Positions 1 to 64,000 of a DNA stretch of 64,000 bases are shown here, piece by piece (positions within the stretch are counted from its first letter, which is position 1; each line of letters begins with the position of its first letter). The translations under genes were made by a program, and so were the position numbers. This DNA comes from an uncultured bacterium. GTDB lineage: Bacteria; Oederibacteriota; JAAXVQ01; JAUVAV01. Under the pieces are notes generated by a model. It was not told where the DNA came from, did no database searches, and was given only the letters and a program-made list of their open reading frames with translations. Where the stretch lies: the NCBI GenBank assembly GCA_963710755.1, contig CAVQBK010000004.1, forward strand, positions 32,001 to 96,000, read 5' to 3'.

Positions 1-3000
1 ATCATCCGGCTCTGAAAGCGGTGGCCGGGAATCAAGCCGGCGCCATCAAGGCCGGCCAACCCATTGCGGTGGACGGCGCCTTCGGCAAAGTTAATTTTGT
101 TGATAACGGCAACATCCTCCTTCAGGTCAATCATGATGGTAACGACAAGTTTACGGGCTACAGTATACGTGGTACCGACAAATACCATGGCATTGTTCTG
201 GCCGGCGCAGATAAAGTAGGAACCCATCTGCTCGCCCAAAATATTATAGTGCCCGTAGGAGTGAACCATCCTGCTTTGACAGCATCTGCTGGAGATCAAG
301 CCTCAGCTATCAGTCGGGGACAATTGGTCAGCGTTGTGGGCGCTAATGAAAGTGCTGTGGATTTTACCAATAAGGGCACCATCCTGATCCAGGTTAACCG
401 CGACGATAACGGCAAGGTTAGTGGCTGGGGACTTAGGGGTGTTGATCAGTATGGGGATACCATTGTCACTGCAATAGGTAAAGGCGGCCATTTGGAAATG
501 AAAAATGCTTTAATCCAGGTCGGCAGCCGTAATCCTTTATTGGCCCAAGCCGTTGGGAACAAGCAGGCCGGTGCTTTCCAAAAAGGCAACACAACAGTCA
601 ATCAAATGGATGGTGTGGACGGCCCGGTGGCTTTTGCCAAAGATCACCAGATTGTTATTCAAACCAGCCGCGATGATCAGGGTATTAAATACAGTGTTTT
701 AGCTCATTCGGTAAAAGATCCCAGCGTGATGCTTATTGCTGGCCTGGATGGCAACCAATCTCTGGGGTTATCAGCGGCTATTGGATCGCGCTCCAGTTTG
801 ATAGGCGTAAATGCGGCGAAAACCATTCTGGACAAATTTGACGAAAAGAGCCATACCGCTGTTGTGGATGGGCAGAACCTTGATTGCCAGAATGATGAGG
901 GCAACGTCGTGGTAAATATTGGCAAGAGCGATGGTGAAATCACTTACAGTGTCAGAACCACCTCTGCCCAAAATTCCAAGGTGACCTTCATCGTCGGTCA
1001 GAATGACAAAAAAGGTATTCAAATTACCGATGGTATGGGTTCCCAAAAAGATCTGGTGGCCCTCGGTGTTGCTGTGGCGGAATTCAAGCATGTGGATGCG
1101 GCCACGGGTACCACCGAAGCCGCCGTGATTGACGGGACTACGGGCAATAAACAGGTCTTTGAAGTGAGGGTGATTGGTGAGAACGAGCAGGTTCACGTAC
1201 GCTATGGCCGCACCAAGGACGGCGTATTGACCTACGGCTTGTTGGGAACATCCACCAAGTTTAAAGATGTCACGATCATGACCGGCATGGACAGCAAAGG
1301 CCGCAGCATGATGGTGCAAATGGCCAAAGGCAATCAAACAGATCTGGCGCTTTTGGGCATGCCCGTCAACGCACTGCTGACGGCCAATCAAAATGCACCG
1401 ATGGGCAAAGCTCGTCAAATTTTGGCTGATGCCAATCATGAGTATACCATTACGTTTGGTGAAGATGGGTCGCGTACCCTTAATGGTTATGCCCAAGTCT
1501 ACAGCCGGACGGACAAGGGTTATATGGGGCATCAAATCCAGGCTTTCGGAACCTTGGATAAAGACGGGAAATACACCTTTGGCGCCAAGGGAACAAACCG
1601 GGAATTGGAGGCCTTAGGGTTTGATCTCAAAGCGTTGGTGATGAAAAACCACAGTTTCGGCCGTGAAAATGCCTTGGTTTTTAACAGCCGGGTATTGACC
1701 ATGCTGGATACGGGCGATCACCAAATTCTTCAGGGCAGAACCATCAGCGGGGAAGAAGCTTCCTTGTCGTTGGACACGATTCATAACACTTTTTCCGCGT
1801 CCCGGACCATTACGCAAACCATCAACGGTCAGGAAGTGGCCATGCGGCTGGATAGAGATGAGCATGGCAGCATGGTAGTGACCATCAATGGACAACAGTT
1901 TGCCATGGCTGATGGATTAAAAATAAGTGCCGCTTCCGGGGACTATAACGGCATGATCCAGCTCGAAAGCGGCGACATGAAAAAATATATTACTTTACAA
2001 GGAGATGAAAAAACCGGGTTCATACAACGTTGGAATAACAAAATTTACGAGGCCGCCCATCAAATTGCCGCTGCTTGGAATGATAGAGTGAATAATGCAA
2101 ATTCAGGTCAATTTACATTTTTTGATAATTTAGCGGACAGTATGGCCTTTACCGGGGCTGCCTTCACAGCAGGAATAGCGATGCTGACCTCTCCCCTCAC
2201 AGGGGGATTAGATGCGGTTGCTGATAATTACTTGAAGGAACATGAGAATTGGGCAGCAGCAACAGCTTATGTGGCTTGTAAAACCGTTTCAGAACAAGCG
2301 CCCATCATTGGAGCCATACTCCTGGGACCGGCCGGTGGCACTGCTCTTATTGGTTCGGGAATATTGATGGAAATGAAGCCCGTCGTCAGCGGCGGCGGAC
2401 TTGGAGATTTTATTAAATCAGCCGGTTCATCGCTGCTGGTGACAGGTAATAATTTCTTTGTGCAACCGTTTATTATAGCCAAGGATGCCCTTGTCAATGT
2501 ATGGACCGGCCATGGCGAGGAAGCCTTGTCTTATTACGGACAAGCAGACCGTTATGTCCAACTGACCGGCGCTCTGGTACAAGTGGCGTTTGCTTTCACT
2601 ATGACCAGAAGTTATGGTAAAGCCTTGATTGATGGAACCACCATGCTGCGCTTCAGACTTTCTGAAGCGGGCGAAGCGTTTAAAAATACTGCAGGCAGCA
2701 GTGCTTTATTGGCAGCTGGTAAAGCCCTCTTCCAGGGTGTTTCTCCCGTCAATTTTTCATCAGAAGCGATGACGGCGGCCAAGGAAATTATGAAAAGCAA
2801 CCACACTTCATCTACGAAGTTTGAGGCCCTTAAGGAGTTAAGAGCCGGTAAAGATCCGGAAGCCGTGATAAAGGCAGTGGATGCCATTCAGAAGCCGCCA
2901 ACGATAATGAACAGAGTGGCCACTGCTTTGAAGCTTAATGAAGGCCCGGTGGCCAACGTCGTGGAAACGGCAGGGCGCACCGTGAGAACGGTTACCCGGG

Positions 3001-6000
3001 CGGTTGGCTCAAGCGTTGAAAAAGTGGTCAATGTCGTTAAGGCTGCCTTGGCACCTGTGGGTGATGGCATTGTCCATTTTGCCGCCAGCAGCAGGGACGT
3101 TGTCATCAATCAAGTCGTTAAAGTGGTTCAAGCAGTGGGAAAAGTCCAAGGTATAAGCGCGCTGGCCTCGGGCATTAAAACAGTAACTGCGGTAGTGAAT
3201 GGGTGGAGTGCGGCGCTCAGCAGCACTGCAACCCAGGTAAGCGTGGCCATTAAAGTATTCGCCATGAATGCGGCTTCCGGAATAAGCACAACCGCGGCTA
3301 ACTTAATGGCCAACTCCAACCCGGCGTTGAGCAAGATGTTATCCAATTTGTCCCAGCAATTGGAAAATGGCGCGGCAAAGATGCAGGAACAAAGCAAGCT
3401 GACCCTTGAATCCAAGACCGAAGGTCAAACCAGCCGAGCCGAAGCCGGCTTGGCGAAATCCTTTGAAGAGAAAATCACTGCAATTGAAAGCAATTTTGAA
3501 AAAGCTGGCACGATCTTTGAACTGTATGAACAAGGTGCAAAATTAAAATCCGCCATGAACGCTTATGGAAATTTCCTGGCCATGAGCGGTAATGCTGATC
3601 TGGTTCTAAATAAAGTACAGGCATTGACGGAGCAAGGCCACGGAGGCACAGCGCAAATTCTCGAAGGCGTGCTGCAAGTCCGCGCCGATATTGCCGGCAA
3701 AGTTATTGAAAGCATCAAAGGGACAGAAGCCGGCCATGCGGTTATTGCAGCCTTGGGCAAGAACATCGCTCAGAATGGGCCAATGGCGGCCGCCGTGCTG
3801 GCCAAGGAAGGCGTCTCGGAGGATATCGCCGGTGCCGTGGTCAAAGCAGCCTGTGCCAATCCCGGGAACACGGCGCAATTTGTAAAAGCCTTGACCCACA
3901 ATACGGACGCCATGGTTCAAGCCGTACGCGCAGCCGACCCGGTAAGCGCGGCCAGCATGGCTGATGCCGTATTTTCATCGGTTAAAGGCAGCACCAGAAC
4001 CACGGCGGCCATGAAACAGATGGCCAATGCCATGGCCAAGGATTCTGCGGTGGCCGGCAAGGTTGTTGATATTGCGGCCGCCGGTGACCGCGGGTTTATG
4101 CGGGAAAAAGTGATGGAGTTGTCCAAGGAAACCGCCCAATTGGAAAGCAATTTCCTCGGCGCCTTAGGCCAATCGCCCAAAGCCATGGCGGCGTTCATGC
4201 AGCAGGCAGCTCAAGGGCGTTACGGCCAGCACCGGGCGGAAGCCTTCACCAAGCAAGTGGCCAAAGATCCCCAAACCAGCCGTCAGATGGGCAAACTATT
4301 GGATTCCGCCAAAGCTAATGCGCAAGGCAGGTTGGTGAGTCCCCGCACGGCTGAGCTCTTCAGAAACACGATCGCCGATCAATTGGCCCGGAATCCGCGA
4401 AGCGAACCCATGCAAAACCTTTTAAAACAGTTTTCCGAATCAGGACAAAGGCAAATTTATAGGCAGTTGACCAATGATCTTGCCCGGGATCCGGTTAAAG
4501 CAGAGAATTTTAAAGACGCCGTGGTAAAAGATTTAAGAAAGGCCATGAAAGGCATAGGCGCGCCTAAGGTGGAACTTAATGCCAAAATAGAAAGACTGAC
4601 CGATCTGACACCCAAAGCCGAAGGAAATGTGAAAGCCGACGCTGCCCAAGGTCAGGGTCAAGGGAAAGGCCAGGCTGACGCCAATAACAGCACTGAACCC
4701 AACTTTGTCAACGAAGTGGTTGCAGCCTTAAAAACGGTTATTGACAACATGACAGGCAAAGCCAAAACCTTCAAGGAACCGGGTGCTTCAGGCTATAGGG
4801 CGCCATTCAGCCTGGCAGGAAGCAGAACGATGGAAGCTTTGCGAACCGATCCGCTGCAGGCTGCCTATGAATTCACCAAAACCATTTCCGGATTGCGGCT
4901 GGTGGAAGGCACGGCCAAGGCTATAGGCCAGCTTGGCAGTGGAACGGCCAAGCAATTCCGAGAAGCTTATTATAAAAATCAGCTCGAAGGATCGACGCAA
5001 GGATTACGTCAGGCTTTTGAAGCCAACAATAAAAGTTTGGAGACCCTGGATGCCCGCTTGGAGGCCATGGCTTTAAAGAATCTTCGTTCCCCGGGCGTTG
5101 ACAACCGTTTGTTTAACAAGCTTCAAAAAGGTATGGCCCAGCGGCAAGAGTTGAAAGCCCGGCAGGAACAGTTGTTAAAAGTGGCGGAGGGAAAAATTGA
5201 AGAAGCCACGTCAACCGTGGGGGAAATAGCAAGGTTAAAACTAAGCGCCCAGGAACTTCAAGCAGCCAATGAGGCAGGCCAGGCATATGATGCGGCGGTT
5301 AAAGCTCTGGAAAGCAAGGCTGAAAATTTTAAAACGATCGAACAAGCACAACGTCAAGTGGAAGAATCCGCGCTTGCTGAAAATGGCGGGCAGGCGCAAG
5401 CATTACCGGAAAAGGTGAAATCCCGGATCGATGCCTACCGGGTGTCTTTGGCGGAAGCCGCTTTTGAAGTGAATGCAGCCCGTGAGGAAGCACAAACCGA
5501 ATTAAATCAAATGTTGGCCAAGCCTGAGTTAGGCCAACGGCTGGGTGAACTAATGGTTCAAGAAAGCGTGGCCTCTTTGGGACGTCAAGCTGTTCAGGCC
5601 CAAGCACGGGTAAAAGGTAACTATGCCGAAGCTTACCGTGCGGCTGTGGCAAGGCCTGAAGAAGCGTTGACAAGACAAGCCAAACAAATTGGATCCCAGA
5701 TCGAAGGAGTAGAACGGCAAGCGCAACGCGCAGCCGGCCGGACCGAATTGAGAAGCCGGCAGCAGCAGGCGCGCCTTGAGAACCGGATGGCTTTGCAACG
5801 AGAATTGGCAGCCACCCAGGAACGTCTGGATACGCTTGACCCCACGAGCGAACAGGCTAAGGAACTCAAATCCCATCAAGACAGGCTGGAAACGCAGTTG
5901 GCGCGTCTTGATCGCGCCGACCAACGGGAGCTGCAAAGAGCCCGGCAAAAACAGCAATTGGAAAAGCGTGGGGCGCAATTGCAAACCCGGATCGCGAATA

Positions 6001-9000
6001 AGGATACGTCTCTTTCCCATCAAAGCCGACAGGCTACGCGGTTGATCGAGGTCAAAGCGCGGGAAGAGAAGAAGGCGCCTTTTGCCGAGGCGAGAAGCCG
6101 GCAGCAGCAGGCACGTCTTGAAAGCCGGCAGGCCCTGCAACATGAATTGGACGAAACCAAGAAACGTTTGACAATGCTTGACCCCTCCAGCCGCCAGGCC
6201 AGGGATCTCGAATCGCACCAATCCAGAATAGAAGCTCAGTTGGAGCGCCTTAATCGCGCCGACCAGCGGTATCTCCAAAGCGTCAAGCGAAACCAGCCAA
6301 TGGAAAACCGTTACAGAGAAGCTATTTATCAAGAATTGGCTGCACTGGAAGGTGCCAGGGCCCGGTTGCTGAAAAGAGCCGAGCAATTTGGCCAATTGAA
6401 GACCTTGGCCGAAACCTTGCTGTCCAAATCAGCGGCTGAATTGCAGAATCAGGATTTGTATGATTTCACGGCCAAGGTAATGGAACAACTTCCCATCAAG
6501 GATCAAACCGAATTGTTCCGGGCTGACAAGAACCATCATCTCGAAGTGATATCCCGCATGAGTTCCGAGGGCGCCCAGGCCTTGAGCCGGGCCTTGACCA
6601 AAACAGAAGCCCGGGCCTTGATGGATGCCATGCTGGAAATGGGCCGGGCTTACGACGAACAAGCCCAACAGCAATCAACGGCAATGGAACAAGGACGCTT
6701 GCGGGACATGGCCAAAACGTTTTACAGCAAAGCCGGCGATTTGTTGGCCGGCCGGCCGGCTAAGGAAATCATGCAATTAATCAATAACCCTGCCTTCAAA
6801 AAAGCCGCGGAATCAAGCAATGCCACTTCGGTTCAAGCGGCACTTATGTTGCATGGCAAACAACCTGTCTCAAGTAGAATGCTGCGCACCGTGGAATCCT
6901 TTGCCGATTACCTCCTGCAACAGCCGACCACCATGTCCTTTGATACGGTGTTGAAGAATTTTGGAGAATCCCGGTCCTGGTTCCAGCGGCTTCGCACTGA
7001 CAGCACGGAAGCCATGGTCAAAGCCTTGAAATTGGAGCCCCGAACCCTGGAGCAACAATTAACCGCACTGGATGAACTGGCTTCCGAACCGGCCAAAGCC
7101 TTTAAAAATCAACTTATGCAAGGCCGGACAGCGGAACACCAAGCCCAGTTGGAAAAAGCTGGGGCAGAAGTGGATAGGCTTAAAAGCGAGGTAGCCAGAA
7201 TTGAAAATGCCCGGCAAAAAGCGGTCGAAGAGAGAACCGCTTCGGAGGAAGCTTACCAGGAAACCTTGACTCAAACCAAGGCCGAACTGGCCCAGGCGGA
7301 AAGCAATTTGGAAGCCTTGAAGTCTAAAGAAGTGAAATTGGCTGACAGCAGCAGCGATCTGGCCAAGGCGCTCGAAGCTTTTAATGCCGAGCGGAGCAGC
7401 AGCGGTCAGGCCGTCTTAAGTGAAAAGGATATTTTACTTGAGAACCGGGATGAAGCGAGGGAAAACGCCATCAGTCAAGTCACCTCACAGGCTAGAATCA
7501 ACGCCCAAATGAAGCTGATGGACAACAAGGGCCGATTAAATGCTCTGCGTGCGCAATTAACGCAACTGGAAAAGGCCCAGGCATTTAAGCCCAGCCTGAG
7601 CAACCAGGTTCAGCAAAGCATTTTAAAATTTAGAATCAACAGGCTTAATCGCCAGGTTGTCAACGCTGAAAACCGCTTTACCAATTTTGCGGAATTGCCC
7701 CTGCCCAATAACTTGGAGGTACGCCGCTTAGCCAACACTTTTGCTCTGGAAACTAATCTCGATGTGGCATTGCAAATGGAAAAAATTCATAAACGTTTGC
7801 AAACTACGGCCGAAGCAGACCGGGCGGCCCTTCTGGAAAAAGAGGCAGCCATGACGCCTGAAGGTTTCAAAGAGTGTTGGCCCTATTATGAAAAAGTCTT
7901 GAATGAAGCAAGTAAAGATGCCATCAAAGACCTTAATGATGACAATCAAGCTTTTCGGCGTCAGCTCATGAGCGCTCTGCCCAAGGGAATCACCAATGGC
8001 CGGCAACTGTACGATGCCTTTAAAACCCTTCGCGAAGGTATAATCAAAAACGGGGACATTCAGGAAGGATCGATTCGTGATGCACGTCTCATACGCGTTT
8101 ACAGTGAAATTGCCTTTACCCGTGTAACTGGTTTCGATAACATCCGATTGGCCCAGAAAATAATGTTGAATTCCTTTTTCGGGCAACAAAACGTTGGGTT
8201 GGCTGCTGGCGGTGGTAAGACCAACATATTTATTATGATGCATATGCTTGGCATCATGAGTGGCGGAACCCTGCGCGGCGAAATTCTGGTTGATGATCCG
8301 GCAGCTATCGAAAAATACAAAACGGAAATGCAAAATACGGGGCTTAAACAGGGAGACTTGGCCGAAGCCTTGGGCTTGGAATTGGTCAATGGCAATGCCT
8401 TGCACAATGAAGGACGTTACCGGGAGCTGGAAGCAGCCTTGAACAGCTCCGACAAAATTGTGATCTTTGACCATATTACCCGTGCCCATTTAAGAAATGC
8501 CGAAGTCAGCAGCTCCAGTTTACGGCAGGCTTTGCAACAAAGCAACTATGTTGGGATTGATGAAGTTCATATGGCCGCGACTTCGCAAACGTCAGCGATT
8601 ATTGGCGGCGATATTGCCAAGCCTAGAGCGGCGTTGGTCCGGAAGGTAGATCAATTACTGAATGAACTGGGCTTCGAACAGTCAAATTTTAAAGCTCAAG
8701 TGGAAGCCGGGAAATTACCTCAATTGCGCAATGGATTTGAAGTGATCGACCACCGTGGTAAGGAACTGACCGATGATCAGATGGTGGAGTTCAACCGTAT
8801 GACTGGTAAAAAAATCATTTTGAGCGATGGGCAGATAAAACTTAATCTTGCAGCCCAGACGGCATTGAGAGGATTTACGGAGGGACAAATATCTTCTGTC
8901 CTGCGCACCCTTTATAGCAAGGTTGGAAAAGCCGGAGAATATATTTCCTATGCCACCCTAAACGGTAATATCTCGCCGGTCAATAGTCTGGGTAAGATTG

Positions 9001-12000
9001 AAGAATCCCAGATCAGCAATGATATTGCCCACCAAATTACAGCTGCGCGTATCAATGGATTGGATCCCTTTGATGCCGTGAGGGTAAATCACACCAAAAT
9101 GCAAACTTCCATGTCCGCCATGTATGCCGGCAATCACGGCGCTCACCTTGTTGGTGCATCCGGTACTATTGCCGGCATCGAAAGTTTGATGAAAAGTAAA
9201 ATAGGATCTTCTGCTCGCCACGTCAGTACTTCTATCTTTGATATCAAATCCATGATTGAAAACACGGCCATGGATGCGGATACCAAGGGGCGGCTTTTAA
9301 CGGACAGTCAAGCCGATCTTGCAATAGCTGATACAGCCCTATTTAAAGGGCTAAAACAAGGGTGGGACGGGTTTGTTGCAGAAGCCGATCCTGTCAAACA
9401 ACTGGAATTGGTCAAAGAATATGCTAAAAAAGCACAAAATCAGGGAATGGACGACACGATCATAAGCGTGATCGGTGCTGAAGGCGCGGGCTTCTATGTG
9501 CGCGCAGGTAAAGGTCATGAAATGCTGAAAAGTAAAGCTTTCCAGAACCTGTTGAAAGCAGCTGAAGTTCCGGCAGAAAATGCCCGCGAGGCTACCAGTA
9601 AAGTTCAAGGTATGGACTATATTGAAGTCAAAGATGGTATTCAAGCTGTGGTTCAAAGTCATAAAGCAACACCGGAAGCAGGTAAACAATATCTCAAAGG
9701 ACCGCAGATCACCATTGCCAATGAGCAAGCTTTTGTGGGTAAGAATTTCCAGAACAAATTTACCATGATCTTTAGAAATGTTCAGAACTATACAGCAGAT
9801 ATGATCACTCAAACCTTACTGCGTACCGGCCGGCCGGGCGGGGAAAGAGCAGATGGACGGTGGTCCACGTTGCGGTTTGCGGTGGTGAATGAAGCGGAAC
9901 TTGGCAATGTGGTGGAACAGGCCAAGAGACGTGGTAATGAAATCAAAAGTCTCCTTGACTTGAGCAAAACCAATGATGCCACCACTGCGAAAATTCTGGA
10001 TAAGACAGATCTAAACCTTGGTGAAATGCTTAAACTTGGAGCAGAATACCGTCAGTTAAAATTGGTTGGTGATGCCACCAGGTTCGCAGTTCAGGATACG
10101 TTCCGTGATTTGATATTGATCGATCCACTCAAAAAAGCATTAAGGGGAGTAACCGAAGGCAGCCAGGCCCACAAGATCCTTGATAACGAATTGTCCATAA
10201 CCTTAAACCGCAGTGCTGAAGGTGCTGATATCAAACTTCGGTTGCGTGGTAATCAATCTCCTGAAGAGCTTAACAACAAATATGTCAGTGATAATTTTAA
10301 CCGTAATTTGAGAGCTGCCAACGGAGTATGGTTTAAAATTTTAGGCAAATCAATTGTACAGGGTGCCTGGAAAACCAGTGGCAAGGCCGTGGAACAATTA
10401 TGGACCCAATGGCAGGCTTCGCGGGCAGTGAAAAATGGGCGGGTACCGATGCGCAACACCTCCACCAGTTTCGCCGAATATAAATCCCTGGCCGATCTTT
10501 ATCAAATAGGCAAGAACTTGATGGCCAAAGTATTATCAGAGGAAACGCAAGGCGCTGAAGCCGGTGCGCTGGGTCAACAAACCGTGACGATTGCCAACAA
10601 TGCCACCGTGACGTCCATCAGCAGCAAAGAAATGAAAACGTTAAAATCAACATGGGAACAAGCTCACAGTCAGGTCGAAAATGCATTTAAAGCGGCCAAT
10701 CCACTTGACTACTTGACTGGTAAACAAAATGGCGAAAATCCACTAGCAGCCATGTCGTTGAGTGCGGCCATGGGCATATTACATACGAACGATCAATTGG
10801 AAGCGCAAATGGCCATGGCGCCCAGCTTTAATGCGGCGTTCAATCAAATGAAAGATAATTTATATCAGCCCCTGCGGGCCCAAGCCTTGGGCGAAAAAGC
10901 TGGTATGGGAGAGCGGGTTAACTATAATCCGGCTTTGCTGCCTGAACCTTCTCAGGCGCTTATTAACCTGAATCAGTCCTCGCTGTTGTCCAGATTAGCC
11001 AATCTGCCTGGATTGGCGGGCGTGGTCACAAATTATAATAAACGGGATTTGGAAATCAATTATATTGGGGACCAAGCTACTGCAGTTTTAAATCAATATA
11101 ACAATCCTGAATGGGGTAAAGTCCATCAAGAAGAAGTTAAAGCCTACCAAACCCAATACGGTGACAACTGGCAGGCCATTGTCCTGGCCAACCAATTCGG
11201 ACCGGACATCACTTTGGTGCAGCAATACCAGCAAACCACTAATCCCTTGCGGCGGTTGTGGCTGGGCATGCAAATGCCGGCCCAGGCCAATAAGCTTTAT
11301 CAAGAACTCATGTCCGATATTGCCAAAGTCGCCGCCAAGCTCAGTGTTTTCAAGAACAACCCCAACGCGACCTTGACCTATCAGAACCGGACCATGAATG
11401 AGCAGCAAGCCCGGGCTTATATGGTGGAGCGCATGGATCAGGCTGCTTCGCTGTCAGGGCGCTATCAATTGAAAAATACCGGATTGATTAATAACTACCA
11501 GTCTGACGTGAGCACTTCTCCCCAGAAGGTGGTTCAAGCAGCGCTGAAGGAAAAGGGCAATGTGCAAAGCTTTGGCAGCAATACGCTTCAAGGTATCGCT
11601 CAACTGGCCAGCACCGTGAAGCTCACCAGCATTCCCTGGATCAAGGCTCATCCTATCCTGGCTGGCACTCTGGTGGGCAGCACGATTTTGCTAGCCGGCT
11701 TGAACCTGGCAGGGCTCACCCTGCTAACCATGACATGGGGATCATTTTTTACGGGTGGGATCACCGGTGCAATGAACAGTTTTGCAAAAGCAGAACCGGT
11801 CTCGAGAAATGCCAAGGGACCTATGGCGATAATGCAAAAATACACGTCCGGGAAAAAAGGAATGCTAGCGAAATTAATAACACCGGCGATTTTTGTAATT
11901 TCCGGTAATTATGTTGGCCTATTGGGCATTATCTTCAGTACTACGCTTAGGTTGGTCTATGATATCGGTAAGGGCAAGATTACGGCCACCCCTATTAAAG

Positions 12001-13832
12001 AAGACGATGTGGTGGTCAATCTGAATCCGGCTGGTGAGAACAACCAGGAAGGCCTGGAATCTCAGCAAGTGCTAAATAGCACTGCTAATATGGCCAGTGG
12101 TAAAGCTAAGACCATTATGCAGGCCTGGCAGGAAGAAGTGGCCGGCCGGGAAAACAGCGGCAAAGCCGTGGAGGCCTTGCGCGGTATCCTGCAAAACACC
12201 TTTGGCGTGGCCTTGACGGTCGGCAACAAAGCCAAGGATCTTGCCTACATGCGCCTCATAGCCGCCTTGATGGATCTGATACCGGCCATTGCGGTGACCG
12301 GCCAGGAAGCCATTCAGCCCAAGGTCTATCTGACCAAGGCTGTTAAAACCAACGGCAACCGCAAGGCCGGCTTGTGGTTCATTGCCTTTGCCGCCAAGAA
12401 ACCGGGATCGGGGGCGGAAGCCTCAGAAGTGGATATGGAAATTCCCGAATCGGAAGTGGCCATGCTCAACCGCAGCCTGGGGGACATGATGATCCGCCAG
12501 GCCTTGATCGCCGCGGTGGAAGTGCTTTTCCAGGACGGGGAGGTGGGCAGCCTGGAAACCGCGCTTATCAACTCCGATCCTTCTTTGGGTTATGCGGGCA
12601 ATGCCAACCGGGTCATTGAATTCTTGAGAAGTTACATCATGGACGGCGCCAATCTTAAACGCACTATTGACGAAATTCGCGCGGATGAAGCCGCGGGCCA
12701 CAGCCTGCGTTTCCGTGATCAACAGTTGCTTCAGGCCTTTGATATGGTGAGCGCCAAATTTGGCGGGGCCACATTCAGTGCCAATGACCTGCGCGATCTC
12801 AACCAAGCCAAGGCCGAGTTGGAAAACGAGGCGTTCGCCCAGATGGCCGTTCAGGCGCAGGCCATTGATGCGGCTAAAGCCCAAGGGAAAGATATCCAGG
12901 ACCTGTGGGGTACCTTTTATGCCCAGTTTGGCATGAGCTATGGCGACTATGAAACCATGAAAAAAGAGCCGGTGCCCCAAAAAGTACTGGAGTTCTTCTT
13001 CAATAAAGATAATCTGGCCCAAGACCTGCCTATGGCCAATGTCAAGCGGGCTGCCATGCGGTTGATTGGTTTCAGCGCGATAGGCGCCATCTTGGGAGGC
13101 GTGGTCGTGGGCTTGTTCCTCGGCACCGGCGTGGCCGTGGTGGCCGGCGCGGTTCTGGTGACCGCCGGCTTGGCAGGATTGTTTGAAGGGCTTATGGCTA
13201 TGGCCACAGCCAGTAAAATCGCTTTCCGTCTCAATCCCTCAGCCGCCGTTATGGAACAATTGGGCAATACCAGCTTTGACTCCCGCACTGTAGAAATGGA
13301 AGCCGGCCTGATGGAGGTGGAGAAAGCGCTGCCACAGGACCGGACGGCAGCCGAGGCCAAGTTCCAGCAATTGTACGGCATCAGCACCAGGGATTACGGC
13401 AAAGTCAATCTGATCAACCTCATGAAGAACCCGCTTTTTGTTAATGCAGTAGAGCACCTGCGGCCTGAAGGGCAGACTTTCATGATCTCTGAAAATAATC
13501 GCGATAGTGCAGTGCAGGAATTGCTGGCCTTCCTGCTCACCGCAGTGCGCAGCGATGCCAGGAAAGAATACAAGATCGCCGTGATTCAGGATGTGGCCAA
13601 GATTATGGCCTTCATGCAACTAGACATCAACGTGAGCGTGGCCAAATTCAAACCCGGGCTGGAAGTCACCTTAACCCCGGAAGTGGAACGGCTGGTCAAT
13701 CCACGGGTGGCCACACCCAAGATGGAACGGATGATTAACGGCCTCAGTGAATTCGGGATTAATATTAAGGGCTTGTTCGTGCCCTTCAACCAGCGTCATC
13801 AACGGCTCAAAGGTGCCGGTAGCGCGGCTTAA
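1..13832 (+). CDS. Giant (>4600 aa, 5'-truncated) multidomain membrane protein: beta-rich N-terminal repeats, hydrophobic segments, long coiled coil, embedded SecA-like ATPase, shared C-terminal domain
   Basis: Frame is open from base 3 (HPALKAVAGNQAG...), so the GTG at 21 is not the true start. SecA-like motifs GLAAGGGKT, IDEVH, GASGT, ITIANEQAFVGKN, QTLLRTGRPG. Ends ...QRLKGAGSAA and is followed by a terminator. Confidence 0.9.
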   Translation, partial: HPALKAVAGNQAGAIKAGQPIAVDGAFGKVNFVDNGNILLQVNHDGNDKFTGYSIRGTDKYHGIVLAGADKVGTHLLAQNIIVPVGVNHPALTASAGDQASAISRGQLVSVVGANESAVDFTNKGTILIQVNRDDNGKVSGWGLRGVDQYGDTIVTAIGKGGHLEMKNALIQVGSRNPLLAQAVGNKQAGAFQKGNTTVNQMDGVDGPVAFAKDHQIVIQTSRDDQGIKYSVLAHSVKDPSVMLIAGLDGNQSLGLSAAIGSRSSLIGVNAAKTILDKFDEKSHTAVVDGQNLDCQNDEGNVVVNIGKSDGEITYSVRTTSAQNSKVTFIVGQNDKKGIQITDGMGSQKDLVALGVAVAEFKHVDAATGTTEAAVIDGTTGNKQVFEVRVIGENEQVHVRYGRTKDGVLTYGLLGTSTKFKDVTIMTGMDSKGRSMMVQMAKGNQTDLALLGMPVNALLTANQNAPMGKARQILADANHEYTITFGEDGSRTLNGYAQVYSRTDKGYMGHQIQAFGTLDKDGKYTFGAKGTNRELEALGFDLKALVMKNHSFGRENALVFNSRVLTMLDTGDHQILQGRTISGEEASLSLDTIHNTFSASRTITQTINGQEVAMRLDRDEHGSMVVTINGQQFAMADGLKISAASGDYNGMIQLESGDMKKYITLQGDEKTGFIQRWNNKIYEAAHQIAAAWNDRVNNANSGQFTFFDNLADSMAFTGAAFTAGIAMLTSPLTGGLDAVADNYLKEHENWAAATAYVACKTVSEQAPIIGAILLGPAGGTALIGSGILMEMKPVVSGGGLGDFIKSAGSSLLVTGNNFFVQPFIIAKDALVNVWTGHGEEALSYYGQADRYVQLTGALVQVAFAFTMTRSYGKALIDGTTMLRFRLSEAGEAFKNTAGSSALLAAGKALFQGVSPVNFSSEAMTAAKEIMKSNHTSSTKFEALKELRAGKDPEAVIKAVDAIQKPPTIMNRVATALKLNEGPVANVVETAGRTVRTVTRAVGSSVEKVVNVVKAALAPVGDGIVHFAASSRDVVINQVVKVVQAVGKVQGISALASGIKTVTAVVNGWSAALSSTATQVSVAIKVFAMNAASGISTTAANLMANSNPALSKMLSNLSQQLENGAAKMQEQSKLTLESKTEGQTSRAEAGLAKSFEEKITAIESNFEKAGTIFELYEQGAKLKSAMNAYGNFLAMSGNADLVLNKVQALTEQGHGGTAQILEGVLQVRADIAGKVIESIKGTEAGHAVIAALGKNIAQNGPMAAAVLAKEGVSEDIAGAVVKAACANPGNTAQFVKALTHNTDAMVQAVRAADPVSAASMADAVFSSVKGSTRTTAAMKQMANAMAKDSAVAGKVVDIAAAGDRGFMREKVMELSKETAQLESNFLGALGQSPKAMAAFMQQAAQGRYGQHRAEAFTKQVAKDPQTSRQMGKLLDSAKANAQGRLVSPRTAELFRNTIADQLARNPRSEPMQNLLKQFSESGQRQIYRQLTNDLARDPVKAENFKDAVVKDLRKAMKGIGAPKVELNAKIERLTDLTPKAEGNVKADAAQGQGQGKGQADANNSTEPNFVNEVVAALKTVIDNMTGKAKTFKEPGASGYRAPFSLAGSRTMEALRTDPLQAAYEFTKTISGLRLVEGTAKAIGQLGSGTAKQFREAYYKNQLEGSTQGLRQAFEANNKSLETLDARLEAMALKNLRSPGVDNRLFNKLQKGMAQRQELKARQEQLLKVAEGKIEEATSTVGEIARLKLSAQELQAANEAGQAYDAAVKALESKAENFKTIEQAQRQVEESALAENGGQAQALPEKVKSRIDAYRVSLAEAAFEVNAAREEAQTELNQMLAKPELGQRLGELMVQESVASLGRQAVQAQARVKGNYAEAYRAAVARPEEALTRQAKQIGSQIEGVERQAQRAAGRTELRSRQQQARLENRMALQRELAATQERLDTLDPTSEQAKELKSHQDRLETQLARLDRADQRELQRARQKQQLEKRGAQLQTRIANKDTSLSHQSRQATRLIEVKAREEKKAPFAEARSRQQQARLESRQALQHELDETKKRLTMLDPSSRQARDLESHQSRIEAQLERLNRADQRYLQSVKRNQPMENRYREAIYQELAALEGARARLLKRAEQFGQLKTLAETLLSKSAAELQNQDLYDFTAKVMEQLPIKDQTELFRADKNHHLEVISRMSSEGAQALSRALTKTEARALMDAMLEMGRAYDEQAQQQSTAMEQGRLRDMAKTFYSKAGDLLAGRPAKEIMQLINNPAFKKAAESSNATSVQAALMLHGKQPVSSRMLRTVESFADYLLQQPTTMSFDTVLKNFGESRSWFQRLRTDSTEAMVKALKLEPRTLEQQLTALDELASEPAKAFKNQLMQGRTAEHQAQLEKAGAEVDRLKSEVARIENARQKAVEERTASEEAYQETLTQTKAELAQAESNLEALKSKEVKLADSSSDLAKALEAFNAERSSSGQAVLSEKDILLENRDEARENAISQVTSQARINAQMKLMDNKGRLNALRAQLTQLEKAQAFKPSLSNQVQQSILKFRINRLNRQVVNAENRFTNFAELPLPNNLEVRRLANTFALETNLDVALQMEKIHKRLQTTAEADRAALLEKEAAMTPEGFKECWPYYEKVLNEASKDAIKDLNDDNQAFRRQLMSALPKGITNGRQLYDAFKTLREGIIKNGDIQEGSIRDARLIRVYSEIAFTRVTGFDNIRLAQKIMLNSFFGQQNVGLAAGGGKTNIFIMMHMLGIMSGGTLRGEILVDDPAAIEKYKTEMQNTGLKQGDLAEALGLELVNGNALHNEGRYRELEAALNSSDKIVIFDHITRAHLRNAEVSSSSLRQALQQSNYVGIDEVHMAATSQTSAIIGGDIAKPRAALVRKVDQLLNELGFEQSNFKAQVEAGKLPQLRNGFEVIDHRGKELTDDQMVEFNRMTGKKIILSDGQIKLNLAAQTALRGFTEGQISSVLRTLYSKVGKAGEYISYATLNGNISPVNSLGKIEESQISNDIAHQITAARINGLDPFDAVRVNHTKMQTSMSAMYAGNHGAHLVGASGTIAGIESLMKSKIGSSARHVSTSIFDIKSMIENTAMDADTKGRLLTDSQADLAIADTALFKGLKQGWDGFVAEADPVKQLELVKEYAKKAQNQGMDDTIISVIGAEGAGFYVRAGKGHEMLKSKAFQNLLKAAEVPAENAREATSKVQGMDYIEVKDGIQAVVQSHKATPEAGKQYLKGPQITIANEQAFVGKNFQNKFTMIFRNVQNYTADMITQTLLRTGRPGGERADGRWSTLRFAVVNEAELGNVVEQAKRRGNEIKSLLDLSKTNDATTAKILDKTDLNLGEMLKLGAEYRQLKLVGDATRFAVQDTFRDLILIDPLKKALRGVTEGSQAHKILDNELSITLNRSAEGADIKLRLRGNQSPEELNNKYVSDNFNRNLRAANGVWFKILGKSIVQGAWKTSGKAVEQLWTQWQASRAVKNGRVPMRNTSTSFAEYKSLADLYQIGKNLMAKVLSEETQGAEAGALGQQTVTIANNATVTSISSKEMKTLKSTWEQAHSQVENAFKAANPLDYLTGKQNGENPLAAMSLSAAMGILHTNDQLEAQMAMAPSFNAAFNQMKDNLYQPLRAQALGEKAGMGERVNYNPALLPEPSQALINLNQSSLLSRLANLPGLAGVVTNYNKRDLEINYIGDQATAVLNQYNNPEWGKVHQEEVKAYQTQYGDNWQAIVLANQFGPDITLVQQYQQTTNPLRRLWLGMQMPAQANKLYQELMSDIAKVAAKLSVFKNNPNATLTYQNRTMNEQQARAYMVERMDQAASLSGRYQLKNTGLINNYQSDVSTSPQKVVQAALKEKGNVQSFGSNTLQGIAQLASTVKLTSIPWIKAHPILAGTLVGSTILLAGLNLAGLTLLTMTWGSFFTGGITGAMNSFAKAEPVSRNAKGPMAIMQKYTSGKKGMLAKLITPAIFVISGNYVGLLGIIFSTTLRLVYDIGKGKITATPIKEDDVVVNLNPAGENNQEGLESQQVLNSTANMASGKAKTIMQAWQEEVAGRENSGKAVEALRGILQNTFGVALTVGNKAKDLAYMRLIAALMDLIPAIAVTGQEAIQPKVYLTKAVKTNGNRKAGLWFIAFAAKKPGSGAEASEVDMEIPESEVAMLNRSLGDMMIRQALIAAVEVLFQDGEVGSLETALINSDPSLGYAGNANRVIEFLRSYIMDGANLKRTIDEIRADEAAGHSLRFRDQQLLQAFDMVSAKFGGATFSANDLRDLNQAKAELENEAFAQMAVQAQAIDAAKAQGKDIQDLWGTFYAQFGMSYGDYETMKKEPVPQKVLEFFFNKDNLAQDLPMANVKRAAMRLIGFSAIGAILGGVVVGLFLGTGVAVVAGAVLVTAGLAGLFEGLMAMATASKIAFRLNPSAAVMEQLGNTSFDSRTVEMEAGLMEVEKALPQDRTAAEAKFQQLYGISTRDYGKVNLINLMKNPLFVNAVEHLRPEGQTFMISENNRDSAVQELLAFLLTAVRSDARKEYKIAVIQDVAKIMAFMQLDINVSVAKFKPGLEVTLTPEVERLVNPRVATPKMERMINGLSEFGINIKGLFVPFNQRHQRLKGAGSAA
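3..790 (+). repeat. Tandem 88-aa (264-nt) coding repeats at the start of giant protein 1
   Basis: HPALKAVAGNQAGAI (3), HPALTASAGDQASAI (267), NPLLAQAVGNKQAGAF (531), each followed by IL/VIQ(V/T)x(R/H)D. Confidence 0.85.
5751..6290 (+). repeat. Internal duplication (~65-aa unit, 342-nt spacing) in the coiled-coil region
   Basis: RSRQQQARLENRMALQRELAATQERLDTLDPTS...RADQR at 5751 and RSRQQQARLESRQALQHELDETKKRLTMLDPSS...RADQR at 6093; DNA agaagccggcagcagcaggc occurs at both. Confidence 0.9.
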
Positions 13833-13867
13833 ACATTATCATTGGTACTTGTGGTAAAGACAGTTTT

Positions 13868-13900
13868 AAAAGCCCGTCCTTCATTGGGACGGGCTTTTTT
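13868..13900 (+). terminator. Rho-independent terminator after giant protein 1
   Basis: aaaagcccgtcc-ttcattg-ggacgggc-tttttt hairpin plus U-tract. Confidence 0.9.
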
Positions 13901-14026
13901 ACTTTGGTGACAAGGCTAAGAGGAATCGATATAATTAGACTCTGTGGCGAAAAGGGCATTATGCCGGTAGATCTTGGTCGAGCGCGTGGGGTCGGCCCTA
14001 CTCAAGCAACGATTTGTTAGGATGAA

Positions 14027-14647
14027 TTGATGATGAGGATTTCCAGGCAATGGTGTTATCTTTTTGTAATCACAGCAAGTTTTGGTCTGGTGGGATTGAG
14101 CCATGCCCAAAATGATCAAGCCTGGATTAAAAAACACCTGAAAAATAAAACCTGGGAGTACCTGGCCAACCAAACCTCTTCCACGCTGGTCACTGCCCAA
14201 CGCTTGCTCCTACAGTTAAACCAAGCCAAGGATGTGGCTGCAAAAAAACGGCATCCAACCCGGCAGCTGAGCCATGGTGATCAGGAAACCTATCATTACA
14301 GCCGGTCCGGCCAAGAGGTATCGGTTTGGGTTACCGGGCCCGATCAAAAAATGATCGAAGAGCGAACCTATAGCGAGCAGCGTCTCGTCTCCATTCTATA
14401 TGCGGATGGCACCTTAAAAACATTTCAATATCCTCCGGAGCAAGGCGACCGTCAGTCCTCCTTAGCCTGCACCATTGTGGTCTATGCCGATGATCAGACC
14501 CGGTTGTTTCAATACGATGGGGAAGGCCAATTACGCCAGGCTTTTCAGGCAAACGGCGATTCTATACCCTTGGGCAATTTAATGGACTTTCATACGCTCA
14601 ACAATCTGGTGGACCCTGCCTGTCTTCGCCTGGGGGGCACTCCATGA
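14027..14647 (+). CDS. Secreted hypothetical protein with YD/RHS-like beta-hairpin repeats
   Basis: Signal-peptide-like N-terminus (…GLVGLSHA); YADGT, YADDQ, YDGEGQL motifs; overlaps next gene by ATGA. Confidence 0.7.
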   Translation: MMMRISRQWCYLFVITASFGLVGLSHAQNDQAWIKKHLKNKTWEYLANQTSSTLVTAQRLLLQLNQAKDVAAKKRHPTRQLSHGDQETYHYSRSGQEVSVWVTGPDQKMIEERTYSEQRLVSILYADGTLKTFQYPPEQGDRQSSLACTIVVYADDQTRLFQYDGEGQLRQAFQANGDSIPLGNLMDFHTLNNLVDPACLRLGGTP

Positions 14648-17181
14648 ACCGCCTACTGACCATTAACTTTTTGGCTTTAATGTTGGCAGCTTCGGCTTTG
14701 GCCGCCGGGGTTTCGGATAAGGAAAAAAATGCGGCGGTGGTGTACCATTATTTGGAGTCCCGTTATTTGATCCAAGGATATAACTTGGAGCTGGGGGATC
14801 CGCATTTTCTGGCCACCTTTACCCTTGGCAACCAAACCCGTTTACTCTACGGCAACGATGGCTCCCTGTATAAGAGGACCATGCCTTCAGGGGAACAGAT
14901 ATTTTATGATCAAGGCTTTCCTGTAAAGCGGCTTGGAAAAAAAGACGAACTGATTCAGGAAACCCAACTGACCTGGGATGAGCAGCACCATCTGCAACAA
15001 GCCCTAACCAGAGGCGCTCAGCAACGTACGCTAAGGTTTTATTCGCAGGGATATTTGACGCTGGAAATGGATTATGGGCCGCCTCATTTGCTCTTCCGTC
15101 GCGGGTTTAGCCGTTCGGCTGATAAGAAAAGTATAAGTTATTTTGAAACCGACAGTCTTACCGGTCTTACCAGCTATTTTCTGGTGCCGGAAGATAAAGG
15201 ATTGCAGATTCAGCAATGGCGGGTGACCGGAGGGCTTTACCGTCTCTGGGACAGGCCCTACCACCTTTTTATGGACTTGGTGCGCGAGGAAATTAAACGT
15301 CAGTATGGAGATTTCCAGCGACAACGCCGTGATTCCTTCAATCGCACCAGGGGCGAAATAATTGTGGCTCAAGTAGACCAAAACTTGGCCTATGGGCTGG
15401 GCCGGTTCTTAAAAGATCGGGATAGGGGCGCCATCACCTTTGATCCCCAGGGAAACTATATTGAATGCCATCAATTAATCGTGCCCTTACCCAAAGTGGA
15501 CTTGAAGGAGCTCCCCCATAAACCGCCGGTGAAGGTAATCGTCAAGCATAATCAGTTGTTTTATTGGAATAAGGATATTAAAGACTGGCAAGTTTATCCC
15601 TATAATCCCAACCAAGAAAAAATAATACCCCTGAACCCGGAGCAAGCGTTGGTGGAACCAAAGGAAATTAAAATGCAGTGGCAGGTAGTGCCGCATCAGC
15701 AGGAACAGTTGGTCCTCAGCTGCCGGCTGTTACTGACTCCGGAAATTAAACAGCGCCTGAACGCCCGGCTGCATGAGGCTGCGTTTTATGAACCCGATCA
15801 GGATGATTGCCGGCAGTTGGTCTCTGAGCTTAATGCCGGCCGGGAGGAAGCAGCCCGCGCCCGGCAGGTCCATGCGCTGGCAGGGAGCCGTCCTTGGCGT
15901 AAGGAAGACATCGATCTGATCGAGCCGCTGCAAGTTATGCTCAGCGCCAGGATTAAACAAGCCCTTTTAGTCAGGCCGGAAATGAAAATTCGCGATGACC
16001 GGCATTTGACTCAGGCCCAAGCCATGCTGGCGTCCATTGAACCGATGCGGGTGCTTAACCGTCAAAGCCTGGAGCGGCAAAAGAGGAAGATCAGGATCGC
16101 TACTCTGGGCACCTTGACCAGAATTATTTATAAAGATTTGGAAATTCAGTTGCCCAAGATGAAAAAAAACAAGCTCTTTTATTACTATAACCGCGTAAGA
16201 AAGGATAAAGGGTTTTTGCAAGTTTGGGAGGAAGACCAGGAATTGGCGGAGAAGGGGTTCTGGCGCGCCTATGTGCTTAGGCCCGACCGGGATGTGCTCA
16301 TTCAACGCCGCCATAAGATGCTTATTCGTGTGGACCAAGGCCGCTTTCTTTGGCAGGCCACCGGACAGCGGGTTACGGAGCGCCTGTCGGGTACAGTGAT
16401 TTTGGCCAACCCCAATGCCCCGGCCACGAACCAACCGGAAAAAAACCATGACCAGCTGTGGACAACACCACCTCAAGTTTTTCCTCATCAGCGGGCACTG
16501 TCTTTGCAGGCATGGTTGCCTATGCTGCTGTATAAAAACAGGAAAAAGGCAATCACAGTCACCGAGCCTAATGACGCTCGAGTGACCAGTACCACCACTT
16601 ATAATTGGCTGGGCAAGATTAAGGACGTGGTGGTGAAAAAAGAGCTGAAAGATCATAACTGGCAGATAGAGCGTTATGATCATGATCAGCAGCTGCAAGA
16701 ATTACAGAACAGCCTTGGCCAGCATTATCATTTGTTCTATCGGCAACCACAGTTGGTGGAGCTGGTGCAGCAAGAGGGTAATCAGGAAAATCATTTTTTA
16801 GTTTCGCAACGTCAATTGCAGCGCATGATTTTCCCCAAAGGGCGCATGGAGGTGACCCGGGGGCCGGGCCAAACGCTGCAGGCCGATTATCAGGATCGGG
16901 CCGGACGGCAACTTGTACGTCTGAGGTTTGATAAGCACGGTCAAATTAAAAAAATAAAACTGGCCCAAAAGACAGAAGTGATTTATACCATGCACGATCT
17001 TGACGTTACTCTGAATATCCAAAATGATCACGGCCAAGTGGCTCTGGCAAAATTTAACCGGGCAGGGGAAATGGTGTTGCAGGAAGGTGAAAAAGGCTTA
17101 ATTAACTTCGTTTTTACCAATTATCCTTTTTTTAATCCTCAACATCTTGAAAAAATTTACCGACAAATCGTTTTAAATTGA
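14644..17181 (+). CDS. Secreted 845-aa hypothetical protein with YD/RHS-like repeats at both ends
   Basis: Signal peptide MNRLLTINFLALMLAASALA; YGNDGSL, YDQGFP, WDEQHHL, YNWLGKI, YDHDQQL, FDKHGQI, FNRAGEM; translationally coupled to upstream gene. Confidence 0.75.
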   Translation: MNRLLTINFLALMLAASALAAGVSDKEKNAAVVYHYLESRYLIQGYNLELGDPHFLATFTLGNQTRLLYGNDGSLYKRTMPSGEQIFYDQGFPVKRLGKKDELIQETQLTWDEQHHLQQALTRGAQQRTLRFYSQGYLTLEMDYGPPHLLFRRGFSRSADKKSISYFETDSLTGLTSYFLVPEDKGLQIQQWRVTGGLYRLWDRPYHLFMDLVREEIKRQYGDFQRQRRDSFNRTRGEIIVAQVDQNLAYGLGRFLKDRDRGAITFDPQGNYIECHQLIVPLPKVDLKELPHKPPVKVIVKHNQLFYWNKDIKDWQVYPYNPNQEKIIPLNPEQALVEPKEIKMQWQVVPHQQEQLVLSCRLLLTPEIKQRLNARLHEAAFYEPDQDDCRQLVSELNAGREEAARARQVHALAGSRPWRKEDIDLIEPLQVMLSARIKQALLVRPEMKIRDDRHLTQAQAMLASIEPMRVLNRQSLERQKRKIRIATLGTLTRIIYKDLEIQLPKMKKNKLFYYYNRVRKDKGFLQVWEEDQELAEKGFWRAYVLRPDRDVLIQRRHKMLIRVDQGRFLWQATGQRVTERLSGTVILANPNAPATNQPEKNHDQLWTTPPQVFPHQRALSLQAWLPMLLYKNRKKAITVTEPNDARVTSTTTYNWLGKIKDVVVKKELKDHNWQIERYDHDQQLQELQNSLGQHYHLFYRQPQLVELVQQEGNQENHFLVSQRQLQRMIFPKGRMEVTRGPGQTLQADYQDRAGRQLVRLRFDKHGQIKKIKLAQKTEVIYTMHDLDVTLNIQNDHGQVALAKFNRAGEMVLQEGEKGLINFVFTNYPFFNPQHLEKIYRQIVLN

Positions 17182-17249
17182 AAAGGGTTGGTTGCTATAA
17201 AAACATTGATTTTAAAGGATAAAATTGTATTTGTTTTAAATTAAAGCTA

Positions 17250-17278
17250 TTGTTAGCCCTGTTTTACTATGCTATACT
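17250..17278 (+). promoter_or_regulatory. Putative sigma70 promoter (extended -10) for giant protein 2
   Basis: TTGTTA-17 nt-TATACT with TGn before the -10 box. Confidence 0.5.
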
Positions 17279-17364
17279 TTTACACAGACATGGCTTTATC
17301 CATGTCTTAATGCCTTCACTCCTTACGCCATCAGCAGTAATTGATTAAGGGAGCATGACACCTA

Positions 17365-20300
17365 ATGATAAGGTCTCACAACCAAACAAGAGGGCTCGTC
17401 AAAGCTACGGCCTTGGTGGTGGCGTTGACCTTTGTGCTGCCTATGGTCACCTTTGCCTTTGGTCCTGCTACCTATCCCGCGGATCCGGTGGGTGCCTACG
17501 GACTCACCCCTTTTAAAATCAATGGTCAAACCATTAAAATATCACCCCAATGGGGCATGATCACCAGCAGCTATCAAGGCCACAGCGATAAAACCGTGGT
17601 CTACATTCAAGATTTGCACTGCCATTATGAAGTGCAGGATCATATTTACCAAATGCTTAAAAGCCTGGTGGAACGCAACCACTTAAAACTCATCGGTATT
17701 GAAGGCGAGAGCAAACCGGTCGATGTCAGTCCCATCAGCACCATTGCTCGACAAAACGTCAGGCAGGAAGTGGGCGATTATTTTATCAAGCGCGGCCGCC
17801 TGACCGGTCCTGAATATTTGGCCTCCATTAGCGGGCAGCCGGTGGTACTGGCCGGCATTGAAAAGCAGCAGCTCTATGATTACAGCAAAGAAAAGCTGAC
17901 CCAGTTTTTAACCGATGAAAATCAAGGCTATGTGGAAGATCTGCGTTTTGTCCTGGAAAAGTTAAAGGCCCCGCTCTATTCCACCGAGCTGGCAAAACTG
18001 GATCATATGCAAGCTCAATTTGACGGCGAACAAATACCTCTGGAAAATTTCGTGAACTACCTCCTGGATGAGGGTGATCGCTTGGGCGTATCTTTTAAGG
18101 CGTATAGTGCACTTAACACCTATGCTGTGCACCGGCAAATGCCTTATCAAGGCAATGTGGATTATGAACGACTGCTTGACGCCGCGCGCCAGTATGATCA
18201 GACGGTGAGGGACAAACTCTATACTACCCAAGATCAACGTCGGCTTGATCATTATTTGAAATTGGTACGCATTATGGAGAGTCTGATCAATATCAGCGCC
18301 ACCGATCAGGAGCTCACTTATTACCGGGGACACAAAAAAGAATTTTCCATTACCACGCTTTTCAATTTTCTCGATGAAACCTGTTATCGCTATGCCGTTA
18401 ATCCCAACCTCGACCCCAACGCGGTGCAATTGGAAAAAGCCCTTGCTTGGGCGGCGGAATTTTATGGAGCCGCGGACCAACGTTCCCAGGCGTTCATTAA
18501 AAATCTACTCAGCCAGATGGATCAACGCGGCCAAAAATTGGCGGTGTTGGTAACCGGCGGTTTCCATGCAGCTCAGTTGGAAAAAGCTTTGCGCAGCCGG
18601 GACATGACCTACCTAGCCATTAAACCGCGTCTGACCAGGAATGATCTACCCAATCCGTATTTTAATGTGCTCAAAGGCCGTCTCAGCCCGATCGAACAAT
18701 TGATTGCCCAGCATGAAAATATTTTCGCGCCTCGCAGTATTTTCAGCAGTGCCTTGTACCGTCGCTATATCGACACGGTCAAGCAGATTGCGCTCGCCCG
18801 CGAAGCAGCGGGTGCTGCCGCGCCCCGTCAACCGGCAAAAGAGTTGGAACTCAAACCGGCATGGTCCAATCCGGCCAATAATGTTTATGTGCTGCAATTT
18901 AAAAATGACAAGGATGTGTTGGTGGTTATTCGAAATTTCGAAATCACCAATTATCCCACTATGGCAGACGCGGAGAAATTGGACGACCATACGATGTTCC
19001 AATTTGTGGCCCGTGAGGTCTGGGAAAATCCGGACTACCGGGCTAAAATTCTGGGCTCAGAAAAGTTGGCGCGCGCGGCTGGGCCGCAAAGTCAGCCTTC
19101 GGAACTGCTTGATTTTCTTTCCGGCTTGAGCCGCTATTTGGGCGGCATCAGCGCACCTCAAAGCCCGCTGAGCAAGGCCTGGTCCGCAGTTCGAACCGGT
19201 TCCAGCAGTGCCTGGGCCACCACTAAAACCTGGGCCGCCCAGGGGAAAGAACTGATGTTCAACCCGCATGTGATCATGTGGCTGGGCAGCGGACTGATCA
19301 TGGCCGGCGGGGTTTTGGGCATGATCATCACGTCAGCAACGCTTTGGCCGCTTATCGCCACGGTTGGCGCCATTATGGTGATGATCACCAGTATCGCCCA
19401 AATGCGCAATCAATCCACGCCGGTTATGATGCGGGCAGCCATGGGGTTCACAGCCATGCTCGTGGCAGGTGTGCTGATCTTCAACCTTGGTCTGGGATCC
19501 ATTGCCCCCCTGCTGGCGAAGACGGCCGATTTGGTGCCTACGCTGCAGGCTACCGGTATTTTGGATTTGGGATGGTTTGCGTTGAATTACCATAACATTA
19601 TTCCCAATCCTGAGATGTTCGCGGCTGTGGGACTGCTGGCCTCGGTTAATACCTTGGCCGGAATGTTGGCCAGAAGGCTGGGATGGGATCAAAGCGGCCT
19701 TGTCGAAGAACCGGTGGAATCAGCCTTTTACCCGGACAAGGATACATTGATTGAAAAAGCGTTGATCTACGCCAGCAGCCAATTCAATTACGGCACGGAA
19801 CATATCAGAGGAGACAACACGTTCAAGACCGATCTGGAAGAAATCATGGCCCAGACTCAAAACAGCCGGGCGTTGCAGACCTTTATCAGCAACCGTGCCG
19901 ATCGTCTGGCCTTGGCAGGCATGGCCTATCGCAATGGCCGCCTGTCCCTGACCGAAGATACGCCCACGGGCCGCCTACTGGATTTGGCCCGCGATTTTGT
20001 GGAAGGTGAAAACTTGGCCCAGGCCGTGCTTAAAGGTGATGATCTCAAGGCTTTAAAACTGGGCAACAGCCATTTAGCTCAGCTCATCAGCCATATCCTG
20101 TCGGGCAGGAAAGACCAGCTTTTTGTCTTGGGCGCTAAAGATCCTTCGGCGCCGGAACGGTTGGCACCGGCCTATTTTACCCCAACCCAGTTGGAGGCTA
20201 TTAAAAAATTGGCCGCTCAGTACCATGTGCCCATGGTGCTCTCCGGCATGAACCTCAACCCCTTGCTTGGTCTTAAGCTCGAACCGGCGCAGGTTCGAAC

Positions 20301-23300
20301 GGCTTATGCCGGACAGATGGCCATGGCCACGGCGGCCGGCATTGGACATTTGGAACTCCCACTGGTCGGAACCCAATATGCGACCATGGAGAAACCATTG
20401 GCTAAGTTGGCCAAGAAAAAGGGCCTCAGTCTGGAAGGGATGGTTCCGCAGGAGCAAGCGACCATTTGGGCTGAGAATGTAAGCGCCAATATGCGGGCGC
20501 TCATCACAGGATTGGTGCTGGACAATCCCGAAAAACTTAAAACCTTTCTTGATCCGGTGGAATCCAAAATGGCGGCCAGGGAAAATCGTGCCTGGTCTTC
20601 CAGGCAAGGCTTGCAGATCCAAGGGATTAAAAAAGTTTCTTATGTAAGTTCAGGTGCCCTCAAGCATGTTTACCGTGCAGTGGTAGCCACCGAGCAAGGC
20701 GATCTGCCCTTAAGCCTACAATTTATCCAAAGAGCAGGAGCTCTGTCCATCCCAGGTGCGCCGGTGGATAATATGAAAAGCGCGCTTACAGAAGCCCGCC
20801 GTTTTCGCGAATTGGCGGGTATGCTGGATAAGCCCCGCCTGGCCCGGCAGCTCTTTTCAACTCAAGGCCTCATGGCCAGCTTGCCCGAAGAAGAGCAAAA
20901 ACGGCTTGGCCGTCTGGCTCATGAGGAAAATGTGGACGGCCTGGTCTTGGGTTATTTCACAGAGGGCGAGACGCTGGATGCTCTGCCGGACAACCGTAAG
21001 GCAGAAGGATTCCGCAAGAGCGTGGTGACCCTGGCAAGAACATGGCAGCAGACCCTGACCAAAGAACGCAAAAAAATGCGGGGCCTGTCCACGCAAGACT
21101 TCAAACCACAGAATTTTGTTTACAATGCTGAAACCAATGAGGTCGAGCTGATCGATATGGATTTGGCCAACTACTTGACGGCCAATATGTTTCTCGATAA
21201 CCTTCAGTTGTATTTTAAAGAGGTTATTAAGAAACAGCTTTTCCCAGGATCTGAGACGGAAAGTAACAGGCTTTATGCACAGGTCCTATGGGATGGTTTG
21301 TTGGAAGCCTGGGGTCAGGAAGGCTTTGTGAACTACTTGGCGGCTTATGTTAAAGATATGAAGGGCAGCAATAAAGTTAAAACAGAATATAAAGAGAGAC
21401 TTGAAGCTTATCTGCTGGCCAAACAAAATCAAGAATTGCTTCAGCTGGCTGTGACGGCCAATCTGATCACAGCCGACAAGGCTACGCCAGGAGCACTGCT
21501 GGCTGGCGGCGAAACCAGCCCCTCGCAAATGGCCATGGCCCGGGAACGTAAACCTGAAGGCGAAGAGCAAGCCACTGAACCAACCGAGCTGGTCATGAGA
21601 TCATCGTCTGCACAGCAGAAACCTGCTGAGACGCTGATTGCACAAGCTGTGGAGCAGCAACAAGGCCGCGCTCCTCCTAGCGAAAAAACACCACTTGACC
21701 AAACTGCCACAGTATCCTCCCAAGAAAAACCTACCCAAGGCGCGCTTAAAGGTGCGGAAGGTGAATCATTATTAAAAGGAATTTTAGCAACCAGCGGATT
21801 GGTGCTACAGCCGGGTCAAGCCATTAAAGAGGTCGCGGTTAGGGCCGCCCGGGCTTTGGGTGCTTATTTCCAAGCCAAGAGCTTAAGTCCCCACCTCATG
21901 GACAGTGATCGTTGGGAAAAGGTAAAAGAAACGCTTGGGCAAATAAAATCAAATCCAAAGGCAGTCGCGATTAAGGCTGTATCCTCCACAATTGACAGGC
22001 TTCTTGAGGAAAAGATCAAAATCAACATCATCCCTTCTGCTCAAGATATAAAAGACAATGACAATGATTTGGAGCAGTTGGGTGTCTTCAACCTGAATGG
22101 CCAAGTGTACATGACCCAGAAGGTCTATGATCATGTGACCAATGATGAGCAATTGGCGGCTATATTACTGCATGAGGCATTGGAAGCAAGAGGACTAGAC
22201 CATGGCACTGTCGTGAAAATAATCAAACTATTGGGATTTGAAAATGAGGATTTGGTCGCTGCGGCGGGGTTGGGAGAACAGCCAATATTAAATATCTTAC
22301 CATCTGAAGATCTGGAGAATATGATCTATCAGGATACAATGAAAAGATATGAAGTATCGGATGAAGCAGGACACTTAGGAGATAAGCGTATAGTTTTGAA
22401 AAATATTTATGATCCAAATATTACAATAATTTTAGAAAAACCAGAAAGTGGTGAAGAAAACCTTTATCTTATTAAAGTTGTAACCCCTAATGCGGAGACG
22501 GAATTTTCATTTCAAAATAGAAGAGAATGGGAAATGAATAGATTTGGAGAAATTATTTTAAAATATTTAGTGACAAATAGCCTCCCTGAAAATTTTAGAA
22601 ATGGTGTTGCAGCTACTGTAAGTAATTTTTATCGAGCGGAAGCAGCAAGGACCCACAGTCCGGTTAGGATTTCAATCCTTAACCCAAAAATAAGAACATT
22701 TGTAAGAAGATTTTTTACGAATTACTATGATGCGACTCTTGATAATGATGGAGTTCGGCCAACGAAAAAATGGGATATTGAGTCTAATTGGGAAAAATTT
22801 CAAAATATCCTTTGGGTTTATGCAAAGGCAAAAACCACCGACGAAGTGGCTAGGGGAATACTTAAAGATATTATACACCTTGAAGTTAGCGCTAAATCCA
22901 ATTGGCCGTTATCCAATGGAGCAGAAGAAAAATTACTTCAAGTATTCAAAGACAGATTAAGTGAGTGGATCTGGATTAATACACATGATGCTCGAAAAGT
23001 GGGCTTGATTAAAATGATTTTACAATTGGTCTTTTATATGAAAGAGAAAGGGCATTCAATCGATGTAGAAGCTTTGATAAGCAAGTTCCAAGCACAATTG
23101 CCATACCTTGTTTTATCTTCTGATGTAGATAACTTGACCAATATAGTGATGAATTTAAATGAATCTGTTGGAACGAATATAAGATTAAGTGATGTTAATG
23201 TTTTTATCAATCAGATAAGCCAGAATTCTTTTTTTTCTGGGACCAATCCTACAAATGAAAGACTTGTATCAAGTTCATTTAATCGTGATAACAACCCTAC

Positions 23301-24753
23301 TCTAATTAATCAAGTTGAGGGTGTTACGGTAGAAGAAGAAGTAATTTCTGATAAAGAGTTTGAAAATTTATTTGATAAAGGAGGAGATTCCCCCGCCTCT
23401 CTCGGCTACTGGACTGCGATGGCCTTACGCAATACATGGAATTTTAAGTGGAGCGACCGGAGTATCAACCGCTTTGGCATGATTTGGGCTGTAGGAGAAG
23501 CAGCCATGCTGGCCGCTTTTGTGTCTTCCTCTACGCTCAGCCTTTCCGTCCTTTGGGCACTGGCCTTGGCCCATTTGCCGCTCATGATTATGGCCGGGGT
23601 GCGCGGTCCGCAACTATGGAAAAACTTGCGCGGCCAGTCCATCATCATTCTCGGTTATGGCGTTTTGTCCATCTTTGGATTACATGCCTGGCTTGTCGCC
23701 TGGGCCGGCGTGCATCTGCTGAAAGATTATCATGCCCTTTTTAATCCGCTGGCGCGAGCAGCAACCAATACCCGCCGATTGCTGAGTTATCTGCAAAAGC
23801 CCTTTGCTGTGCTGGTCATGATTACTGGAGCTTTGGCTCTGGCCGGCACGGTGACTTTGCTAACCTTGCAAACCATTACCGTATTGGCAGCCGCCACTTT
23901 GGCCGTGGTGGTGGCCGGGCTGATTACAGCAGGCCTATACCTTTATACTCATAGCCAAACGATCGTGCTTAGCGCCAAACACCCCGCGCCCTCCGCTGCT
24001 GAGCCATCATCCAATGCTATCTTGCAGCTCATGCGCAAGGAGCAATCCCTTGGCGTGACGCCACAGCCGGGCAGTGCCTTTAATTTTGCTGATAAGCTGG
24101 CGATCACCATGGGCCAAAGCCGTCTGGGGCGTTTCCTAATGAGGATGATCAGGCAGCCGGTGGGGATGCGTCTTTTCGAACTACTGTCTCAAAATAACCT
24201 TGGACGCCTCCTTAACACTGCCTTGGTAAGTGCGCTTTGGTCCGGCTTGGGCACCTTGCCCAATGGATTAATCAATGGCGATGAAGCCATGGCTTTTATC
24301 ACCAATGGGCTTAGCGCCACTGCTCCCGGCGCTTTCATTCGGCTGCGGTTACAGCACAATGAAGCCATCACCTCAACACAAGTTAGGGCTATTTTAACCA
24401 GCTCCGAAGTTGATACGGCCTTAATGGATCTTGAGCGTCAGTGGTCCAGGCCGCATGTGATGCAGCTGTTGAAACTATTGGTGAAATCCTTTGATCAACT
24501 GGATGCCAATGACACCACCAGCATTCGCCAATTGCTTCAGGTCATGAGCCAGATTCCAGGACCGCAGCAGCGCATTGGGTTGAGGCTTGGAAACCAGCCA
24601 GCCATGGAAATGATAGCCTTGCCCAAGATGGTTATCGAACAACCTAGCTTGTTCCTATTATTGAAGTCTTATTTCAATAATATTTATGACCAGAAGGGCC
24701 AAGCTATTGAAATAAGGCCCCGGCGGCTTAACAGCGCCGCAGGTGCAGCCTAA
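17365..24753 (+). CDS. Giant 2462-aa multidomain membrane protein: conserved N-terminal domain, TM bundle, kinase-fold module, HExxE motif, AT-rich module, TM bundle, shared C-terminal domain
   Basis: RBS aagggag; signal/anchor; IQDLHCHYEVQ…IGIEG…LVTGGFH; SSGALKHVY…QDFKPQNF…LIDMD; LLHEALEARGLDH; ends RRLNSAAGAA. Confidence 0.9.
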   Translation: MIRSHNQTRGLVKATALVVALTFVLPMVTFAFGPATYPADPVGAYGLTPFKINGQTIKISPQWGMITSSYQGHSDKTVVYIQDLHCHYEVQDHIYQMLKSLVERNHLKLIGIEGESKPVDVSPISTIARQNVRQEVGDYFIKRGRLTGPEYLASISGQPVVLAGIEKQQLYDYSKEKLTQFLTDENQGYVEDLRFVLEKLKAPLYSTELAKLDHMQAQFDGEQIPLENFVNYLLDEGDRLGVSFKAYSALNTYAVHRQMPYQGNVDYERLLDAARQYDQTVRDKLYTTQDQRRLDHYLKLVRIMESLINISATDQELTYYRGHKKEFSITTLFNFLDETCYRYAVNPNLDPNAVQLEKALAWAAEFYGAADQRSQAFIKNLLSQMDQRGQKLAVLVTGGFHAAQLEKALRSRDMTYLAIKPRLTRNDLPNPYFNVLKGRLSPIEQLIAQHENIFAPRSIFSSALYRRYIDTVKQIALAREAAGAAAPRQPAKELELKPAWSNPANNVYVLQFKNDKDVLVVIRNFEITNYPTMADAEKLDDHTMFQFVAREVWENPDYRAKILGSEKLARAAGPQSQPSELLDFLSGLSRYLGGISAPQSPLSKAWSAVRTGSSSAWATTKTWAAQGKELMFNPHVIMWLGSGLIMAGGVLGMIITSATLWPLIATVGAIMVMITSIAQMRNQSTPVMMRAAMGFTAMLVAGVLIFNLGLGSIAPLLAKTADLVPTLQATGILDLGWFALNYHNIIPNPEMFAAVGLLASVNTLAGMLARRLGWDQSGLVEEPVESAFYPDKDTLIEKALIYASSQFNYGTEHIRGDNTFKTDLEEIMAQTQNSRALQTFISNRADRLALAGMAYRNGRLSLTEDTPTGRLLDLARDFVEGENLAQAVLKGDDLKALKLGNSHLAQLISHILSGRKDQLFVLGAKDPSAPERLAPAYFTPTQLEAIKKLAAQYHVPMVLSGMNLNPLLGLKLEPAQVRTAYAGQMAMATAAGIGHLELPLVGTQYATMEKPLAKLAKKKGLSLEGMVPQEQATIWAENVSANMRALITGLVLDNPEKLKTFLDPVESKMAARENRAWSSRQGLQIQGIKKVSYVSSGALKHVYRAVVATEQGDLPLSLQFIQRAGALSIPGAPVDNMKSALTEARRFRELAGMLDKPRLARQLFSTQGLMASLPEEEQKRLGRLAHEENVDGLVLGYFTEGETLDALPDNRKAEGFRKSVVTLARTWQQTLTKERKKMRGLSTQDFKPQNFVYNAETNEVELIDMDLANYLTANMFLDNLQLYFKEVIKKQLFPGSETESNRLYAQVLWDGLLEAWGQEGFVNYLAAYVKDMKGSNKVKTEYKERLEAYLLAKQNQELLQLAVTANLITADKATPGALLAGGETSPSQMAMARERKPEGEEQATEPTELVMRSSSAQQKPAETLIAQAVEQQQGRAPPSEKTPLDQTATVSSQEKPTQGALKGAEGESLLKGILATSGLVLQPGQAIKEVAVRAARALGAYFQAKSLSPHLMDSDRWEKVKETLGQIKSNPKAVAIKAVSSTIDRLLEEKIKINIIPSAQDIKDNDNDLEQLGVFNLNGQVYMTQKVYDHVTNDEQLAAILLHEALEARGLDHGTVVKIIKLLGFENEDLVAAAGLGEQPILNILPSEDLENMIYQDTMKRYEVSDEAGHLGDKRIVLKNIYDPNITIILEKPESGEENLYLIKVVTPNAETEFSFQNRREWEMNRFGEIILKYLVTNSLPENFRNGVAATVSNFYRAEAARTHSPVRISILNPKIRTFVRRFFTNYYDATLDNDGVRPTKKWDIESNWEKFQNILWVYAKAKTTDEVARGILKDIIHLEVSAKSNWPLSNGAEEKLLQVFKDRLSEWIWINTHDARKVGLIKMILQLVFYMKEKGHSIDVEALISKFQAQLPYLVLSSDVDNLTNIVMNLNESVGTNIRLSDVNVFINQISQNSFFSGTNPTNERLVSSSFNRDNNPTLINQVEGVTVEEEVISDKEFENLFDKGGDSPASLGYWTAMALRNTWNFKWSDRSINRFGMIWAVGEAAMLAAFVSSSTLSLSVLWALALAHLPLMIMAGVRGPQLWKNLRGQSIIILGYGVLSIFGLHAWLVAWAGVHLLKDYHALFNPLARAATNTRRLLSYLQKPFAVLVMITGALALAGTVTLLTLQTITVLAAATLAVVVAGLITAGLYLYTHSQTIVLSAKHPAPSAAEPSSNAILQLMRKEQSLGVTPQPGSAFNFADKLAITMGQSRLGRFLMRMIRQPVGMRLFELLSQNNLGRLLNTALVSALWSGLGTLPNGLINGDEAMAFITNGLSATAPGAFIRLRLQHNEAITSTQVRAILTSSEVDTALMDLERQWSRPHVMQLLKLLVKSFDQLDANDTTSIRQLLQVMSQIPGPQQRIGLRLGNQPAMEMIALPKMVIEQPSLFLLLKSYFNNIYDQKGQAIEIRPRRLNSAAGAA

Positions 24754-24964
24754 ACGGTTTAAGTTTATTATATTCAATGTTTATTAAGGATTACGTTTGA
24801 AGCGATTTTCGAGACATTGAATTTTTAAAATCGGATTTTTTATTATGAAACAACACAGCTGGAAACATTCCTAAAAAACGTTTTAAAATGAAATGGCCAT
24901 TGGAAAATGGCCAAATTTAAAGCTATATTTTATAGACTATAGTTTGTGTTATGGAGGCTCAATC

Positions 24965-27900
24965 ATGTTATCGCAAGATCAATTCCGTCCAGCCAGTCTG
25001 GGATTATGGAAAAATAAAGCCATGGTGAAGTGGACCAAAGCCATTAGTCTGCTCATCACTCTGGCTTTTATTCTGCCCACGCTGGGTTGGACCTTTGACC
25101 AATCCCTGCTGGAGGAGCAGCTCTTTGTGCAAACCAAACTGGATGGCAAGGGCAGCAAAGCCTTGGCGGACCAGTTCAGGATCGCCCCTTATCTGGGTCA
25201 GCTGACGGAAGCCAGTTATCATACCGGCGGCAAGACGGTGGTGTTGATTCAGGACCTCCATTGTAATTATGAAATTCAGGAAAACATTCGCGGCATTCTC
25301 AATCATTTGGTGGACCGCCATCCTGAATTGAAACTGGTAGCCATTGAAGGGGCCAGCGGTCTTATCCCCACCTTGGATCTGGGCTTGATTCCCGACAGTC
25401 AGGCCAAAAGGGCTGTCACCGATTACTATGTGCACCAGGGCAAGCTGACCGGGGCGGATCACTTCACCATTTGCGATAACAAGCGGGTGGAACTTTATGG
25501 CGCCGAAAATCTTGAGTTGTATAACAAGAGCTTGGATTTGATCCGGTCTTTCAGCACTGAAGAAAATCGCGGCCTCCTGCTGGAAATGATGGACCAATTA
25601 CAGACACTTAAAGCATCTATTTATCACCCTGCCTTGGCGGCTTTTGACCGCAAGCATCTGGCTTTCCAGGAAGGCAAGTTGAGCGCTCACGATTATCGTG
25701 AAACGTTGCTCCAAACTGCCCAACAGGAAAAAATAAATCCCCTGGCCGGGCCCTTGGCCGTGATTGCCGGGAGGCGGCCGCTCAATTACCATGAGCAGCA
25801 AATTCAGGAAACTTATTTGGAAAAAGCCTTGTTTCAGAAGCTGGCCCAATCGCCTGCGGAAAAACAGATGCTGACCCTGAGTACTTATCTGGAAACAGCG
25901 GAACGCATCCTGACCATTGCTGCCGCGCCCAATGATTTGAGTGCTTATCAACAGGAGAGCCAGAGTCTGTCGTTTAAAGCCGTGAATGCTTATTTGAAAA
26001 AGAATCTCGGCTTTGACTATATTGATCTTGGCGATGATTTGGATACGCTCAATCAGGCTATGGCCAATGCCTTAAGCTTTTATGATTTGGCTCTGCAGCG
26101 TAATCAAACCCTTTCCCAACAAACTTTGAGCCGCCTTGCTGCCCGGCACGAACAAACGGCCGTACTCATCACCGGCGGGTTTCACACGGACAAAATTGCG
26201 GAACTTCTGAAAAGCAAAGGCCAGAGCGTGGTGGTGATTCGTCCCAACCTGACCAAAATGCAATACAGCAGCAATTACTATGACTTACTGCTCCATCCGG
26301 AACAAGAATCACCTTTTGAACAGGCTGTGGCGCAGGCGTACCGGCGTACCGTGGCCATAGGTGTAATGGATCAGCAGGTTAATATGAACTTTAAACAAGA
26401 ATTTTTTCGCATGTTGGATATAAGCAAAAGAGCAGCTCAGATGACTATAGGCCAAAGTGTCACTTTGGGCAGTGTGGTTTTAACCAAAGTGAGTCAATCG
26501 ATGGTGCAGATCAAATCAGCCTTGGGTTCTTTTTACATGAATTTGAAAAACCCAAGGGGTGCTAATACGATTGAAGTTGAAACTGAGAAACAAAGAGCGC
26601 AAGCTCAGCCGAAAAATTGGATTTTGCGGCTGGTGAAATCACCGTTAATGCAAGTATTTATTGCAGCCTTAACAGCCAGCTCCAGTGTGGCGGCAGAACC
26701 TATCCAAATAGTGATTAAAGTATCAGGTTTTGGCCCCATCCATTGGGTACTGGTTGGCCTGGCACTTTTCGTCGGCATCTATAAATTGCTATCCTTGCTT
26801 AACACTGCAAGAGGAATGGTCAGAGGATTAGTGGCATCGGGCATGATGTGGTCCACTTTTGCAGGAACGGCTTTAAGCGATTATATACAAACCGCGATGA
26901 GCGATTCATCACGGGGTAGTGATGGTTTTATAACGAACATTTCCCAATTGCTGAATAGAGGGGTGGCCCAAGCCCTTAATAGCATAGGCAATTTAATGAA
27001 AATTAAAAGGCACCTTAGTCAACCCGAGGATGAAGGCACTTTCGTAAAGATATCAAAATTTCTTAATGAACATGCGGGGCAAAGCGGAACGAAACTAATC
27101 TTTAATGGGACATTGACAGTCTTAGAGCAAACACCAACCATTCGTTGGGGGACGGTTGCAGCAAGGCAAGCAGCTTTGTTGGCGCAGTCGTCGGAAGCAT
27201 TATTTGGCATATCCGCCACCGAATTGGAACTGGAATTTGAGACCGCCCAGCTTAGGAAAAAACATGAAGCCGAACGGTTGGCGGAAATGCAGCTGGGCGA
27301 AAGGGTACCTCATGTTTGGAACGGCGACGGCAAGCATGTACAATATATAAGCGGTGCTGATATCGACGATATGCTTAAAATTTTTACAACTACTTTTGGG
27401 CCGGCTTTTGCCACGGTCATTCCTGTTGATACCTATGCCGAAGATCCGGAACGGCGGGACCCTAAAGTAAAAGACTTCGGTCCCGTTTCCTCAAGAACCA
27501 TTGATGGCATGACCTTGCAACATTGGGTTGAACGGATAGAAAGCGCATATGGCGCATCTTGGAGAGAAATAATTAGCAATCTTGACAATGAAGCATGGTT
27601 TAACAGCAGAAAAGGCACCAATGGGTTTAACCGCAGTACCATCAAATTTATTAGCCAAGCTTATAGTCAAAGTAGAAATCCGGCTACTGAATTCTTGATT
27701 TTACCCCGTGTGATTATCCGTCATCCTTATCTTGATCAAAATGAGGATCAAATTAACGCCAATATTCTTTACAGCTATTCGCCGCATAAAATATTTCAAA
27801 GATTGAGACAAATAAATGGAAAAATACCTTCGCTCTTGTCTGAAATAGTTGATAAAAAAGTCAGGGAAACCATTGCATGGAATTTAGACGAAATTCAAAA

Positions 27901-30900
27901 AATGGATGCAGCTCACCCTATTCGGCCTTCTTACGATCTTGCAAGCCAGGTTTTGGTTGATGCCATTCTTCATGAGATATTTCACACCATGTTTTTCCAT
28001 TTGACCAATGACCAATTGGTTCAGTTTAAAAACCTGTTGGAAGCGGCACCAAAAGGCAGGGTTTATTTTAAAAACTGGATTAAGGCGCTGGAAGGAATAC
28101 AATATGTAAGACTGGCAGACCACCAAGGGGATCCAAAGTATGCGAACCCATCTGCATTTACCTGGGATAAGGCTGAGACCCTTTGGCTTGCTGAAATGTT
28201 TTGTGATCTTGGTCCTATGGTCTTGATGCATCTGAATGACAAAAATCATGTTCATGAAACCGAATTAGGTGAAAAATTGACACCGCAATTGGAACAGTTT
28301 TTTACCAATGTTTTTGATACCTTAAAGTGGTTTAGCGGAGAGGATCGATTATTTATTTTTACATATAATCATTTATCAAGGAGCAAAGCTTACCAAAGCC
28401 GACTGATCAATGCTTCCTTATTAATCCCTATGCAGACAAATCCGCAAGGTGCATTGAACCAAAGGATGTCAATTCTGGCAGGTTTGTATAATGAAAAAAA
28501 AGAAGGCCTTATTGTTGGTACGCCAGTCAATTTGAGTGACAAGGTTCCAGAAGCAGAGGAGCCGGCTTCATTCTCTGCAGCCTTGCGAAGTGCTGAACAA
28601 CCATCAGCTTCTTTGCCAGAAGATAACGCTGCGTCCTTTATGTCTTTTGCGCAAAATATTTCAACTGCTCCTTCGACTGAAGAAAATACTGAGAGGGGTA
28701 CTGATTTTGAAGAAGATCCAACTTTAGCCCGGGCAATGGTTACTGGTCCACGGGTTCAACAATCAGCTTTAATATCCACAGACGCTCCAGTTCAACCAGA
28801 AGTATCGATGGGTGATGCTTTTATCTCAATAACTGAAGGTCAGGCGTCAGTAGTTAGCCATAGTACTATTGGTCAAACAGAATCACAGAATAAGCAAACT
28901 CAGCCAAACACACCTATATTTAATGGCGCTGTCACACCGTATGGCCCCTACGAACGGTTTGGCATCAGACCCAAGGACAACAATAATAATAATGAAATCA
29001 TTCCCGCCCCTGTACAAGAGGCCCTTATCGGCAATCCTGACTTGTTAAATGCCATTCTTGGCCAGCCACGGGTGGCTGATATCATCGGCCAGGCAAGGGA
29101 CTTACTGACCACTGTGCCTGAAGGACAACCTATCACCATAGGTCTTGACAGTCCAGCCTTGACGGCGTTGTTGCAAAAAACCATCAGTAGCTTGGGCCAA
29201 AGCAATCCTGCAATTTATGGCCGGCTGGCTTCCAGCGTTAAGATCGTCAACCTGCCAACAGCTGCGAATATAACACCCCAGACGTTTACTTCTTGGGCAG
29301 CCGGACCATCGATCACGGTGCTGACCAATCCCCCCACCAGCACCAGTGATTACGTCACGGTCAGGGTTAATGCCAACGGCCAGGTGGGTGTGGGGCATCA
29401 GATTTCTGCTATTCCCATACAGGCCATTAGTGGTTTGGAAGAAGCGGTTAAAAATAGTTTACTGGATCAACATCATCAAATTTTAAGCAACCTTCAAAAT
29501 AAACAAGAATTGAAAGATTATCTTCTGGTGAATTGGAAAGCAGTGGATTCTCAAAACGCCCAATTGTTGCAAAATTATGATCATCAATTCACGGTCACCG
29601 GATATCGGCAGCCAACGGCCGCAGAACAATCACAGTTGTTAATTCCATCCCTAGAAGCGGCACTGAAACCAGCCTTCAGTGCTGATCAGCAGGAAATTTT
29701 GGTTCAGATCAACTTGGCTGCGCTCAATCAAGTGCAGGCTGCAGTGGCCAAGCCGGACAATATCATTATGAATTTCGGTCCCCGTAATGCGATGGTCGCT
29801 CCTCAGAAAGAGTTAGGGTATAATTTGGAAACGGCCGTATTAACACAAGCCTTTGGCGCCAAAGGCACGGCTTTGATGCCGGCCGAGAAACAAGCGGCCA
29901 TAGATAAATACACTCAGGCTGTAGGACTGCAAATGAGCCCTGATCCTGTTGTACGCGCATTGCAGGATCAAGAGTTGGCTGACTTTATTCAACTACTGAA
30001 AGGCTTCTCAACTGTTGCTGTGGAAATGTCCCCGGCGCATGATCTTAATGGCTTGGAGAATGAAGCACGACAACCAGAGCTCATGCAAGACAAGATCGCC
30101 GAGATTCGCAAGGCCATAGCCGGCACTTATAGCCAAAAAGCTTCCGAGGCCTTGAGTGATAATGAGGTGGCTGATATCATCGGGCAATTAGCAATGATGG
30201 ATTTCAGAACGGTCTTAGGTCCTGTGACCTCGATGCTGGCGGCCTTGCAGCGCGGTGAAGGCCGTCCCTGGGAAGAACAACCATCTTTGTTTAGTGCTTC
30301 CAACCCGCTTGCTTATTTCAAAGGCGTTGGCCGGGCCCCGACGGCGCCGGGTGCTGTAGCAGATTTGGCTGTCAAAATTAAGGAGACAAAGCATAACGTT
30401 GCGAAAGGGATTTCTAGATTCTTTTCGAGTATTTTATTGGCCATTGTGGCTAGTGCGGTAATCAAGGACGCGATATTCGCGGCCATGAAGGCGCCACGTC
30501 AAGATGATGTGTCCTGGCTAAGCCGGTTCATCAGCTTCCTTGGCCATCCTGGCTTGCGACAATCTTTACTTCTCATGGCAGGCATTGTGGTAGGCAGAGC
30601 TGACGTTTGGGATCGGCTATCGCCTGTGATTAAGGCACAACTGGTGGATCTGCAAAAGCTGAGCAATTCAGGAAATGATTTTACGAAAATGGAAAAGAGT
30701 GAATTGGAACAATCCTATCCTTCCTTAAAATATGACCAGGCAAGTTTCAAACAACTTAATAATCGAATGCAACGTAATACGCTGTTTGGATTTGTTTTTT
30801 GGATGGTTAAACGTTTTCAGAAAGTTGACAAAAATAGTCTGGTCGGCCTTTATCCGGAAATGTTTGCGTTGCTTAGCACCGGTAACCAGATGGAAGATAT

Positions 30901-31483
30901 TTTATGGTATTATTCACCGGCTCAAACATTCAGTAATCGTGTCCAGGGTTTAACGGCCGATGTGGACCTAAATGGAAAGCCAGATAGTGGTATCGAGAAG
31001 CGTTTGGCTGAAAACCTGAGCCGCGGCCTGGATGAGGCAAGGAACGCATTGAATGATTTAACATCACAAATAGAACAAGCGGAGCCCGACAAACCCGTAC
31101 AGGGTGCTCTCTTAAGTCAAAAGCGGGATCTCTTATTCAGTATTTATCTAAACCGCATTTTGGAAAAACTGGGAGAACATAATTCGGTAGCCAACGTCAG
31201 ATTGCTGATCCGTTTGCTTTTAAAAGAGATGTCCCGCCCCGATGTTTCTGTGACGTATAAAGAAGGCATTTTGGAGCTTCTGAAGGTGATTAATCCTTTT
31301 GACCAGGCGGCTTATCAGATAAACTTAGGCAATAACATAACTGAACCTGTTATGTTGCCACTGGCCCTAACGGAAACAGCCTTGCGCGATTATTTACTGC
31401 TCTTCTTTGAGGTCTTTGATCAACAAGGGCAACCAATGATGCCCTTGCGCCGGATTGAATTGCGACATGGTGCTTCAGCCTAA
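24965..31483 (+). CDS. Giant ~2170-aa multidomain membrane protein, paralog of 17365..24753, with an HExxH zincin module
   Basis: ATG at 24965 follows GGAGG and is preferred over 24893; IQDLHCNYEIQ…VAIEG…LITGGFH; AILHEIFH…WLAEMF; ends RRIELRHGASA. Confidence 0.9.
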   Translation: MLSQDQFRPASLGLWKNKAMVKWTKAISLLITLAFILPTLGWTFDQSLLEEQLFVQTKLDGKGSKALADQFRIAPYLGQLTEASYHTGGKTVVLIQDLHCNYEIQENIRGILNHLVDRHPELKLVAIEGASGLIPTLDLGLIPDSQAKRAVTDYYVHQGKLTGADHFTICDNKRVELYGAENLELYNKSLDLIRSFSTEENRGLLLEMMDQLQTLKASIYHPALAAFDRKHLAFQEGKLSAHDYRETLLQTAQQEKINPLAGPLAVIAGRRPLNYHEQQIQETYLEKALFQKLAQSPAEKQMLTLSTYLETAERILTIAAAPNDLSAYQQESQSLSFKAVNAYLKKNLGFDYIDLGDDLDTLNQAMANALSFYDLALQRNQTLSQQTLSRLAARHEQTAVLITGGFHTDKIAELLKSKGQSVVVIRPNLTKMQYSSNYYDLLLHPEQESPFEQAVAQAYRRTVAIGVMDQQVNMNFKQEFFRMLDISKRAAQMTIGQSVTLGSVVLTKVSQSMVQIKSALGSFYMNLKNPRGANTIEVETEKQRAQAQPKNWILRLVKSPLMQVFIAALTASSSVAAEPIQIVIKVSGFGPIHWVLVGLALFVGIYKLLSLLNTARGMVRGLVASGMMWSTFAGTALSDYIQTAMSDSSRGSDGFITNISQLLNRGVAQALNSIGNLMKIKRHLSQPEDEGTFVKISKFLNEHAGQSGTKLIFNGTLTVLEQTPTIRWGTVAARQAALLAQSSEALFGISATELELEFETAQLRKKHEAERLAEMQLGERVPHVWNGDGKHVQYISGADIDDMLKIFTTTFGPAFATVIPVDTYAEDPERRDPKVKDFGPVSSRTIDGMTLQHWVERIESAYGASWREIISNLDNEAWFNSRKGTNGFNRSTIKFISQAYSQSRNPATEFLILPRVIIRHPYLDQNEDQINANILYSYSPHKIFQRLRQINGKIPSLLSEIVDKKVRETIAWNLDEIQKMDAAHPIRPSYDLASQVLVDAILHEIFHTMFFHLTNDQLVQFKNLLEAAPKGRVYFKNWIKALEGIQYVRLADHQGDPKYANPSAFTWDKAETLWLAEMFCDLGPMVLMHLNDKNHVHETELGEKLTPQLEQFFTNVFDTLKWFSGEDRLFIFTYNHLSRSKAYQSRLINASLLIPMQTNPQGALNQRMSILAGLYNEKKEGLIVGTPVNLSDKVPEAEEPASFSAALRSAEQPSASLPEDNAASFMSFAQNISTAPSTEENTERGTDFEEDPTLARAMVTGPRVQQSALISTDAPVQPEVSMGDAFISITEGQASVVSHSTIGQTESQNKQTQPNTPIFNGAVTPYGPYERFGIRPKDNNNNNEIIPAPVQEALIGNPDLLNAILGQPRVADIIGQARDLLTTVPEGQPITIGLDSPALTALLQKTISSLGQSNPAIYGRLASSVKIVNLPTAANITPQTFTSWAAGPSITVLTNPPTSTSDYVTVRVNANGQVGVGHQISAIPIQAISGLEEAVKNSLLDQHHQILSNLQNKQELKDYLLVNWKAVDSQNAQLLQNYDHQFTVTGYRQPTAAEQSQLLIPSLEAALKPAFSADQQEILVQINLAALNQVQAAVAKPDNIIMNFGPRNAMVAPQKELGYNLETAVLTQAFGAKGTALMPAEKQAAIDKYTQAVGLQMSPDPVVRALQDQELADFIQLLKGFSTVAVEMSPAHDLNGLENEARQPELMQDKIAEIRKAIAGTYSQKASEALSDNEVADIIGQLAMMDFRTVLGPVTSMLAALQRGEGRPWEEQPSLFSASNPLAYFKGVGRAPTAPGAVADLAVKIKETKHNVAKGISRFFSSILLAIVASAVIKDAIFAAMKAPRQDDVSWLSRFISFLGHPGLRQSLLLMAGIVVGRADVWDRLSPVIKAQLVDLQKLSNSGNDFTKMEKSELEQSYPSLKYDQASFKQLNNRMQRNTLFGFVFWMVKRFQKVDKNSLVGLYPEMFALLSTGNQMEDILWYYSPAQTFSNRVQGLTADVDLNGKPDSGIEKRLAENLSRGLDEARNALNDLTSQIEQAEPDKPVQGALLSQKRDLLFSIYLNRILEKLGEHNSVANVRLLIRLLLKEMSRPDVSVTYKEGILELLKVINPFDQAAYQINLGNNITEPVMLPLALTETALRDYLLLFFEVFDQQGQPMMPLRRIELRHGASA

Positions 31484-31515
31484 TCTCCGCTAATCGTTAG
31501 TTACCAAAGGTAAGT

Positions 31516-31557
31516 AAAAACCAGGGAAGATGTTAATCTTCCCTGGTTTTTATTTTT
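31516..31557 (+). terminator. Rho-independent terminator closing the giant-protein cluster
   Basis: aaaaaccagggaagat-gtta-atcttccctggttttt perfect inverted repeat plus T-tract. Confidence 0.9.
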
Positions 31558-31720
31558 GGGGAAATACCCCATGGTAAATAAGGCCGGCACCAGGAAATTG
31601 TGTAAGCGTTAAAAGTCCCCCCGCCCAATCCTCCTCATGCCCTGACAGGGTATTCCAAAAAAAGTGGCTGCCACGAAAAAATGTTTTAAATTAGAACAAT
31701 TAATAAATTGAATCAATGGC

Positions 31721-31785
31721 TGGCACCAGAAATGCGTTGTTTTTTAATAATAAAAGTTAAACATAGTACTGGCACAAAAAATGCT
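31721..31785 (+). promoter_or_regulatory. Two tandem sigma54-type -24/-12 elements upstream of clpB
   Basis: TGGCAC-CAGAA-ATGCG (31721) and TGGCAC-AAAAA-ATGCT (31770) against consensus TGGCAC-N5-TTGCW. Confidence 0.6.
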
Positions 31786-31821
31786 TATAATAAGCTTGGA
31801 TGAAATTCAGGGAGGATAACC

Positions 31822-34410
31822 ATGAGACATGATCGTTTTACTCTAAAAAGCCAGGAAGCCTTGGAGCGGACCTTCAAGGTGGCCACGGAACAAGGCCATC
31901 CCGATATTTATCCCTTGCACCTGTTGATGGCTCTGGCCAATGAGCCGGAAGGGCTGATGCAGCCTTTGTTGGCCAAAATTGGGGTTAATCAACCAATGCT
32001 GATCCAGATGACCGAGGCTGCGCTTAAACGGTTGCCAACGGTCACCGGCGCGGCTGCGGAGCCGCGGGTAGCCCCCGCCTTGGCTCAAGTCCTGGAGCAG
32101 GCCTGGGAGGAAGCTCAAGGACTAAAAGATGAATATATTTCCACGGAACATTTGCTGCTGGCTCTGAGCAAGGACAAAACCGATGCCGGGCAGCTCATGA
32201 AGACCGCTGGTTTGGACAGCAACACCATTTTGAAAGCATTGCAGGAGGTGCGCGGTTCCCATCGTGTCACGGACCAAGCACCGGAAGAAAAAATGCAGGC
32301 GTTAAAAAAATATTGCCGCGATTTGACCGAGGTAGCCCGTTCGGGGAAGCTGGATCCGGTTATTGGCCGTGATCAGGAAATACGAAGGACTATACAAGTC
32401 TTGTCGCGACGTACTAAAAACAATCCCGTGCTAATCGGCGAACCGGGTGTGGGTAAGACCGCGATTGTTGAGGGTTTGGCTCAACGTATTGTAGCCCAGG
32501 ATGTGCCGGAAGGGTTGAAGCAAAAACGCGTGCTGGCTTTGGATATGGGAGCCTTGATCGCAGGCGCCAAATACCGCGGCGAGTTTGAAGACCGGTTAAA
32601 AGCGGTCTTGAAGGAAATTGGGGAACAAAAAGGGGATGTTATCCTTTTTATCGATGAGCTGCATACCGTGGTGGGGGCAGGTGCGGCCGAAGGGGCCATG
32701 GATGCTTCCAACATGCTTAAACCTGCGCTGGCCAGGGGAGAGCTGCGTTGCATAGGCGCTACCACACTGAATGAGTATCGCAAGTACATTGAGAAAGATG
32801 CCGCTCTGGAACGGCGTTTTCAACCGGTTAAGATCGAGGAGCCATCAGTGCTTGATGCCATCTCCATTCTTCGTGGACTGCAGGAACGCTATGAAGTCCA
32901 TCACGGGGTGAAGATTAAGGACTCCGCCATGGTGGCAGCAGTAGAATTGTCGCATCGTTATATTTCGGGACGCTTTCTGCCGGACAAAGCCATTGACCTG
33001 ATGGACGAGGCAGCTTCCAAATTGCGTACGGAGATTGACAGCCTGCCTTCCGAATTGGATGAAGTGGAAAGAAAGGTCCGCCAATTGGAAGTGGAAAGAG
33101 AAGCGTTGAAAAAGGAAAAAGGCACGGCCGCACAGAACCGGCTGGAAAAACTGGAGCACGACCTGCAGGAACAACAGGAGACGCGTAATGCCTTGAGGGC
33201 CAAATGGCAGATGGAAAAACAGCAGATCCAGCAGATCAAACAGCTGAAAGAAGAGGTCGAGAAATTAAAACAGCAAGAGCTGCAAGCCGAACGGGAAGGC
33301 AATTTGGAAAAAGTGGCTGAAATCCGCTATGGTCAGATGCCGGCTTTGCAGGCGCGCTTGAAAGAAGCAGAATCGGCGATTGCCGCCCAGGATCAGGGTA
33401 GTTCGTTGGTGAAGGACTATATTGATGAAGAGGATATTGCCGAAGTAGTCGCCCGCTGGACTGGCATACCGGTTACCAAATTATTGGAGGGCGAATTGGA
33501 CAAACTTTTGAAAATGGAGGACCGCCTGCATCTGCGCGTCATCGGCCAGCGTCAGGCCGTGACCGCTGTTTCCGATGCCGTGCGCCGGGCACGCTCCGGT
33601 CTGGCCGAACCCAACCGCCCTTTGGGCTCCTTTCTCTTTTTAGGGCCTACTGGGGTGGGAAAAACTGAGCTGGCCAAAGCTTTGGCGGAATTTCTATTTG
33701 ACGACGAGGCCGCCATGATTAGAATTGACATGTCGGAATACATGGAAAAACATGCTGTGGCCCGTTTGATCGGCGCGCCCCCGGGTTATGTAGGTTATGA
33801 CGAAGGCGGGCAATTGACCGAGGCGGTCAGGCGTAAACCTTACAGCTTGATTTTGTTTGATGAAATTGAAAAGGCCCATCCTGAAGTTTTTTCGATTTTG
33901 CTGCAAGTACTCGATGACGGCCGCCTGACCGATGGCCAGGGACGAACAGTGGATTTCAGGCAATCCATGATTATTATGACCAGCAATGTGGGCAGCCAGC
34001 TGCTGGTGCAATCCAGTCAAGCTATTGACGATAATTTGAAAACAGCGGTACTTCAGGAACTGAATCATTATTTCAAACCGGAGTTTTTAAACCGCCTGGA
34101 TGACATTATTATCTTTGAGCGTCTGGATCAGGAACTTTTAAAAGCCATTGTCTCCAAACATGTGGTTCAACTTACGCAACGGTTGGCGGAAAAACAAATC
34201 CATCTGACCTTGGACGACGCGGTTGTGGCCTTATTAGCCAAAGAAGGCTATGATCCGGTTTACGGCGCCAGGCCCTTGAAACGAACCATTCAACGGCTGT
34301 TGACGGATCCCTTGGCCAGAAAACTGGTGGCCGGCGAGATAGGACCTGGAGATAAAGTGCAAGCAACCTTGGTTAAGGACAAAATTGAATTCAATAAAAC
34401 AACTCACTAA
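31822..34410 (+). CDS. clpB: ATP-dependent disaggregase ClpB
   Basis: N-domain, two AAA+ modules ([16 protein letters not shown]), long middle coiled coil, RIDMSEY, YGARPL; RBS ggagg. Confidence 0.97.
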
Positions 34411-34457
34411 ACCTTGCGCAAGGTTTGTGATTTTTACGTCATGTCTTCTTGGGGTGC

Positions 34458-34485
34458 GTAGGGAACGGTCACGGCCGTTCCCTAC
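34458..34485. repeat. GTAG-type REP-like palindrome
   Basis: gtagggaacgg-tcacgg-ccgttccctac. Confidence 0.65.
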
Positions 34486-34681
34486 CATGTTGTGACCCGC
34501 AAGAACCGAAAAGATTAGGCTCCGGCCTACACAAACTGTACATCTTGCCAACCCATTACCTAAGGATATAAAAATTCTATCGCTTTTCCAACAATCATGG
34601 TTAAATGATCTTCATAATAATAACGTCCTTTTTGATCTCGGTTTGAGGTCAGAAGAGACCCAGTCCCCTCCAGGATAGGCC

Positions 34682-36268
34682 ATGAAAAGACATCTCCTCA
34701 TTTTGCTGTCCATACTCTTATATGCTCTTCCTGCCATGGCGGCGGAGCCTCATTTGGTGCCCCCCCGCCACCCTATCGCCAGACCTGCCGATGGCATGTT
34801 GGTTAAGTATAAAACACCGCTATCCCAGCAGGCTCAACAGCAACTCTTGGGCCGGCTCAATATTGAGCACCTTCCTTTAAACCCTTCTCAATCCGTGCGG
34901 GTTCAGCAAGCCCAAATGAAGAAAAATCCCAATGTGGCCTGGGTGGAGCCCAACCGCTGGCGCTATGCCCAAGCCGTGGAAGTGACCCCCAACGATATTT
35001 ATTACCGCCCGGAGCGTAATGACCGTCATTACCAGCAATGGTATTTATTTATGATCAATGCCAACTATGCCTGGTCGATCAGCAAAGGCCGTCAGGATAT
35101 CATTGCAGCCGTGGTGGATACAGGCGTGGATCTTAATCATCCGGATTTGAAAGACCGTCTGCTTCCAGGTAGAACGATTATTGACCAACAGGACTATTCG
35201 CCTCCTGCCAACGGGATGGATGATAATGGCCATGGCACCCATGTGGCCGGTTTGATTGCGGCAACCAGTGACAATGAAACCGGCATTTGCGGCACCAGTT
35301 GGCAAGGAAAGCTTTTACCGGTCAAAGTTTTAAATGATAAAGGCGAAGGCACAGATGCCGATATTGCCGCCGGCATCATGTGGGCTGCTGATCAGGGGGC
35401 CAGAATCATCAACCTCTCCCTGGGGGGGGCTAATGACGACGGCTCGGTGCCACAGGTTTTGCAGGACGCCGTGACCTATGCGCATCAACAGGGATGTTTG
35501 ATCATAGCGGCTTCCGGTAATTCAGGGGATAACAGCATTTTCTACCCCGCCTCCTTGGATTATGTGGTTTCCGTGGCAGCCACTGATCCCTGGGACGAAC
35601 GTGCTGATTATTCTACCTATAATGCCTATGTGGATTTGGCGGCCCCCGGCGGTGCCGGGGGCAAGCTTTTTGATATTGCCACAGGCATCATCAGTACTTA
35701 TTGGAGCACAGGCAGCGCAGCCATGGATAGCCTTTCCGGGCCGGAGGCCGGCGATTATGCGGTGACGGCCGGCACTTCGATGGCCGCAGCCGTGGCTTCG
35801 GGCGCAGCCTTGGTCTTGTGGAGTCAAGATTCGTCGGCTACCGCCGATGACATTGAAAACACCCTCAAGACATCAGCCCGGGATATCGGCCCCAGCGGAC
35901 CGGATGTACAGTCCGGCAGCGGCCGTATAGACCTGCTGGCTGCTCTGGGCAATCCGGTGCCCGTGAATCCGGAGCTAACGCTGTACAATTACCCTAATCC
36001 CTTCCGGCCCGCGCAAACAAGCGAAACGAAAATAGTGTTCTATCTGGAGGCACCGGCAAGATGCACCCTTAAGCTCTATGATGCAGCCCGGACCTTGGTA
36101 TGGGAAAAACAACTGGATGCCGGCCAAACCATGGCTGGTAAAAATGTCTTGTCCTGGGATGGGAAAAATCAATTCGGCACTATTGTCGCCAATGGCACCT
36201 ACTTAATGCAATTAGCCACAGATCAAGGGCGAAAAAGTAAAATTAAATTTATTTCCGTGATACGTTAG
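34682..36268 (+). CDS. Secreted subtilisin-like (S8) serine protease with a T9SS-like/FlgD-Ig C-terminal domain
   Basis: Signal peptide; prodomain ending WVEPN; VDTG, HGTHVAG, GTSMA triad; C-terminal YNYPNPF…WDGKN…VANGTY. Confidence 0.92.
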   Translation: MKRHLLILLSILLYALPAMAAEPHLVPPRHPIARPADGMLVKYKTPLSQQAQQQLLGRLNIEHLPLNPSQSVRVQQAQMKKNPNVAWVEPNRWRYAQAVEVTPNDIYYRPERNDRHYQQWYLFMINANYAWSISKGRQDIIAAVVDTGVDLNHPDLKDRLLPGRTIIDQQDYSPPANGMDDNGHGTHVAGLIAATSDNETGICGTSWQGKLLPVKVLNDKGEGTDADIAAGIMWAADQGARIINLSLGGANDDGSVPQVLQDAVTYAHQQGCLIIAASGNSGDNSIFYPASLDYVVSVAATDPWDERADYSTYNAYVDLAAPGGAGGKLFDIATGIISTYWSTGSAAMDSLSGPEAGDYAVTAGTSMAAAVASGAALVLWSQDSSATADDIENTLKTSARDIGPSGPDVQSGSGRIDLLAALGNPVPVNPELTLYNYPNPFRPAQTSETKIVFYLEAPARCTLKLYDAARTLVWEKQLDAGQTMAGKNVLSWDGKNQFGTIVANGTYLMQLATDQGRKSKIKFISVIR

Positions 36269-36276
36269 GACAGCAC

Positions 36277-37245
36277 ATGAAGCGATGGTTGGTTGTTGGC
36301 ATACTTGCGGGCATGAGTCTGGTAGGGATGGTTCGAGCCGAGTCCCTCAGCGTGGGCGGCCCGGGAGCGTTTTTAAATTACGGCTTAGGTGCCAAGGGTG
36401 AAGCTATGGGCGGAGCCATGACCGCCATGATCGGCGATCCTCTGGCCATGCTGGCCAATCCCGGAGCCTTGGCACTGATTACAGCCCAGTCGGTCAGCAG
36501 CACTTATATTGTTTTGCCGGGAGGAGGAGATTTTTCCCAGATTGCTTATGCCCTGCCTTTGGCAGCTTTTCGAGTACCGGAAAATGGTCAGGCAGGAAGC
36601 ATTTCCAGTCTGCAGCTCGGCGGTCTGGGTGTTTATCTGACCAGGCTGGCCGTATCCTACCAAATCGAAGCACGCACCACGGATTCGCTTAATCCTGATT
36701 ATTTTTTTTCCGACATTGAAGGGGTCTATGGCCTGAGTATGGGCCTTCCCTTGGGCGCCACTTGGGGCGCAGGGCTGTCGGTCAAGGGGCTTTACCACCT
36801 GGTGGAGCATGAAAGTGCCCAGGGCTGGGGCCTTGACGCCGGCTTTTATTACAAGCCATGGGACGCCCTTACCCTGGCGGCGATGGTACATAATGGCTAC
36901 ACCAGTTTCTATTGGACCACTGGCCACAGGGAACTGGCGGCCCCCCAGTTCACCCTAGGCACGGGTTATCATTTAGATCTACAACCGTCTGTGGCACTGA
37001 CAGTAAATACACAAGTAGAAAAGGAATTAAGTCAGGCTTCGTTTGCCTATGCCCTGGGCATGGAAGCCGGTTTTTTCAAGTTCCTGGCTGTACGCGCCGG
37101 TTATGACGGGTACTTTTCCACCGGCCTGGGGGTTACCTGGCCTAAATTCGGTTGGGCGCAAGCGGATTTAAAATTGGATTATGCCTTGGTTCAGGATGCC
37201 ATCCGCGACTGGGATCATTGGCTAACCCTGCAATTAAGCTTTTAG
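36277..37245 (+). CDS. PorV/PorQ-like (UPF0164-type) outer-membrane beta-barrel
   Basis: Signal peptide; GAFLNYGLGAKGEAMGGA…NPGAL; DAG, LAVRAG, LDYA; terminal Phe (LQLSF). Confidence 0.8.
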   Translation: MKRWLVVGILAGMSLVGMVRAESLSVGGPGAFLNYGLGAKGEAMGGAMTAMIGDPLAMLANPGALALITAQSVSSTYIVLPGGGDFSQIAYALPLAAFRVPENGQAGSISSLQLGGLGVYLTRLAVSYQIEARTTDSLNPDYFFSDIEGVYGLSMGLPLGATWGAGLSVKGLYHLVEHESAQGWGLDAGFYYKPWDALTLAAMVHNGYTSFYWTTGHRELAAPQFTLGTGYHLDLQPSVALTVNTQVEKELSQASFAYALGMEAGFFKFLAVRAGYDGYFSTGLGVTWPKFGWAQADLKLDYALVQDAIRDWDHWLTLQLSF

Positions 37246-37250
37246 GGCTA

Positions 37251-37279
37251 TTGACAAAGACTTGGTAACAGGATAAAAT
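37251..37279 (+). promoter_or_regulatory. Sigma70 promoter upstream of the yicC-gmk-rpoZ-coaBC region
   Basis: TTGACA-17 nt-TAAAAT. Confidence 0.7.
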
Positions 37280-37603
37280 CCTTTACTTTTATACAATTTC
37301 AGGATTTTCCGGGGCGCGCTCCGGAAAAATAGGGACTATTAAATTTATCTTGCATCACTTGGACAGCAGGGCCATTTAGAGTTTAAAGCGTGAAAGTGGT
37401 CTAACTGTATTTTCAAGTTATCGCTGCTTAGCGACGTTTGCGCATCCATGCCTCAATTAAAGCAGTCATGTGGCCGCCATAGGCTAAAACGCATGGCTGG
37501 TCATCGCCACAGCAACAACAAGAAAGTCTTTTCCCATAGGTCCCGTAACGACGCCTCAGGGTACGAGGTATTCGCGAGGACGTATTAAACAATTAAGGAA
37601 AAC

Positions 37604-37834
37604 ATGATGAACCTGACAAAAAAACCAGTCTTGCTTATTTTGATCAGCGCAACAGGGTTGCTGGTCTTCCTTTCGATTTTATTATGGCTGTCGCTTCGAC
37701 CTATTCATCCCAAAACCATGAACGTGATGTTAACCTTTCTTTGGGCGTTCATAGGACCGTCTTGGTTGGTTGCAGCTCTGGGGGATCGTTTGCTCGGTCA
37801 GGACCACGCTTCGCAGGGAGGCGTAAAAAGATGA
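37604..37834 (+). CDS. Small membrane protein (two hydrophobic helices)
   Basis: RBS aagga; two hydrophobic stretches; stop overlaps yicC start (ATGA). Confidence 0.6.
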   Translation: MMNLTKKPVLLILISATGLLVFLSILLWLSLRPIHPKTMNVMLTFLWAFIGPSWLVAALGDRLLGQDHASQGGVKR

Positions 37835-38709
37835 TTATCAGCATGACCGGCTATGGCCGGGGAGAGGCACGCAGCCAGGACATGGCTTTGGCTCTGGAAA
37901 TCAAGACGGTTAATCATCGCCATGTGGAAACGGTGATTAAATTGCCCGGTGGCTTGTGGGAACTGGAAAACGAAATCAAGGAAAAAATCCTTCAGGTCGT
38001 GCGTAGGGGACGGGTGGAAGTCTATTTGCACATGTTGACACCAGTGGCAGGCAGTAATGAACCAGTGGTGGATATTGTGTTGGCCGGCAAATATCTTCAA
38101 GCCCTGCGGCAAGCTAATAAGGTATTAAAACTTAAAGGCGAACCGGACCTGGCTCAGTTAAGCAAATGGCCCAATGTCATTCGGGTGGAAGAGAGGCCGG
38201 TTAAAACCGCGGCCTTGCGGCCTTTGGTGGAGCGCGCCCTCAAACAGGCCCTGCAGCGCCTGCTGACCATGCGGCGCACGGAAGGCAAAAAATTGGCGGC
38301 TGATATCCGCAGTCGTTTGGCGAAAGTGAAAAAAATTACCGTGGCGATTAAAAAAAGAGTCCAGACCACAGCCCGCCAACAAGAACTGCAACTGAAAAAA
38401 AAATTAAGCGCCCTGGTAGCTGATGATCCGGGCGAGGTAAAACGCATGGCCCAGGACATTTGCGTCAAATATCTTCGTTCTGATATCACCGAAGAACTGG
38501 TGCGGCTGGCTTCACATCTGCATCAAATGCAGCTCTTCATGGCCAGCGAGGAAGCAGTAGGCCGCCGTCTGGATTTTTTGATCCAGGAGATGAACCGGGA
38601 GATCAATACCATCGGTTCCAAAGCAGGCGATGCCCAACTGGCCCATCAGGTTGTGATGGTTAAAGAGGAATTGGAGAAAATTCGCGAGCAAGTTCAGAAT
38701 TTTGAATAA
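37831..38709 (+). CDS. yicC: YicC/YloC family endoribonuclease
   Basis: SMTGYGR, EIKTVNHR, DITEELVRL, GRRLDFLIQEMNREINTIGSK, EQVQNFE; ATG at 37831 after gggagg (the track start at 37684 is too long). Confidence 0.95.
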   Translation: MIISMTGYGRGEARSQDMALALEIKTVNHRHVETVIKLPGGLWELENEIKEKILQVVRRGRVEVYLHMLTPVAGSNEPVVDIVLAGKYLQALRQANKVLKLKGEPDLAQLSKWPNVIRVEERPVKTAALRPLVERALKQALQRLLTMRRTEGKKLAADIRSRLAKVKKITVAIKKRVQTTARQQELQLKKKLSALVADDPGEVKRMAQDICVKYLRSDITEELVRLASHLHQMQLFMASEEAVGRRLDFLIQEMNREINTIGSKAGDAQLAHQVVMVKEELEKIREQVQNFE

Positions 38710-38744
38710 GGCTAAGGCCCTGTCTTGGGAAAAGGAGAACAACT

Positions 38745-39344
38745 GTGCCCCAGGCCAAAACCAGTGACCCCCTGAAACCGCGCCCCAAGCTCATCGTGGT
38801 CTCGGCCCCATCGGGTGGAGGTAAGACGACTATATGCGAAGCTTTGCTGGCCAAAGATCCGCAGCTGGTACGCAGCATTTCCGCCACCACCCGGGCACCC
38901 CGGGGCAGGGAACAAGACGGCCAGGATTATTATTTCATCAGTGAGAAATCTTTTGCACGTCAACGCCACCAGAACCGTTTTTTGGAATGGGCTATGGTAC
39001 ACGGGCACTACTACGGCACTTTAAAGACCGAGGTCAAACGGCAAATCACAGCAGGCAAGGATGTGCTGTTGGTCATTGATGTGCAAGGCGGGCTTAAGGT
39101 TAAGGAACAAATGCCCCAGGCGGTGTTGATTTTTTTGCAACCGCCTTCCCTGAGTGCCTTGGAAGCCCGGCTGCGCGGCCGTGGCACTGATGCGGAGGGA
39201 GAGATTCACAAACGATTGCGCAATGCCCGCTGGGAAATGCGCCAGGCTCGGGCCTACGATTATCTTGTGGTGAATAACAAACTGCCTCAGGCCATTACCG
39301 ATGTGCAGGCCATTATCCGGGCAGAACGGTTGCGATTGAAATAA
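38745..39344 (+). CDS. gmk: Guanylate kinase
   Basis: SAPSGGGKTT, SATTRAPR, YYGT, IDVQG. Confidence 0.96.
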   Translation: MPQAKTSDPLKPRPKLIVVSAPSGGGKTTICEALLAKDPQLVRSISATTRAPRGREQDGQDYYFISEKSFARQRHQNRFLEWAMVHGHYYGTLKTEVKRQITAGKDVLLVIDVQGGLKVKEQMPQAVLIFLQPPSLSALEARLRGRGTDAEGEIHKRLRNARWEMRQARAYDYLVVNNKLPQAITDVQAIIRAERLRLK

Positions 39345-39416
39345 AATACCGGGCAGCAAGCCCGGGGGTATCGGTGTTTACGGATTGAACCTTAAAATTA
39401 AAAGGAGTAATGGAAC

Positions 39417-39626
39417 ATGCAGCAACTGAGTTTTGAAAAAATCGTGGAAAAGATTGAAAGAAAGTACGAAGCCGTGGTACGTATGTCGGTGAAGGCCCGG
39501 GCCCTGGCAGAAAGTGAACGGGTCAGTGATCCTGAAAAGGAAGTCAAAGTCACCACCTTGGCACTGGATGAATACCTGCGGGAAAATCATCTCGAAGATT
39601 TGGCGGACGAGGGCGATCGGCCGTAA
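39417..39626 (+). CDS. rpoZ: RNA polymerase omega subunit
   Basis: KYEAVV…KARAL…KVTTLALDE; conserved position between gmk and coaBC. Confidence 0.8.
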   Translation: MQQLSFEKIVEKIERKYEAVVRMSVKARALAESERVSDPEKEVKVTTLALDEYLRENHLEDLADEGDRP

Positions 39627-39647
39627 AGCCGATTAGAAGGGAATGTT

Positions 39648-40850
39648 ATGGAATTAACAGGCAAGCGCATTTTAGTGGGTGTTTGCGGAGGCATCGCAGC
39701 CTATAAAGCTGCGGAAGTGGCCCGCAAGCTGGTCAAGGCCGGTGCCGAAGTCTCGGTGGTCATGACCGCCAATGCCACACGTTTTGTCACACCCCTGACC
39801 TTTCGTACCCTTACCAGCAGGCCTGTAGCTACCGATCTGTTTTCCGATCCCGGTTCGCCGGTGCCCCATATTAGCCTAGCCACCTGGCCTGATCTGATCA
39901 TCGTGGTCCCGGCTACTGCGGATTTAATCAGCCGCGCGGCCGCAGGCCGGGCTAATGATTTGCTGGCGGCCATCCTGCTGGACACACCAGCGCCCGTGCT
40001 GATGGCGCCGGCCATGAATTCCCGCATGTGGCGTCACCGCGCCACTCAAGCCAATCTGGAAAAACTGAGAAGCTGGGGCATGACCATGGTCAGTCCCGGC
40101 AGGGGAGACCTGGCCTGCGGCGAGATCGGTGAAGGCCGGTTGGCGGAAGTAGATGAAATTGTGGCAGCGGTTCGCGCCCGATTCCAGCCGTCCGGCCCCC
40201 TGGCCGGCAAACACGTTCTGATTACAGCCGGGCCTACCCGCGAAGCCTGGGATGCCATCCGCTTTTTATCCAACCGATCCAGCGGCAAGATGGGCTATGC
40301 CTTGGCCGCAGAAGCGCAGCGCCGTGGGGCCAAGGTCATGCTTATTTCCGGACCAGTCAGTCTCATACCACCAGCAGGCGTAGACTTTCGTTCCGTAGAA
40401 AACGCCCAGGAGATGGAGGAGGCCGCTTTGGCAGCTTATCCTAAGGCGGATGTGGTGATTGCCGCTGCGGCGGTGGCGGATTACAAACCGGAGGCTCCGC
40501 AGGAGATTAAAATAAAAAAAACTTCCGAGACCATGTCCATTCCCCTGGTGCCCACCCCGGATATTTTAAAAAAAATGGGCGAGCAGAAAACCCATCAGCT
40601 GCTGGTGGGCTTCGCTGCGGAAAATGAGGATCCTCTTCGATTTGGTTTGGAAAAAATGCGCCGCAAGCATTGTGATCTCATGATTTCCAATTATGCTTCT
40701 GGTCCGCAGGCGGCCTTTAACCAGGAGAAAGCAACCATTTTCATGCTCGATGAACAGCAGCAAGAACAGATCCCGTCCCAATCCAAAACCGTACTGGCCG
40801 GCCTGATTCTGGACCGGGTGGAACAACACTTGATGCAGAGGAAAAGTTAG
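39648..40850 (+). CDS. coaBC: Phosphopantothenoylcysteine decarboxylase/synthase
   Basis: GGIAAYKA, PATAD, PAMN, LACG, TAGPTRE, NRSSGKMG, AAVADY, VGFAAE. Confidence 0.97.
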   Translation: MELTGKRILVGVCGGIAAYKAAEVARKLVKAGAEVSVVMTANATRFVTPLTFRTLTSRPVATDLFSDPGSPVPHISLATWPDLIIVVPATADLISRAAAGRANDLLAAILLDTPAPVLMAPAMNSRMWRHRATQANLEKLRSWGMTMVSPGRGDLACGEIGEGRLAEVDEIVAAVRARFQPSGPLAGKHVLITAGPTREAWDAIRFLSNRSSGKMGYALAAEAQRRGAKVMLISGPVSLIPPAGVDFRSVENAQEMEEAALAAYPKADVVIAAAAVADYKPEAPQEIKIKKTSETMSIPLVPTPDILKKMGEQKTHQLLVGFAAENEDPLRFGLEKMRRKHCDLMISNYASGPQAAFNQEKATIFMLDEQQQEQIPSQSKTVLAGLILDRVEQHLMQRKS

Positions 40851-40851
40851 G

Positions 40852-42531
40852 GTGTTTCTTTTTAAAAGATTTCGTTTTCTAAGTACTTGTGCGGCAGGCC
40901 TAGTCCTATTGGCGGTCGTGACGGGCCAAGCTTATGGACAATCCCCAAGCAAGGCCAATGAAGTGCTTATTCATTTTAAAGCCCAGGTCGCGCCTGATGT
41001 GCTGGCCCAGGAAGCCAAAAAGTTAAACCTGCAAGTCACCTCCGCTCAGGCCGTGCGCCAGGCGTTCATGGCGGATCAGCATTTGCAGTCCGCCTCCGCC
41101 CAAACAGAACTGGGCGTGGTGATGGCCCGCTTTGCCGGTCAGGAAACCACGCAAAGCGTAGCTCAGCGGGTGGCCCAGTCGCCGCTGGTGCAATGGGCTG
41201 AGCCCAATTATTTGCGCGTCCCTTTCGAGGCTCTGCCCAATGGGCCCGATGATACCTATTATCAAGGGGCGTTAACACTTCCCGGGAACGACAATCATCT
41301 CAGCGGGTCCGTTCGTGCCTGGTGGGTGGACCAGGTGCATGCGGACGCCGTCTTTGCCAACCATCTGGTCACTGCCAAAGATACGATCATTGTGGCCATC
41401 ATTGATAGTGGAGTGCGTTTAACTCACGAAGACCTGAGCTCCAAACTGATCGCAGGTTATGACTTTGGCAGCTTTGATAATGATCCCAGCGATGAACTAG
41501 GTCACGGCACCCATGTGGCGGGCATTCTGGACGCCCAGGCCAATAATCTTCTGGGTGTTCCGGGCATTGCTTATCTGGATCAGATTAAACTGATGCCGTT
41601 AAAAGTGGCGGACGATTACGGCCAAATGCACGATTATGCCATCAGTTCAGCCATTGTCTATGCTGCTGATCATGGGGCCCGGATCATCAACATGAGCCTC
41701 GGCGGCCCGGACAAAGGCCAGACCCTGGAGTCCGCCATTGACTATGCCCATCGCCAGGGGTGTCTCATAGTAGCTTCGGCCGGCAACAGTGCCCTGGATT
41801 GGGATTCGATTTATGGCATGAATCCGATCATGTATCCTGCTTCCTTTAATCACGTGGTTTCCGTGGCAGCCACCAACAGTGTCAGTGCCCGGGCGGGCTA
41901 TTCGGAATACAACCAATATGTGGATCTGGCTGCTCCCGGAGGGGATACCAGAACTAACGATCCTGCGGGGATGATCCTGAGCACTTATTTTCTTAACAAC
42001 AGCAGTTACGAAGCCTTGATGGGCACGTCCATGGCTGCACCGGTCGTGTCGGGTGCAGCAGCCTTGCTTTTTGCCCAGGATCCCAGCCGTACGCCCGATC
42101 AAGTGGAGGCCATTTTAACCAGCACGGCCGACAAAGTGGACAGCCTGGCCAATGACAGTGACGGCTACAATGAATTTCTGGGCTGGGGGCAAGTCAATGT
42201 CCTCAAAGCCGTGACTCAGAGTTCCACCCGCCCGGCAAGCACTGATGAAAAAGGATCCTACAATTACCCCAATCCTTTTAATCCTGCACTGGATAGATTT
42301 ACCAATATTCTTATTCCACGCAAAGGCCAGCAAGCGCAGCTGACGATTTATAACAGCTTTGGCCATCCGGTGATTACCATGACGAAGCAAGGCAACCAGG
42401 TCTACAGCGGCAATGTCTTTCAGTGGGACGGCCGTGATGACCGCCAGGTCATGGTAGCCAATGGGGTTTATTTTTATATTTTGAAAATCGATGGGCAGGT
42501 TTATCACAATAAGATTGCCCTGAAACAATAG
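40852..42531 (+). CDS. Secreted subtilisin-like (S8) serine protease with a T9SS-like/FlgD-Ig C-terminal domain
   Basis: Signal peptide; WAEPNY; IDSG, HGTHVAG, GTSMAAP; YNYPNPFNP…WDGRD…VANGVYFY…KIALKQ. Confidence 0.92.
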   Translation: MFLFKRFRFLSTCAAGLVLLAVVTGQAYGQSPSKANEVLIHFKAQVAPDVLAQEAKKLNLQVTSAQAVRQAFMADQHLQSASAQTELGVVMARFAGQETTQSVAQRVAQSPLVQWAEPNYLRVPFEALPNGPDDTYYQGALTLPGNDNHLSGSVRAWWVDQVHADAVFANHLVTAKDTIIVAIIDSGVRLTHEDLSSKLIAGYDFGSFDNDPSDELGHGTHVAGILDAQANNLLGVPGIAYLDQIKLMPLKVADDYGQMHDYAISSAIVYAADHGARIINMSLGGPDKGQTLESAIDYAHRQGCLIVASAGNSALDWDSIYGMNPIMYPASFNHVVSVAATNSVSARAGYSEYNQYVDLAAPGGDTRTNDPAGMILSTYFLNNSSYEALMGTSMAAPVVSGAAALLFAQDPSRTPDQVEAILTSTADKVDSLANDSDGYNEFLGWGQVNVLKAVTQSSTRPASTDEKGSYNYPNPFNPALDRFTNILIPRKGQQAQLTIYNSFGHPVITMTKQGNQVYSGNVFQWDGRDDRQVMVANGVYFYILKIDGQVYHNKIALKQ

Positions 42532-42544
42532 GGAAAGGGTTGGC

Positions 42545-43669
42545 ATGAAACACATCTTTTTAATTTTTACCATCATGATGCTCGGGTTGATGGCCGGTCT
42601 ACAGGCCAATGCCGCCGATCCGTCGGCCGGCAATGCCGCCCCTTATTTACGGGCAGGCGCGGGCGCGCGGGCCTTGGCCATGGGTAATGCCGCCACGGCG
42701 GCGACCAATGATGCTTTCGCGCCCCTATGGAATCCGGCAGCCATGGATTTGCTGCCCACATGGGCCATGTCTGGCCAAACCGCTGTTCTCGGTTGGGATC
42801 AAGTCTGGAATATCCTGGGCCTGATTTATCCCGTGCATGAGGAGAATCATATTGATTATGCCGTTGGCTTCACCTGGATCAGCTACTCAGCAGGCAATGA
42901 TTTGGAACGGCGTGATGGCAATCAATCAGCGCCGGATGGCACCTTTGGCGAGAGCCAGACCGCCCTGGTGGGCAGCCTGTCCCGTTCCTTTGGGGACCAT
43001 CTGCATTTGGGGATTAACGGAAAAATCCTCTTGCATCATTTGGATGATAGCGATGCTAATGGATTTGCATTAGACTTGGGCCTATGGCATGACCCCATGC
43101 CTTCGCTGGCATGGGGTTTGGTCATTCAGGATTTATTAGGGTCGCTTAAATGGCCCAGCGAGCATGTCGATAACCTGCCTGTGGTAATCAGGCCCGGTGT
43201 GGTTTGGAAAACAGCTGAAGACAAACTGCGGGTGGCGGCTGACCTGGGCTTGCTTTATGACAACCGCGCCGGACAATTCAATCATCTGGCCTATCATGCG
43301 GGCGCTGAATATTGTCTATTTCCTTTTCTGGCAATAAGGGCCGGTGTCAACGACGACCAAGCTACCGCCGGCTTGGGGTGGACTTTTGCAGTAAGCACTA
43401 TGGCTGATGTGGCCCTGGACTATGCCTTTGCCTGGGAACGGGCGGCCTCTTTTGGGTATACCCATTTAATATCTTTGTCCATACAATTATATTCAGCAAA
43501 TGGCAGCTCTAAAGTCAATCCCGGCTCCAATATTGATACCCACCCAGAGGTTAATACCAACCCTGCGGTTAATCACCATTCGGAAGTTAATCCCAACGCA
43601 GAGATTAATGCTGGTCCTGATGACGATGACAATATTGATCTTAGCGAAATTGAAGAAGACATGCCATGA
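42545..43669 (+). CDS. PorV/PorQ-like outer-membrane beta-barrel with an acidic repetitive C-terminal tail
   Basis: APYLRAGAGARALAMGNA…WNPA; DLG, GAEY, LAIRAG, LDYAF, THLISL; Asn/Asp-rich tail. Confidence 0.82.
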   Translation: MKHIFLIFTIMMLGLMAGLQANAADPSAGNAAPYLRAGAGARALAMGNAATAATNDAFAPLWNPAAMDLLPTWAMSGQTAVLGWDQVWNILGLIYPVHEENHIDYAVGFTWISYSAGNDLERRDGNQSAPDGTFGESQTALVGSLSRSFGDHLHLGINGKILLHHLDDSDANGFALDLGLWHDPMPSLAWGLVIQDLLGSLKWPSEHVDNLPVVIRPGVVWKTAEDKLRVAADLGLLYDNRAGQFNHLAYHAGAEYCLFPFLAIRAGVNDDQATAGLGWTFAVSTMADVALDYAFAWERAASFGYTHLISLSIQLYSANGSSKVNPGSNIDTHPEVNTNPAVNHHSEVNPNAEINAGPDDDDNIDLSEIEEDMP

Positions 43670-44430
43670 AACCGCAGACGCTTACCCCCAAACAGCAGCT
43701 TTTGGCTCAAATGGATCACCTCAAGCAAGTGCTGATGGACTGGAAAAACCAGGGCCAAGAGGCTGTGTTTTTTAACCAACCTGCGCCTGCACCGACACCA
43801 TCCGGCATGGCGTCCAAGGGCACAGCGCGTCCCCGCCCGGCCAAGGTGCCCCAAAATGAATTTGAACAATTGGCGTGCGAGGTTAAAGAGTGTGTGCGCT
43901 GCGCTATTGCCAAAGAACGCAAACAGGCGGTTTTTGGGGAAGGCAGTATGAAACCGCGCTTGCTGTTTGTCGGTGAAGCTCCGGGCGCGGATGAAGACCG
44001 GGAAGGTCGGCCTTTCGTGGGCGCGGCCGGCAAACTGTTGACCAAGATTATTGAATCCATCGGGCTTAAACGGGAAGACGTTTACATCTGTAATGTTTTA
44101 AAATGCCGCCCCACCGGCAACCGCAATCCCCTGCCTGAAGAAATTGAAAATTGTCGGCCCTATTTGGAACAGCAGCTGGCATATTTAAAGCCCGAACTGA
44201 TTTGTGCATTGGGCACCTTTGCCGCCCAGACTTTGCTGGAGTCCAAGGAGCCTATTGGTAAATTACGGGGCCGTACCTTCACTTACCAGGGCATACCGGT
44301 TATTCCCACTCTGCACCCGGCGGCCCTGCTTTACCATCCTCAAAACAAACGGCTGGTCTGGGAAGATATGAAGAAAATCGCCCAGCGCCTTAACCTCTCC
44401 CTCAATCCCTCTTCCGGTCAAGCCACCTAG
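43666..44430 (+). CDS. Family 4 (Fe-S) uracil-DNA glycosylase
   Basis: CVRC, FVGEAPG, PFVG, NVLKCRP, HPAALL. Confidence 0.93.
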   Translation: MKPQTLTPKQQLLAQMDHLKQVLMDWKNQGQEAVFFNQPAPAPTPSGMASKGTARPRPAKVPQNEFEQLACEVKECVRCAIAKERKQAVFGEGSMKPRLLFVGEAPGADEDREGRPFVGAAGKLLTKIIESIGLKREDVYICNVLKCRPTGNRNPLPEEIENCRPYLEQQLAYLKPELICALGTFAAQTLLESKEPIGKLRGRTFTYQGIPVIPTLHPAALLYHPQNKRLVWEDMKKIAQRLNLSLNPSSGQAT

Positions 44431-44675
44431 TCCAACTTGCCAAAGGACTTGACGGCCGTTCTTTTTTCACGCAGAATAAACAGCCTAACCCGGTAGAAGA
44501 CGCCAGTTCTACAGGGTACAGGCATCGGGCATGCGCCGGACAAGGGCCTGTACGTTACAACAACGTTTTATACACATTGGCATTGCTGGGTGGGACAATT
44601 GGTTAATTCAGGCTTTACCAGCTAGAGTTGTAGAGGTGATGCAGTTAAAAACCATATCTGGGAGGGATGCACTTG

Positions 44676-45995
44676 ATGAAAAAATGGATGATGGCTGTTC
44701 TTGTGGGATGCTTAACACTACCGCCAATGCTGGCACAGGCCGCAACCTCGAAAAAAGGCCAATCTCAGTCCAATACGGGCATCAGTGATGAATTCACTTT
44801 CAAAGGTATGATTGATCTCAAAGCGTTTAATATGTCCAATATCGCTTACACCGAAACATCTGATTGGTATTTCTATCCTGTTTACCGCACCATTGTTTCG
44901 AAGGGTTTTGCCAAGCAACATTTCACGTTATTGGCTGACTTGGAAAAACCAGGCTATGCTGATGTAACCTATCCATTTATCAAAGTCAATGAACTCTATG
45001 CTAAATTTCAGGAATCCACTTTTTATGTTAAGTTAGGCCGCCAGCAATTCGGTGACACCGATGATCTGCTTTTAGGCTTGCAGAACGATGCCATCAGCGC
45101 GGGGTTTGATCTAGGCAGTGTGGATCTGATGGCCTTCTTTGCCCGGACCCGTTTGCTGGCACCCTGGGTCACTGGCGGCTTCATTGAAAGCTTGATTGGC
45201 TTTGTGCCTACCTTTGACATGGGTCATAACATGAATCTCGATGCCAAACTGCTCATTGGCAATCAACCTATTACCATTACCACCGGTACGCCCCACGACA
45301 GCATCAATTCGTTGGTGCAGGCCGGTGGCCGCTTCAATATGCTCCTACCTGCAGGAGACGAGGCCACCCTTGATCTGGCGGCCCAGTTGGGCTTGCAATT
45401 CGCCATGGCCAGGACCGCCACGGACAACAGCATTGACGCCACTTCTCTGGGCGTCAAGCTGGATGCCACTTACGGCATGAAGGCTGACCAATTTAATCTG
45501 GATATTGGCGGTCATATTATTTATACGGGCGGCAATCCTGAACCAGGGACGAACACCAAAGCCGGCTTTGCCAGCCTCAATGCGCTGCCCGGCGCCGGAC
45601 CAGGACTGTTTTCTAAAATCGAAGACGGTGCCGGACCCTATACCTATTTGGATGACCATTTGGCTGGTTTGATCATCCGCGACCTGGCGGGGATTATGGC
45701 CGCCGGCTTGACGGCGAAAATGGAAATTGGTGCCATTGTGCCCGGCCTGGGCTTTTGGTTTTATTCGGACACCAACAAAGACGGCAAAGGCCTGGGCATG
45801 GAAGTGGACTTCAGCGCGGCTTATCGCCTTTCCCAGACCGTGTCTTTTTATGCCCAGTTGGGCCTGTTCACCCCCAATCGTGACGGCCTGGAAGGCCGGG
45901 GATTATGGCAACCCAATCCGCCGGCACCTTTGCCGGCCACCCCTGATCCCAAGGCTGTTACCAAGTTGCTGATCGGCAGTTCCATTAACTTCTAA
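44676..45995 (+). CDS. Outer-membrane beta-barrel protein (alginate-export/porin-like)
   Basis: Signal peptide; ELYAK, VKLGRQ, GMEVDF; terminal Phe (SSINF); exact start Met uncertain (44667/44676). Confidence 0.7.
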   Translation: MKKWMMAVLVGCLTLPPMLAQAATSKKGQSQSNTGISDEFTFKGMIDLKAFNMSNIAYTETSDWYFYPVYRTIVSKGFAKQHFTLLADLEKPGYADVTYPFIKVNELYAKFQESTFYVKLGRQQFGDTDDLLLGLQNDAISAGFDLGSVDLMAFFARTRLLAPWVTGGFIESLIGFVPTFDMGHNMNLDAKLLIGNQPITITTGTPHDSINSLVQAGGRFNMLLPAGDEATLDLAAQLGLQFAMARTATDNSIDATSLGVKLDATYGMKADQFNLDIGGHIIYTGGNPEPGTNTKAGFASLNALPGAGPGLFSKIEDGAGPYTYLDDHLAGLIIRDLAGIMAAGLTAKMEIGAIVPGLGFWFYSDTNKDGKGLGMEVDFSAAYRLSQTVSFYAQLGLFTPNRDGLEGRGLWQPNPPAPLPATPDPKAVTKLLIGSSINF

Positions 45996-46006
45996 GGGGA
46001 AGGGCC

Positions 46007-46423
46007 ATGAAAAATATCTTTGCGGTTCTTATGATGCTTGTGCTGGGCAGCGTGATGGCTGGCCTGGCAGGGTGCGCCTTCCGTTCACCCACCACGCCCA
46101 TGCTGCCGGGCAGCACCATCGGCTCCCCGGGGCATGATGTTCAGACCGAAGGCGGCACGGTGACAGGCATGGTCAGCGGCGTACTCGATACGGATATGGT
46201 GATCATCACCGCGTTTCCAACAGATTCGACGATCGTGACCAGCTATACAGCTGTTATTATGGGCAGTGGTGATTACAGTGTGGTAGACATTCCGCCCGGG
46301 GCCTATTGGGCTAGCGCCACGGTTTTTCGCGGTGATCTGGCTATCGATCAAGCTAATTACCCGGAAGAGATCACCATTACCGAGGCTTTGGAAACCATTA
46401 GTAATGTTGATTTTGCCTTTTAG
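46007..46423 (+). CDS. Lipoprotein with a carboxypeptidase-regulatory/Ig-like beta domain
   Basis: Lipobox LAGC; GTVTGMV…GDYSVVDIPPGAY…NVDF. Confidence 0.7.
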   Translation: MKNIFAVLMMLVLGSVMAGLAGCAFRSPTTPMLPGSTIGSPGHDVQTEGGTVTGMVSGVLDTDMVIITAFPTDSTIVTSYTAVIMGSGDYSVVDIPPGAYWASATVFRGDLAIDQANYPEEITITEALETISNVDFAF

Positions 46424-46622
46424 CCTATTCATGTCGGGTACAGGCTTCTTGTCCGGCCCATACCGGATGAAGACACCGAAGGTTTTTCAACCAAAGCGGG
46501 CCTTCGGCACCAGTAAAGCAAGGTAGATTAATCGTGTTGAATGTAAAAATGAAATACGATAAACTTTTAACCTTGGTCGGACGTAAGACCATATTCAATC
46601 CTAAAGAAAGATTGTGGAATCC

Positions 46623-48245
46623 ATGAGAAAACTATTAAGGTTACTGATGAGTTGGCTATTGATGCTGGCCCTGGCAGGCGGCGCGGCTTGGGCGGATTGG
46701 GTTCAGGATGGCGGCAGCGCAAATATAAATACATCCAAAAGCGCCATGGAACCGAGCTTGGCGTTTTTTAACACTATTCCCTATGTGGCTTGGCGTGAAG
46801 ACAATGGCACCACCTTTCAGACCTGCTTAAAACACTGGACAGGCAGCGGCTGGAGTTTCGATGCTTCCAGTTTAAACGCCGACAACACCCAGTGGGCAAG
46901 TAATCCCAAGTTGATAATCAATAATGGATGGTTTTATGTTCTCTGGAGTGAAGGGAGCACGACACCACACATCTTTGCGCGACAGTATACTGGCAGTAGC
47001 TGGTCAAGCGCAGTCAATATTCAAGTCAATACCACTTGGAAAGGTGTTTTCCCAACCCTTGGTATTGTCAACGGCACGGTTTACGCTGCTTGGAAAGAAC
47101 AAACCGGGATTAATTCAGTGCAGGTTTATGTGAAGTATTGGAATGGTTCCAGCTGGGTTTCGCGGGGCGGCAACCTGGCCACTGATGCTTATTGGTATAG
47201 CTCGCCCAGCATTGCCGGGTTGGGTAGTGTCCCTTATGTGGCCTATGAAGAAGCATCCGGTCCCTCAATTGTGGTTAAGCATTGGGGTGGAAGCGGTTGG
47301 GTGCAGGACGGCGGCAGCTTAAATGTCCATCCTGGCAACGCCGCCTATAAACCTTGCTTGGTGAACGGTAACGGCACGCTCTATGCCGCTTGGAGTGAGG
47401 TCTACGGTACCAGCCAGCAGATTTATGTTAAACACTGGACCGGATCAACTTGGGTTCAGGATGGCGGCAGTTTGAACATCAATCCAGCCCAAGACGCTTA
47501 CCAACCATCCATGACCGCGGTTAATGGCACGCCCTATGTGGCTTGGACCGAAACTGGTACCAAAACCCAGCTGTATATGAAGCATTTGAGTGGAGGAAGC
47601 TGGGTTACCGATGGCGGGAGTTTCAACCGCCATACGAATTTGGATAATTCCGGCGTCAGTTTGGCGAATTCCTCAGGCAATGTGGTTTATGCGGCTTTTA
47701 TGGAAAATCCCGGGACCACACCTCTGGATTATCAAATCTATCTCAGTCACTATGTAGCACCGACCGCCACGCCCAGCTTTACACCGACCAAGACCGTCAC
47801 GCGGACCATTACCCCTACCCTAACGGTCACCTCTACGCCAACCATGGCCATCACTCCAGCGACACTCTCGCCAACCCCCACCAAAACAGCGCAAGTGATG
47901 CCAACCGCCACCATCACCGTCACATCCACCATTACTCCTATTGCTGGTTTTAATGGCAAATTGCTGGACCCAAAATACACTTATTTTGCCCCCAATCCCA
48001 CGCGGGGAGATCATCTGAAGTTTGTGGTCCAGGTGCCCCGTGCTTGTGAATTGGAGTGCAAACTATACACCACGAGCCATCGCTCAGTGCTGGGCTTCAA
48101 CCTTTCCTGTCCAGGACAAGGTCAATATGAACACAGGGAATATGTGGGCAATCTGGCCAATGGCGTTTATTTATTGTTGGTCAAGGCCAAGAGTGCCGAC
48201 GGCACGGAAGACCGGGTTATTAAAAAATTAGCCCTCATAAAGTAG
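46623..48245 (+). CDS. Secreted beta-propeller-like repeat protein with a Thr/Pro linker and T9SS-like C-terminal domain
   Basis: Signal peptide; about six ~50-aa repeats (WVQDGGSLN…P.L…PYVAW.E…YVKHW.G); TPT-rich linker; YFAPNP…LANGVYLL…KKLALIK. Confidence 0.82.
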   Translation: MRKLLRLLMSWLLMLALAGGAAWADWVQDGGSANINTSKSAMEPSLAFFNTIPYVAWREDNGTTFQTCLKHWTGSGWSFDASSLNADNTQWASNPKLIINNGWFYVLWSEGSTTPHIFARQYTGSSWSSAVNIQVNTTWKGVFPTLGIVNGTVYAAWKEQTGINSVQVYVKYWNGSSWVSRGGNLATDAYWYSSPSIAGLGSVPYVAYEEASGPSIVVKHWGGSGWVQDGGSLNVHPGNAAYKPCLVNGNGTLYAAWSEVYGTSQQIYVKHWTGSTWVQDGGSLNINPAQDAYQPSMTAVNGTPYVAWTETGTKTQLYMKHLSGGSWVTDGGSFNRHTNLDNSGVSLANSSGNVVYAAFMENPGTTPLDYQIYLSHYVAPTATPSFTPTKTVTRTITPTLTVTSTPTMAITPATLSPTPTKTAQVMPTATITVTSTITPIAGFNGKLLDPKYTYFAPNPTRGDHLKFVVQVPRACELECKLYTTSHRSVLGFNLSCPGQGQYEHREYVGNLANGVYLLLVKAKSADGTEDRVIKKLALIK

Positions 48246-48424
48246 GGACTAAGGCCACTCATGATTTTTAACATCCAATCCGCTTTCCCCGAATAAATAT
48301 CGGGGAGATACCCTGAAGGCGGGCACTTTTGGGGGTTGGGTGAGGGTTTTTCTAAGAACCCTGAGATTGACTTTTTTTCTTACCGGCAGGACAATGCTCT
48401 TGTTGGCGATGCCCAAGGACCCTT

Positions 48425-48459
48425 TCCCCATGAAGCACGCTTCATGGGGATTTTTTTTT
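48425..48459 (+). terminator. Terminator hairpin immediately before the priA RBS
   Basis: tccccatgaagc-ac-gcttcatgggga-ttttttttt. Confidence 0.8.
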
Positions 48460-48467
48460 GGAGTGCT

Positions 48468-50642
48468 ATGTATATTGAAGTTGCTGTGCCAGTGCCATCC
48501 CTACCGGCACTCACCTACGCGGTGGAAGACACCATGGCCCCTGCTTGCGGCAGCAGGGTTATGGTGCCCGTGGGCCGTAAAGTGCTGCCCGGGATTGTGG
48601 TAGCCGTGGGCGTGACCAAACCGGAAAAGATCCGTGTCAAAGCCGTGATCAAAGTGCTCGACCAAACGCCTGTGCTGCCTCCGGCCTTACTGAAACTGGG
48701 CCAGTGGATGGCTGGTTATTACCGCTGCACCTGGGGCGAAGCCCTGCATGCCATGCTGCCTGGCGCCGGCCTGCCCAAAGTGCGTGAACGCTATGAATTG
48801 ATCAATCCTGATCAGGCGGAGGTAAAAAAAGGCCAGGCAGCCCTGCTGCTGGAAAGACTGCAAAACGGGCCTGTGGATAAGGCGGTGCTCCTGGAAGGTC
48901 TGCCGGCCTCGGCGGCCAGGTTATTGACAAGCCTGGAAAAAGAAGGTCTCCTGCAAAGGACCTTAAGTCTGTCTAGAAAAAGAGCTCATCATTTCAATAC
49001 AGTGACGGACCTTTCCTTGGAAGAGCCCAAGAGTTTATCTCAAGATCAACAAGGCGCCTTGGCCCCTTTATTAAAAGCTGTTGATGGCAATATTTTTGAA
49101 GGGTTTCTGCTCTTTGGAGTTACCGGCAGCGGCAAGACTGAGGTGTACTTGCAGGCTATTGCCCATGTGCTGGCTCAAGGTGGAGGCGCCCTGTTGTTGG
49201 TGCCGGAAATTGCCTTGACCACCCAGATGCAGGAGCGGGTCAAAGCCCGATTTGGCGGAGCAGTGGCTGTATTGCACTCGGGCCTGACGCCCAAAGCGCG
49301 CCTGGAAGCGTGGATGCTGCTGGTGCAAGGTCAGGCCCGGGTGGCCATTGGCGCTCGCTCGGCTGTGTTTGCGCCGGTGAAGAACCTGCGGCTGATTGTG
49401 GTTGACGAGGAATATGAAACCTCCTACAAGCAGGATGATACCCCCCGCTACCATGCCCGCGATGTAGCGGCAGTGCGTGCCCGTGAAGAACGGGCCACCC
49501 TGGTTTTGGGCAGTGCCACCCCCAGTTTGGAGACCTTCCATCATGCCCAGGAAGGGAAATTAACCTTACTTACCCTGTCGCAACGGATTGACCATAAAAC
49601 CATGCCTGAAGTTCAGCTGGTGGACATGACCGAGGTCTTTGATCAAGCCCGCAGGTTCCCCTTATTTTCCACAGCTTTATTGGATGCCCTAGCAGACAGG
49701 TTGCGTAAAAACGAGCAATCCATATTGTTTCTCAATCGCCGTGGCTTTGCCCCCCTGGTCATGTGTCCGGCTTGTAAGCATCAACTCACCTGTCCTGACT
49801 GTAGTGTGGCCTTGGTCTACCACCTTACCCATGACAAGCTTCATTGCCACAGCTGCGGCCGTATTTTTCCGGCCCGGCCGGCTTGTCCCAAGTGCGGCAC
49901 GGCTTGTGTTAAGCTGGTGGGTGCGGGTACTCAAAGGGTGGAGGAAGAGCTGCGCCACTGGTTTCCGGACAGCCGCATTCTGCGGCTCGATCAGGACATG
50001 ACCAGAAAACGGGGGGTATTGGAAAAAAGCCTGCTGGCTTTTAAAAATCAGGAGGCCGATATTCTGGTGGGTACTCAGATGGTGGCCAAAGGCATTGATT
50101 TTGAAAAAGTGACCTTGGTAGGCATTATCACCGCAGATACAGCCCTCAATCTGCCCGACTTCCGGGCAGAGGAGCGAACTTTTCAATTGATGGTGCAGGT
50201 GGCAGGCCGTGCCGGCCGGGGCGGGGTGCCGGGGTTGGTTATTGCCCAGACCCATCATGCGGATCATGATGTATTGCTCATGGCGGCGCAACACGATTAT
50301 CAGGCCTTTTTCCAGCGTGAGATTGAGACCAGGCGCCTTTTAGGGTACCCGCCTTTCATGCGGCTGGCCAATATTGTCTGTCGCAGTCGCGCCGAGGGTG
50401 ATGCCCAAAAAACCGCGCAGGCCATTGCCAACCAAGCCCGGCGTGTGGCCGGACGGCAGGACCAGATTCTGGGCCCGGCACCGTCGCCCTATCAACGGGT
50501 GGCCAAGGAAAGCCGCTTTCAGGTGCTTCTCAAATCGCCCACCCATCAGCAGCGCAGCCGGCTGGTCGATGCCATTCAGCGTGTCCCTATCAAAAGTAAT
50601 GTTAAAATCATCATCGACATTGATCCTGTCAATTTACTCTAA
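48468..50642 (+). CDS. priA: Primosomal protein N' (replication restart helicase)
   Basis: GVTGSGKTEVY, VDEE, GSATPS, LNRRG, four CxxC, GTQMVAKG, QVAGRAGR; ATG at 48468 after ggag. Confidence 0.96.
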   Translation: MYIEVAVPVPSLPALTYAVEDTMAPACGSRVMVPVGRKVLPGIVVAVGVTKPEKIRVKAVIKVLDQTPVLPPALLKLGQWMAGYYRCTWGEALHAMLPGAGLPKVRERYELINPDQAEVKKGQAALLLERLQNGPVDKAVLLEGLPASAARLLTSLEKEGLLQRTLSLSRKRAHHFNTVTDLSLEEPKSLSQDQQGALAPLLKAVDGNIFEGFLLFGVTGSGKTEVYLQAIAHVLAQGGGALLLVPEIALTTQMQERVKARFGGAVAVLHSGLTPKARLEAWMLLVQGQARVAIGARSAVFAPVKNLRLIVVDEEYETSYKQDDTPRYHARDVAAVRAREERATLVLGSATPSLETFHHAQEGKLTLLTLSQRIDHKTMPEVQLVDMTEVFDQARRFPLFSTALLDALADRLRKNEQSILFLNRRGFAPLVMCPACKHQLTCPDCSVALVYHLTHDKLHCHSCGRIFPARPACPKCGTACVKLVGAGTQRVEEELRHWFPDSRILRLDQDMTRKRGVLEKSLLAFKNQEADILVGTQMVAKGIDFEKVTLVGIITADTALNLPDFRAEERTFQLMVQVAGRAGRGGVPGLVIAQTHHADHDVLLMAAQHDYQAFFQREIETRRLLGYPPFMRLANIVCRSRAEGDAQKTAQAIANQARRVAGRQDQILGPAPSPYQRVAKESRFQVLLKSPTHQQRSRLVDAIQRVPIKSNVKIIIDIDPVNLL

Positions 50643-50790
50643 AGAAGAGATCGTTCCACGGCCAAATTTATGGGGTCGATAGGGCGTCATTTTTAGCTGT
50701 CCGCGGTCTAAAAAGCACCTAAGGATGTGGGCTTGCAAGCTCACGGGGTAATCATGTATAATAGCGGCCTAATATAAAGGAGTGTAAGAT

Positions 50791-51336
50791 ATGGCGAAAT
50801 TACCAATCGTGATGTGGGGCAACCCCATCTTAAAACAAAAAGCCAAACCCATTGTGGCGGTTGATGACAGTTTACGGCAATTGGCAAACAATATGTTTGA
50901 TACCATGGCCGCTGAAAATGGGGTTGGGTTGGCAGCCAATCAGGTGGGGGTACTGGAACGGGTCTTTGTGGTGGAGATCCCGCAAAAAGTCGGTCCCAGC
51001 TTCAAAGCAGTTTTGCTCAACCCCGAAATCACCCAGAGGAGCAGGGAAAAAGAAACTCAGGAAGAAGGGTGCCTGTCCTTTCCTGGTATTTACGGTCCGG
51101 TGGAACGGCACTACCGAGTGGTGGTGGAAGGTCTGGATTTAAACTGGCAGCCTGTTAAAATCGAAGGTGAAGGTCTTTTGGCCAGGGCCATCCAGCACGA
51201 GTTGGACCATTTGGATGGGGTGGTTTTTGTGGAACGTATGAGCATGATCCATCGTACCATGTTGAATAAGCCTTTGCGGGAACTGGCTCGCAGCACCAAA
51301 GCTGGTCTGGCTCCTCACACCCCGAGCCGATTGTAA
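50791..51336 (+). CDS. def: Peptide deformylase
   Basis: GVGLAANQ, EGCLS, QHELDHL. Confidence 0.97.
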   Translation: MAKLPIVMWGNPILKQKAKPIVAVDDSLRQLANNMFDTMAAENGVGLAANQVGVLERVFVVEIPQKVGPSFKAVLLNPEITQRSREKETQEEGCLSFPGIYGPVERHYRVVVEGLDLNWQPVKIEGEGLLARAIQHELDHLDGVVFVERMSMIHRTMLNKPLRELARSTKAGLAPHTPSRL

Positions 51337-51343
51337 CGCTTCC

Positions 51344-52312
51344 ATGAAACCTAAGTTAATATTCATGGGAACACCGGATTTCGGCATTCCCTCGCTCGAC
51401 TATTTATTAAAAAAAGGTTTCCCTGTGCTTGCGGTGGTAACCCAACCGGACCGTGCCAAGGGCCGGGGACAAAAAGCGGCATTCTCAGCAGTTAAAATAT
51501 TTGCCCTGGCTCATGGGTTAAACGTGCTCCAGCCGGAGGATGTTAACAGCAATGCGTTTTTAAGCACCCTCAAAGCGCTGGAGCCTACGGTAATAGTGGT
51601 GGCAGCCTTTGGTCAATTGTTAAAACAACCCTTGCTGGATATGCCCCTTTGGGGCTGCATTAATCTGCATGGGTCGCTGCTCCCCAAATATCGCGGGGCG
51701 GCTCCCATTCAATGGGCTGTTGCCAAGGGCGAACGCGAAACCGGAGTTACGGTGCAGCGCATGGCGCTCAAAATGGACAGTGGACCTATTTTGACGCAAC
51801 GTAAAGTAGTCATCGGCTCTGAGGATAGGGCAGTTGATCTCTTTGATCGTTTGGCCCAGCTGGGTGGACCGGCACTGGAAGAAGCTCTGGCGCTTTTGGC
51901 CCAAGAAGGACCGTCAGCCGGCTTGGCCCAGGATGAAGCTCTGGTGAGTTACGCGCCCCGTCTGACCCGAGCCAATGGAGAACTGGATTGGCATCACCAA
52001 GCTAAGAGCCTGCATGACCAGGTAAGAGGGTTTAATCCCTGGCCGGGAACGTTTACCGAGGCTAATGGAGAAAAACTGAAAATTTTAAGTACGCGCTTGG
52101 GCACGAACACAGTGCCCCAGGGTAAAGGGCCAGGAACGATTCTGGATGTGGACTTGGACCAAGGCTGGCTGGTGGCTTGCGGCGGCAACAGCACCCTGTG
52201 GGTGCTGGAGGTACAATGCGCCAACAGCAAGGCCATGGCGGCCAATGCTTACACTTGCGGCTATCGTGTGGGTGTAGGAGATGTATTGGGGCAGAAGGAG
52301 AAGGTCGGATGA
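51344..52312 (+). CDS. fmt: Methionyl-tRNA formyltransferase
   Basis: FMGTPDF, VVTQPDR, NLHGSLLPKYRGAAPI, MDSG; follows def. Confidence 0.97.
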   Translation: MKPKLIFMGTPDFGIPSLDYLLKKGFPVLAVVTQPDRAKGRGQKAAFSAVKIFALAHGLNVLQPEDVNSNAFLSTLKALEPTVIVVAAFGQLLKQPLLDMPLWGCINLHGSLLPKYRGAAPIQWAVAKGERETGVTVQRMALKMDSGPILTQRKVVIGSEDRAVDLFDRLAQLGGPALEEALALLAQEGPSAGLAQDEALVSYAPRLTRANGELDWHHQAKSLHDQVRGFNPWPGTFTEANGEKLKILSTRLGTNTVPQGKGPGTILDVDLDQGWLVACGGNSTLWVLEVQCANSKAMAANAYTCGYRVGVGDVLGQKEKVG

Positions 52313-52731
52313 GCAACAAAAAAATCATCATTGTTGATGATGATGCCAGTATCTTGGAATTATTCCGTGACGTGCTTCAGGGCCATGGTTACGAGGTGGA
52401 TACCTTTACCCGCGGTTGGGAAGCGCTGCAATCCATTTCCCGCGATCATCCGGATTTGGTGATTCTCGATATTATGATGCCCCGGGTCAATGGCTACGAG
52501 GTCTGTCAGATCATGAAAGAGAATGTGAAGACCAAGAATATTCCTGTGATCTTTTTAACCGCCCTATCCCATCAGGAAGCATTGCGATGGGCGGCGGAAG
52601 GCGGGGCTGATGATTTTTTAATCAAACCCTGCACCCCGGACCGCTTGTTGAAGCATGTGGAACGCCATTTGGAAAAAGGAGGGGAAGCGCATGATGACCA
52701 TGGACAAGACTCTGGACAAAATCAGGCATGA
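52309..52731 (+). CDS. Single-domain response regulator (receiver)
   Basis: IIIVDDD, ILDIMMP, IFLTA, FLIKP; ATG at 52309 overlaps the fmt stop and follows aaggag. Confidence 0.9.
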   Translation: MSNKKIIIVDDDASILELFRDVLQGHGYEVDTFTRGWEALQSISRDHPDLVILDIMMPRVNGYEVCQIMKENVKTKNIPVIFLTALSHQEALRWAAEGGADDFLIKPCTPDRLLKHVERHLEKGGEAHDDHGQDSGQNQA

Positions 52732-53404
52732 AGTCGGCAAGGCGTTTAAACAAGAACTGATTTCCTTAATGGTGTACGGGTCGGCGGCAGTCAATGACCA
52801 TCAGCAAGGCAGTTCGGATATAAATATTCTGGTCGTTGTTAATGATATTACCATGGACGTTCTGGACAGGCTGCGCAAGCTCATTAGACCCTTGGCCAAA
52901 GCGGGGGTCAACACCCCACTGCTTATGACCAAAGAACATATTGAGCGTTCCAGTGATGTTTTTCCCATAGAATTTTTGGAGATCAAGGAAAAACATTTGG
53001 TATTGCAGGGCGAGGATATGTTTGCCCACCTGGAGATCGAAACCACCAACTTGCGGCATGAATGTGAACATGAGTTAAAAGGCCGGCTGCTGAGATTGCG
53101 GCAAAGCTATCTGGAAGTGGGAGAGCATGTCAAGGAATTGAAGGACTTGTTGGTGGCCGCCCACCAGGCTAACCTGCCGTCCTTTCGTACAGCCCTACGG
53201 CTGAAAGGTATTGTGCCGCCGCTGGCCAAGGAAGCGGTCCTGGAAAGCCTGGCGGCCACCTTTGGATTGAACAAAGAAGTGTTTGTCAAATTGAAGCTTT
53301 TAAAACAAGGAGATCTGAAACTGACCTTTCCCATGCTCAGGGGATTGCTCGAAACTTATCTCCATGAGGTGGAAAAAGTTGCGCGCGCTATTGACCGTTT
53401 GTAA
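52691..53404 (+). CDS. Pol-beta-type nucleotidyltransferase domain protein
   Basis: VYGSAA…SDINIL; DVFPIEFLEI; LRHECEHELK. Confidence 0.8.
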   Translation: MMTMDKTLDKIRHEVGKAFKQELISLMVYGSAAVNDHQQGSSDINILVVVNDITMDVLDRLRKLIRPLAKAGVNTPLLMTKEHIERSSDVFPIEFLEIKEKHLVLQGEDMFAHLEIETTNLRHECEHELKGRLLRLRQSYLEVGEHVKELKDLLVAAHQANLPSFRTALRLKGIVPPLAKEAVLESLAATFGLNKEVFVKLKLLKQGDLKLTFPMLRGLLETYLHEVEKVARAIDRL

Positions 53405-54170
53405 ACATAGTTTTAAAGCTGTTTTACTGGCCCTGTTATTAAGCGGCGCTGCCTTGGCCGCAACCTCCTCCGCCGGCCAACCGCAGATTCCTCAGCCTCA
53501 AGGCTATGTCAATGACTTTGCCAAGGTTCTCGATGCCCAGGCCATTGACCGCCTGAGTGCTCTGTCCACTAGTCTGGAGCAGGCTACCGGCGACGAGATG
53601 GTCTTTATGATCATGCCTACTATTGCGCCTTATGATGATTTCACCTATGGTATGGCGGTCTATGATGCCTGGAAAATCGGCAAGAAGGGCAAGGACAATG
53701 GTCTCTTGATTTTGTTGGCATTAAAGGAACACCGCATCCGCATCATCACCGGCTACGGACTGGAAGGGGTATTGCCGGACGGTAAATTAGGACGCTATCG
53801 TGACCAATACCTGACACCCTATTTAAAACAAGGCCAAATTGGGCAAGGGTTGTATAATATCGGGCTGGTGATTGCCCAAACCCTGGCCAAAGATAAAAAA
53901 GTGCAATTAAGCGGGCAGCTGGGTCAGGCCCGTCCTGTCAGGAAAAACCGAACCGGGGAAGCGGCCGGATATTTCATCTTTTTCCTGCTCATCATCATTG
54001 CCGGCATTATTTCCTCCATCCGCGATCGGCGCTTAGGGCGGCGGAGCGGCGTAGGGCCCTATTATTACGGTGGCGGTTTTTATCGCAGCGGCGGCGGCGG
54101 CTTTGGCGGCGGCTTCTCCGGCTTTGGCGGTGGTTTTTCGGGCGGAGGCGGTGTAGGCGGCAGCTGGTAA
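53391..54170 (+). CDS. TPM domain membrane protein with Gly-rich tail
   Basis: YVNDFAKVL, WKIGKKGKDNG, TGYGLEGVLPD, FGGGFSGGGG; start uncertain (53364-53391). Confidence 0.88.
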   Translation: MTVCKHSFKAVLLALLLSGAALAATSSAGQPQIPQPQGYVNDFAKVLDAQAIDRLSALSTSLEQATGDEMVFMIMPTIAPYDDFTYGMAVYDAWKIGKKGKDNGLLILLALKEHRIRIITGYGLEGVLPDGKLGRYRDQYLTPYLKQGQIGQGLYNIGLVIAQTLAKDKKVQLSGQLGQARPVRKNRTGEAAGYFIFFLLIIIAGIISSIRDRRLGRRSGVGPYYYGGGFYRSGGGGFGGGFSGFGGGFSGGGGVGGSW

Positions 54171-54309
54171 AAATCGTCAGCAGCCGGACTATGGTTTGCG
54201 TAGGATTGGTCAATACTATCCAAAAGTTGAGACAATACCGTGGAGGTCTTTCACAAAAGTGACCTTGATGGAACAGTGATCAAGTAAAAACTAGGAGGAA
54301 AGTGGCATT

Positions 54310-54933
54310 ATGGAAAAATCGGGATTGGCGTTAATCACCATCTTGGGCCTGATTTTGGGCGTGCTCTTACTGTTGGTGATGGGCATCGTTTTTTATGTAA
54401 TTGGAAGTTACAACAGCCTGGTTAAAATGGACGTGTCGGTCAAAACCGCATGGTCTCAGGTGGAGAACCAGCTGCAACGGCGCAATGATTTGATTCCTAA
54501 TTTGGTGAACACAGTCAAAGGGTTTGCTAAACAGGAAAGAACCATTTTTGAAAATGTGGCCAATGCCCGGGCCAAACTGGCAGGTGCTACGGGTATCAAT
54601 GACAAAATCAATGCGGCCAATGAAGTGACCGGTGCCTTGGGCCGGCTGCTGGCAGTGGTGGAAAATTATCCTCAACTCAAGTCGGACCAGAATTTCCGGC
54701 AGTTAATGGATGAACTGGCAGGTACGGAAAACCGTATTGCCGTGGAGCGTATGCGCTACAACGAGGCGGTCAAGACCTTCAACCAGTCCATTCGGATGTT
54801 CCCCAAAAATTTGATTGCCGGATGGTTTCACTTTAAGGAGGCTACCTTGTTTGAAGCCGCGCCAGGCGCCAAAGAAGTGCCGAAAGTGGAATTCCAAATT
54901 GAGGACAAATCCTCTGGCTCCAAAGGGGAATAG
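54310..54933 (+). CDS. lemA: LemA family protein
   Basis: YNSLV, QRRNDLIPNLV, ENYPQLK, GTENRIAVER.RYN. Confidence 0.93.
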   Translation: MEKSGLALITILGLILGVLLLLVMGIVFYVIGSYNSLVKMDVSVKTAWSQVENQLQRRNDLIPNLVNTVKGFAKQERTIFENVANARAKLAGATGINDKINAANEVTGALGRLLAVVENYPQLKSDQNFRQLMDELAGTENRIAVERMRYNEAVKTFNQSIRMFPKNLIAGWFHFKEATLFEAAPGAKEVPKVEFQIEDKSSGSKGE

Positions 54934-54985
54934 CAAAGCGAAGCACAACTATTTCGGTTCCTGTGCAATTCTATGCCGGGAGCAC

Positions 54986-55378
54986 GGGAGCAGTTCAGAT
55001 GGTCGCCTTAATTTCGGTTAAGGAGGAAAGTCCGAGCTCCCAGGGCAAGGCGCTGGGTAACGCCCAGTCACGGTGACGTGAAGGAAAGTGCCACAGAAAA
55101 CATACCGCCTCTCTATAGCCCCAGACTTCGTGAGCTGGTGGGGGGTAAGGGTGAAAAGGTGAGGTAAGAGCTCACCGCGTTTCCGGTGACGGAAGCGGCA
55201 CGGTAAACCCCGCCTGGAGCAAGACCAAATAGGAGAGGCCTGACAGGGTTGCCTGTCAGGAGCCGTGGCCCGCGGTCCTCTCGGGTTGGTTGCTTGAGGC
55301 TTGTTGTAAAACAAGTCCTAGAGAAATGACCATCCGTCCTGAATCAGGATGACAGAACTCGGCTTATGAACTGCTCCC
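54986..55378 (+). ncRNA. rnpB: RNase P RNA (bacterial class A)
   Basis: P1 gggagcagttca…tgaactgctccc; GAGGAAAGTCC; GAAAGTGCCACAGAAA; GGTAAACCCC; ACAGAACTCGGCTTA. Confidence 0.97.
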
Positions 55379-55384
55379 TCTTTT

Positions 55385-55422
55385 CCCGGCCCGGTGAAAC
55401 ATCGCCGGGCCGGGGTTGTTTT
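55385..55422 (+). terminator. GC-rich hairpin/terminator after rnpB
   Basis: cccggcccggtga-aaca-tcgccgggccggg followed by ttgtttt. Confidence 0.65.
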
Positions 55423-55430
55423 GGGGTAGT

Positions 55431-55503
55431 GCAGGGGCGAAAGATTTTTCGCCCCTACTATTTCCTCTCCCCGCATACGCGGGGAGAGGATTAAGGTGAG
55501 GGG
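55431..55503. repeat. Two adjacent palindromic repeats (GTAG-type REP and a CCTCTCCC…GGGAGAGG…GGTGAGGG element)
   Basis: gcaggggcgaaagatttttcgcccctac; tcctctccccgc-atac-gcggggagaggattaaggtgagggg. Confidence 0.65.
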
Positions 55504-55509
55504 TCCAGA

Positions 55510-56523
55510 ATGATCATCGTCATGAAACCTAATGTATCAAAAAAGAAAATCACGGAAGTGATGGAACGCATCAAGAAAATGAAGCTCGAGCCTCATCTGC
55601 TGCAAGGCACGGAGCGCAACGTCATCGCCGTGATCGGCGATGAACGCCGGCTGCAACGCCAGCCGTTGGAAGCCATTCCGGAAATTGAAAACGTTATGTC
55701 CGTACTCAAACCCTATAAACTGGCCAGCCGGGAGAGCAAGCAGGAAGATTCCGTGATTACCACCGGCAGCTTTTCCATTGGCGGTAAGCAATTGGCCATA
55801 ATTGCCGGTCCCTGTACCGTGGAAAATAAAAGCATGATTATGCAGACTGCCCGCCATGTCAAAGCCAGCGGGGCAGCGGCTTTGCGGGGTGGTGCCTTTA
55901 AACCCAGAACCAGTCCCTATGCTTTTCAGGGCCTTAAAGGTGCCGGCCTGACCATCTTGAAACAAGCTCAAAAAACCTACAGCCTGCCGGTGGTGACCGA
56001 GGTGCTCGATCCCAGGAACGTGCCGGCCGTGGCCAAAGCTGCCGATATTCTGCAGATCGGAACCCGCAACATGCAGAATTTCGAATTGTTAAAGGCCGTG
56101 GGCCAGCAAAAAAAACCGGTGTTGCTCAAACGGGGCATGGCCGCCGGGGTGGAGGATCTGCTCATGTCGGCCGAGTACATCATGGCCCAGGGCAATTATC
56201 AGGTGATTTTGTGCGAACGGGGCATCCGCACCTTTAATGATTACAGCCGCAATACTCTGGATTTAACCGTGATCCCGGCCCTGAAAGAGCGAACCCATTT
56301 GCCGGTGATCGTGGACCCTTCCCACGGCACGGGCAGGCGCGATTACGTGGCGCCCATGGCCAAGGCCGCTTTGGCCGCGGGCGCGGACGGCCTGATCATC
56401 GAAGTCCATCCCCATCCGGACAAGGCCCTGGTGGACGGCAACCAGTCCCTGTCCCTGGAAGAGTTTGACCGCCTGATGCTGGAGTTGAAAGCCTTGGCGC
56501 CTATTTTGGGGCGCACCCTATGA
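55510..56523 (+). CDS. aroF: DAHP synthase (class I-beta, N-terminal ACT/ferredoxin-like domain)
   Basis: [48 protein letters not shown]. Confidence 0.95.
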
Positions 56524-56735
56524 TTGTCTGATGGTGAGGTGGATGGGGGGTTGGTTCCATCCTTGGACAGAGGGCGTTGTGCAAGTAGACTATAGACATC
56601 CCCCTTTGTGAAAGGCTCTCAGGACAAGTGCCTCCATTCTACAGAAGCATTTTTTCAATGTTGTCCCGAGACCAAGGGCCTGAAGGTCTTTTAGCAAAAG
56701 AAAATGGTTATTCAGATTGGAGAAGAGCATCGGCC

Positions 56736-57401
56736 ATGCCCGTGATTACTGCATTGGAAATACAGAAAAAAAATAAACAGCGGGTCAACCTTTTTGCAGA
56801 CCATGAATTTGTTTGCGGCTTGGCTTTGGAAGTGGTGATGAAAAAGGGGCTGAAAAAAGGGCTGGACCTTACGGAAGACGCCCTGACTGCGCTCATTCAT
56901 GATGACCAAACCTGGCAGGCCAAGGAAGCGGCCCTGCGCCTGCTTGATGTGCGTGCCCGCGCTAAAGGTGAATTACGGCAACGGTTGCGGCAAAAGAAAT
57001 TTCCCGGGGATGTGATTGAGGACGTGCTGGGGGATCTTGAAAAATCAGGCTTGATTAATGACGCGGCCTTTGCCAAAATGCTGGTCCATGATTTAAGCCT
57101 CAAAGCGGTGGGCAAACGTCGACTCCAGCACGCCCTACGGGCCAAAGGCATTGACCGCGCGCTGGAAGAAAAAATCATACAGGAAGCCACAATCGGGGAA
57201 ACAGAAGCTCAGGCCTGCCTGCAGGCTGCCCAAAAGAGGGCCGCCCGCTATCGCCAGCTCGATCCCCAGGTGGCCCGGCGCCGGCTGATTGCTTATTTAT
57301 TGAGACAGGGATTTGACCACGAGATGGTGTACAGCACCATCAGAACACTAGACGCAACCGCAGGGATAACGGAGGATGATAATGACCAGTACGGAGATTA
57401 G
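56736..57401 (+). CDS. recX: Regulatory protein RecX
   Basis: ITALEIQKKNKQRVNLF, RARAKGELRQRL, LINDAAFA, LRAKGI, YLLRQGF; ATG at 56736. Confidence 0.88.
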   Translation: MPVITALEIQKKNKQRVNLFADHEFVCGLALEVVMKKGLKKGLDLTEDALTALIHDDQTWQAKEAALRLLDVRARAKGELRQRLRQKKFPGDVIEDVLGDLEKSGLINDAAFAKMLVHDLSLKAVGKRRLQHALRAKGIDRALEEKIIQEATIGETEAQACLQAAQKRAARYRQLDPQVARRRLIAYLLRQGFDHEMVYSTIRTLDATAGITEDDNDQYGD

Positions 57402-60006
57402 AGAAAAATTTCTAGCTTACTTCAAGGACAAGGGCCATGCCTGTCCGCCCAGTGCTTCCCTGGTGCCGGGCGATCCCACCGTACTGTTTACCGTGGCCGG
57501 CATGGTGCAGTTCAAACCATATTTTTTGGGTTTGGGCAAGAAGCCTTTCACACGGGCTGCCACCGCCCAAAAGTGCATCCGCACCAATGACATTGACAAT
57601 GTGGGGTTTACCCCCCGCCATCATACCTTTTTCGAAATGCTGGGCAATTTTTCCTTCGGCGATTATTTCAAACACGACGCTATTACCTGGGCCTGGGATT
57701 TTTTAACCAATGTCTGCGGCCTGGACAAGGAGAAATTGTGGGTTACCATCTACAAGGATGATGATGAAGCCTTTCAGATTTGGCATGAAACTGTCGGCCT
57801 GCCCAATAAAAAAATTATTCGCATGGGAGAAAAAACCAATTTTTGGACCATGGGCGAAACCGGTCCCTGCGGGCCCTGCAGCGAAATTCTTTATGATAAG
57901 GGGCCTGTAGCCGGCAAACCTGATCTGGGACCCGATGAAGATGAAGACCGCTACCTGGAGGTTTGGAATCTGGTATTTACCCAGTATGATCGCAAGGCGG
58001 ACGGTGGCCTGAACCCGCTACCGCAAAAGAACATTGATACCGGTATGGGCTTGGAACGGTTGGCCGCGGTCATCCAACAGGTGCCGTCCAATTTTGATAC
58101 CGACCTTTTCCAGCCGATTATCCAGACTATTGCCAATGCCGCCACCGTGCGTTACGGCAAGGACGACAAGCACGACAGTTCCCTGCGCGTCATTGCCGAC
58201 CATGTGCGCTCCGCCGTTTTTTTAATCACTGACGGCGTGTTGCCGGGTAACGAAGGCCGGAGCTATGTGCTGCGCCGTATTCTCAGGCGCGCCCTGCGTC
58301 ACGGCAAACTGTTGGGCCTCGACGATCTTTTCCTATACACCTTGGTGCCGGTGGTGGTGGAGATCATGGGAGGGTGCTATCCGGAGATTAAACAGCGCCA
58401 GGACCATGTCACGGCCATCATTAAAAGTGAAGAAGAGCGTTTTCAACATACCCTCGACGCCGGGCTGGCCCGGCTCAATGACGTCATGGCAGAGGTCAAA
58501 AAACAAAACCGTGCCATTATTCCAGGAGATAAAATATTCCAACTTTATGATACCTTTGGCTTTCCCATGGACTTAACCAGAGAAATTGCCTTGGAGCATA
58601 AACTGTCGCTTGATGAAGCCGGATTCGAACAGGCCATGGAGCAGCAGCGTCAGCGGGCGCGGCATGCTTGGGCGGGGAGTGGCGACCGGGCCATTGCTCC
58701 GGTGATTAGAGAATTGACAGCCAAACTGCCGGTTACTGAATTTCTGGGTTACCTGCAACTAAAAGCTGAGGCCGAGGTCAAGGCCCTGGTGATAGGCGAC
58801 CAGGCGGCGGCTCAAGCCCAGGCCGGCGATCAAGTCTTGGTGGTGCTGGACCGTACGCCTTTTTATGCTGAATCGGGCGGACAGGTTGCCGATCAAGGGC
58901 AGCTGATATGGCCTGACGGCAGCATGGACGTGGAAGATGTGCAAAAACTACCGGAGGGCCATGTGCTGCATTTAGGGCAAGTGAAACAAGGCACCCTGAC
59001 CTTGGGCGCTGCGATTCAGGCTGTGGTGCACAATGAAGAGCGTGCCGCCACGGCTCGCAATCATACGGCCACCCACCTGCTGCATGCGGCTTTGCGCCAG
59101 GTGCTGGGCACCCATGTGGAACAGGCCGGCTCCGAGGTGCGGCCCGACCGTTTTCGATTTGATTTTACTCATTTTCAACCGGTAAGCCACAACGAGATGG
59201 ATCACATTGAAGCTATTGTCAACCGCAAGGTTATTGAGAATATCCGTGTCAACACGGTTGAGCTTTCCGTAGAAGAGGCCAAGGCTAAAGGTGCCATGGC
59301 CCTGTTTGGGGAAAAATACGGGGACTGGGTGCGGATGGTGCAGGTGGATGACTTTTCCAAGGAGCTCTGCGGAGGTACCCATGTCACGGCCACCGGGGAC
59401 ATTGGCTTGATGCGTGTGGTCAACGAGACCGGGGTGGCGGCAGGTATACGCCGGATTGAAGCGGTGACCGGCGAAGGCGCTTATCGTGAAGTTAAACAGG
59501 AACAAAAAATCCTGCGCGATTTAAGCAGCACCATGCGTGCCCCTGAGAGTGAGCTGGCTGACCGGCTGGAAAAGGTATTGGTCCGTATCAAGGAGCTGGA
59601 AAAGGAAAATGAAAAACTGCAAATCCAGCAGACCTCTTCCGGACTGGATGAGCTGATGCAAAAAGTCAAAGAAGTGGCGGGCATCAAAGTGCTGACCGCC
59701 AAACTTAAGGGATTCAACCCCAACGCCCTGCGCACGGCCGTGGACAACCTTAAAACCAAGCTGGGCACCGGGGTCATTGTATTGGCCAACGAAGACAGTG
59801 GCAAGGTAACTTTGATTGCCGCGGCCACCAAAGATATAGCAGGCAAGAAAGTCCATGCCGGCAATATTATCCGGGAAGTGGCCAAAACGGTTGGCGGGTC
59901 CGGCGGCGGGCGGCCGGATTTTGCCCAAGCCGGTGGCAAAGATGTTTCCAAACTGGATGAGGCACTGGGGCAAGTTGAAGCCGTGGTTCGCGCACAGCTG
60001 AATTAA
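57376..60006 (+). CDS. alaS: Alanine--tRNA ligase
   Basis: AGMVQFKP, HHTFFEMLGNFSFGDYFK, DTGMGLER, NHTATHLLH, ELCGGTHV, GGGRPDFAQAGG. Confidence 0.98.
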   Translation: MIMTSTEIREKFLAYFKDKGHACPPSASLVPGDPTVLFTVAGMVQFKPYFLGLGKKPFTRAATAQKCIRTNDIDNVGFTPRHHTFFEMLGNFSFGDYFKHDAITWAWDFLTNVCGLDKEKLWVTIYKDDDEAFQIWHETVGLPNKKIIRMGEKTNFWTMGETGPCGPCSEILYDKGPVAGKPDLGPDEDEDRYLEVWNLVFTQYDRKADGGLNPLPQKNIDTGMGLERLAAVIQQVPSNFDTDLFQPIIQTIANAATVRYGKDDKHDSSLRVIADHVRSAVFLITDGVLPGNEGRSYVLRRILRRALRHGKLLGLDDLFLYTLVPVVVEIMGGCYPEIKQRQDHVTAIIKSEEERFQHTLDAGLARLNDVMAEVKKQNRAIIPGDKIFQLYDTFGFPMDLTREIALEHKLSLDEAGFEQAMEQQRQRARHAWAGSGDRAIAPVIRELTAKLPVTEFLGYLQLKAEAEVKALVIGDQAAAQAQAGDQVLVVLDRTPFYAESGGQVADQGQLIWPDGSMDVEDVQKLPEGHVLHLGQVKQGTLTLGAAIQAVVHNEERAATARNHTATHLLHAALRQVLGTHVEQAGSEVRPDRFRFDFTHFQPVSHNEMDHIEAIVNRKVIENIRVNTVELSVEEAKAKGAMALFGEKYGDWVRMVQVDDFSKELCGGTHVTATGDIGLMRVVNETGVAAGIRRIEAVTGEGAYREVKQEQKILRDLSSTMRAPESELADRLEKVLVRIKELEKENEKLQIQQTSSGLDELMQKVKEVAGIKVLTAKLKGFNPNALRTAVDNLKTKLGTGVIVLANEDSGKVTLIAAATKDIAGKKVHAGNIIREVAKTVGGSGGGRPDFAQAGGKDVSKLDEALGQVEAVVRAQLN

Positions 60007-60046
60007 GTTACCCTTTTCAATACAATAAAGCCTAGGGCACGGATCT

Positions 60047-60439
60047 CTAAAACCCGAGGTTTTTGATTTCTTTCAGTAGTTCGGTCTGGCTGAAAGGTTT
60101 GATCAAATAGCCATCGCCCAGAGGTTTGAAGGGCTGGACCATATTAAGGTGGTCGTCGAGTACGGTTAGAATGATCACTTTAACACCCTGTACTCTTGCC
60201 AGACCGTCGGCCTGTTCCAGGGCGCGCAATTGCTTAAGCATATTGCCTCCGTCTAAATGAGGCATGAGAATATCCATGATAATCAAGTCATAGGGTTCTT
60301 TACTTCTGCGGGCAGTACTGAATAATTTAATGCCTTCCAGCCCGTCATCGGCAAAATCACAGACCGCCAGACTGGACAAATAAACATTCACCAGTTTTTG
60401 AATGTCCAGCTCATCTTCTACGATCAAGGTTTTAAGCAC
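60047..60439 (-). CDS. Single-domain response regulator (receiver)
   Basis: LIVEDE, IMDILMP, IILT, YLIKPF; GTG at 60439 after aggagg. Confidence 0.88.
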   Translation of the reverse strand: MLKTLIVEDELDIQKLVNVYLSSLAVCDFADDGLEGIKLFSTARRSKEPYDLIIMDILMPHLDGGNMLKQLRALEQADGLARVQGVKVIILTVLDDHLNMVQPFKPLGDGYLIKPFSQTELLKEIKNLGF

Positions 60440-60693
60440 CGAGACCCTCCTGTCCAATCCTTACCCCATGACATTCTATCATGGTTGTGAAACCTCTAAT
60501 TCGGTCACCAATAGTGTCGGTAAAAGGTGTCTTACTACTAAGCTGATGGTCGGGCAAAGAAAAGCACGAAAATGATTGGAAGAAAAGAGGCTTTCTTTTA
60601 AACTAAAGGTGGTTGGAATTGATATCCGAAGCGGTTTATGAACATGGGGAACAGGTAAGCAAGGGAAATTTCAAGCAGAAGAGGAGGCTGATC

Positions 60694-61026
60694 ATGGATG
60701 CATTTAAAAAAGTTTTTTTAGCAGGAGTGGGTGCTTTAAGTCTTTCCAAAGCTAAAGCTAAAAAAATTGTAGAAGAACTGATTGAACAAGGTCAAATCAG
60801 AAAAGATGAAGGCCAACATCTGGTTGAGGAAATGCTCCACAAGGCGGACAGCACCCGAACAGCTGTGGAAGACAAAGTAAAAAAGAACGCCACTCAAGCT
60901 TACCAAAAGCTTAATCTGGCCACCCAGAAACAACTTGAAAAAATGGAAAAGCGCATTCATAGCTTGGAACAGCAATTGGCCAAGAAAAACGCCGCCAACA
61001 CCAAAAAAGGGCAGGGCAAGCCCTGA
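60694..61026 (+). CDS. Phasin/PHA-granule-associated-like coiled-coil protein
   Basis: KKVFLAGVGAL…KIVEELIEQG…LATQKQLEKMEKRI; ATG after gaggagg. Confidence 0.75.
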   Translation: MDAFKKVFLAGVGALSLSKAKAKKIVEELIEQGQIRKDEGQHLVEEMLHKADSTRTAVEDKVKKNATQAYQKLNLATQKQLEKMEKRIHSLEQQLAKKNAANTKKGQGKP

Positions 61027-61047
61027 GTTTGCCGGGAAAAGGGTAAT

Positions 61048-61491
61048 ATGGAAATAAAAGCAAGAGTTCTGGGACTTGATTATGGAGAACGTCGCATTGG
61101 AGTGGCCATCTCCGACGGGTTGGGATTGACCGCGCAGCCCCTGGAAGTGATGGTCAACAAGGCCGGACAGATTATACCCCGGCTGGCGGACCTAATCGCA
61201 GAGCGCCAAATCAGCCAGGTGGTGATGGGTCTGCCCAAACATTTGAATAATGCGGAAGGCGTGAAGGCACAAGAAGCGCGTGCTTTCGGGCAGGCCTTGG
61301 CTCAAACCACGGGCGTCGTCGTGGATTTCATGGATGAGCGGCTCTCCACTGTGGCGGCCCATAGACTGCTGATGGAGAGCGGTCTTTCGGGTCCACAAAA
61401 AAGACAGGTGGTAGACAAACTGGCAGCAGCCATCATTCTCCAAACCTGGCTGGATGCCCAGCGCCATCAACAGGACAAAGCAGAAAGATGA
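61048..61491 (+). CDS. ruvX: YqgF/RuvX RNase H-like nuclease
   Basis: LGLDYGERRIGVAISD, VMGLP, DERLST, VDKLAAAIILQ. Confidence 0.95.
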   Translation: MEIKARVLGLDYGERRIGVAISDGLGLTAQPLEVMVNKAGQIIPRLADLIAERQISQVVMGLPKHLNNAEGVKAQEARAFGQALAQTTGVVVDFMDERLSTVAAHRLLMESGLSGPQKRQVVDKLAAAIILQTWLDAQRHQQDKAER

Positions 61492-61708
61492 ATGTAATTA
61501 TTTCCTGCTCCCGATGGGATGTTGACGTTGGGTGCAGGCTTGTTTGTATCCTTCGTTTTTTTATCAATGACGCTTCAGGGCGGGATTTAACACCATAGAG
61601 CTCTTTCGACAAAGCGGGTCTTCCTGCAACAAGAAAAAATCATCTTACGCGAAGACGCCATGGCGCAAAGAAAGGTAAGTCAACATTAGGGGCTTAAAAT
61701 GATGAGCC

Positions 61709-62470
61709 CTAATTGGTTGGATCAGGAAAAAACAACTTGAAAAACCGGGTGATGCGGCGGGGGATCAAGGACCAGCTCTTGACAAATGCATGCCATAGGC
61801 ACAGGATGCCGTATTTTAAACTGCGGCAAAAGTTAATGGAGGAAGCCTCGTTGAAATATTTGGTGGGGCAGGAGACCTCGCCAATAGGGAGATCTTGTGC
61901 GATGGCGGCGATTAAAAACTGATTGTCAAAAATAAAATCATTGGAAAAATTTTCGAAAGGAATTTTTTCCAAAACTTCCCGCCGGTAGGCCCGATACCCG
62001 GTATGATATTCGGAGAGCTTGGCCCCCAGCAGAATATTTTCCATCCACGTCAAAATACGGTTGGCCACATACTTGTAGATAGGCATGCCGCCGCGCAGGG
62101 CACCACCGTTGAGAATGCGCGAACCCAATACAATGTCATAAACTTCATCAGCCAGCATGGAACACATGGAACGTAGCAATTTGGGGGTGTACTGGTAATC
62201 AGGATGAACCATGACAATAATATCAATGTCCTTTTTCAGCACTTCCCGGTAACAGGTTTTTTGATTGGCGCCATAACCCATGTTGGAATTGTGGATGTGG
62301 GTCTCGATGTTGAGGAACTTGGCCAGCTCCGCGGTTTTATCAATGCTGTGATCATCAACCAAAATAAATTCATCAACCACATCTTTGGGAATTTCATCAT
62401 AGGTGGTTTTTAAGGTTTTAGCAGCGTTATAAGCCGGCAGTACCACGGCGATACGTTTTCCACTGATCAT
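61709..62470 (-). CDS. Family 2 glycosyltransferase (DPM1-like)
   Basis: VVLPAYNA, VDDHS, GYGANQKTCY, HPDYQY, GSR, HTGYRAY. Confidence 0.92.
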   Translation of the reverse strand: MISGKRIAVVLPAYNAAKTLKTTYDEIPKDVVDEFILVDDHSIDKTAELAKFLNIETHIHNSNMGYGANQKTCYREVLKKDIDIIVMVHPDYQYTPKLLRSMCSMLADEVYDIVLGSRILNGGALRGGMPIYKYVANRILTWMENILLGAKLSEYHTGYRAYRREVLEKIPFENFSNDFIFDNQFLIAAIAQDLPIGEVSCPTKYFNEASSINFCRSLKYGILCLWHAFVKSWSLIPRRITRFFKLFFPDPTN

Positions 62471-62635
62471 ACGGAGCTCCTTGAGGGTGGGGTTGATGTT
62501 GAGCCGGAGGCCGCTGGCCTGGTAACTGCGCCGAGGTGCGGTCCGACTGTTAGGAGTTTCGTCGCAAGCAATGCGTTACCTTATTTTTTAGTGCGCAGGA
62601 TGTTCCGGTTAAGTGATGGACTAAGAACCCGAAAC

Positions 62636-62995
62636 TTATATATTCCGTTCCGCAATATCGCCGACAATGGGCAGTTTAAAGGCAATACCCTGGGAAGCTT
62701 TGACCATCATGAAGAGCCAGATGGCAAACATGCCAATAGAGATAAAAAAGTTCAGGATAAATCCCAGGACAGGAATGATTTTCAGGACCATCATCACAAT
62801 GAAGACCGCGCCAAAAACAATGGTGGACTGCAAGGCGTGAAAGCGGACAAAAGCATTGTTTTTTTCAATGATAAAAAAGATGATGCCGGTTACAAAGCCC
62901 AGCAAGTAGGAAAGTGCCGCCGCCACGGTGGGCTCCATACCTGACGTGGTGGTACCTAAATCAGGATCCTGTTGTTTGTGCGAACGCATGACCAT
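62636..62995 (-). CDS. DUF4870-like small membrane protein
   Basis: AAALSYLLGFVTGIIF…FVRFHALQS…KASQG…FKLPIVG; ATG at 62995 after gggagg. Confidence 0.85.
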   Translation of the reverse strand: MVMRSHKQQDPDLGTTTSGMEPTVAAALSYLLGFVTGIIFFIIEKNNAFVRFHALQSTIVFGAVFIVMMVLKIIPVLGFILNFFISIGMFAIWLFMMVKASQGIAFKLPIVGDIAERNI

Positions 62996-63093
62996 GCGTG
63001 AAGCCCTCCCGGGAGAGATATGCAAAAGCTATGGCGTATTATAGGGGGGAAGAGGGGCTTTGTAAATAGGAAAGCAGGGGGGTGAGACATCTG

Positions 63094-63439
63094 TTATGGA
63101 CGTATACCATCCTGATTAATATTTCAATGAAGCGTCATGGCCTTGGCCAAGAATGAATTCCTAAAGGTTTTATTTTTAATGATTAGCCTTAAAATGATAT
63201 CATATTTTATTTCTATATTATATTTTAACTCTTCGATTTTTGCACGAAAGTAATTATCAATGACTATATCCACGACAAGCAATCAATCAAGATCCGGCCA
63301 TGGTTTGTTAATGACTTTGGTCTTGGAACCAAATAGAATAATCTCACCATCCTGATAATAAGATTGGACCAGAGATCGGAATTTTTCCTGTGTTTTTTTC
63401 AATGGGACTTAACTTTAATTACTCAATTGATTTCACCAT
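63094..63439 (-). pseudogene. Degraded minimal nucleotidyltransferase (MNT antitoxin-like) pseudogene
   Basis: Minus strand reads …KFRSLVQSYYQDGEIILFGSKTK…WPDLD*LLVVD…IEIKYDII…LH*NINQDGIRP*. Two internal TGA stops (63283, 63124) plus a 5' stop and frameshift. Confidence 0.7.
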
Positions 63440-63539
63440 CTGCGCCCGCATATTAGCCATTGTGAAAATAACCGCTATTAGCTAAGATAACACCTTGGCA
63501 ATATCACAGGCCAGTGTTTTCACAGTTTACAGGACAGGC

Positions 63540-63568
63540 TTGCAGGTGTGAGATTGGGTTGGTATACT
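63540..63568 (+). promoter_or_regulatory. Putative sigma70 promoter (extended -10)
   Basis: TTGCAG-17 nt-TATACT with TGn. Confidence 0.5.
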
Positions 63569-63617
63569 TAATAGATTATGACCTTTTTATACCCATTCTT
63601 TTTTCGGGAGTTAATTC

Positions 63618-64000
63618 ATGCCAAAAACCAAATGGTTAGGGTTGTTATTGCTGAGTTTTTTGTTGGTTTCTTATGTTTACGCCGACAGGGTTCAGGACAA
63701 ACGTAAACTCGGTCCGGTGACGTTTAGACAGGGTTACAGCCCTGATGCCATGGTATCTGATGAAGTGCTGGTGAAGTTTAAACCCGCCATAACCGCTAAA
63801 GAGCTGGGGCAATACAATGCCACTATGAAGGTGCAGGCGTCCTCCAAGCAACAGGCTATCAGTTCTTTTTACAAGGTGACCGGCGCATCCGTTAAAAAAC
63901 AGTATAAAAGCGGGTGGGAGACCCTAAAGATTCCGGCCGGGAAAAAACCGCTTGATGTCATCAAGCAATACAAGAATAATCCCCTGGTTGAGTATATTGA
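63618..64000 (+). CDS. 5' part of a secreted protein with a subtilase-type prodomain (runs off the window; absent from ORF track)
   Basis: RBS gggag; MPKTKWLGLLLLSFLLVSYVYA…DEVLVKFK…IKQYKNNPLVEYI, matching the prodomains of the two S8 proteases (LVKYK…NPNVAWVEPN). Confidence 0.75.
   Translation, partial: MPKTKWLGLLLLSFLLVSYVYADRVQDKRKLGPVTFRQGYSPDAMVSDEVLVKFKPAITAKELGQYNATMKVQASSKQQAISSFYKVTGASVKKQYKSGWETLKIPAGKKPLDVIKQYKNNPLVEYI

Follow-up and report, generated by a model that had tools for sequence, protein, structure and literature searches.

What kind of proteins do three adjacent giant genes of an uncultured bacterium encode, and are they, as the initial annotation proposed, exported effectors of a polymorphic-toxin or MARTX type used against a host or prey cell? 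The genes lie in a 64,000-nt stretch of DNA, hereafter referred to as the window. We consider P0002 and P0003 to be canonical members, and ORF1 to be a headless member, of a very large family of giant modular envelope proteins that extends across lineages, a reading to which we give a probability of about 0.55. Literature searches found no published description of such a family.

Three giant genes upstream of clpB

Three giant ORFs in the same orientation were located at 3..13832, 17365..24753 and 24893..31483, in agreement with the initial annotation; all features given below are on the + strand. ORF1 (1..13832) comprises the 3′ 4,609 codons of a headless giant gene that extends beyond the window edge; its open frame, C4:21437-45829, starts outside the window and encodes about 8,123 aa when counted from the first ATG. 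Between ORF1 and P0002 lie two overlapping genes (14027..14647 and 14644..17181) whose products, of 206 and 845 aa, have signal peptides. They contain weak YD/RHS-like repeats (RHS_repeat, E=0.0011, under the curated cut-off), and in a same-genus genome (G001) the P0002 orthologue likewise has the 845-aa gene upstream of it. P0002 (17365..24753, 2,462 aa) consists of a signal helix, a head domain, a membrane bundle, a variable body, a second membrane bundle, a C-terminal region and a short tail. P0003 (24893..31483) is 2,196 aa long if translation is taken from its first ATG; the recorded version begins at M25 (window position 24965) and has 2,172 aa. Its layout is that of P0002, but with single-helix membrane passages. 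The clpB gene (31822..34410) is the conserved downstream neighbour and was used as a baseline for divergence; its functional link to the giants is only putative. Mapping of hydrophobic segments confirmed the bundles of hydrophobic helices between modules that had been annotated: two clusters in P0002 (aa 636-769, 19270..19671, and aa 2048-2195, 23506..23949) and a C-terminal one in ORF1 (residues 7398-7916, 11652..13208).

Frames of such length could in principle arise by chimeric assembly or be decayed pseudogenes. The assembly consists of 13 contigs, several family members are split in two frames, and the public runs found were short, low-depth pieces only. We nevertheless consider an artefact very improbable. 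The frames stay open over 2,196 to about 8,123 codons, collinear full-length orthologues are present on independent assemblies (P0004 for P0002, P0033 for P0003, P0256-P0258 for ORF1), the gene order at the syntenic locus upstream of clpB is conserved in four other genomes, and the catalytic residues of the head are invariant.

The conserved head and tail

The N-terminal domain of about 430 aa claimed to be common to P0002 and P0003 was recovered by BLASTP (28% identity over 450 aa, E=2e-45). In P0002 this head covers aa 45-445 (17497..18699); in P0003, where it was delimited by similarity to the P0002 head and by a head profile, it covers aa 80-484 (25130..26344). The head sequence had no match among Pfam TIKI-type families and PDB chains. 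A structure model (pLDDT 82) was the basis for comparison of folds. The four best Foldseek rows all belonged to the erythromycin-esterase family (EreC 6xcs, E=1.6e-3, probability 1.0), and an independent all-against-all structure search ranked EreC (Z 8.6), ChaN (Z 8.4) and HopBA1 (Z 8.4) first, followed by 2qgm and 2rad. These matches are moderate, which counts against the assignment (Z 8.4-8.6, TM-score about 0.2, Foldseek E 1.6e-3). The P0002 head contains D83-x-H85, E113 located 28 residues past H85, R373 and GGxH401. PMC6254334 describes E3900-x-H3902/E3930/H4030 in RRSP and His85/Glu113 in Bcr135; the His-to-Glu spacing of the head equals that of both proteins, and the head has the [D/E]-x-H ... 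E ... H catalytic constellation. Among aligned heads, conservation was complete for H85 (250/250), E113 (250/250) and GGxH (243/243) and nearly so for R373 (242/244), and the 2His/2acid motif as a whole is kept in about 250 of 251 heads. From the model and the motif, the head is predicted to fold like members of the TIKI/erythromycin-esterase/ChaN superfamily (Tiki, TraB/PrgY, GumN, ChaN, EreA-C, Bcr135/136, RRSP, HopBA1), with an intact catalytic motif. Of these, Tiki, PrgY and ChaN act outside the cytoplasmic membrane. The head differs from known TIKI families in the lack of a sequence match to any curated family, in a large helical insert between its two halves, in a near-invariant Cys after the first His and in being the N-terminal module of giant modular proteins.

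A search with the head HMM showed that P0002 and P0003 belong to a paralogous family, as had been proposed, on evidence beyond what the initial annotation could draw on. The ends of the family are constant, its middle is variable and its modules are shuffled. The genome contains 31 head-bearing ORFs (E<=3e-41, head N-terminal in all), which occupy 7.0% of it. Beyond this genome, the profile matched 9,705 cluster representatives at E<=1e-3 and 6,172 at E<=1e-30; among 150 matches listed, a single one started further in, at residue 103, and the rest started near the N-terminus. Named relatives come from FCPU426, Firestonebacteria, Goldiibacteriota, Omnitrophica, Elusimicrobia and Endomicrobia. 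The head was present in 15 of 41 sampled genomes, including all 14 others of the same order and none of 26 others of the same phylum.

The C-terminal segment said to be common to all three giants turned out not to be a domain. ORF1 had no BLASTP match to P0002 or P0003, and the similarity between the C-termini of P0002 and P0003 (E=5e-4 over 130 aa) was lost in an all-against-all comparison of 28 C-termini, in which regions upstream of the tail showed no homology across paralogues. HMMs of the last 45, 120 and 200 aa, built from the genome's 27 other tail-bearing ORFs of at least 600 aa with the window proteins excluded, scored the window giants at E=7.7 or not at all. What the three giants share is a tail of about 12 residues, an R-rich patch followed by ...[small][S/A]A-COOH (RLKGAGSAA, RRLNSAAGAA, RHGASA): ...RHQRLKGAGSAA-COOH in ORF1 (13794..13829), ...RPRRLNSAAGAA-COOH in P0002 (24715..24750) and ...LRRIELRHGASA-COOH in P0003 (31445..31480), the last being identical in P0033.

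The strict tail was found in 19 of the 31 head-bearing ORFs compared to 24 of 2,357 other ORFs of at least 200 aa (Fisher p=9e-28). Of the 12 head-bearing ORFs that miss it, some are split or truncated by a contig end, and five carry variants with V or MA as the last residues. All eight family genes at or beside the syntenic loci keep the tail, with AA or SA as the final residues in seven and AV in the eighth, and [S/A]A also closes 79 of 119 homologues listed for other lineages. The basic patch before it is specific to the studied lineage; elsewhere the ends are ...L-x-[S/G/A]-A-A or ...E-x-V-L-R-A-L. Signals at a free carboxyl end include ssrA (...LAA), those read by PDZ-type tail-specific proteases and the peroxisomal PTS1. 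The tail resembles them in being short, in its position at the very C-terminus and in ending with small residues and Ala-Ala; it differs by its basic patch. The annotated "export signal", if the shared C-terminal segment is meant, is a 12-residue tag, for which no receptor was found.

ORF1 has a signal-like N-terminus. A long stretch of low complexity that is rich in beta structure, a coiled-coil part and a SecA-like region lie in its interior, and its C-terminal end carries membrane helices and the family tail. No head was detected in it with an HMM of the 31 paralogues. Three orthologues of 6,942-7,669 aa were found (P0256-P0258), all with the tail (e.g. ...KLTGSSA, ...KTTGAAA); two that were compared matched at 31% identity over the C-terminal ~2,200-2,500 aa.

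Variable middles and their cargo

Family genes, as judged by sequence comparisons, recombine, with ends kept and middles swapped, lost or diverged beyond recognition. P0004 is an orthologue of P0002 (44% identity over 1,675 aa). The identity of P0003 to P0033 changes along the chain, from 63-95% in the head to 17-38% at aa 601-1400 and 96-100% at aa 1401-2196. No relative besides P0033 was found for this hypervariable middle (26693..29092). In the same-genus genome, DNA segments 96% and 91% identical stand beside a head with 49% protein identity; window positions 23426-24070, at the second P0002 helix cluster, are 96% identical in DNA vs 82% for clpB. In three relatives where ClpB is 67-72% identical, the gene at the P0002 position encodes 1,124, 1,144 and 3,312 aa and keeps the head, the first module and the C-terminus, and the gene at the P0003 position keeps only the head, plus the C-terminus in two of the three. 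Middles at the locus differ in length and content, with head and tail kept.

The cargo assignments of the initial annotation fared unevenly. A Pfam search of the giants, whole and in 600-aa pieces, gave no match. The HExxE module of P0002 (aa 1511-1640, 21895..22284) has an invariant H-E-x-L-E-x5-H motif and recurs in the family, with three copies at ~750-aa spacing in P0238 and P0024. Its best structure matches were minigluzincins (selecase, abylysin, jannalysin) and M48/M56 cores; selecase gave Z 7.3 with 104/109 residues aligned, and the top seven rows of a wide search were all zinc metallopeptidases, with moderate scores. We assign it a predicted mini-zincin-like fold, which differs from minigluzincins by the motif (not HExxH plus Glu) and by being embedded and repeated in the family. 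The kinase-like module of P0002 (aa 1040-1420, 20482..21624; D-x-K-P-x-N ... D-x-D) is a lead only: the catalytic loop gave E=0.4, a language-model atlas placed it at 0.94-0.96 to kinase-like families, and a homologous module in P0005 weakly matched Choline_kinase (E=0.0013). The SecA_DEAD-like ATPase region of ORF1 (7980..9992), with GGGKT and DEVH motifs, is likewise a lead only; its atlas score was 0.93 (191/256 features) with all ten best named matches being SecA families, and against the assignment it had no Pfam match and no PDB sequence match. The HExxH of P0003 (HEIFHTMFFH, 27971..28000, inside the hypervariable middle) is a motif only, kept in one diverged orthologue. Cargo in relatives comprises PPDK, hexokinase, radical SAM, response regulator, HTH_8, SecA-like and ClpB-like domains, mostly ordinary metabolic enzymes.

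Constant ends, a variable middle, mosaic identity between close relatives and many paralogues per genome fit giants that are secreted and deliver their enzymatic middles into or onto a host or prey cell, with the SecA-like domain serving as their own translocation motor. Two known effectors, RRSP of MARTX toxins and HopBA1 of the type III route, also have the TIKI fold, and MARTX and polymorphic toxins resemble the giants in their conserved ends, in enzymatic modules that can be exchanged, in recombination and in perhaps containing a processing peptidase of their own. We find this explanation doubtful. In the giants it is the centre that varies, and the C-terminus is occupied by the conserved tail and not by a toxin tip, so that filing under polymorphic toxins or MARTX is unsupported. 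Gaps of 140 nt after P0002 and 339 nt after P0003 leave no space for an immunity gene. No RTX, CPD, Rhs core, PAAR or T1SS/T5SS/T6SS-linked domain was detected in the giants by Pfam search of whole sequences and 600-aa pieces, there are no linked secretion-system genes, and cargo in relatives is mostly of housekeeping metabolism. Other secreted proteins of the organism bear type IX-style C-terminal domains, which the giants do not have. The organism belongs to a FCPU426/Firestonebacteria-type lineage without known host or prey, and its 3.4-Mb genome is not obviously that of a reduced symbiont. The family shows polymorphism of the kind seen in a surface or interaction system but does not qualify as a polymorphic-toxin or MARTX system as these are defined.

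Placement of the chain and relation to known giants

Cysteine makes up 0.06%, 0.08% and 0.18% of residues in the three giants vs 0.93% over all ORFs of at least 200 aa (family median 0.34% vs 0.80%, p=8e-8). Cysteine depletion is usual for proteins threaded unfolded across the outer membrane, and such strong depletion fits export, including secretion of effectors. The N-termini of the giants are signal-like, with basic residues before the helix and acidic W-A-F-[D/E] after it; by the usual charge rule this pattern fits an N-terminus left in the cytoplasm. No hydrophobic segment follows the head in 25 of 211 homologues, and P0104 consists of a signal peptide, the head, HTH_8, a SecA-like domain and ...AAAA. 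The claim of export is thus plausible for at least part of the chain. Some relatives have a signal peptide but no later helix, and their ATP-dependent enzymes would be of no use in the periplasm, a point in favour of delivery to another cell.

The cargo in relatives depends on ATP, cofactors or DNA, which speaks for a cytoplasmic location of those modules at least. The giants could then be enzyme scaffolds tethered to the inner membrane, with only the head, a sensor or envelope hydrolase, in the periplasm and the ...AA tail being an ssrA-like mark for an AAA+ protease or unfoldase (ClpXP, FtsH) in turnover or quality control. Helix bundles flank the body, and the simple reading of P0003 (one helix, body, one helix) together with positive-inside charges places the body in the cytoplasm. 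An ATP-binding PPDK domain is found no more than 140 aa from the tail in three relatives, and no helix intervenes. The tails resemble the end of the tmRNA tag of the organism itself (...FALAA), and clpB is a conserved neighbour. However, cysteine is depleted along the whole chain, enzyme-like modules included, 25 of 211 relatives show no helix after the exported head, and housekeeping scaffolds do not usually diverge so fast and in mosaic fashion. That about 25 very costly proteins should all carry a degradation mark from the start would call for a special explanation, and the same simple topology of P0003 puts its tail in the periplasm, out of reach of ClpXP. As to the compartment of body and tail, a crude helix count over 22 paralogues gave 13 even and 9 odd, and charge bias at the last helix was split 10 to 8. 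On balance, we regard the scaffold reading as unlikely.

Among the closest counterparts are giant membrane proteins with many enzyme domains that have been described from Omnitrophota (West-Roberts et al. 2023, bioRxiv 10.1101/2023.11.21.568195; Nielsen and Lui 2026, bioRxiv 10.64898/2026.06.07.730766). Like the proteins studied here, they combine a signal peptide with numerous membrane helices and string together unrelated enzyme domains; divergent SecA_DEAD-like domains and many proteins of unique sequence occur in both, and self-processing is suspected. The proteins studied here differ in lineage and, at 2.2-8.1 kaa, are under the 10-kaa and 30-kaa thresholds given there; neither the conserved head nor the C-terminal tail is described in the parts consulted.

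A canonical member of this family is built of a signal-like helix, a head of ~400 aa, interchangeable modules split by membrane helices and a tag of ~12 residues. We propose that the N-terminus carries the head over the cytoplasmic membrane along the Sec route. The head may be an active hydrolase, most likely a peptidase, and would be the constant working part, either by processing members of the family or by attacking an envelope substrate common to them. The suggestion that the giants carry a processing domain of their own is plausible in view of the TIKI-type fold with an intact motif and the mini-zincin of P0002, both predicted. The C-terminal tag would serve as an address label that a putative receptor recognises at the free C-terminus, and much of the cysteine-poor body may leave the cytoplasm or thread through the envelope.

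Gene layout and shared ends of the giant family

The three giant frames are co-oriented and lie on one contig (C4) of a 3.44-Mb genome (G000) of 13 contigs with ~50% G+C; the window spans C4:32001-96000. ORF1, the 3′ part of which occupies positions 3..13832, opens its frame at C4:21437 and encodes ~8,123 aa from the first ATG. P0002 (17365..24753) encodes 2,462 aa and P0003 (24893..31483) 2,196 aa, or 2,172 aa in the record version from M25. Self-BLAST revealed no internal repeats in ORF1 at E≤1e-6. The interval between ORF1 and P0002 is occupied by two genes that overlap each other (14027..17181); their products, of 206 and 845 aa, have signal peptides and weak YD/RHS-like repeats. G001, a genome of the same genus, has the 845-aa gene just ahead of its P0002 orthologue (58% identity), and conservation is weaker in the relative G005; weak RHS and MORN matches were also found in the upstream part of ORF1. 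P0003 is followed by clpB and then by housekeeping genes, among them two S8 subtilases (34682..36268 and 40852..42531) with type IX-style C-terminal sorting domains (FlgD_ig, CHU_C, Por_Secre_tail). Genes 5′ of ORF1 encode OmpA-, Lnt- and type IX-tagged proteins, and the organism, therefore, has two membranes. Two public runs, from soil and wetland metagenomes, contain this stretch as contigs of only 160–600 bases at low depth, which speaks neither for nor against a chimeric assembly; no RNA run with the stretch is listed.

The initial annotation had proposed that the two complete giants share an N-terminal domain and that all three share a C-terminal segment. The first part stands. The N-terminal domains of P0002 and P0003, hereafter referred to as heads, align at E=2e-45 with 28% identity across 450 residues. 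The second part had to be revised: what is shared is a short tail and not a domain. The P0002 and P0003 C-termini align at E=5e-4 across 130 residues, a match that is gone in an all-against-all BLAST of 28 C-termini, where only small clusters formed and none included a window protein. HMMs of the last 45, 120 and 200 aa were trained on the other tail-bearing ORFs of at least 600 aa in the genome (n=27), with the window proteins excluded; P0002 scored E=7.7, and ORF1 and P0003 were unmatched. A shared C-terminal domain was thus abandoned and a tail motif adopted instead. In all three giants the chain finishes with an Arg-rich patch and then a terminal small-[S/A]-Ala (RLKGAGSAA, RRLNSAAGAA and RHGASA).

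A search of the genome with the P0002 head revealed 31 head-bearing ORFs (E from 2e-101 to 3e-41), with the head N-terminal in every one. Together they comprise 80,801 residues, or 7.0% of the genome, and 8.3% when ORF1 and the 3′ halves of three split genes are included. The head is present in 26 of the 53 ORFs of at least 1,500 aa. An ending of the form [SAGTQN][SAG]A was found in 19 of the 31 head-bearing ORFs vs 24 of 2,357 other ORFs of at least 200 aa (Fisher p=9e-28), and five more head-bearing ORFs have close variants. In listed homologues from other lineages the last two residues are [S/A]A in 79/119 and the last residue is Ala in 87/119; one Omnitrophica subgroup ends in ...E-x-V-L-R-A-L instead.

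A profile of 22 heads matched 9,705 representatives of 50% identity clusters at E≤1e-3, 8,377 at 1e-10 and 6,172 at 1e-30. In all but one of the best 150 of the 9,705, the head starts within ~45 residues of the N-terminus. Named relatives with a head include Firestonebacteria, Omnitrophica, Elusimicrobia and Endomicrobia, and the labels on the closest genomes are candidate division FCPU426, Candidatus Firestonebacteria or Candidatus Goldiibacteriota. Each of the 15 genomes of the window's order contains the head, with 7–45 matches per genome, and all 26 others of the phylum are without it, these 41 genomes being non-independent samples. The assignment to this family, with its anatomy, is in our view very secure.

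ORF1 occupies a different position. BLASTP showed no similarity of ORF1 to P0002 or P0003, and an HMM of all 31 heads did not match it, while its N-terminus is signal-like and its C-terminus is the family tail. ORF1 is therefore a headless relative by tail and layout, without detectable homology to the family. Its three orthologues (6,942–7,669 aa) also have signal-like N-termini, and their tails include ...KLTGSSA and ...KTTGAAA; the two that were compared are 31% identical to ORF1 over its C-terminal ~2,200–2,500 residues.

Several further observations concern incomplete or headless genes. Three family genes are split into a head-bearing 5′ frame and a tail-bearing 3′ frame (C3:409593-423663, C13:366379-383045 and C4:146561-155430); frameshifts, errors of sequencing or programmed events might each account for the splits. 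The genome contains 27 further headless ORFs of at least 1,500 aa, the longest of which, at the end of a contig, has 6,830 codons. Of the 27, nine have at most 0.25% cysteine, as do two more, ORF1 and the 3′ frame of one of the split family genes; such composition suggests other classes of exported giants. In two relatives a gene located 5′ of the P0002-position gene (locus L113 16107..19001 in G008; locus L114 3..2822 in G002) encodes a protein ending in ...LNLPGSAA or ...INLPGGAV. It has no similarity to P0124, P0002 or P0003 and may represent another tail-bearing class at the place of ORF1.

Fold of the head and position of the tail

The head was modelled with AlphaFold from 22 paralogues (mean pLDDT 82, pTM 0.73). 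The first four Foldseek matches all belonged to the erythromycin-esterase family (EreC 6xcs, E=1.6e-3, probability 1.0; 6xcq; 3b55; 2rad). A wide search with VIA-align, which is independent of Foldseek, placed EreC (Z 8.6), ChaN (8.4), HopBA1 (8.4), 2qgm (8.1) and 2rad (7.6) in its top seven, all with moderate scores. In the accessible text of PMC6254334, EreC, ChaN, HopBA1, 2qgm and 2rad all fall within the TIKI superfamily as listed. The modelled head has, again at moderate scores, the core fold of this superfamily, a central parallel β-sheet flanked by helices, as in Ere/Bcr135, ChaN and HopBA1.

The same text describes a 2His/2Glu catalytic motif, formed by E3900, H3902, E3930 and H4030 in RRSP and including the His85–Glu113 pair in Bcr135 (PMC6254334). 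The head contains D83-x-H85, E113 exactly 28 residues past H85 and H401 inside GGxH (P0002 numbering), a constellation matched by sequence position. Conservation was assessed in 251 heads from several phyla. Among aligned sequences H85 and E113 are present in 250/250, D83 in 246/250, R373 in 242/244 and GGxH, with H401, in 243/243. A Cys after the first His is nearly invariant (195/251 heads), and a long helical insert parts the two halves of the head. No curated Pfam model for such a domain (erythromycin esterase, ChaN-type or TraB-type) matched at E≤0.01 for whole proteins or E≤0.05 for 600-aa pieces, and the profile of 22 heads retrieved nothing relevant from PDB sequences. Because the two fold-search methods and the motif agree, despite the moderate scores, we consider it likely that the head is a TIKI-superfamily hydrolase domain, and probably an active one.

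The end of the signal-like helix preceding the head (17365..17480 and paralogues; alignment columns 20–45) carries a conserved P-x(3)-[S/T]-W-A-F-[D/E] motif. Its Pro occurs in every one of the 22 paralogues and in 160/251 heads, a conservation above that of ordinary signal peptides. The motif might serve specifically for cleavage or recognition.

The tail always occupies the extreme C-terminus of the chain. Since it must sit at the very end, its position suggests a putative reader of free C-termini. The genome's tmRNA gene (G000:C2:14814-15168, minus strand) specifies the tag peptide GEQEFALAA, so that the tails of the giants resemble the end of the degradation tag. C-terminal ends of the degradation-tag kind are recognised by ClpX, by FtsH and, in the periplasm, by the tail-specific protease, which would be candidate readers. 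Alternatively, and attractively, the putative tail reader may be the exported head itself.

Bodies of the giants and their exchange

The initial annotation had described constant ends with variable cargo. This anatomy was right, and comparison with relatives makes the case stronger than sequence alone could. P0004, the P0002 orthologue, is collinear with P0002 (44% identity across 1,675 residues, plus the C-terminus), and P0005, another family member, has a kinase-like module at a position different from that in P0002. P0033, a diverged P0003 orthologue, is collinear with P0003 and is 63–95% identical to it in the head, 17–38% in residues 601–1400 and 96–100% in residues 1401–2196. When G001 DNA was compared with the window, identity was 82% in clpB, 96% in one P0002 segment and 91% in another. 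The P0002 heads of the two genomes are 49% identical as protein and 71% as DNA, and P0003 is 82% identical in the head and 32% in the C-terminal half. This mosaic of identities points to recombination. The segment of 96% identity (23426..24070) is the second helix cluster of P0002 and looks like a recent exchange between lineages.

The region upstream of clpB was also compared with three further genomes from two other genera, in which ClpB itself is 67–72% identical. The gene in the P0002 position encodes 1,124, 1,144 and 3,312 aa and keeps the head (40–45%), the first module (31–35%) and the C-terminal ~200 residues (22–26%); the kinase-like and mini-zincin region of P0002 is unmatched in this gene in all three genomes. 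The gene in the P0003 position (2,216–2,324 aa) keeps the head (38–39%) and, in two of the three genomes, the C-terminal ~350 residues (23–25%), with no detectable similarity between them. All eight family genes at these loci are tailed; the ending is ...AA or ...SA in seven of them and ...AV, a variant, in the eighth. Middles that were conserved as well as syntenic had been named beforehand as a refutation of the initial reading; synteny holds for the locus, the middles are unconserved, and that refutation does not apply.

Pfam searches with the three giants, whole or as 41 overlapping 600-aa pieces, revealed nothing above noise, and the same search with seven orthologues and relatives gave two sub-threshold matches only. 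Other methods provided leads for individual modules. ORF1 region 7980..9992, with GGGKT and DEVH motifs, is SecA_DEAD-like in a language-model atlas (0.93, 191/256 features, 10/10 named matches being SecA families). This SecA-like assignment is a lead; Pfam and PDB sequence searches with the region produced no match. In P0002, residues 1040–1420, with D-x-K-P-x-N ... D-x-D, align to a Ser/Thr kinase at E=0.4 in the PDB sequence search. The atlas associates them with named kinase-like families (0.94–0.95) through 144–163 shared features, under the guide value of 170, and their homologue in P0005 matches Choline_kinase at a sub-threshold E=0.0013.

The ‘HExxE’ of P0002 lies within a ~200-residue module recurring in the family, with three copies at ~750-residue spacing in the members P0238 and P0024. 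The sequence H-E-x-L-E-x5-H is invariant in 9/9 aligned copies and departs from the HExxH zinc-binding motif. In a wide search with the module model (pLDDT 74) the top seven matches were all zinc metallopeptidases with moderate scores (Z 6.3–7.3): selecase (Z 7.3, 104/109 residues), AsaP1, abylysin, deuterolysin, ZMPSTE24, Ste24 and BlaR1. The top Foldseek matches were 3c37, selecase, Ste24, BepA and BlaR1 (best E=0.019). As modelled, the module adopts a mini-zincin fold, its motif being a variant one. The initial annotation was also right in its anatomy of helices between modules and a built-in peptidase-like domain. The HEIFH(x4)H of P0003 is conserved as HEIAH(x4)H in P0033, in a region of ~35% identity. 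This region has no Pfam or PDB sequence match and is unrelated to the P0002 module by hhalign; a homologue search with the P0003 middle returned P0003 itself only.

Bodies of relatives contain recognisable enzymes, namely PPDK, hexokinase, adenylate and cytidylate kinases, PGI, PGM and glutamate dehydrogenase, as well as radical SAM, DegT aminotransferase, dehydroquinate synthase, response regulator, HTH_8 and SecA domains.

This content bears on the filing of the giants with polymorphic toxins and MARTX proteins in the initial annotation, which we do not retain. Polymorphic toxins have a variable C-terminal toxin tip, whereas the giants have a conserved tail at the end and vary centrally. In polymorphic toxin loci an immunity gene lies directly downstream; here gaps of only 140 nt (P0002–P0003) and 339 nt (P0003–clpB) leave no room for one. 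MARTX proteins contain RTX-type repeats and a cysteine protease autoprocessing domain (CPD), in contrast to the giants, for which there was no Pfam match of any kind, and no RTX, CPD, Rhs-core or secretion-system domain was detected; the enzymes carried by relatives belong mostly to ordinary metabolism. That the giants act against a host or prey is possible but speculative.

RTX/MARTX, Rhs and T9SS cargo readings were each rejected, the giants being without the respective domains in Pfam searches of whole proteins and pieces. Type IX cargo carries a C-terminal sorting domain (Por_Secre_tail or CHU_C) that is absent from the giants but present in neighbouring proteins. Two further proteins with such domains are encoded at locus L102 (3260..6073 and 7765..8880). 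This FCPU426-type organism thus seems to mark its ordinary secreted proteins with a T9SS-like tag that differs from the tail of the giants.

A further likeness is to giant multi-enzyme proteins of Omnitrophota, which have a signal peptide, membrane helices and SecA-like domains (bioRxiv 10.1101/2023.11.21.568195; 10.64898/2026.06.07.730766, in their accessible text). The giants share with them a signal peptide or many membrane helices and strings of enzyme modules. They differ in size, the Omnitrophota-type proteins having, in the text available, at least 10,000 aa (30,000 in West-Roberts et al.) compared to 2,196, 2,462 and ~8,123 aa here, and in phylum, the nearest named genomes here being FCPU426, Firestonebacteria and Goldiibacteriota. 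The accessible portions of West-Roberts et al. 2023 and Nielsen and Lui 2026 do not mention a conserved TIKI-like head or C-terminal tail. No published account of a head-plus-tail family was found in the main texts of the accessible literature.

Membrane topology and a possible sorting route

The N-terminal helix is preceded by basic residues and followed by the acidic W-A-F-[D/E]. By the usual charge rule these flanking charges place the N-terminus in the cytoplasm, and the head should therefore be exported. P0003 has the simplest layout, with one helix, a 1,200-residue body and one helix; going by the charges that flank these helices, its body would be cytoplasmic and its head and tail periplasmic. 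Crude hydropathy and charge counts for 22 paralogues showed no clear preference, with 13 even vs 9 odd helix estimates and a last-helix charge bias of 10 vs 8.

A hydrophobic segment after the head is absent in 25 of 211 homologues. One member, P0104, consists of a signal peptide, head, HTH_8, SecA-like domain and ...AAAA, with no hydrophobic segment past the head. At face value, helix-free homologues of this kind would have cytoplasm-type domains outside. Three relatives have an ATP-binding PPDK domain so close to the tail that at most 140 residues, and no helix, separate the two. The giants are poor in cysteine: 5 of 8,123 residues in ORF1, 2 of 2,462 in P0002 and 4 of 2,196 in P0003, vs 0.93% over all ORFs of at least 200 aa. 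The family median is 0.34% vs 0.80% in other ORFs of at least 300 aa (p=8e-8). Cysteine depletion is typical of polypeptides that cross the outer membrane or live in an oxidising compartment. Helix-free homologues, tail-adjacent PPDK and cysteine depletion pull in different directions on the compartment of the body.

The joint mechanistic reading, with an exported working head, a tail acting as an address tag and a body largely leaving the cytoplasm, is put forward as tentative, and we would sooner bet against it than for it. As the best explanation overall, blending family and anatomy, head and mechanism, we give the account presented here a probability of roughly 55%.

A more specific proposal, which we regard as improbable, is that the TIKI-type head, once exported, and the ...Ala-Ala at the free C-terminus belong together as the two halves of a single route for sorting or processing, so far undescribed, which would be common to FCPU426/Firestonebacteria, Omnitrophota and Elusimicrobiota. 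The head would be a peptidase or transpeptidase recognising family tails in cis or in trans, and the headless ORF1 would be a pure substrate. Docking, trimming or joining would then lead to cysteine-poor strings of cytoplasm-type enzymes being assembled or released outside the cytoplasmic membrane. If true, whole enzymes would reach the envelope or the space beyond it by a new mechanism, one that recombination has diversified in response to phages, competitors or partner cells.

Several phyla of uncultured bacteria are strikingly rich in giant modular membrane proteins, for which there is as yet no explanation. Thousands of them (the 9,705 sequence clusters) are united by a head that appears to be a catalytically intact hydrolase and by a C-terminal tag, in a family that extends beyond Omnitrophota and Elusimicrobiota. 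In the lineage studied here the family accounts for 7% of a genome of 3.4 Mb, and recombination between close relatives reshapes it. The active site of the head and the three-residue end provide two small conserved handles on proteins too large and diverse to study otherwise. If cytoplasm-type enzymes are truly exported, they would define a new export or sorting route.

Follow-up and report, generated by a model that had tools for sequence, protein, structure and literature searches.

The window analyzed here, a stretch of 64,000 nucleotides, carries at positions 8040 to 10439 of the plus strand a module of 800 aa that, judged by its predicted structure, is very probably a SecA-type ATPase. 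That this segment is a strongly diverged SecA-type module which also serves in protein export is a fuller claim, to which we give even chances. Fold and domain order are established, as is the invariance of ATP-binding and arginine-finger residues across a small family found mostly in very long proteins. Modules of this kind are already in print for giant proteins, going by the main text of that report (West-Roberts 2023, bioRxiv 10.1101/2023.11.21.568195), and the present module is a more diverged variant.

The original prediction had placed a SecA-like ATPase within a membrane protein of more than 4,600 aa. The embedding stands, and the protein is larger than that figure indicated: when the open reading frame (ORF) is extended upstream, the host of the module is a single plus-strand frame of 8,125 codons, with a product of 8,125 aa, that overruns the 5' end of the window and starts 10.5 kb upstream of it. 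The start codon of the frame is GTG, at L003:9455 (contig C4:21455); an ATG follows two codons further on. The first 3,516 codons lie outside the window (contig C4:21455-32002), and the ORF reading places the C-terminal 4,609 codons at positions 3 to 13832. Within the protein, the module comprises residues 6196 to 6995. A coiled-coil stretch of roughly 1,600 residues precedes it. A crude Kyte-Doolittle scan located hydrophobic segments centered near residues 45, 877 to 1132 (four segments), 2817, 7410, 7484, 7605, and 7892 and none within the module itself. The last four (residues 7401 to 7419, 7475 to 7493, 7596 to 7614, and 7883 to 7901; positions 11655 to 13157 of the plus strand) begin 415 residues after the module by this crude hydropathy measure, and the C-terminal region that holds them is kept in relatives at 25 to 30% identity. 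The description of the giant as a membrane protein fits these segments, with the crude scan as its one basis. The DNA was contained in two sequencing runs of one soil-metagenome study (shares of 0.38 and 0.05), and no RNA run was among the runs listed for it.

All five motifs that had suggested SecA are in frame in the ORF at positions 3 to 13832, at the coordinates first given for them. NVGLAAGGGKT lies at 8190 to 8222, YVGIDEVH falls inside 8547 to 8609, LVGASGT ends with nucleotide 9167, (PQ)ITIANEQAFVGKNF spans 9702 to 9749, and QTLLRTGRPGG...STLRF falls inside 9795 to 9887. Two RecA-like nucleotide-binding domains are seen in both the structural model and an alignment of the window region with 13 homologous regions (A1; 14 sequences, 20 to 50% identical), together with the Walker A, DExx, motif III, and arginine-finger (motif VI) sequences. 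The first half of nucleotide-binding domain 1 (8148 to 8594) holds the Walker A sequence GGGKT (8208 to 8222) and the DEVH box (8559 to 8570), and its second part (9096 to 9239; MQTSMSAMY...LVGASGT) holds motif III. Nucleotide-binding domain 2 (9240 to 9887) has a variable middle, ITIANEQAFVGKNF at 9708 to 9749, and motif VI (QTLLRTGR) at 9810 to 9833. Between motif II and motif III, domain 1 is interrupted by about 167 residues (8595 to 9095; model residues 186 to 352) with the predicted fold of a SecA preprotein cross-linking domain. An insertion at this very place, after the DEVH box and before the GASGT motif, had been anticipated; its position is precisely that of the corresponding domain in SecA, and it has invariant residues of its own in the 14 sequences of A1 (G309, P313, D328, and A336). 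The region of the SecA scaffold, wing, and two-helix finger gave no Pfam match or sequence signal; there the model has a 43-residue helix after domain 2 (10017 to 10145), at the position of the SecA scaffold helix, and a helical hairpin (helices 741 to 774 and 777 to 798; 10260 to 10439) conserved in the close subfamily only. The long helix, assigned from model secondary structure, bears the family-wide motif RFAVQDTFRD..I.PLK, with F682 invariant in A1 and a mean column conservation of 0.49.

Is the module closer to SecA or to the SF2 helicases? The AlphaFold2 model of the 800-aa module, built from A1, reached a pLDDT of 74.0 and a pTM of 0.70. A Foldseek search of 350,542 PDB chains ranked SecA first, and all matches listed for ranks 1 to 30 were SecA or SecA2 (E values of 5.1e-13 to 7.4e-6); the first non-SecA match was RecQ (E = 1.0e-5). 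In a wide search with the whole model, SecA 2fsf_A aligned over the most residues (464; model 6 to 778 with chain 55 to 829), followed by SecA2 with 463, compared with 177 to 349 residues for helicases and 409 for Hel308. When the insertion was modeled alone, its structural matches were SecA preprotein cross-linking domains only; a Foldseek search with it gave zero matches at E ≤ 1e-3, the SecA chains appearing at E values of 0.23 to 0.6. Both models derive from shallow alignments (14 rows for the module and 13 for the insertion) and are of middling confidence. The Foldseek check against SecA and the SF2 helicases thus placed SecA and SecA2 above all helicases, with tandem RecA-like domains predicted.

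The original preference for SecA over an SF2 helicase is accordingly supported by predicted structure, through both Foldseek and the fold of the insertion, but sequence methods gave no SecA match, and to them the module appears as a generic SF2 ATPase. Pfam searches of the 4,609-aa part and of the module region found no SecA family, including the wing/scaffold family SecA_SW. The cut-off of SecA_DEAD (PF07517) was reached by neither of these nor by any of the 14 members of A1, among which no SecA model appeared at E ≤ 1; weak matches there were to ResIII, T1R_D3-like, Helicase_C, and DEAD models, in one member each. Searches of five genomes with SecA_PP_bind (PF01043) and P-loop_SecA (PF21090) at E ≤ 10 matched housekeeping SecA and one giant, G045:C19, but no giant of the present type. 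The module region had no match at E ≤ 10 among PDB sequences, and the family profile had none that was significant, with RecQ (0.49) and NS3 (0.61) listed and SecA absent. Profile comparison by hhalign gave a probability of 21% (P = 1e-3) against a 29-sequence SecA profile; taken piecewise against SecA, the insertion (P = 0.39) and the C-terminal helices (P = 0.57) had no sequence signal, and comparisons with single sequences (the genome's own SecA, PriA, and ClpB) were uninformative. As a lead only, the nearest clusters by language-model features were all SecA_DEAD families (top score of 0.93, 187 of 256 features), composed of stand-alone SecA_DEAD/PP_bind proteins of 547 to 815 aa; the last 1,130 aa of the giant, queried in the same way, had a best score of 0.77 and yielded no family. 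By eye, three signatures can be set beside those of the genome's own SecA: IDEVH..TSAIIGG with VDEVD..RTPLIISG, SNDI.HQI.AAR with SDGLHQALEAKE, and TIAN..A..G with TIATNMAGRG.

The family itself is small. At E ≤ 1e-3 it had 34 matches in 1.84 billion representative proteins, 26 of them at least 1,000 aa long and 13 at least 3,000 aa; one distant member is labeled Elusimicrobiota. Module-bearing open frames in relatives measure 6,778 to 8,131 aa, and two more, of 4,268 and 1,773 aa, are located close to contig position 1. Among the 7,094 open frames of at least 100 aa in the genome, the family HMM found only the module itself. Invariant in A1 are G59 and K60 (Walker A), D174, E175, and H177 (DExH), G372 and T376 (motif III), and G567, Q591, R595, and R598 (motif VI). 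Since these columns are invariant at 20 to 50% identity, the motifs are not a product of chance. Among the close homologues put through the crude scan, all four that extend far enough have hydrophobic segments within 220 to 415 residues after the module; in five mid-distance homologues such segments follow within some 700 to 880 residues, and five of the more distant members had none after the module.

Like housekeeping SecA (that of the same genome, 880 aa long, at C1:204807, and solved structures such as 6itc_A, 1tf5, and 2fsf_A), the module has two RecA-like domains, a cross-linking-type insertion, and, following domain 2, a long helix, and the GxGKT, DEVx, (S/T)GT, and Q..R.GR motifs follow in the same order. 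It differs in having DEVH where SecA has DEVD, in being embedded in an 8,125-aa protein with no SecA Pfam match, and in having no cysteine-rich tail like that of the genome's own SecA. The latter is an ordinary, separate protein, and a genome-wide SecA_DEAD scan returned it and one weak helicase-like frame only. The genome has a single SecY, and no second one was found in it. A SecY-like channel inside the present giant was considered and rejected, as hhalign against a SecY profile gave P = 0.49 for its C-terminal membrane part and P = 0.18 for the N-terminal one. Around the giant gene there were no conserved partner genes and no type I secretion-like neighbors. The large ORFs that follow the giant gene in the window show no similarity to it and are not its paralogs, and they are absent next to the giants in relatives. 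In five relatives, the query used retrieved no counterpart of the 391-aa upstream ORF.

According to the main text of West-Roberts 2023 (bioRxiv 10.1101/2023.11.21.568195), SecA-like domains occur in most giant proteins; they are divergent SecA_DEAD and SecA preprotein-binding domains, present in Omnitrophota, Actinobacteria, and other groups, and self-export was proposed for the giants. The present giant shares with these a SecA-type motor, membrane segments (by crude scan here), and a normal SecA in the genome. As that text describes them, those domains were found by HMM and are without scaffold and wing; the present module is invisible to SecA_DEAD and SecA_PP_bind HMMs, and its model keeps the 43-residue helix after the motor. 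The lineages differ as well, the present one being an uncultured bacterium in a family related to Firestonebacteria. Secondary SecA_DEAD proteins, as portrayed by Kamneva, Poudel & Ward 2015 (PMC4452313), are also motors additional to housekeeping SecA, with the wing/scaffold Pfam domain largely or wholly missing. They are separate proteins beside type I secretion-like genes, whereas the present motor is a domain of the giant itself.

A closer parallel exists in the same bacterial family. Giant frames of five genomes (G045:C19, G025:C1, G041:C297, G057:C62, and G053:C13), reaching 13,678 aa, have a Pfam-positive SecA_DEAD right after a full-length SecY domain (SecY E values of 1e-40 to 4e-49). 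SecA_PP_bind was also matched in G045:C19 (one frame searched) and weakly in G053:C13. A protein search with the SecY-SecA module of L048, among longer proteins and among those near it in length, gave no match at E ≤ 1e-10, a weak search given its word filter and 5,000-residue limit. These giants resemble the present one in family, length, and possession of a SecA-type motor, and the two types occur together in G045 and G053. Their SecA-like module has a 99.7% hhalign probability against SecA. The present type, in contrast, is without a SecY-like part, is Pfam-negative, and has a 28.7% hhalign probability to them (P = 6e-4), and the A1 HMM matched none of them at E ≤ 10.

How might such a module work? 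In the reading that we favor, it would lie in the cytoplasm, tethered to the membrane by the giant's own hydrophobic segments about 400 residues downstream, and would spend ATP on driving unfolded polypeptide through it. Housekeeping SecYEG would be the most likely channel, because no channel of its own is detectable in the giant. Export of the giant or of its paralogs by a tethered motor, as originally suggested, would agree with the hypothesis printed for other giants (West-Roberts 2023, in its main text). None of the findings relates to action in a target cell, which had been offered as an alternative. Counting against the export mechanism are the lack of a SecY-like signal in the giant, of a second SecY in the genome, and of conserved partner genes, the distant family members with no hydrophobic segment after the module in the crude scan, and the place of the module itself: at about 6,200 residues from the N terminus, it could be of no use in exporting the earlier parts of its own chain co-translationally. 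A bolder version, in which the module and the conserved downstream membrane segments form a private, SecY-independent export machine with a novel channel built into the cargo, is improbable; if true, such a machine would pass giant-protein segments of several thousand residues each through the membrane.

The module may instead be derived from SecA and no longer move proteins through SecY, having taken on another job within the giant, for instance to hold or unfold a partner polypeptide, or to switch the conformation of the coiled coil of about 1,600 residues with energy from ATP. This is possible, if rather doubtful. The SecA-type fold and conserved catalytic residues hold equally for it, and it would suit the lack of any SecA Pfam match, wing/scaffold included, the C-terminal helices without SecA sequence signal, the lack of a channel domain or nearby export partner, the distance from the N terminus, and the distant family members without predicted membrane segments after the module. 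The sole known role of the SecA cross-linking domain, however, is to clamp a translocating polypeptide. Giants of the same bacterial family join a SecA-like module directly to a SecY channel, which points to translocation, and members of the close subfamily have hydrophobic segments within 220 to 415 residues after the module.

Two further explanations touch the identity of the module or its activity. It is unlikely to be a nucleic-acid SF2 helicase or translocase of the DExH type with an unrelated insertion, resembling SecA through shared RecA cores only. The RecA cores do have SF2 helicases as their highest-Z structural matches, but alignments to RecQ and other SF2 helicases (4tmu_A and 8yrs_A) cover less than half of the module and rank after all SecA matches, and no search found an accessory helicase domain in it, the extra domains being matched by those of SecA. 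We know of no helicase with a cross-linking-type insertion. Very unlikely, finally, is a decayed motor relic that has lost any enzymatic role and persists in a fast-evolving giant as no more than a structural spacer. Its great distance from every SecA model speaks for this, as does the fast evolution of giant-protein domains reported in the main text of West-Roberts 2023 (bioRxiv 10.1101/2023.11.21.568195). Against it, the residues for ATP binding and hydrolysis are all invariant in 14 sequences otherwise 20 to 50% identical, and conservation is highest in the motor cores and the long helix (column means of 0.47 to 0.55, versus 0.31 to 0.32 in linkers).

For a SecA-type export motor, the wider question is how bacteria move proteins of many thousands of residues into or across a membrane; it is an open one, for which the main published clue is the SecA-like motors built into the giants. 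Our results suggest that some giant-protein motors escape HMM-based surveys: with 34 matches in 1.84 billion proteins and none of 14 regions matching a SecA Pfam model, domain censuses would undercount them. Because all catalytic residues and a predicted peptide-clamping domain are kept, the family is compact and testable as an 800-residue soluble module. In one bacterial family, three forms occur together, a normal SecA, SecY-SecA within giants, and a diverged form without SecY, and these may serve as a series for learning what a tethered motor needs.

The motor motifs that the original prediction had placed in a single giant reading frame were all located, as predicted, in frame 3..13832 of the + strand, which is already open at the first bases of the window. 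These are NVGLAAGGGKT (8190-8222), DEVH (8559-8570), LVGASGT (ending at 9167), ITIANEQAFVGKNF in nucleotide-binding domain 2 (9708-9749) and QTLLRTGRPGG...STLRF (within 9795-9887), all on the + strand. The source genome is 3.44 Mb and 98% complete, and the window corresponds to C4:32001-96000. In the upstream DNA (locus L003), the giant starts with a GTG at L003:9455 (C4:21455), followed two codons downstream by an ATG; the complete ORF of 24.4 kb encodes 8,125 residues.

Where does the motor module (residues 6196-6995; window 8040-10439, +) lie relative to hydrophobic segments of this protein? A crude hydropathy scan revealed a signal-like N-terminal segment (residues 36-54), four clustered segments (868-1141), a single segment at ~2817, none in the following ~4,500 residues, and four further segments at 7401-7901. 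The module is located within the long stretch free of such segments, ending 415 residues before the first downstream one, and follows some 1,600 residues that are helical and contain repeats in part. This helical stretch includes a direct repeat, RSRQQQARLE... (window 5751-6083 and 6093-6311, +; 62% identity over 73 residues), with a weak third copy further along. Farther upstream, residues 3342-3694 (window 3-536, +, continuing into L003) hold at least four tandem copies of an ~88-residue unit of the type 'HPAL...NF..G.I..QVNRD', 31-54% identical and of no known family.

Sequence methods placed the module no more precisely than as a putative 'SF2 ATPase'. Pfam SecA families matched neither the 4,609 residues of the giant encoded in the window, nor the module region, nor any of the 14 members of our alignment (the window module plus 13 regions cut from homologs, 20-50% identity); four members had weak single matches to ResIII, T1R_D3-like, Helicase_C or DEAD. 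Whole-genome scans with SecA_DEAD, SecA_PP_bind and P-loop_SecA matched housekeeping SecA and never the module-type giants. The alignment profile found nothing significant among all PDB sequences, and its sub-threshold matches were RecQ and NS3, not SecA. Comparison by hhalign of a 35-row family alignment with a 29-sequence SecA profile gave 21% (P 1e-3), pairing the module from Walker A to IDEVH...AIIGG with SecA from GEGKT to VDEVD...PLIISG. In piecewise comparison, signal came only from the motor motifs (P 4e-4 and 0.04, versus P of at least 0.16 for reversed-SecA controls), with no sequence signal from the insertion or the C-terminal helices. By eye, several SecA-specific strings were discernible against the genome's own SecA, such as SNDIAHQITAAR versus SDGLHQALEAKE and MQTSMSAMY...GASGT versus TFQNYFRLY...GMTGT, which serve as leads rather than tests.

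The predicted fold was more informative on the SecA-like reading of the original prediction, which held at this level although not at that of sequence families. AlphaFold2 on the 14-member alignment produced an 800-residue model (pLDDT 74.0, pTM 0.70) with two alpha/beta domains, an inserted domain (model residues 186-352), a 43-residue helix (660-702) and a helical hairpin (741-798). In a Foldseek search of the PDB, the matches shown among ranks 1-30 were all SecA or SecA2 (E 5.1e-13 to 7.4e-6); the first non-SecA match was a RecQ core (E 1.0e-5). SecA 2fsf_A aligned over 464 residues (model 6-778) and SecA2 over 463 (model 10-775), compared with fewer for every helicase (177-349, and 409 for Hel308). 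In our reading, rigid superposition favors the compact two-core unit common to SF2 enzymes and penalizes extra domains that are mobile. The insertion by itself offers the test that can tell SecA from a helicase. Folded separately from another alignment (13 rows drawn as DNA references), it gave a model with pLDDT 79.2 and pTM 0.76. Foldseek returned no significant match for this model; SecA chains occupied ranks 2-7 (E 0.23-0.6) with the top TM-scores of the list. So, on these models, the insertion, which sits where SecA has its own, adopts the fold of its SecA counterpart. A language-model search pointed the same way, its ten best named clusters all being SecA_DEAD families (top score 0.93). 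We consider a nucleic-acid helicase improbable and the module, as modeled, very probably SecA-type.

Is the motor likely to be active? A full HMMER search of 1.84 billion representative proteins detected only 34 relatives at E<=1e-3, at least 1,000 residues long in 26 cases and at least 3,000 in 13. Similarity fell into two blocks, domain 1 with the insertion and domain 2. Invariant in the 14-member alignment were the Walker A lysine, D174, E175, H177, motif III T376, Q591, R595 and R598 of the motor (model numbering), four insertion residues, and F682 of the long helix; column conservation was highest in the motor cores and long helix. Judged from these sequences, the family is real and under selection for an active ATPase, and an inert relic is very improbable. 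The module combines a SecA-type domain set with an intact catalytic site, mostly within very long proteins and often with hydrophobic segments downstream. In the export mechanism that we propose, the module would lie in the cytoplasm, held at the membrane by the hydrophobic segments of the giant chain itself, and would use ATP to push unfolded polypeptide through the housekeeping SecYEG. Because it is synthesized only when ~6,200 residues of the chain have already emerged, its role would be limited to the segments made after it in that chain, to export after translation, or to other molecules of the giant. We regard this full mechanism as an even bet. A SecA-derived ATPase with another job is less likely.

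The module occurred at strong E-values in 5 of 61 genomes sampled from the phylum, all in one order; one additional genome had a match at chance level, and a distant family member is labeled Elusimicrobiota, 'hypothetical protein'. Of the eight sites in the five genomes, six are within open frames 6,778-8,131 residues long; the frames of the other two are shorter, at 4,268 and 1,773 residues, and lie close to contig position 1. A second kind of giant, Pfam-positive for SecA_DEAD and up to 13,678 residues long, is present in five genomes of the bacterial family to which the window's genome belongs: L048 (G045:C19 24115-27651, -), L049 (G025:C1 65118-67079, -), L050 (G041:C297 2071-4029, +), L051 (G057:C62 3729-5672, +) and G053:C13 2182-4137 (-). 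One had SecA_PP_bind over the cut-off and a weak P-loop_SecA match. All five have a full-length SecY domain N-terminal of the motor (E 1e-40 to 4e-49, covering Pfam positions 1-305 of 306). Roughly 100 residues separate it from the SecA-like module, and the frames span 1,773 to 13,678 aa, some cut by contig ends. Channel and motor are thus fused into one chain, alongside housekeeping SecY and SecA. The module of these giants matched SecA with 99.7% hhalign probability but the window-type family with 28.7%. The window's giant has no SecY-like signal, and its genome has just one SecY and no SecY-SecA frame. The fusion is absent from the main text of the West-Roberts 2023 preprint and of a 2026 preprint on giant proteins, and no paper among the matches listed in a full-text literature search describes it.

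Genes adjoining the giant are not conserved in relatives. Directly upstream lies an ORF of 391 aa (L003:8283-9458, +) that belongs to no known family. It ends 4 bases into the giant, overlapping the GTG start, and translation of the two genes may therefore be coupled; as a query it found no counterpart in five related genomes. Directly downstream are ORFs of 845 aa (14644-17181), 2,462 aa (17365-24753) and 2,196 aa (24893-31483), all +, with no Pfam family and no similarity to the giant; in two related genomes, no counterpart was found next to the giants. A few genes beyond this cluster sit ClpB (31822-34410) and two subtilisin-family (S8) peptidases (34682-36268 and 40852-42531), all +, both peptidases with FlgD_ig / CHU_C-type C-terminal domains; West-Roberts 2023 suggests S8 peptidases as processors of giant proteins. 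A six-frame scan of the genome revealed 53 stop-to-stop frames that are 1,500 aa or longer, some possibly antisense shadows, including C3:1247244 (9,474 aa) and C1:2 (6,830 aa, at the contig start). Among these frames, only the window's giant has a SecA-type module.

A SecA-like motor inside a giant protein is of a kind already known. West-Roberts 2023 (10.1101/2023.11.21.568195) describes divergent SecA DEAD and preprotein-binding domains in most full-length giant proteins, lacking scaffold and wing and accompanied by a normal SecA, and proposes that they may export the giant itself; the 2026 preprint describes a SecA_DEAD architecture cluster of 20 proteins among Omnitrophota giants, and Kamneva et al. 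2015 (PMC4452313) stand-alone secondary SecA_DEAD proteins. What is new here is a separate module family undetected by any SecA model, in a lineage other than the published cases, without a fused SecY and with the long post-motor helix predicted to be kept.
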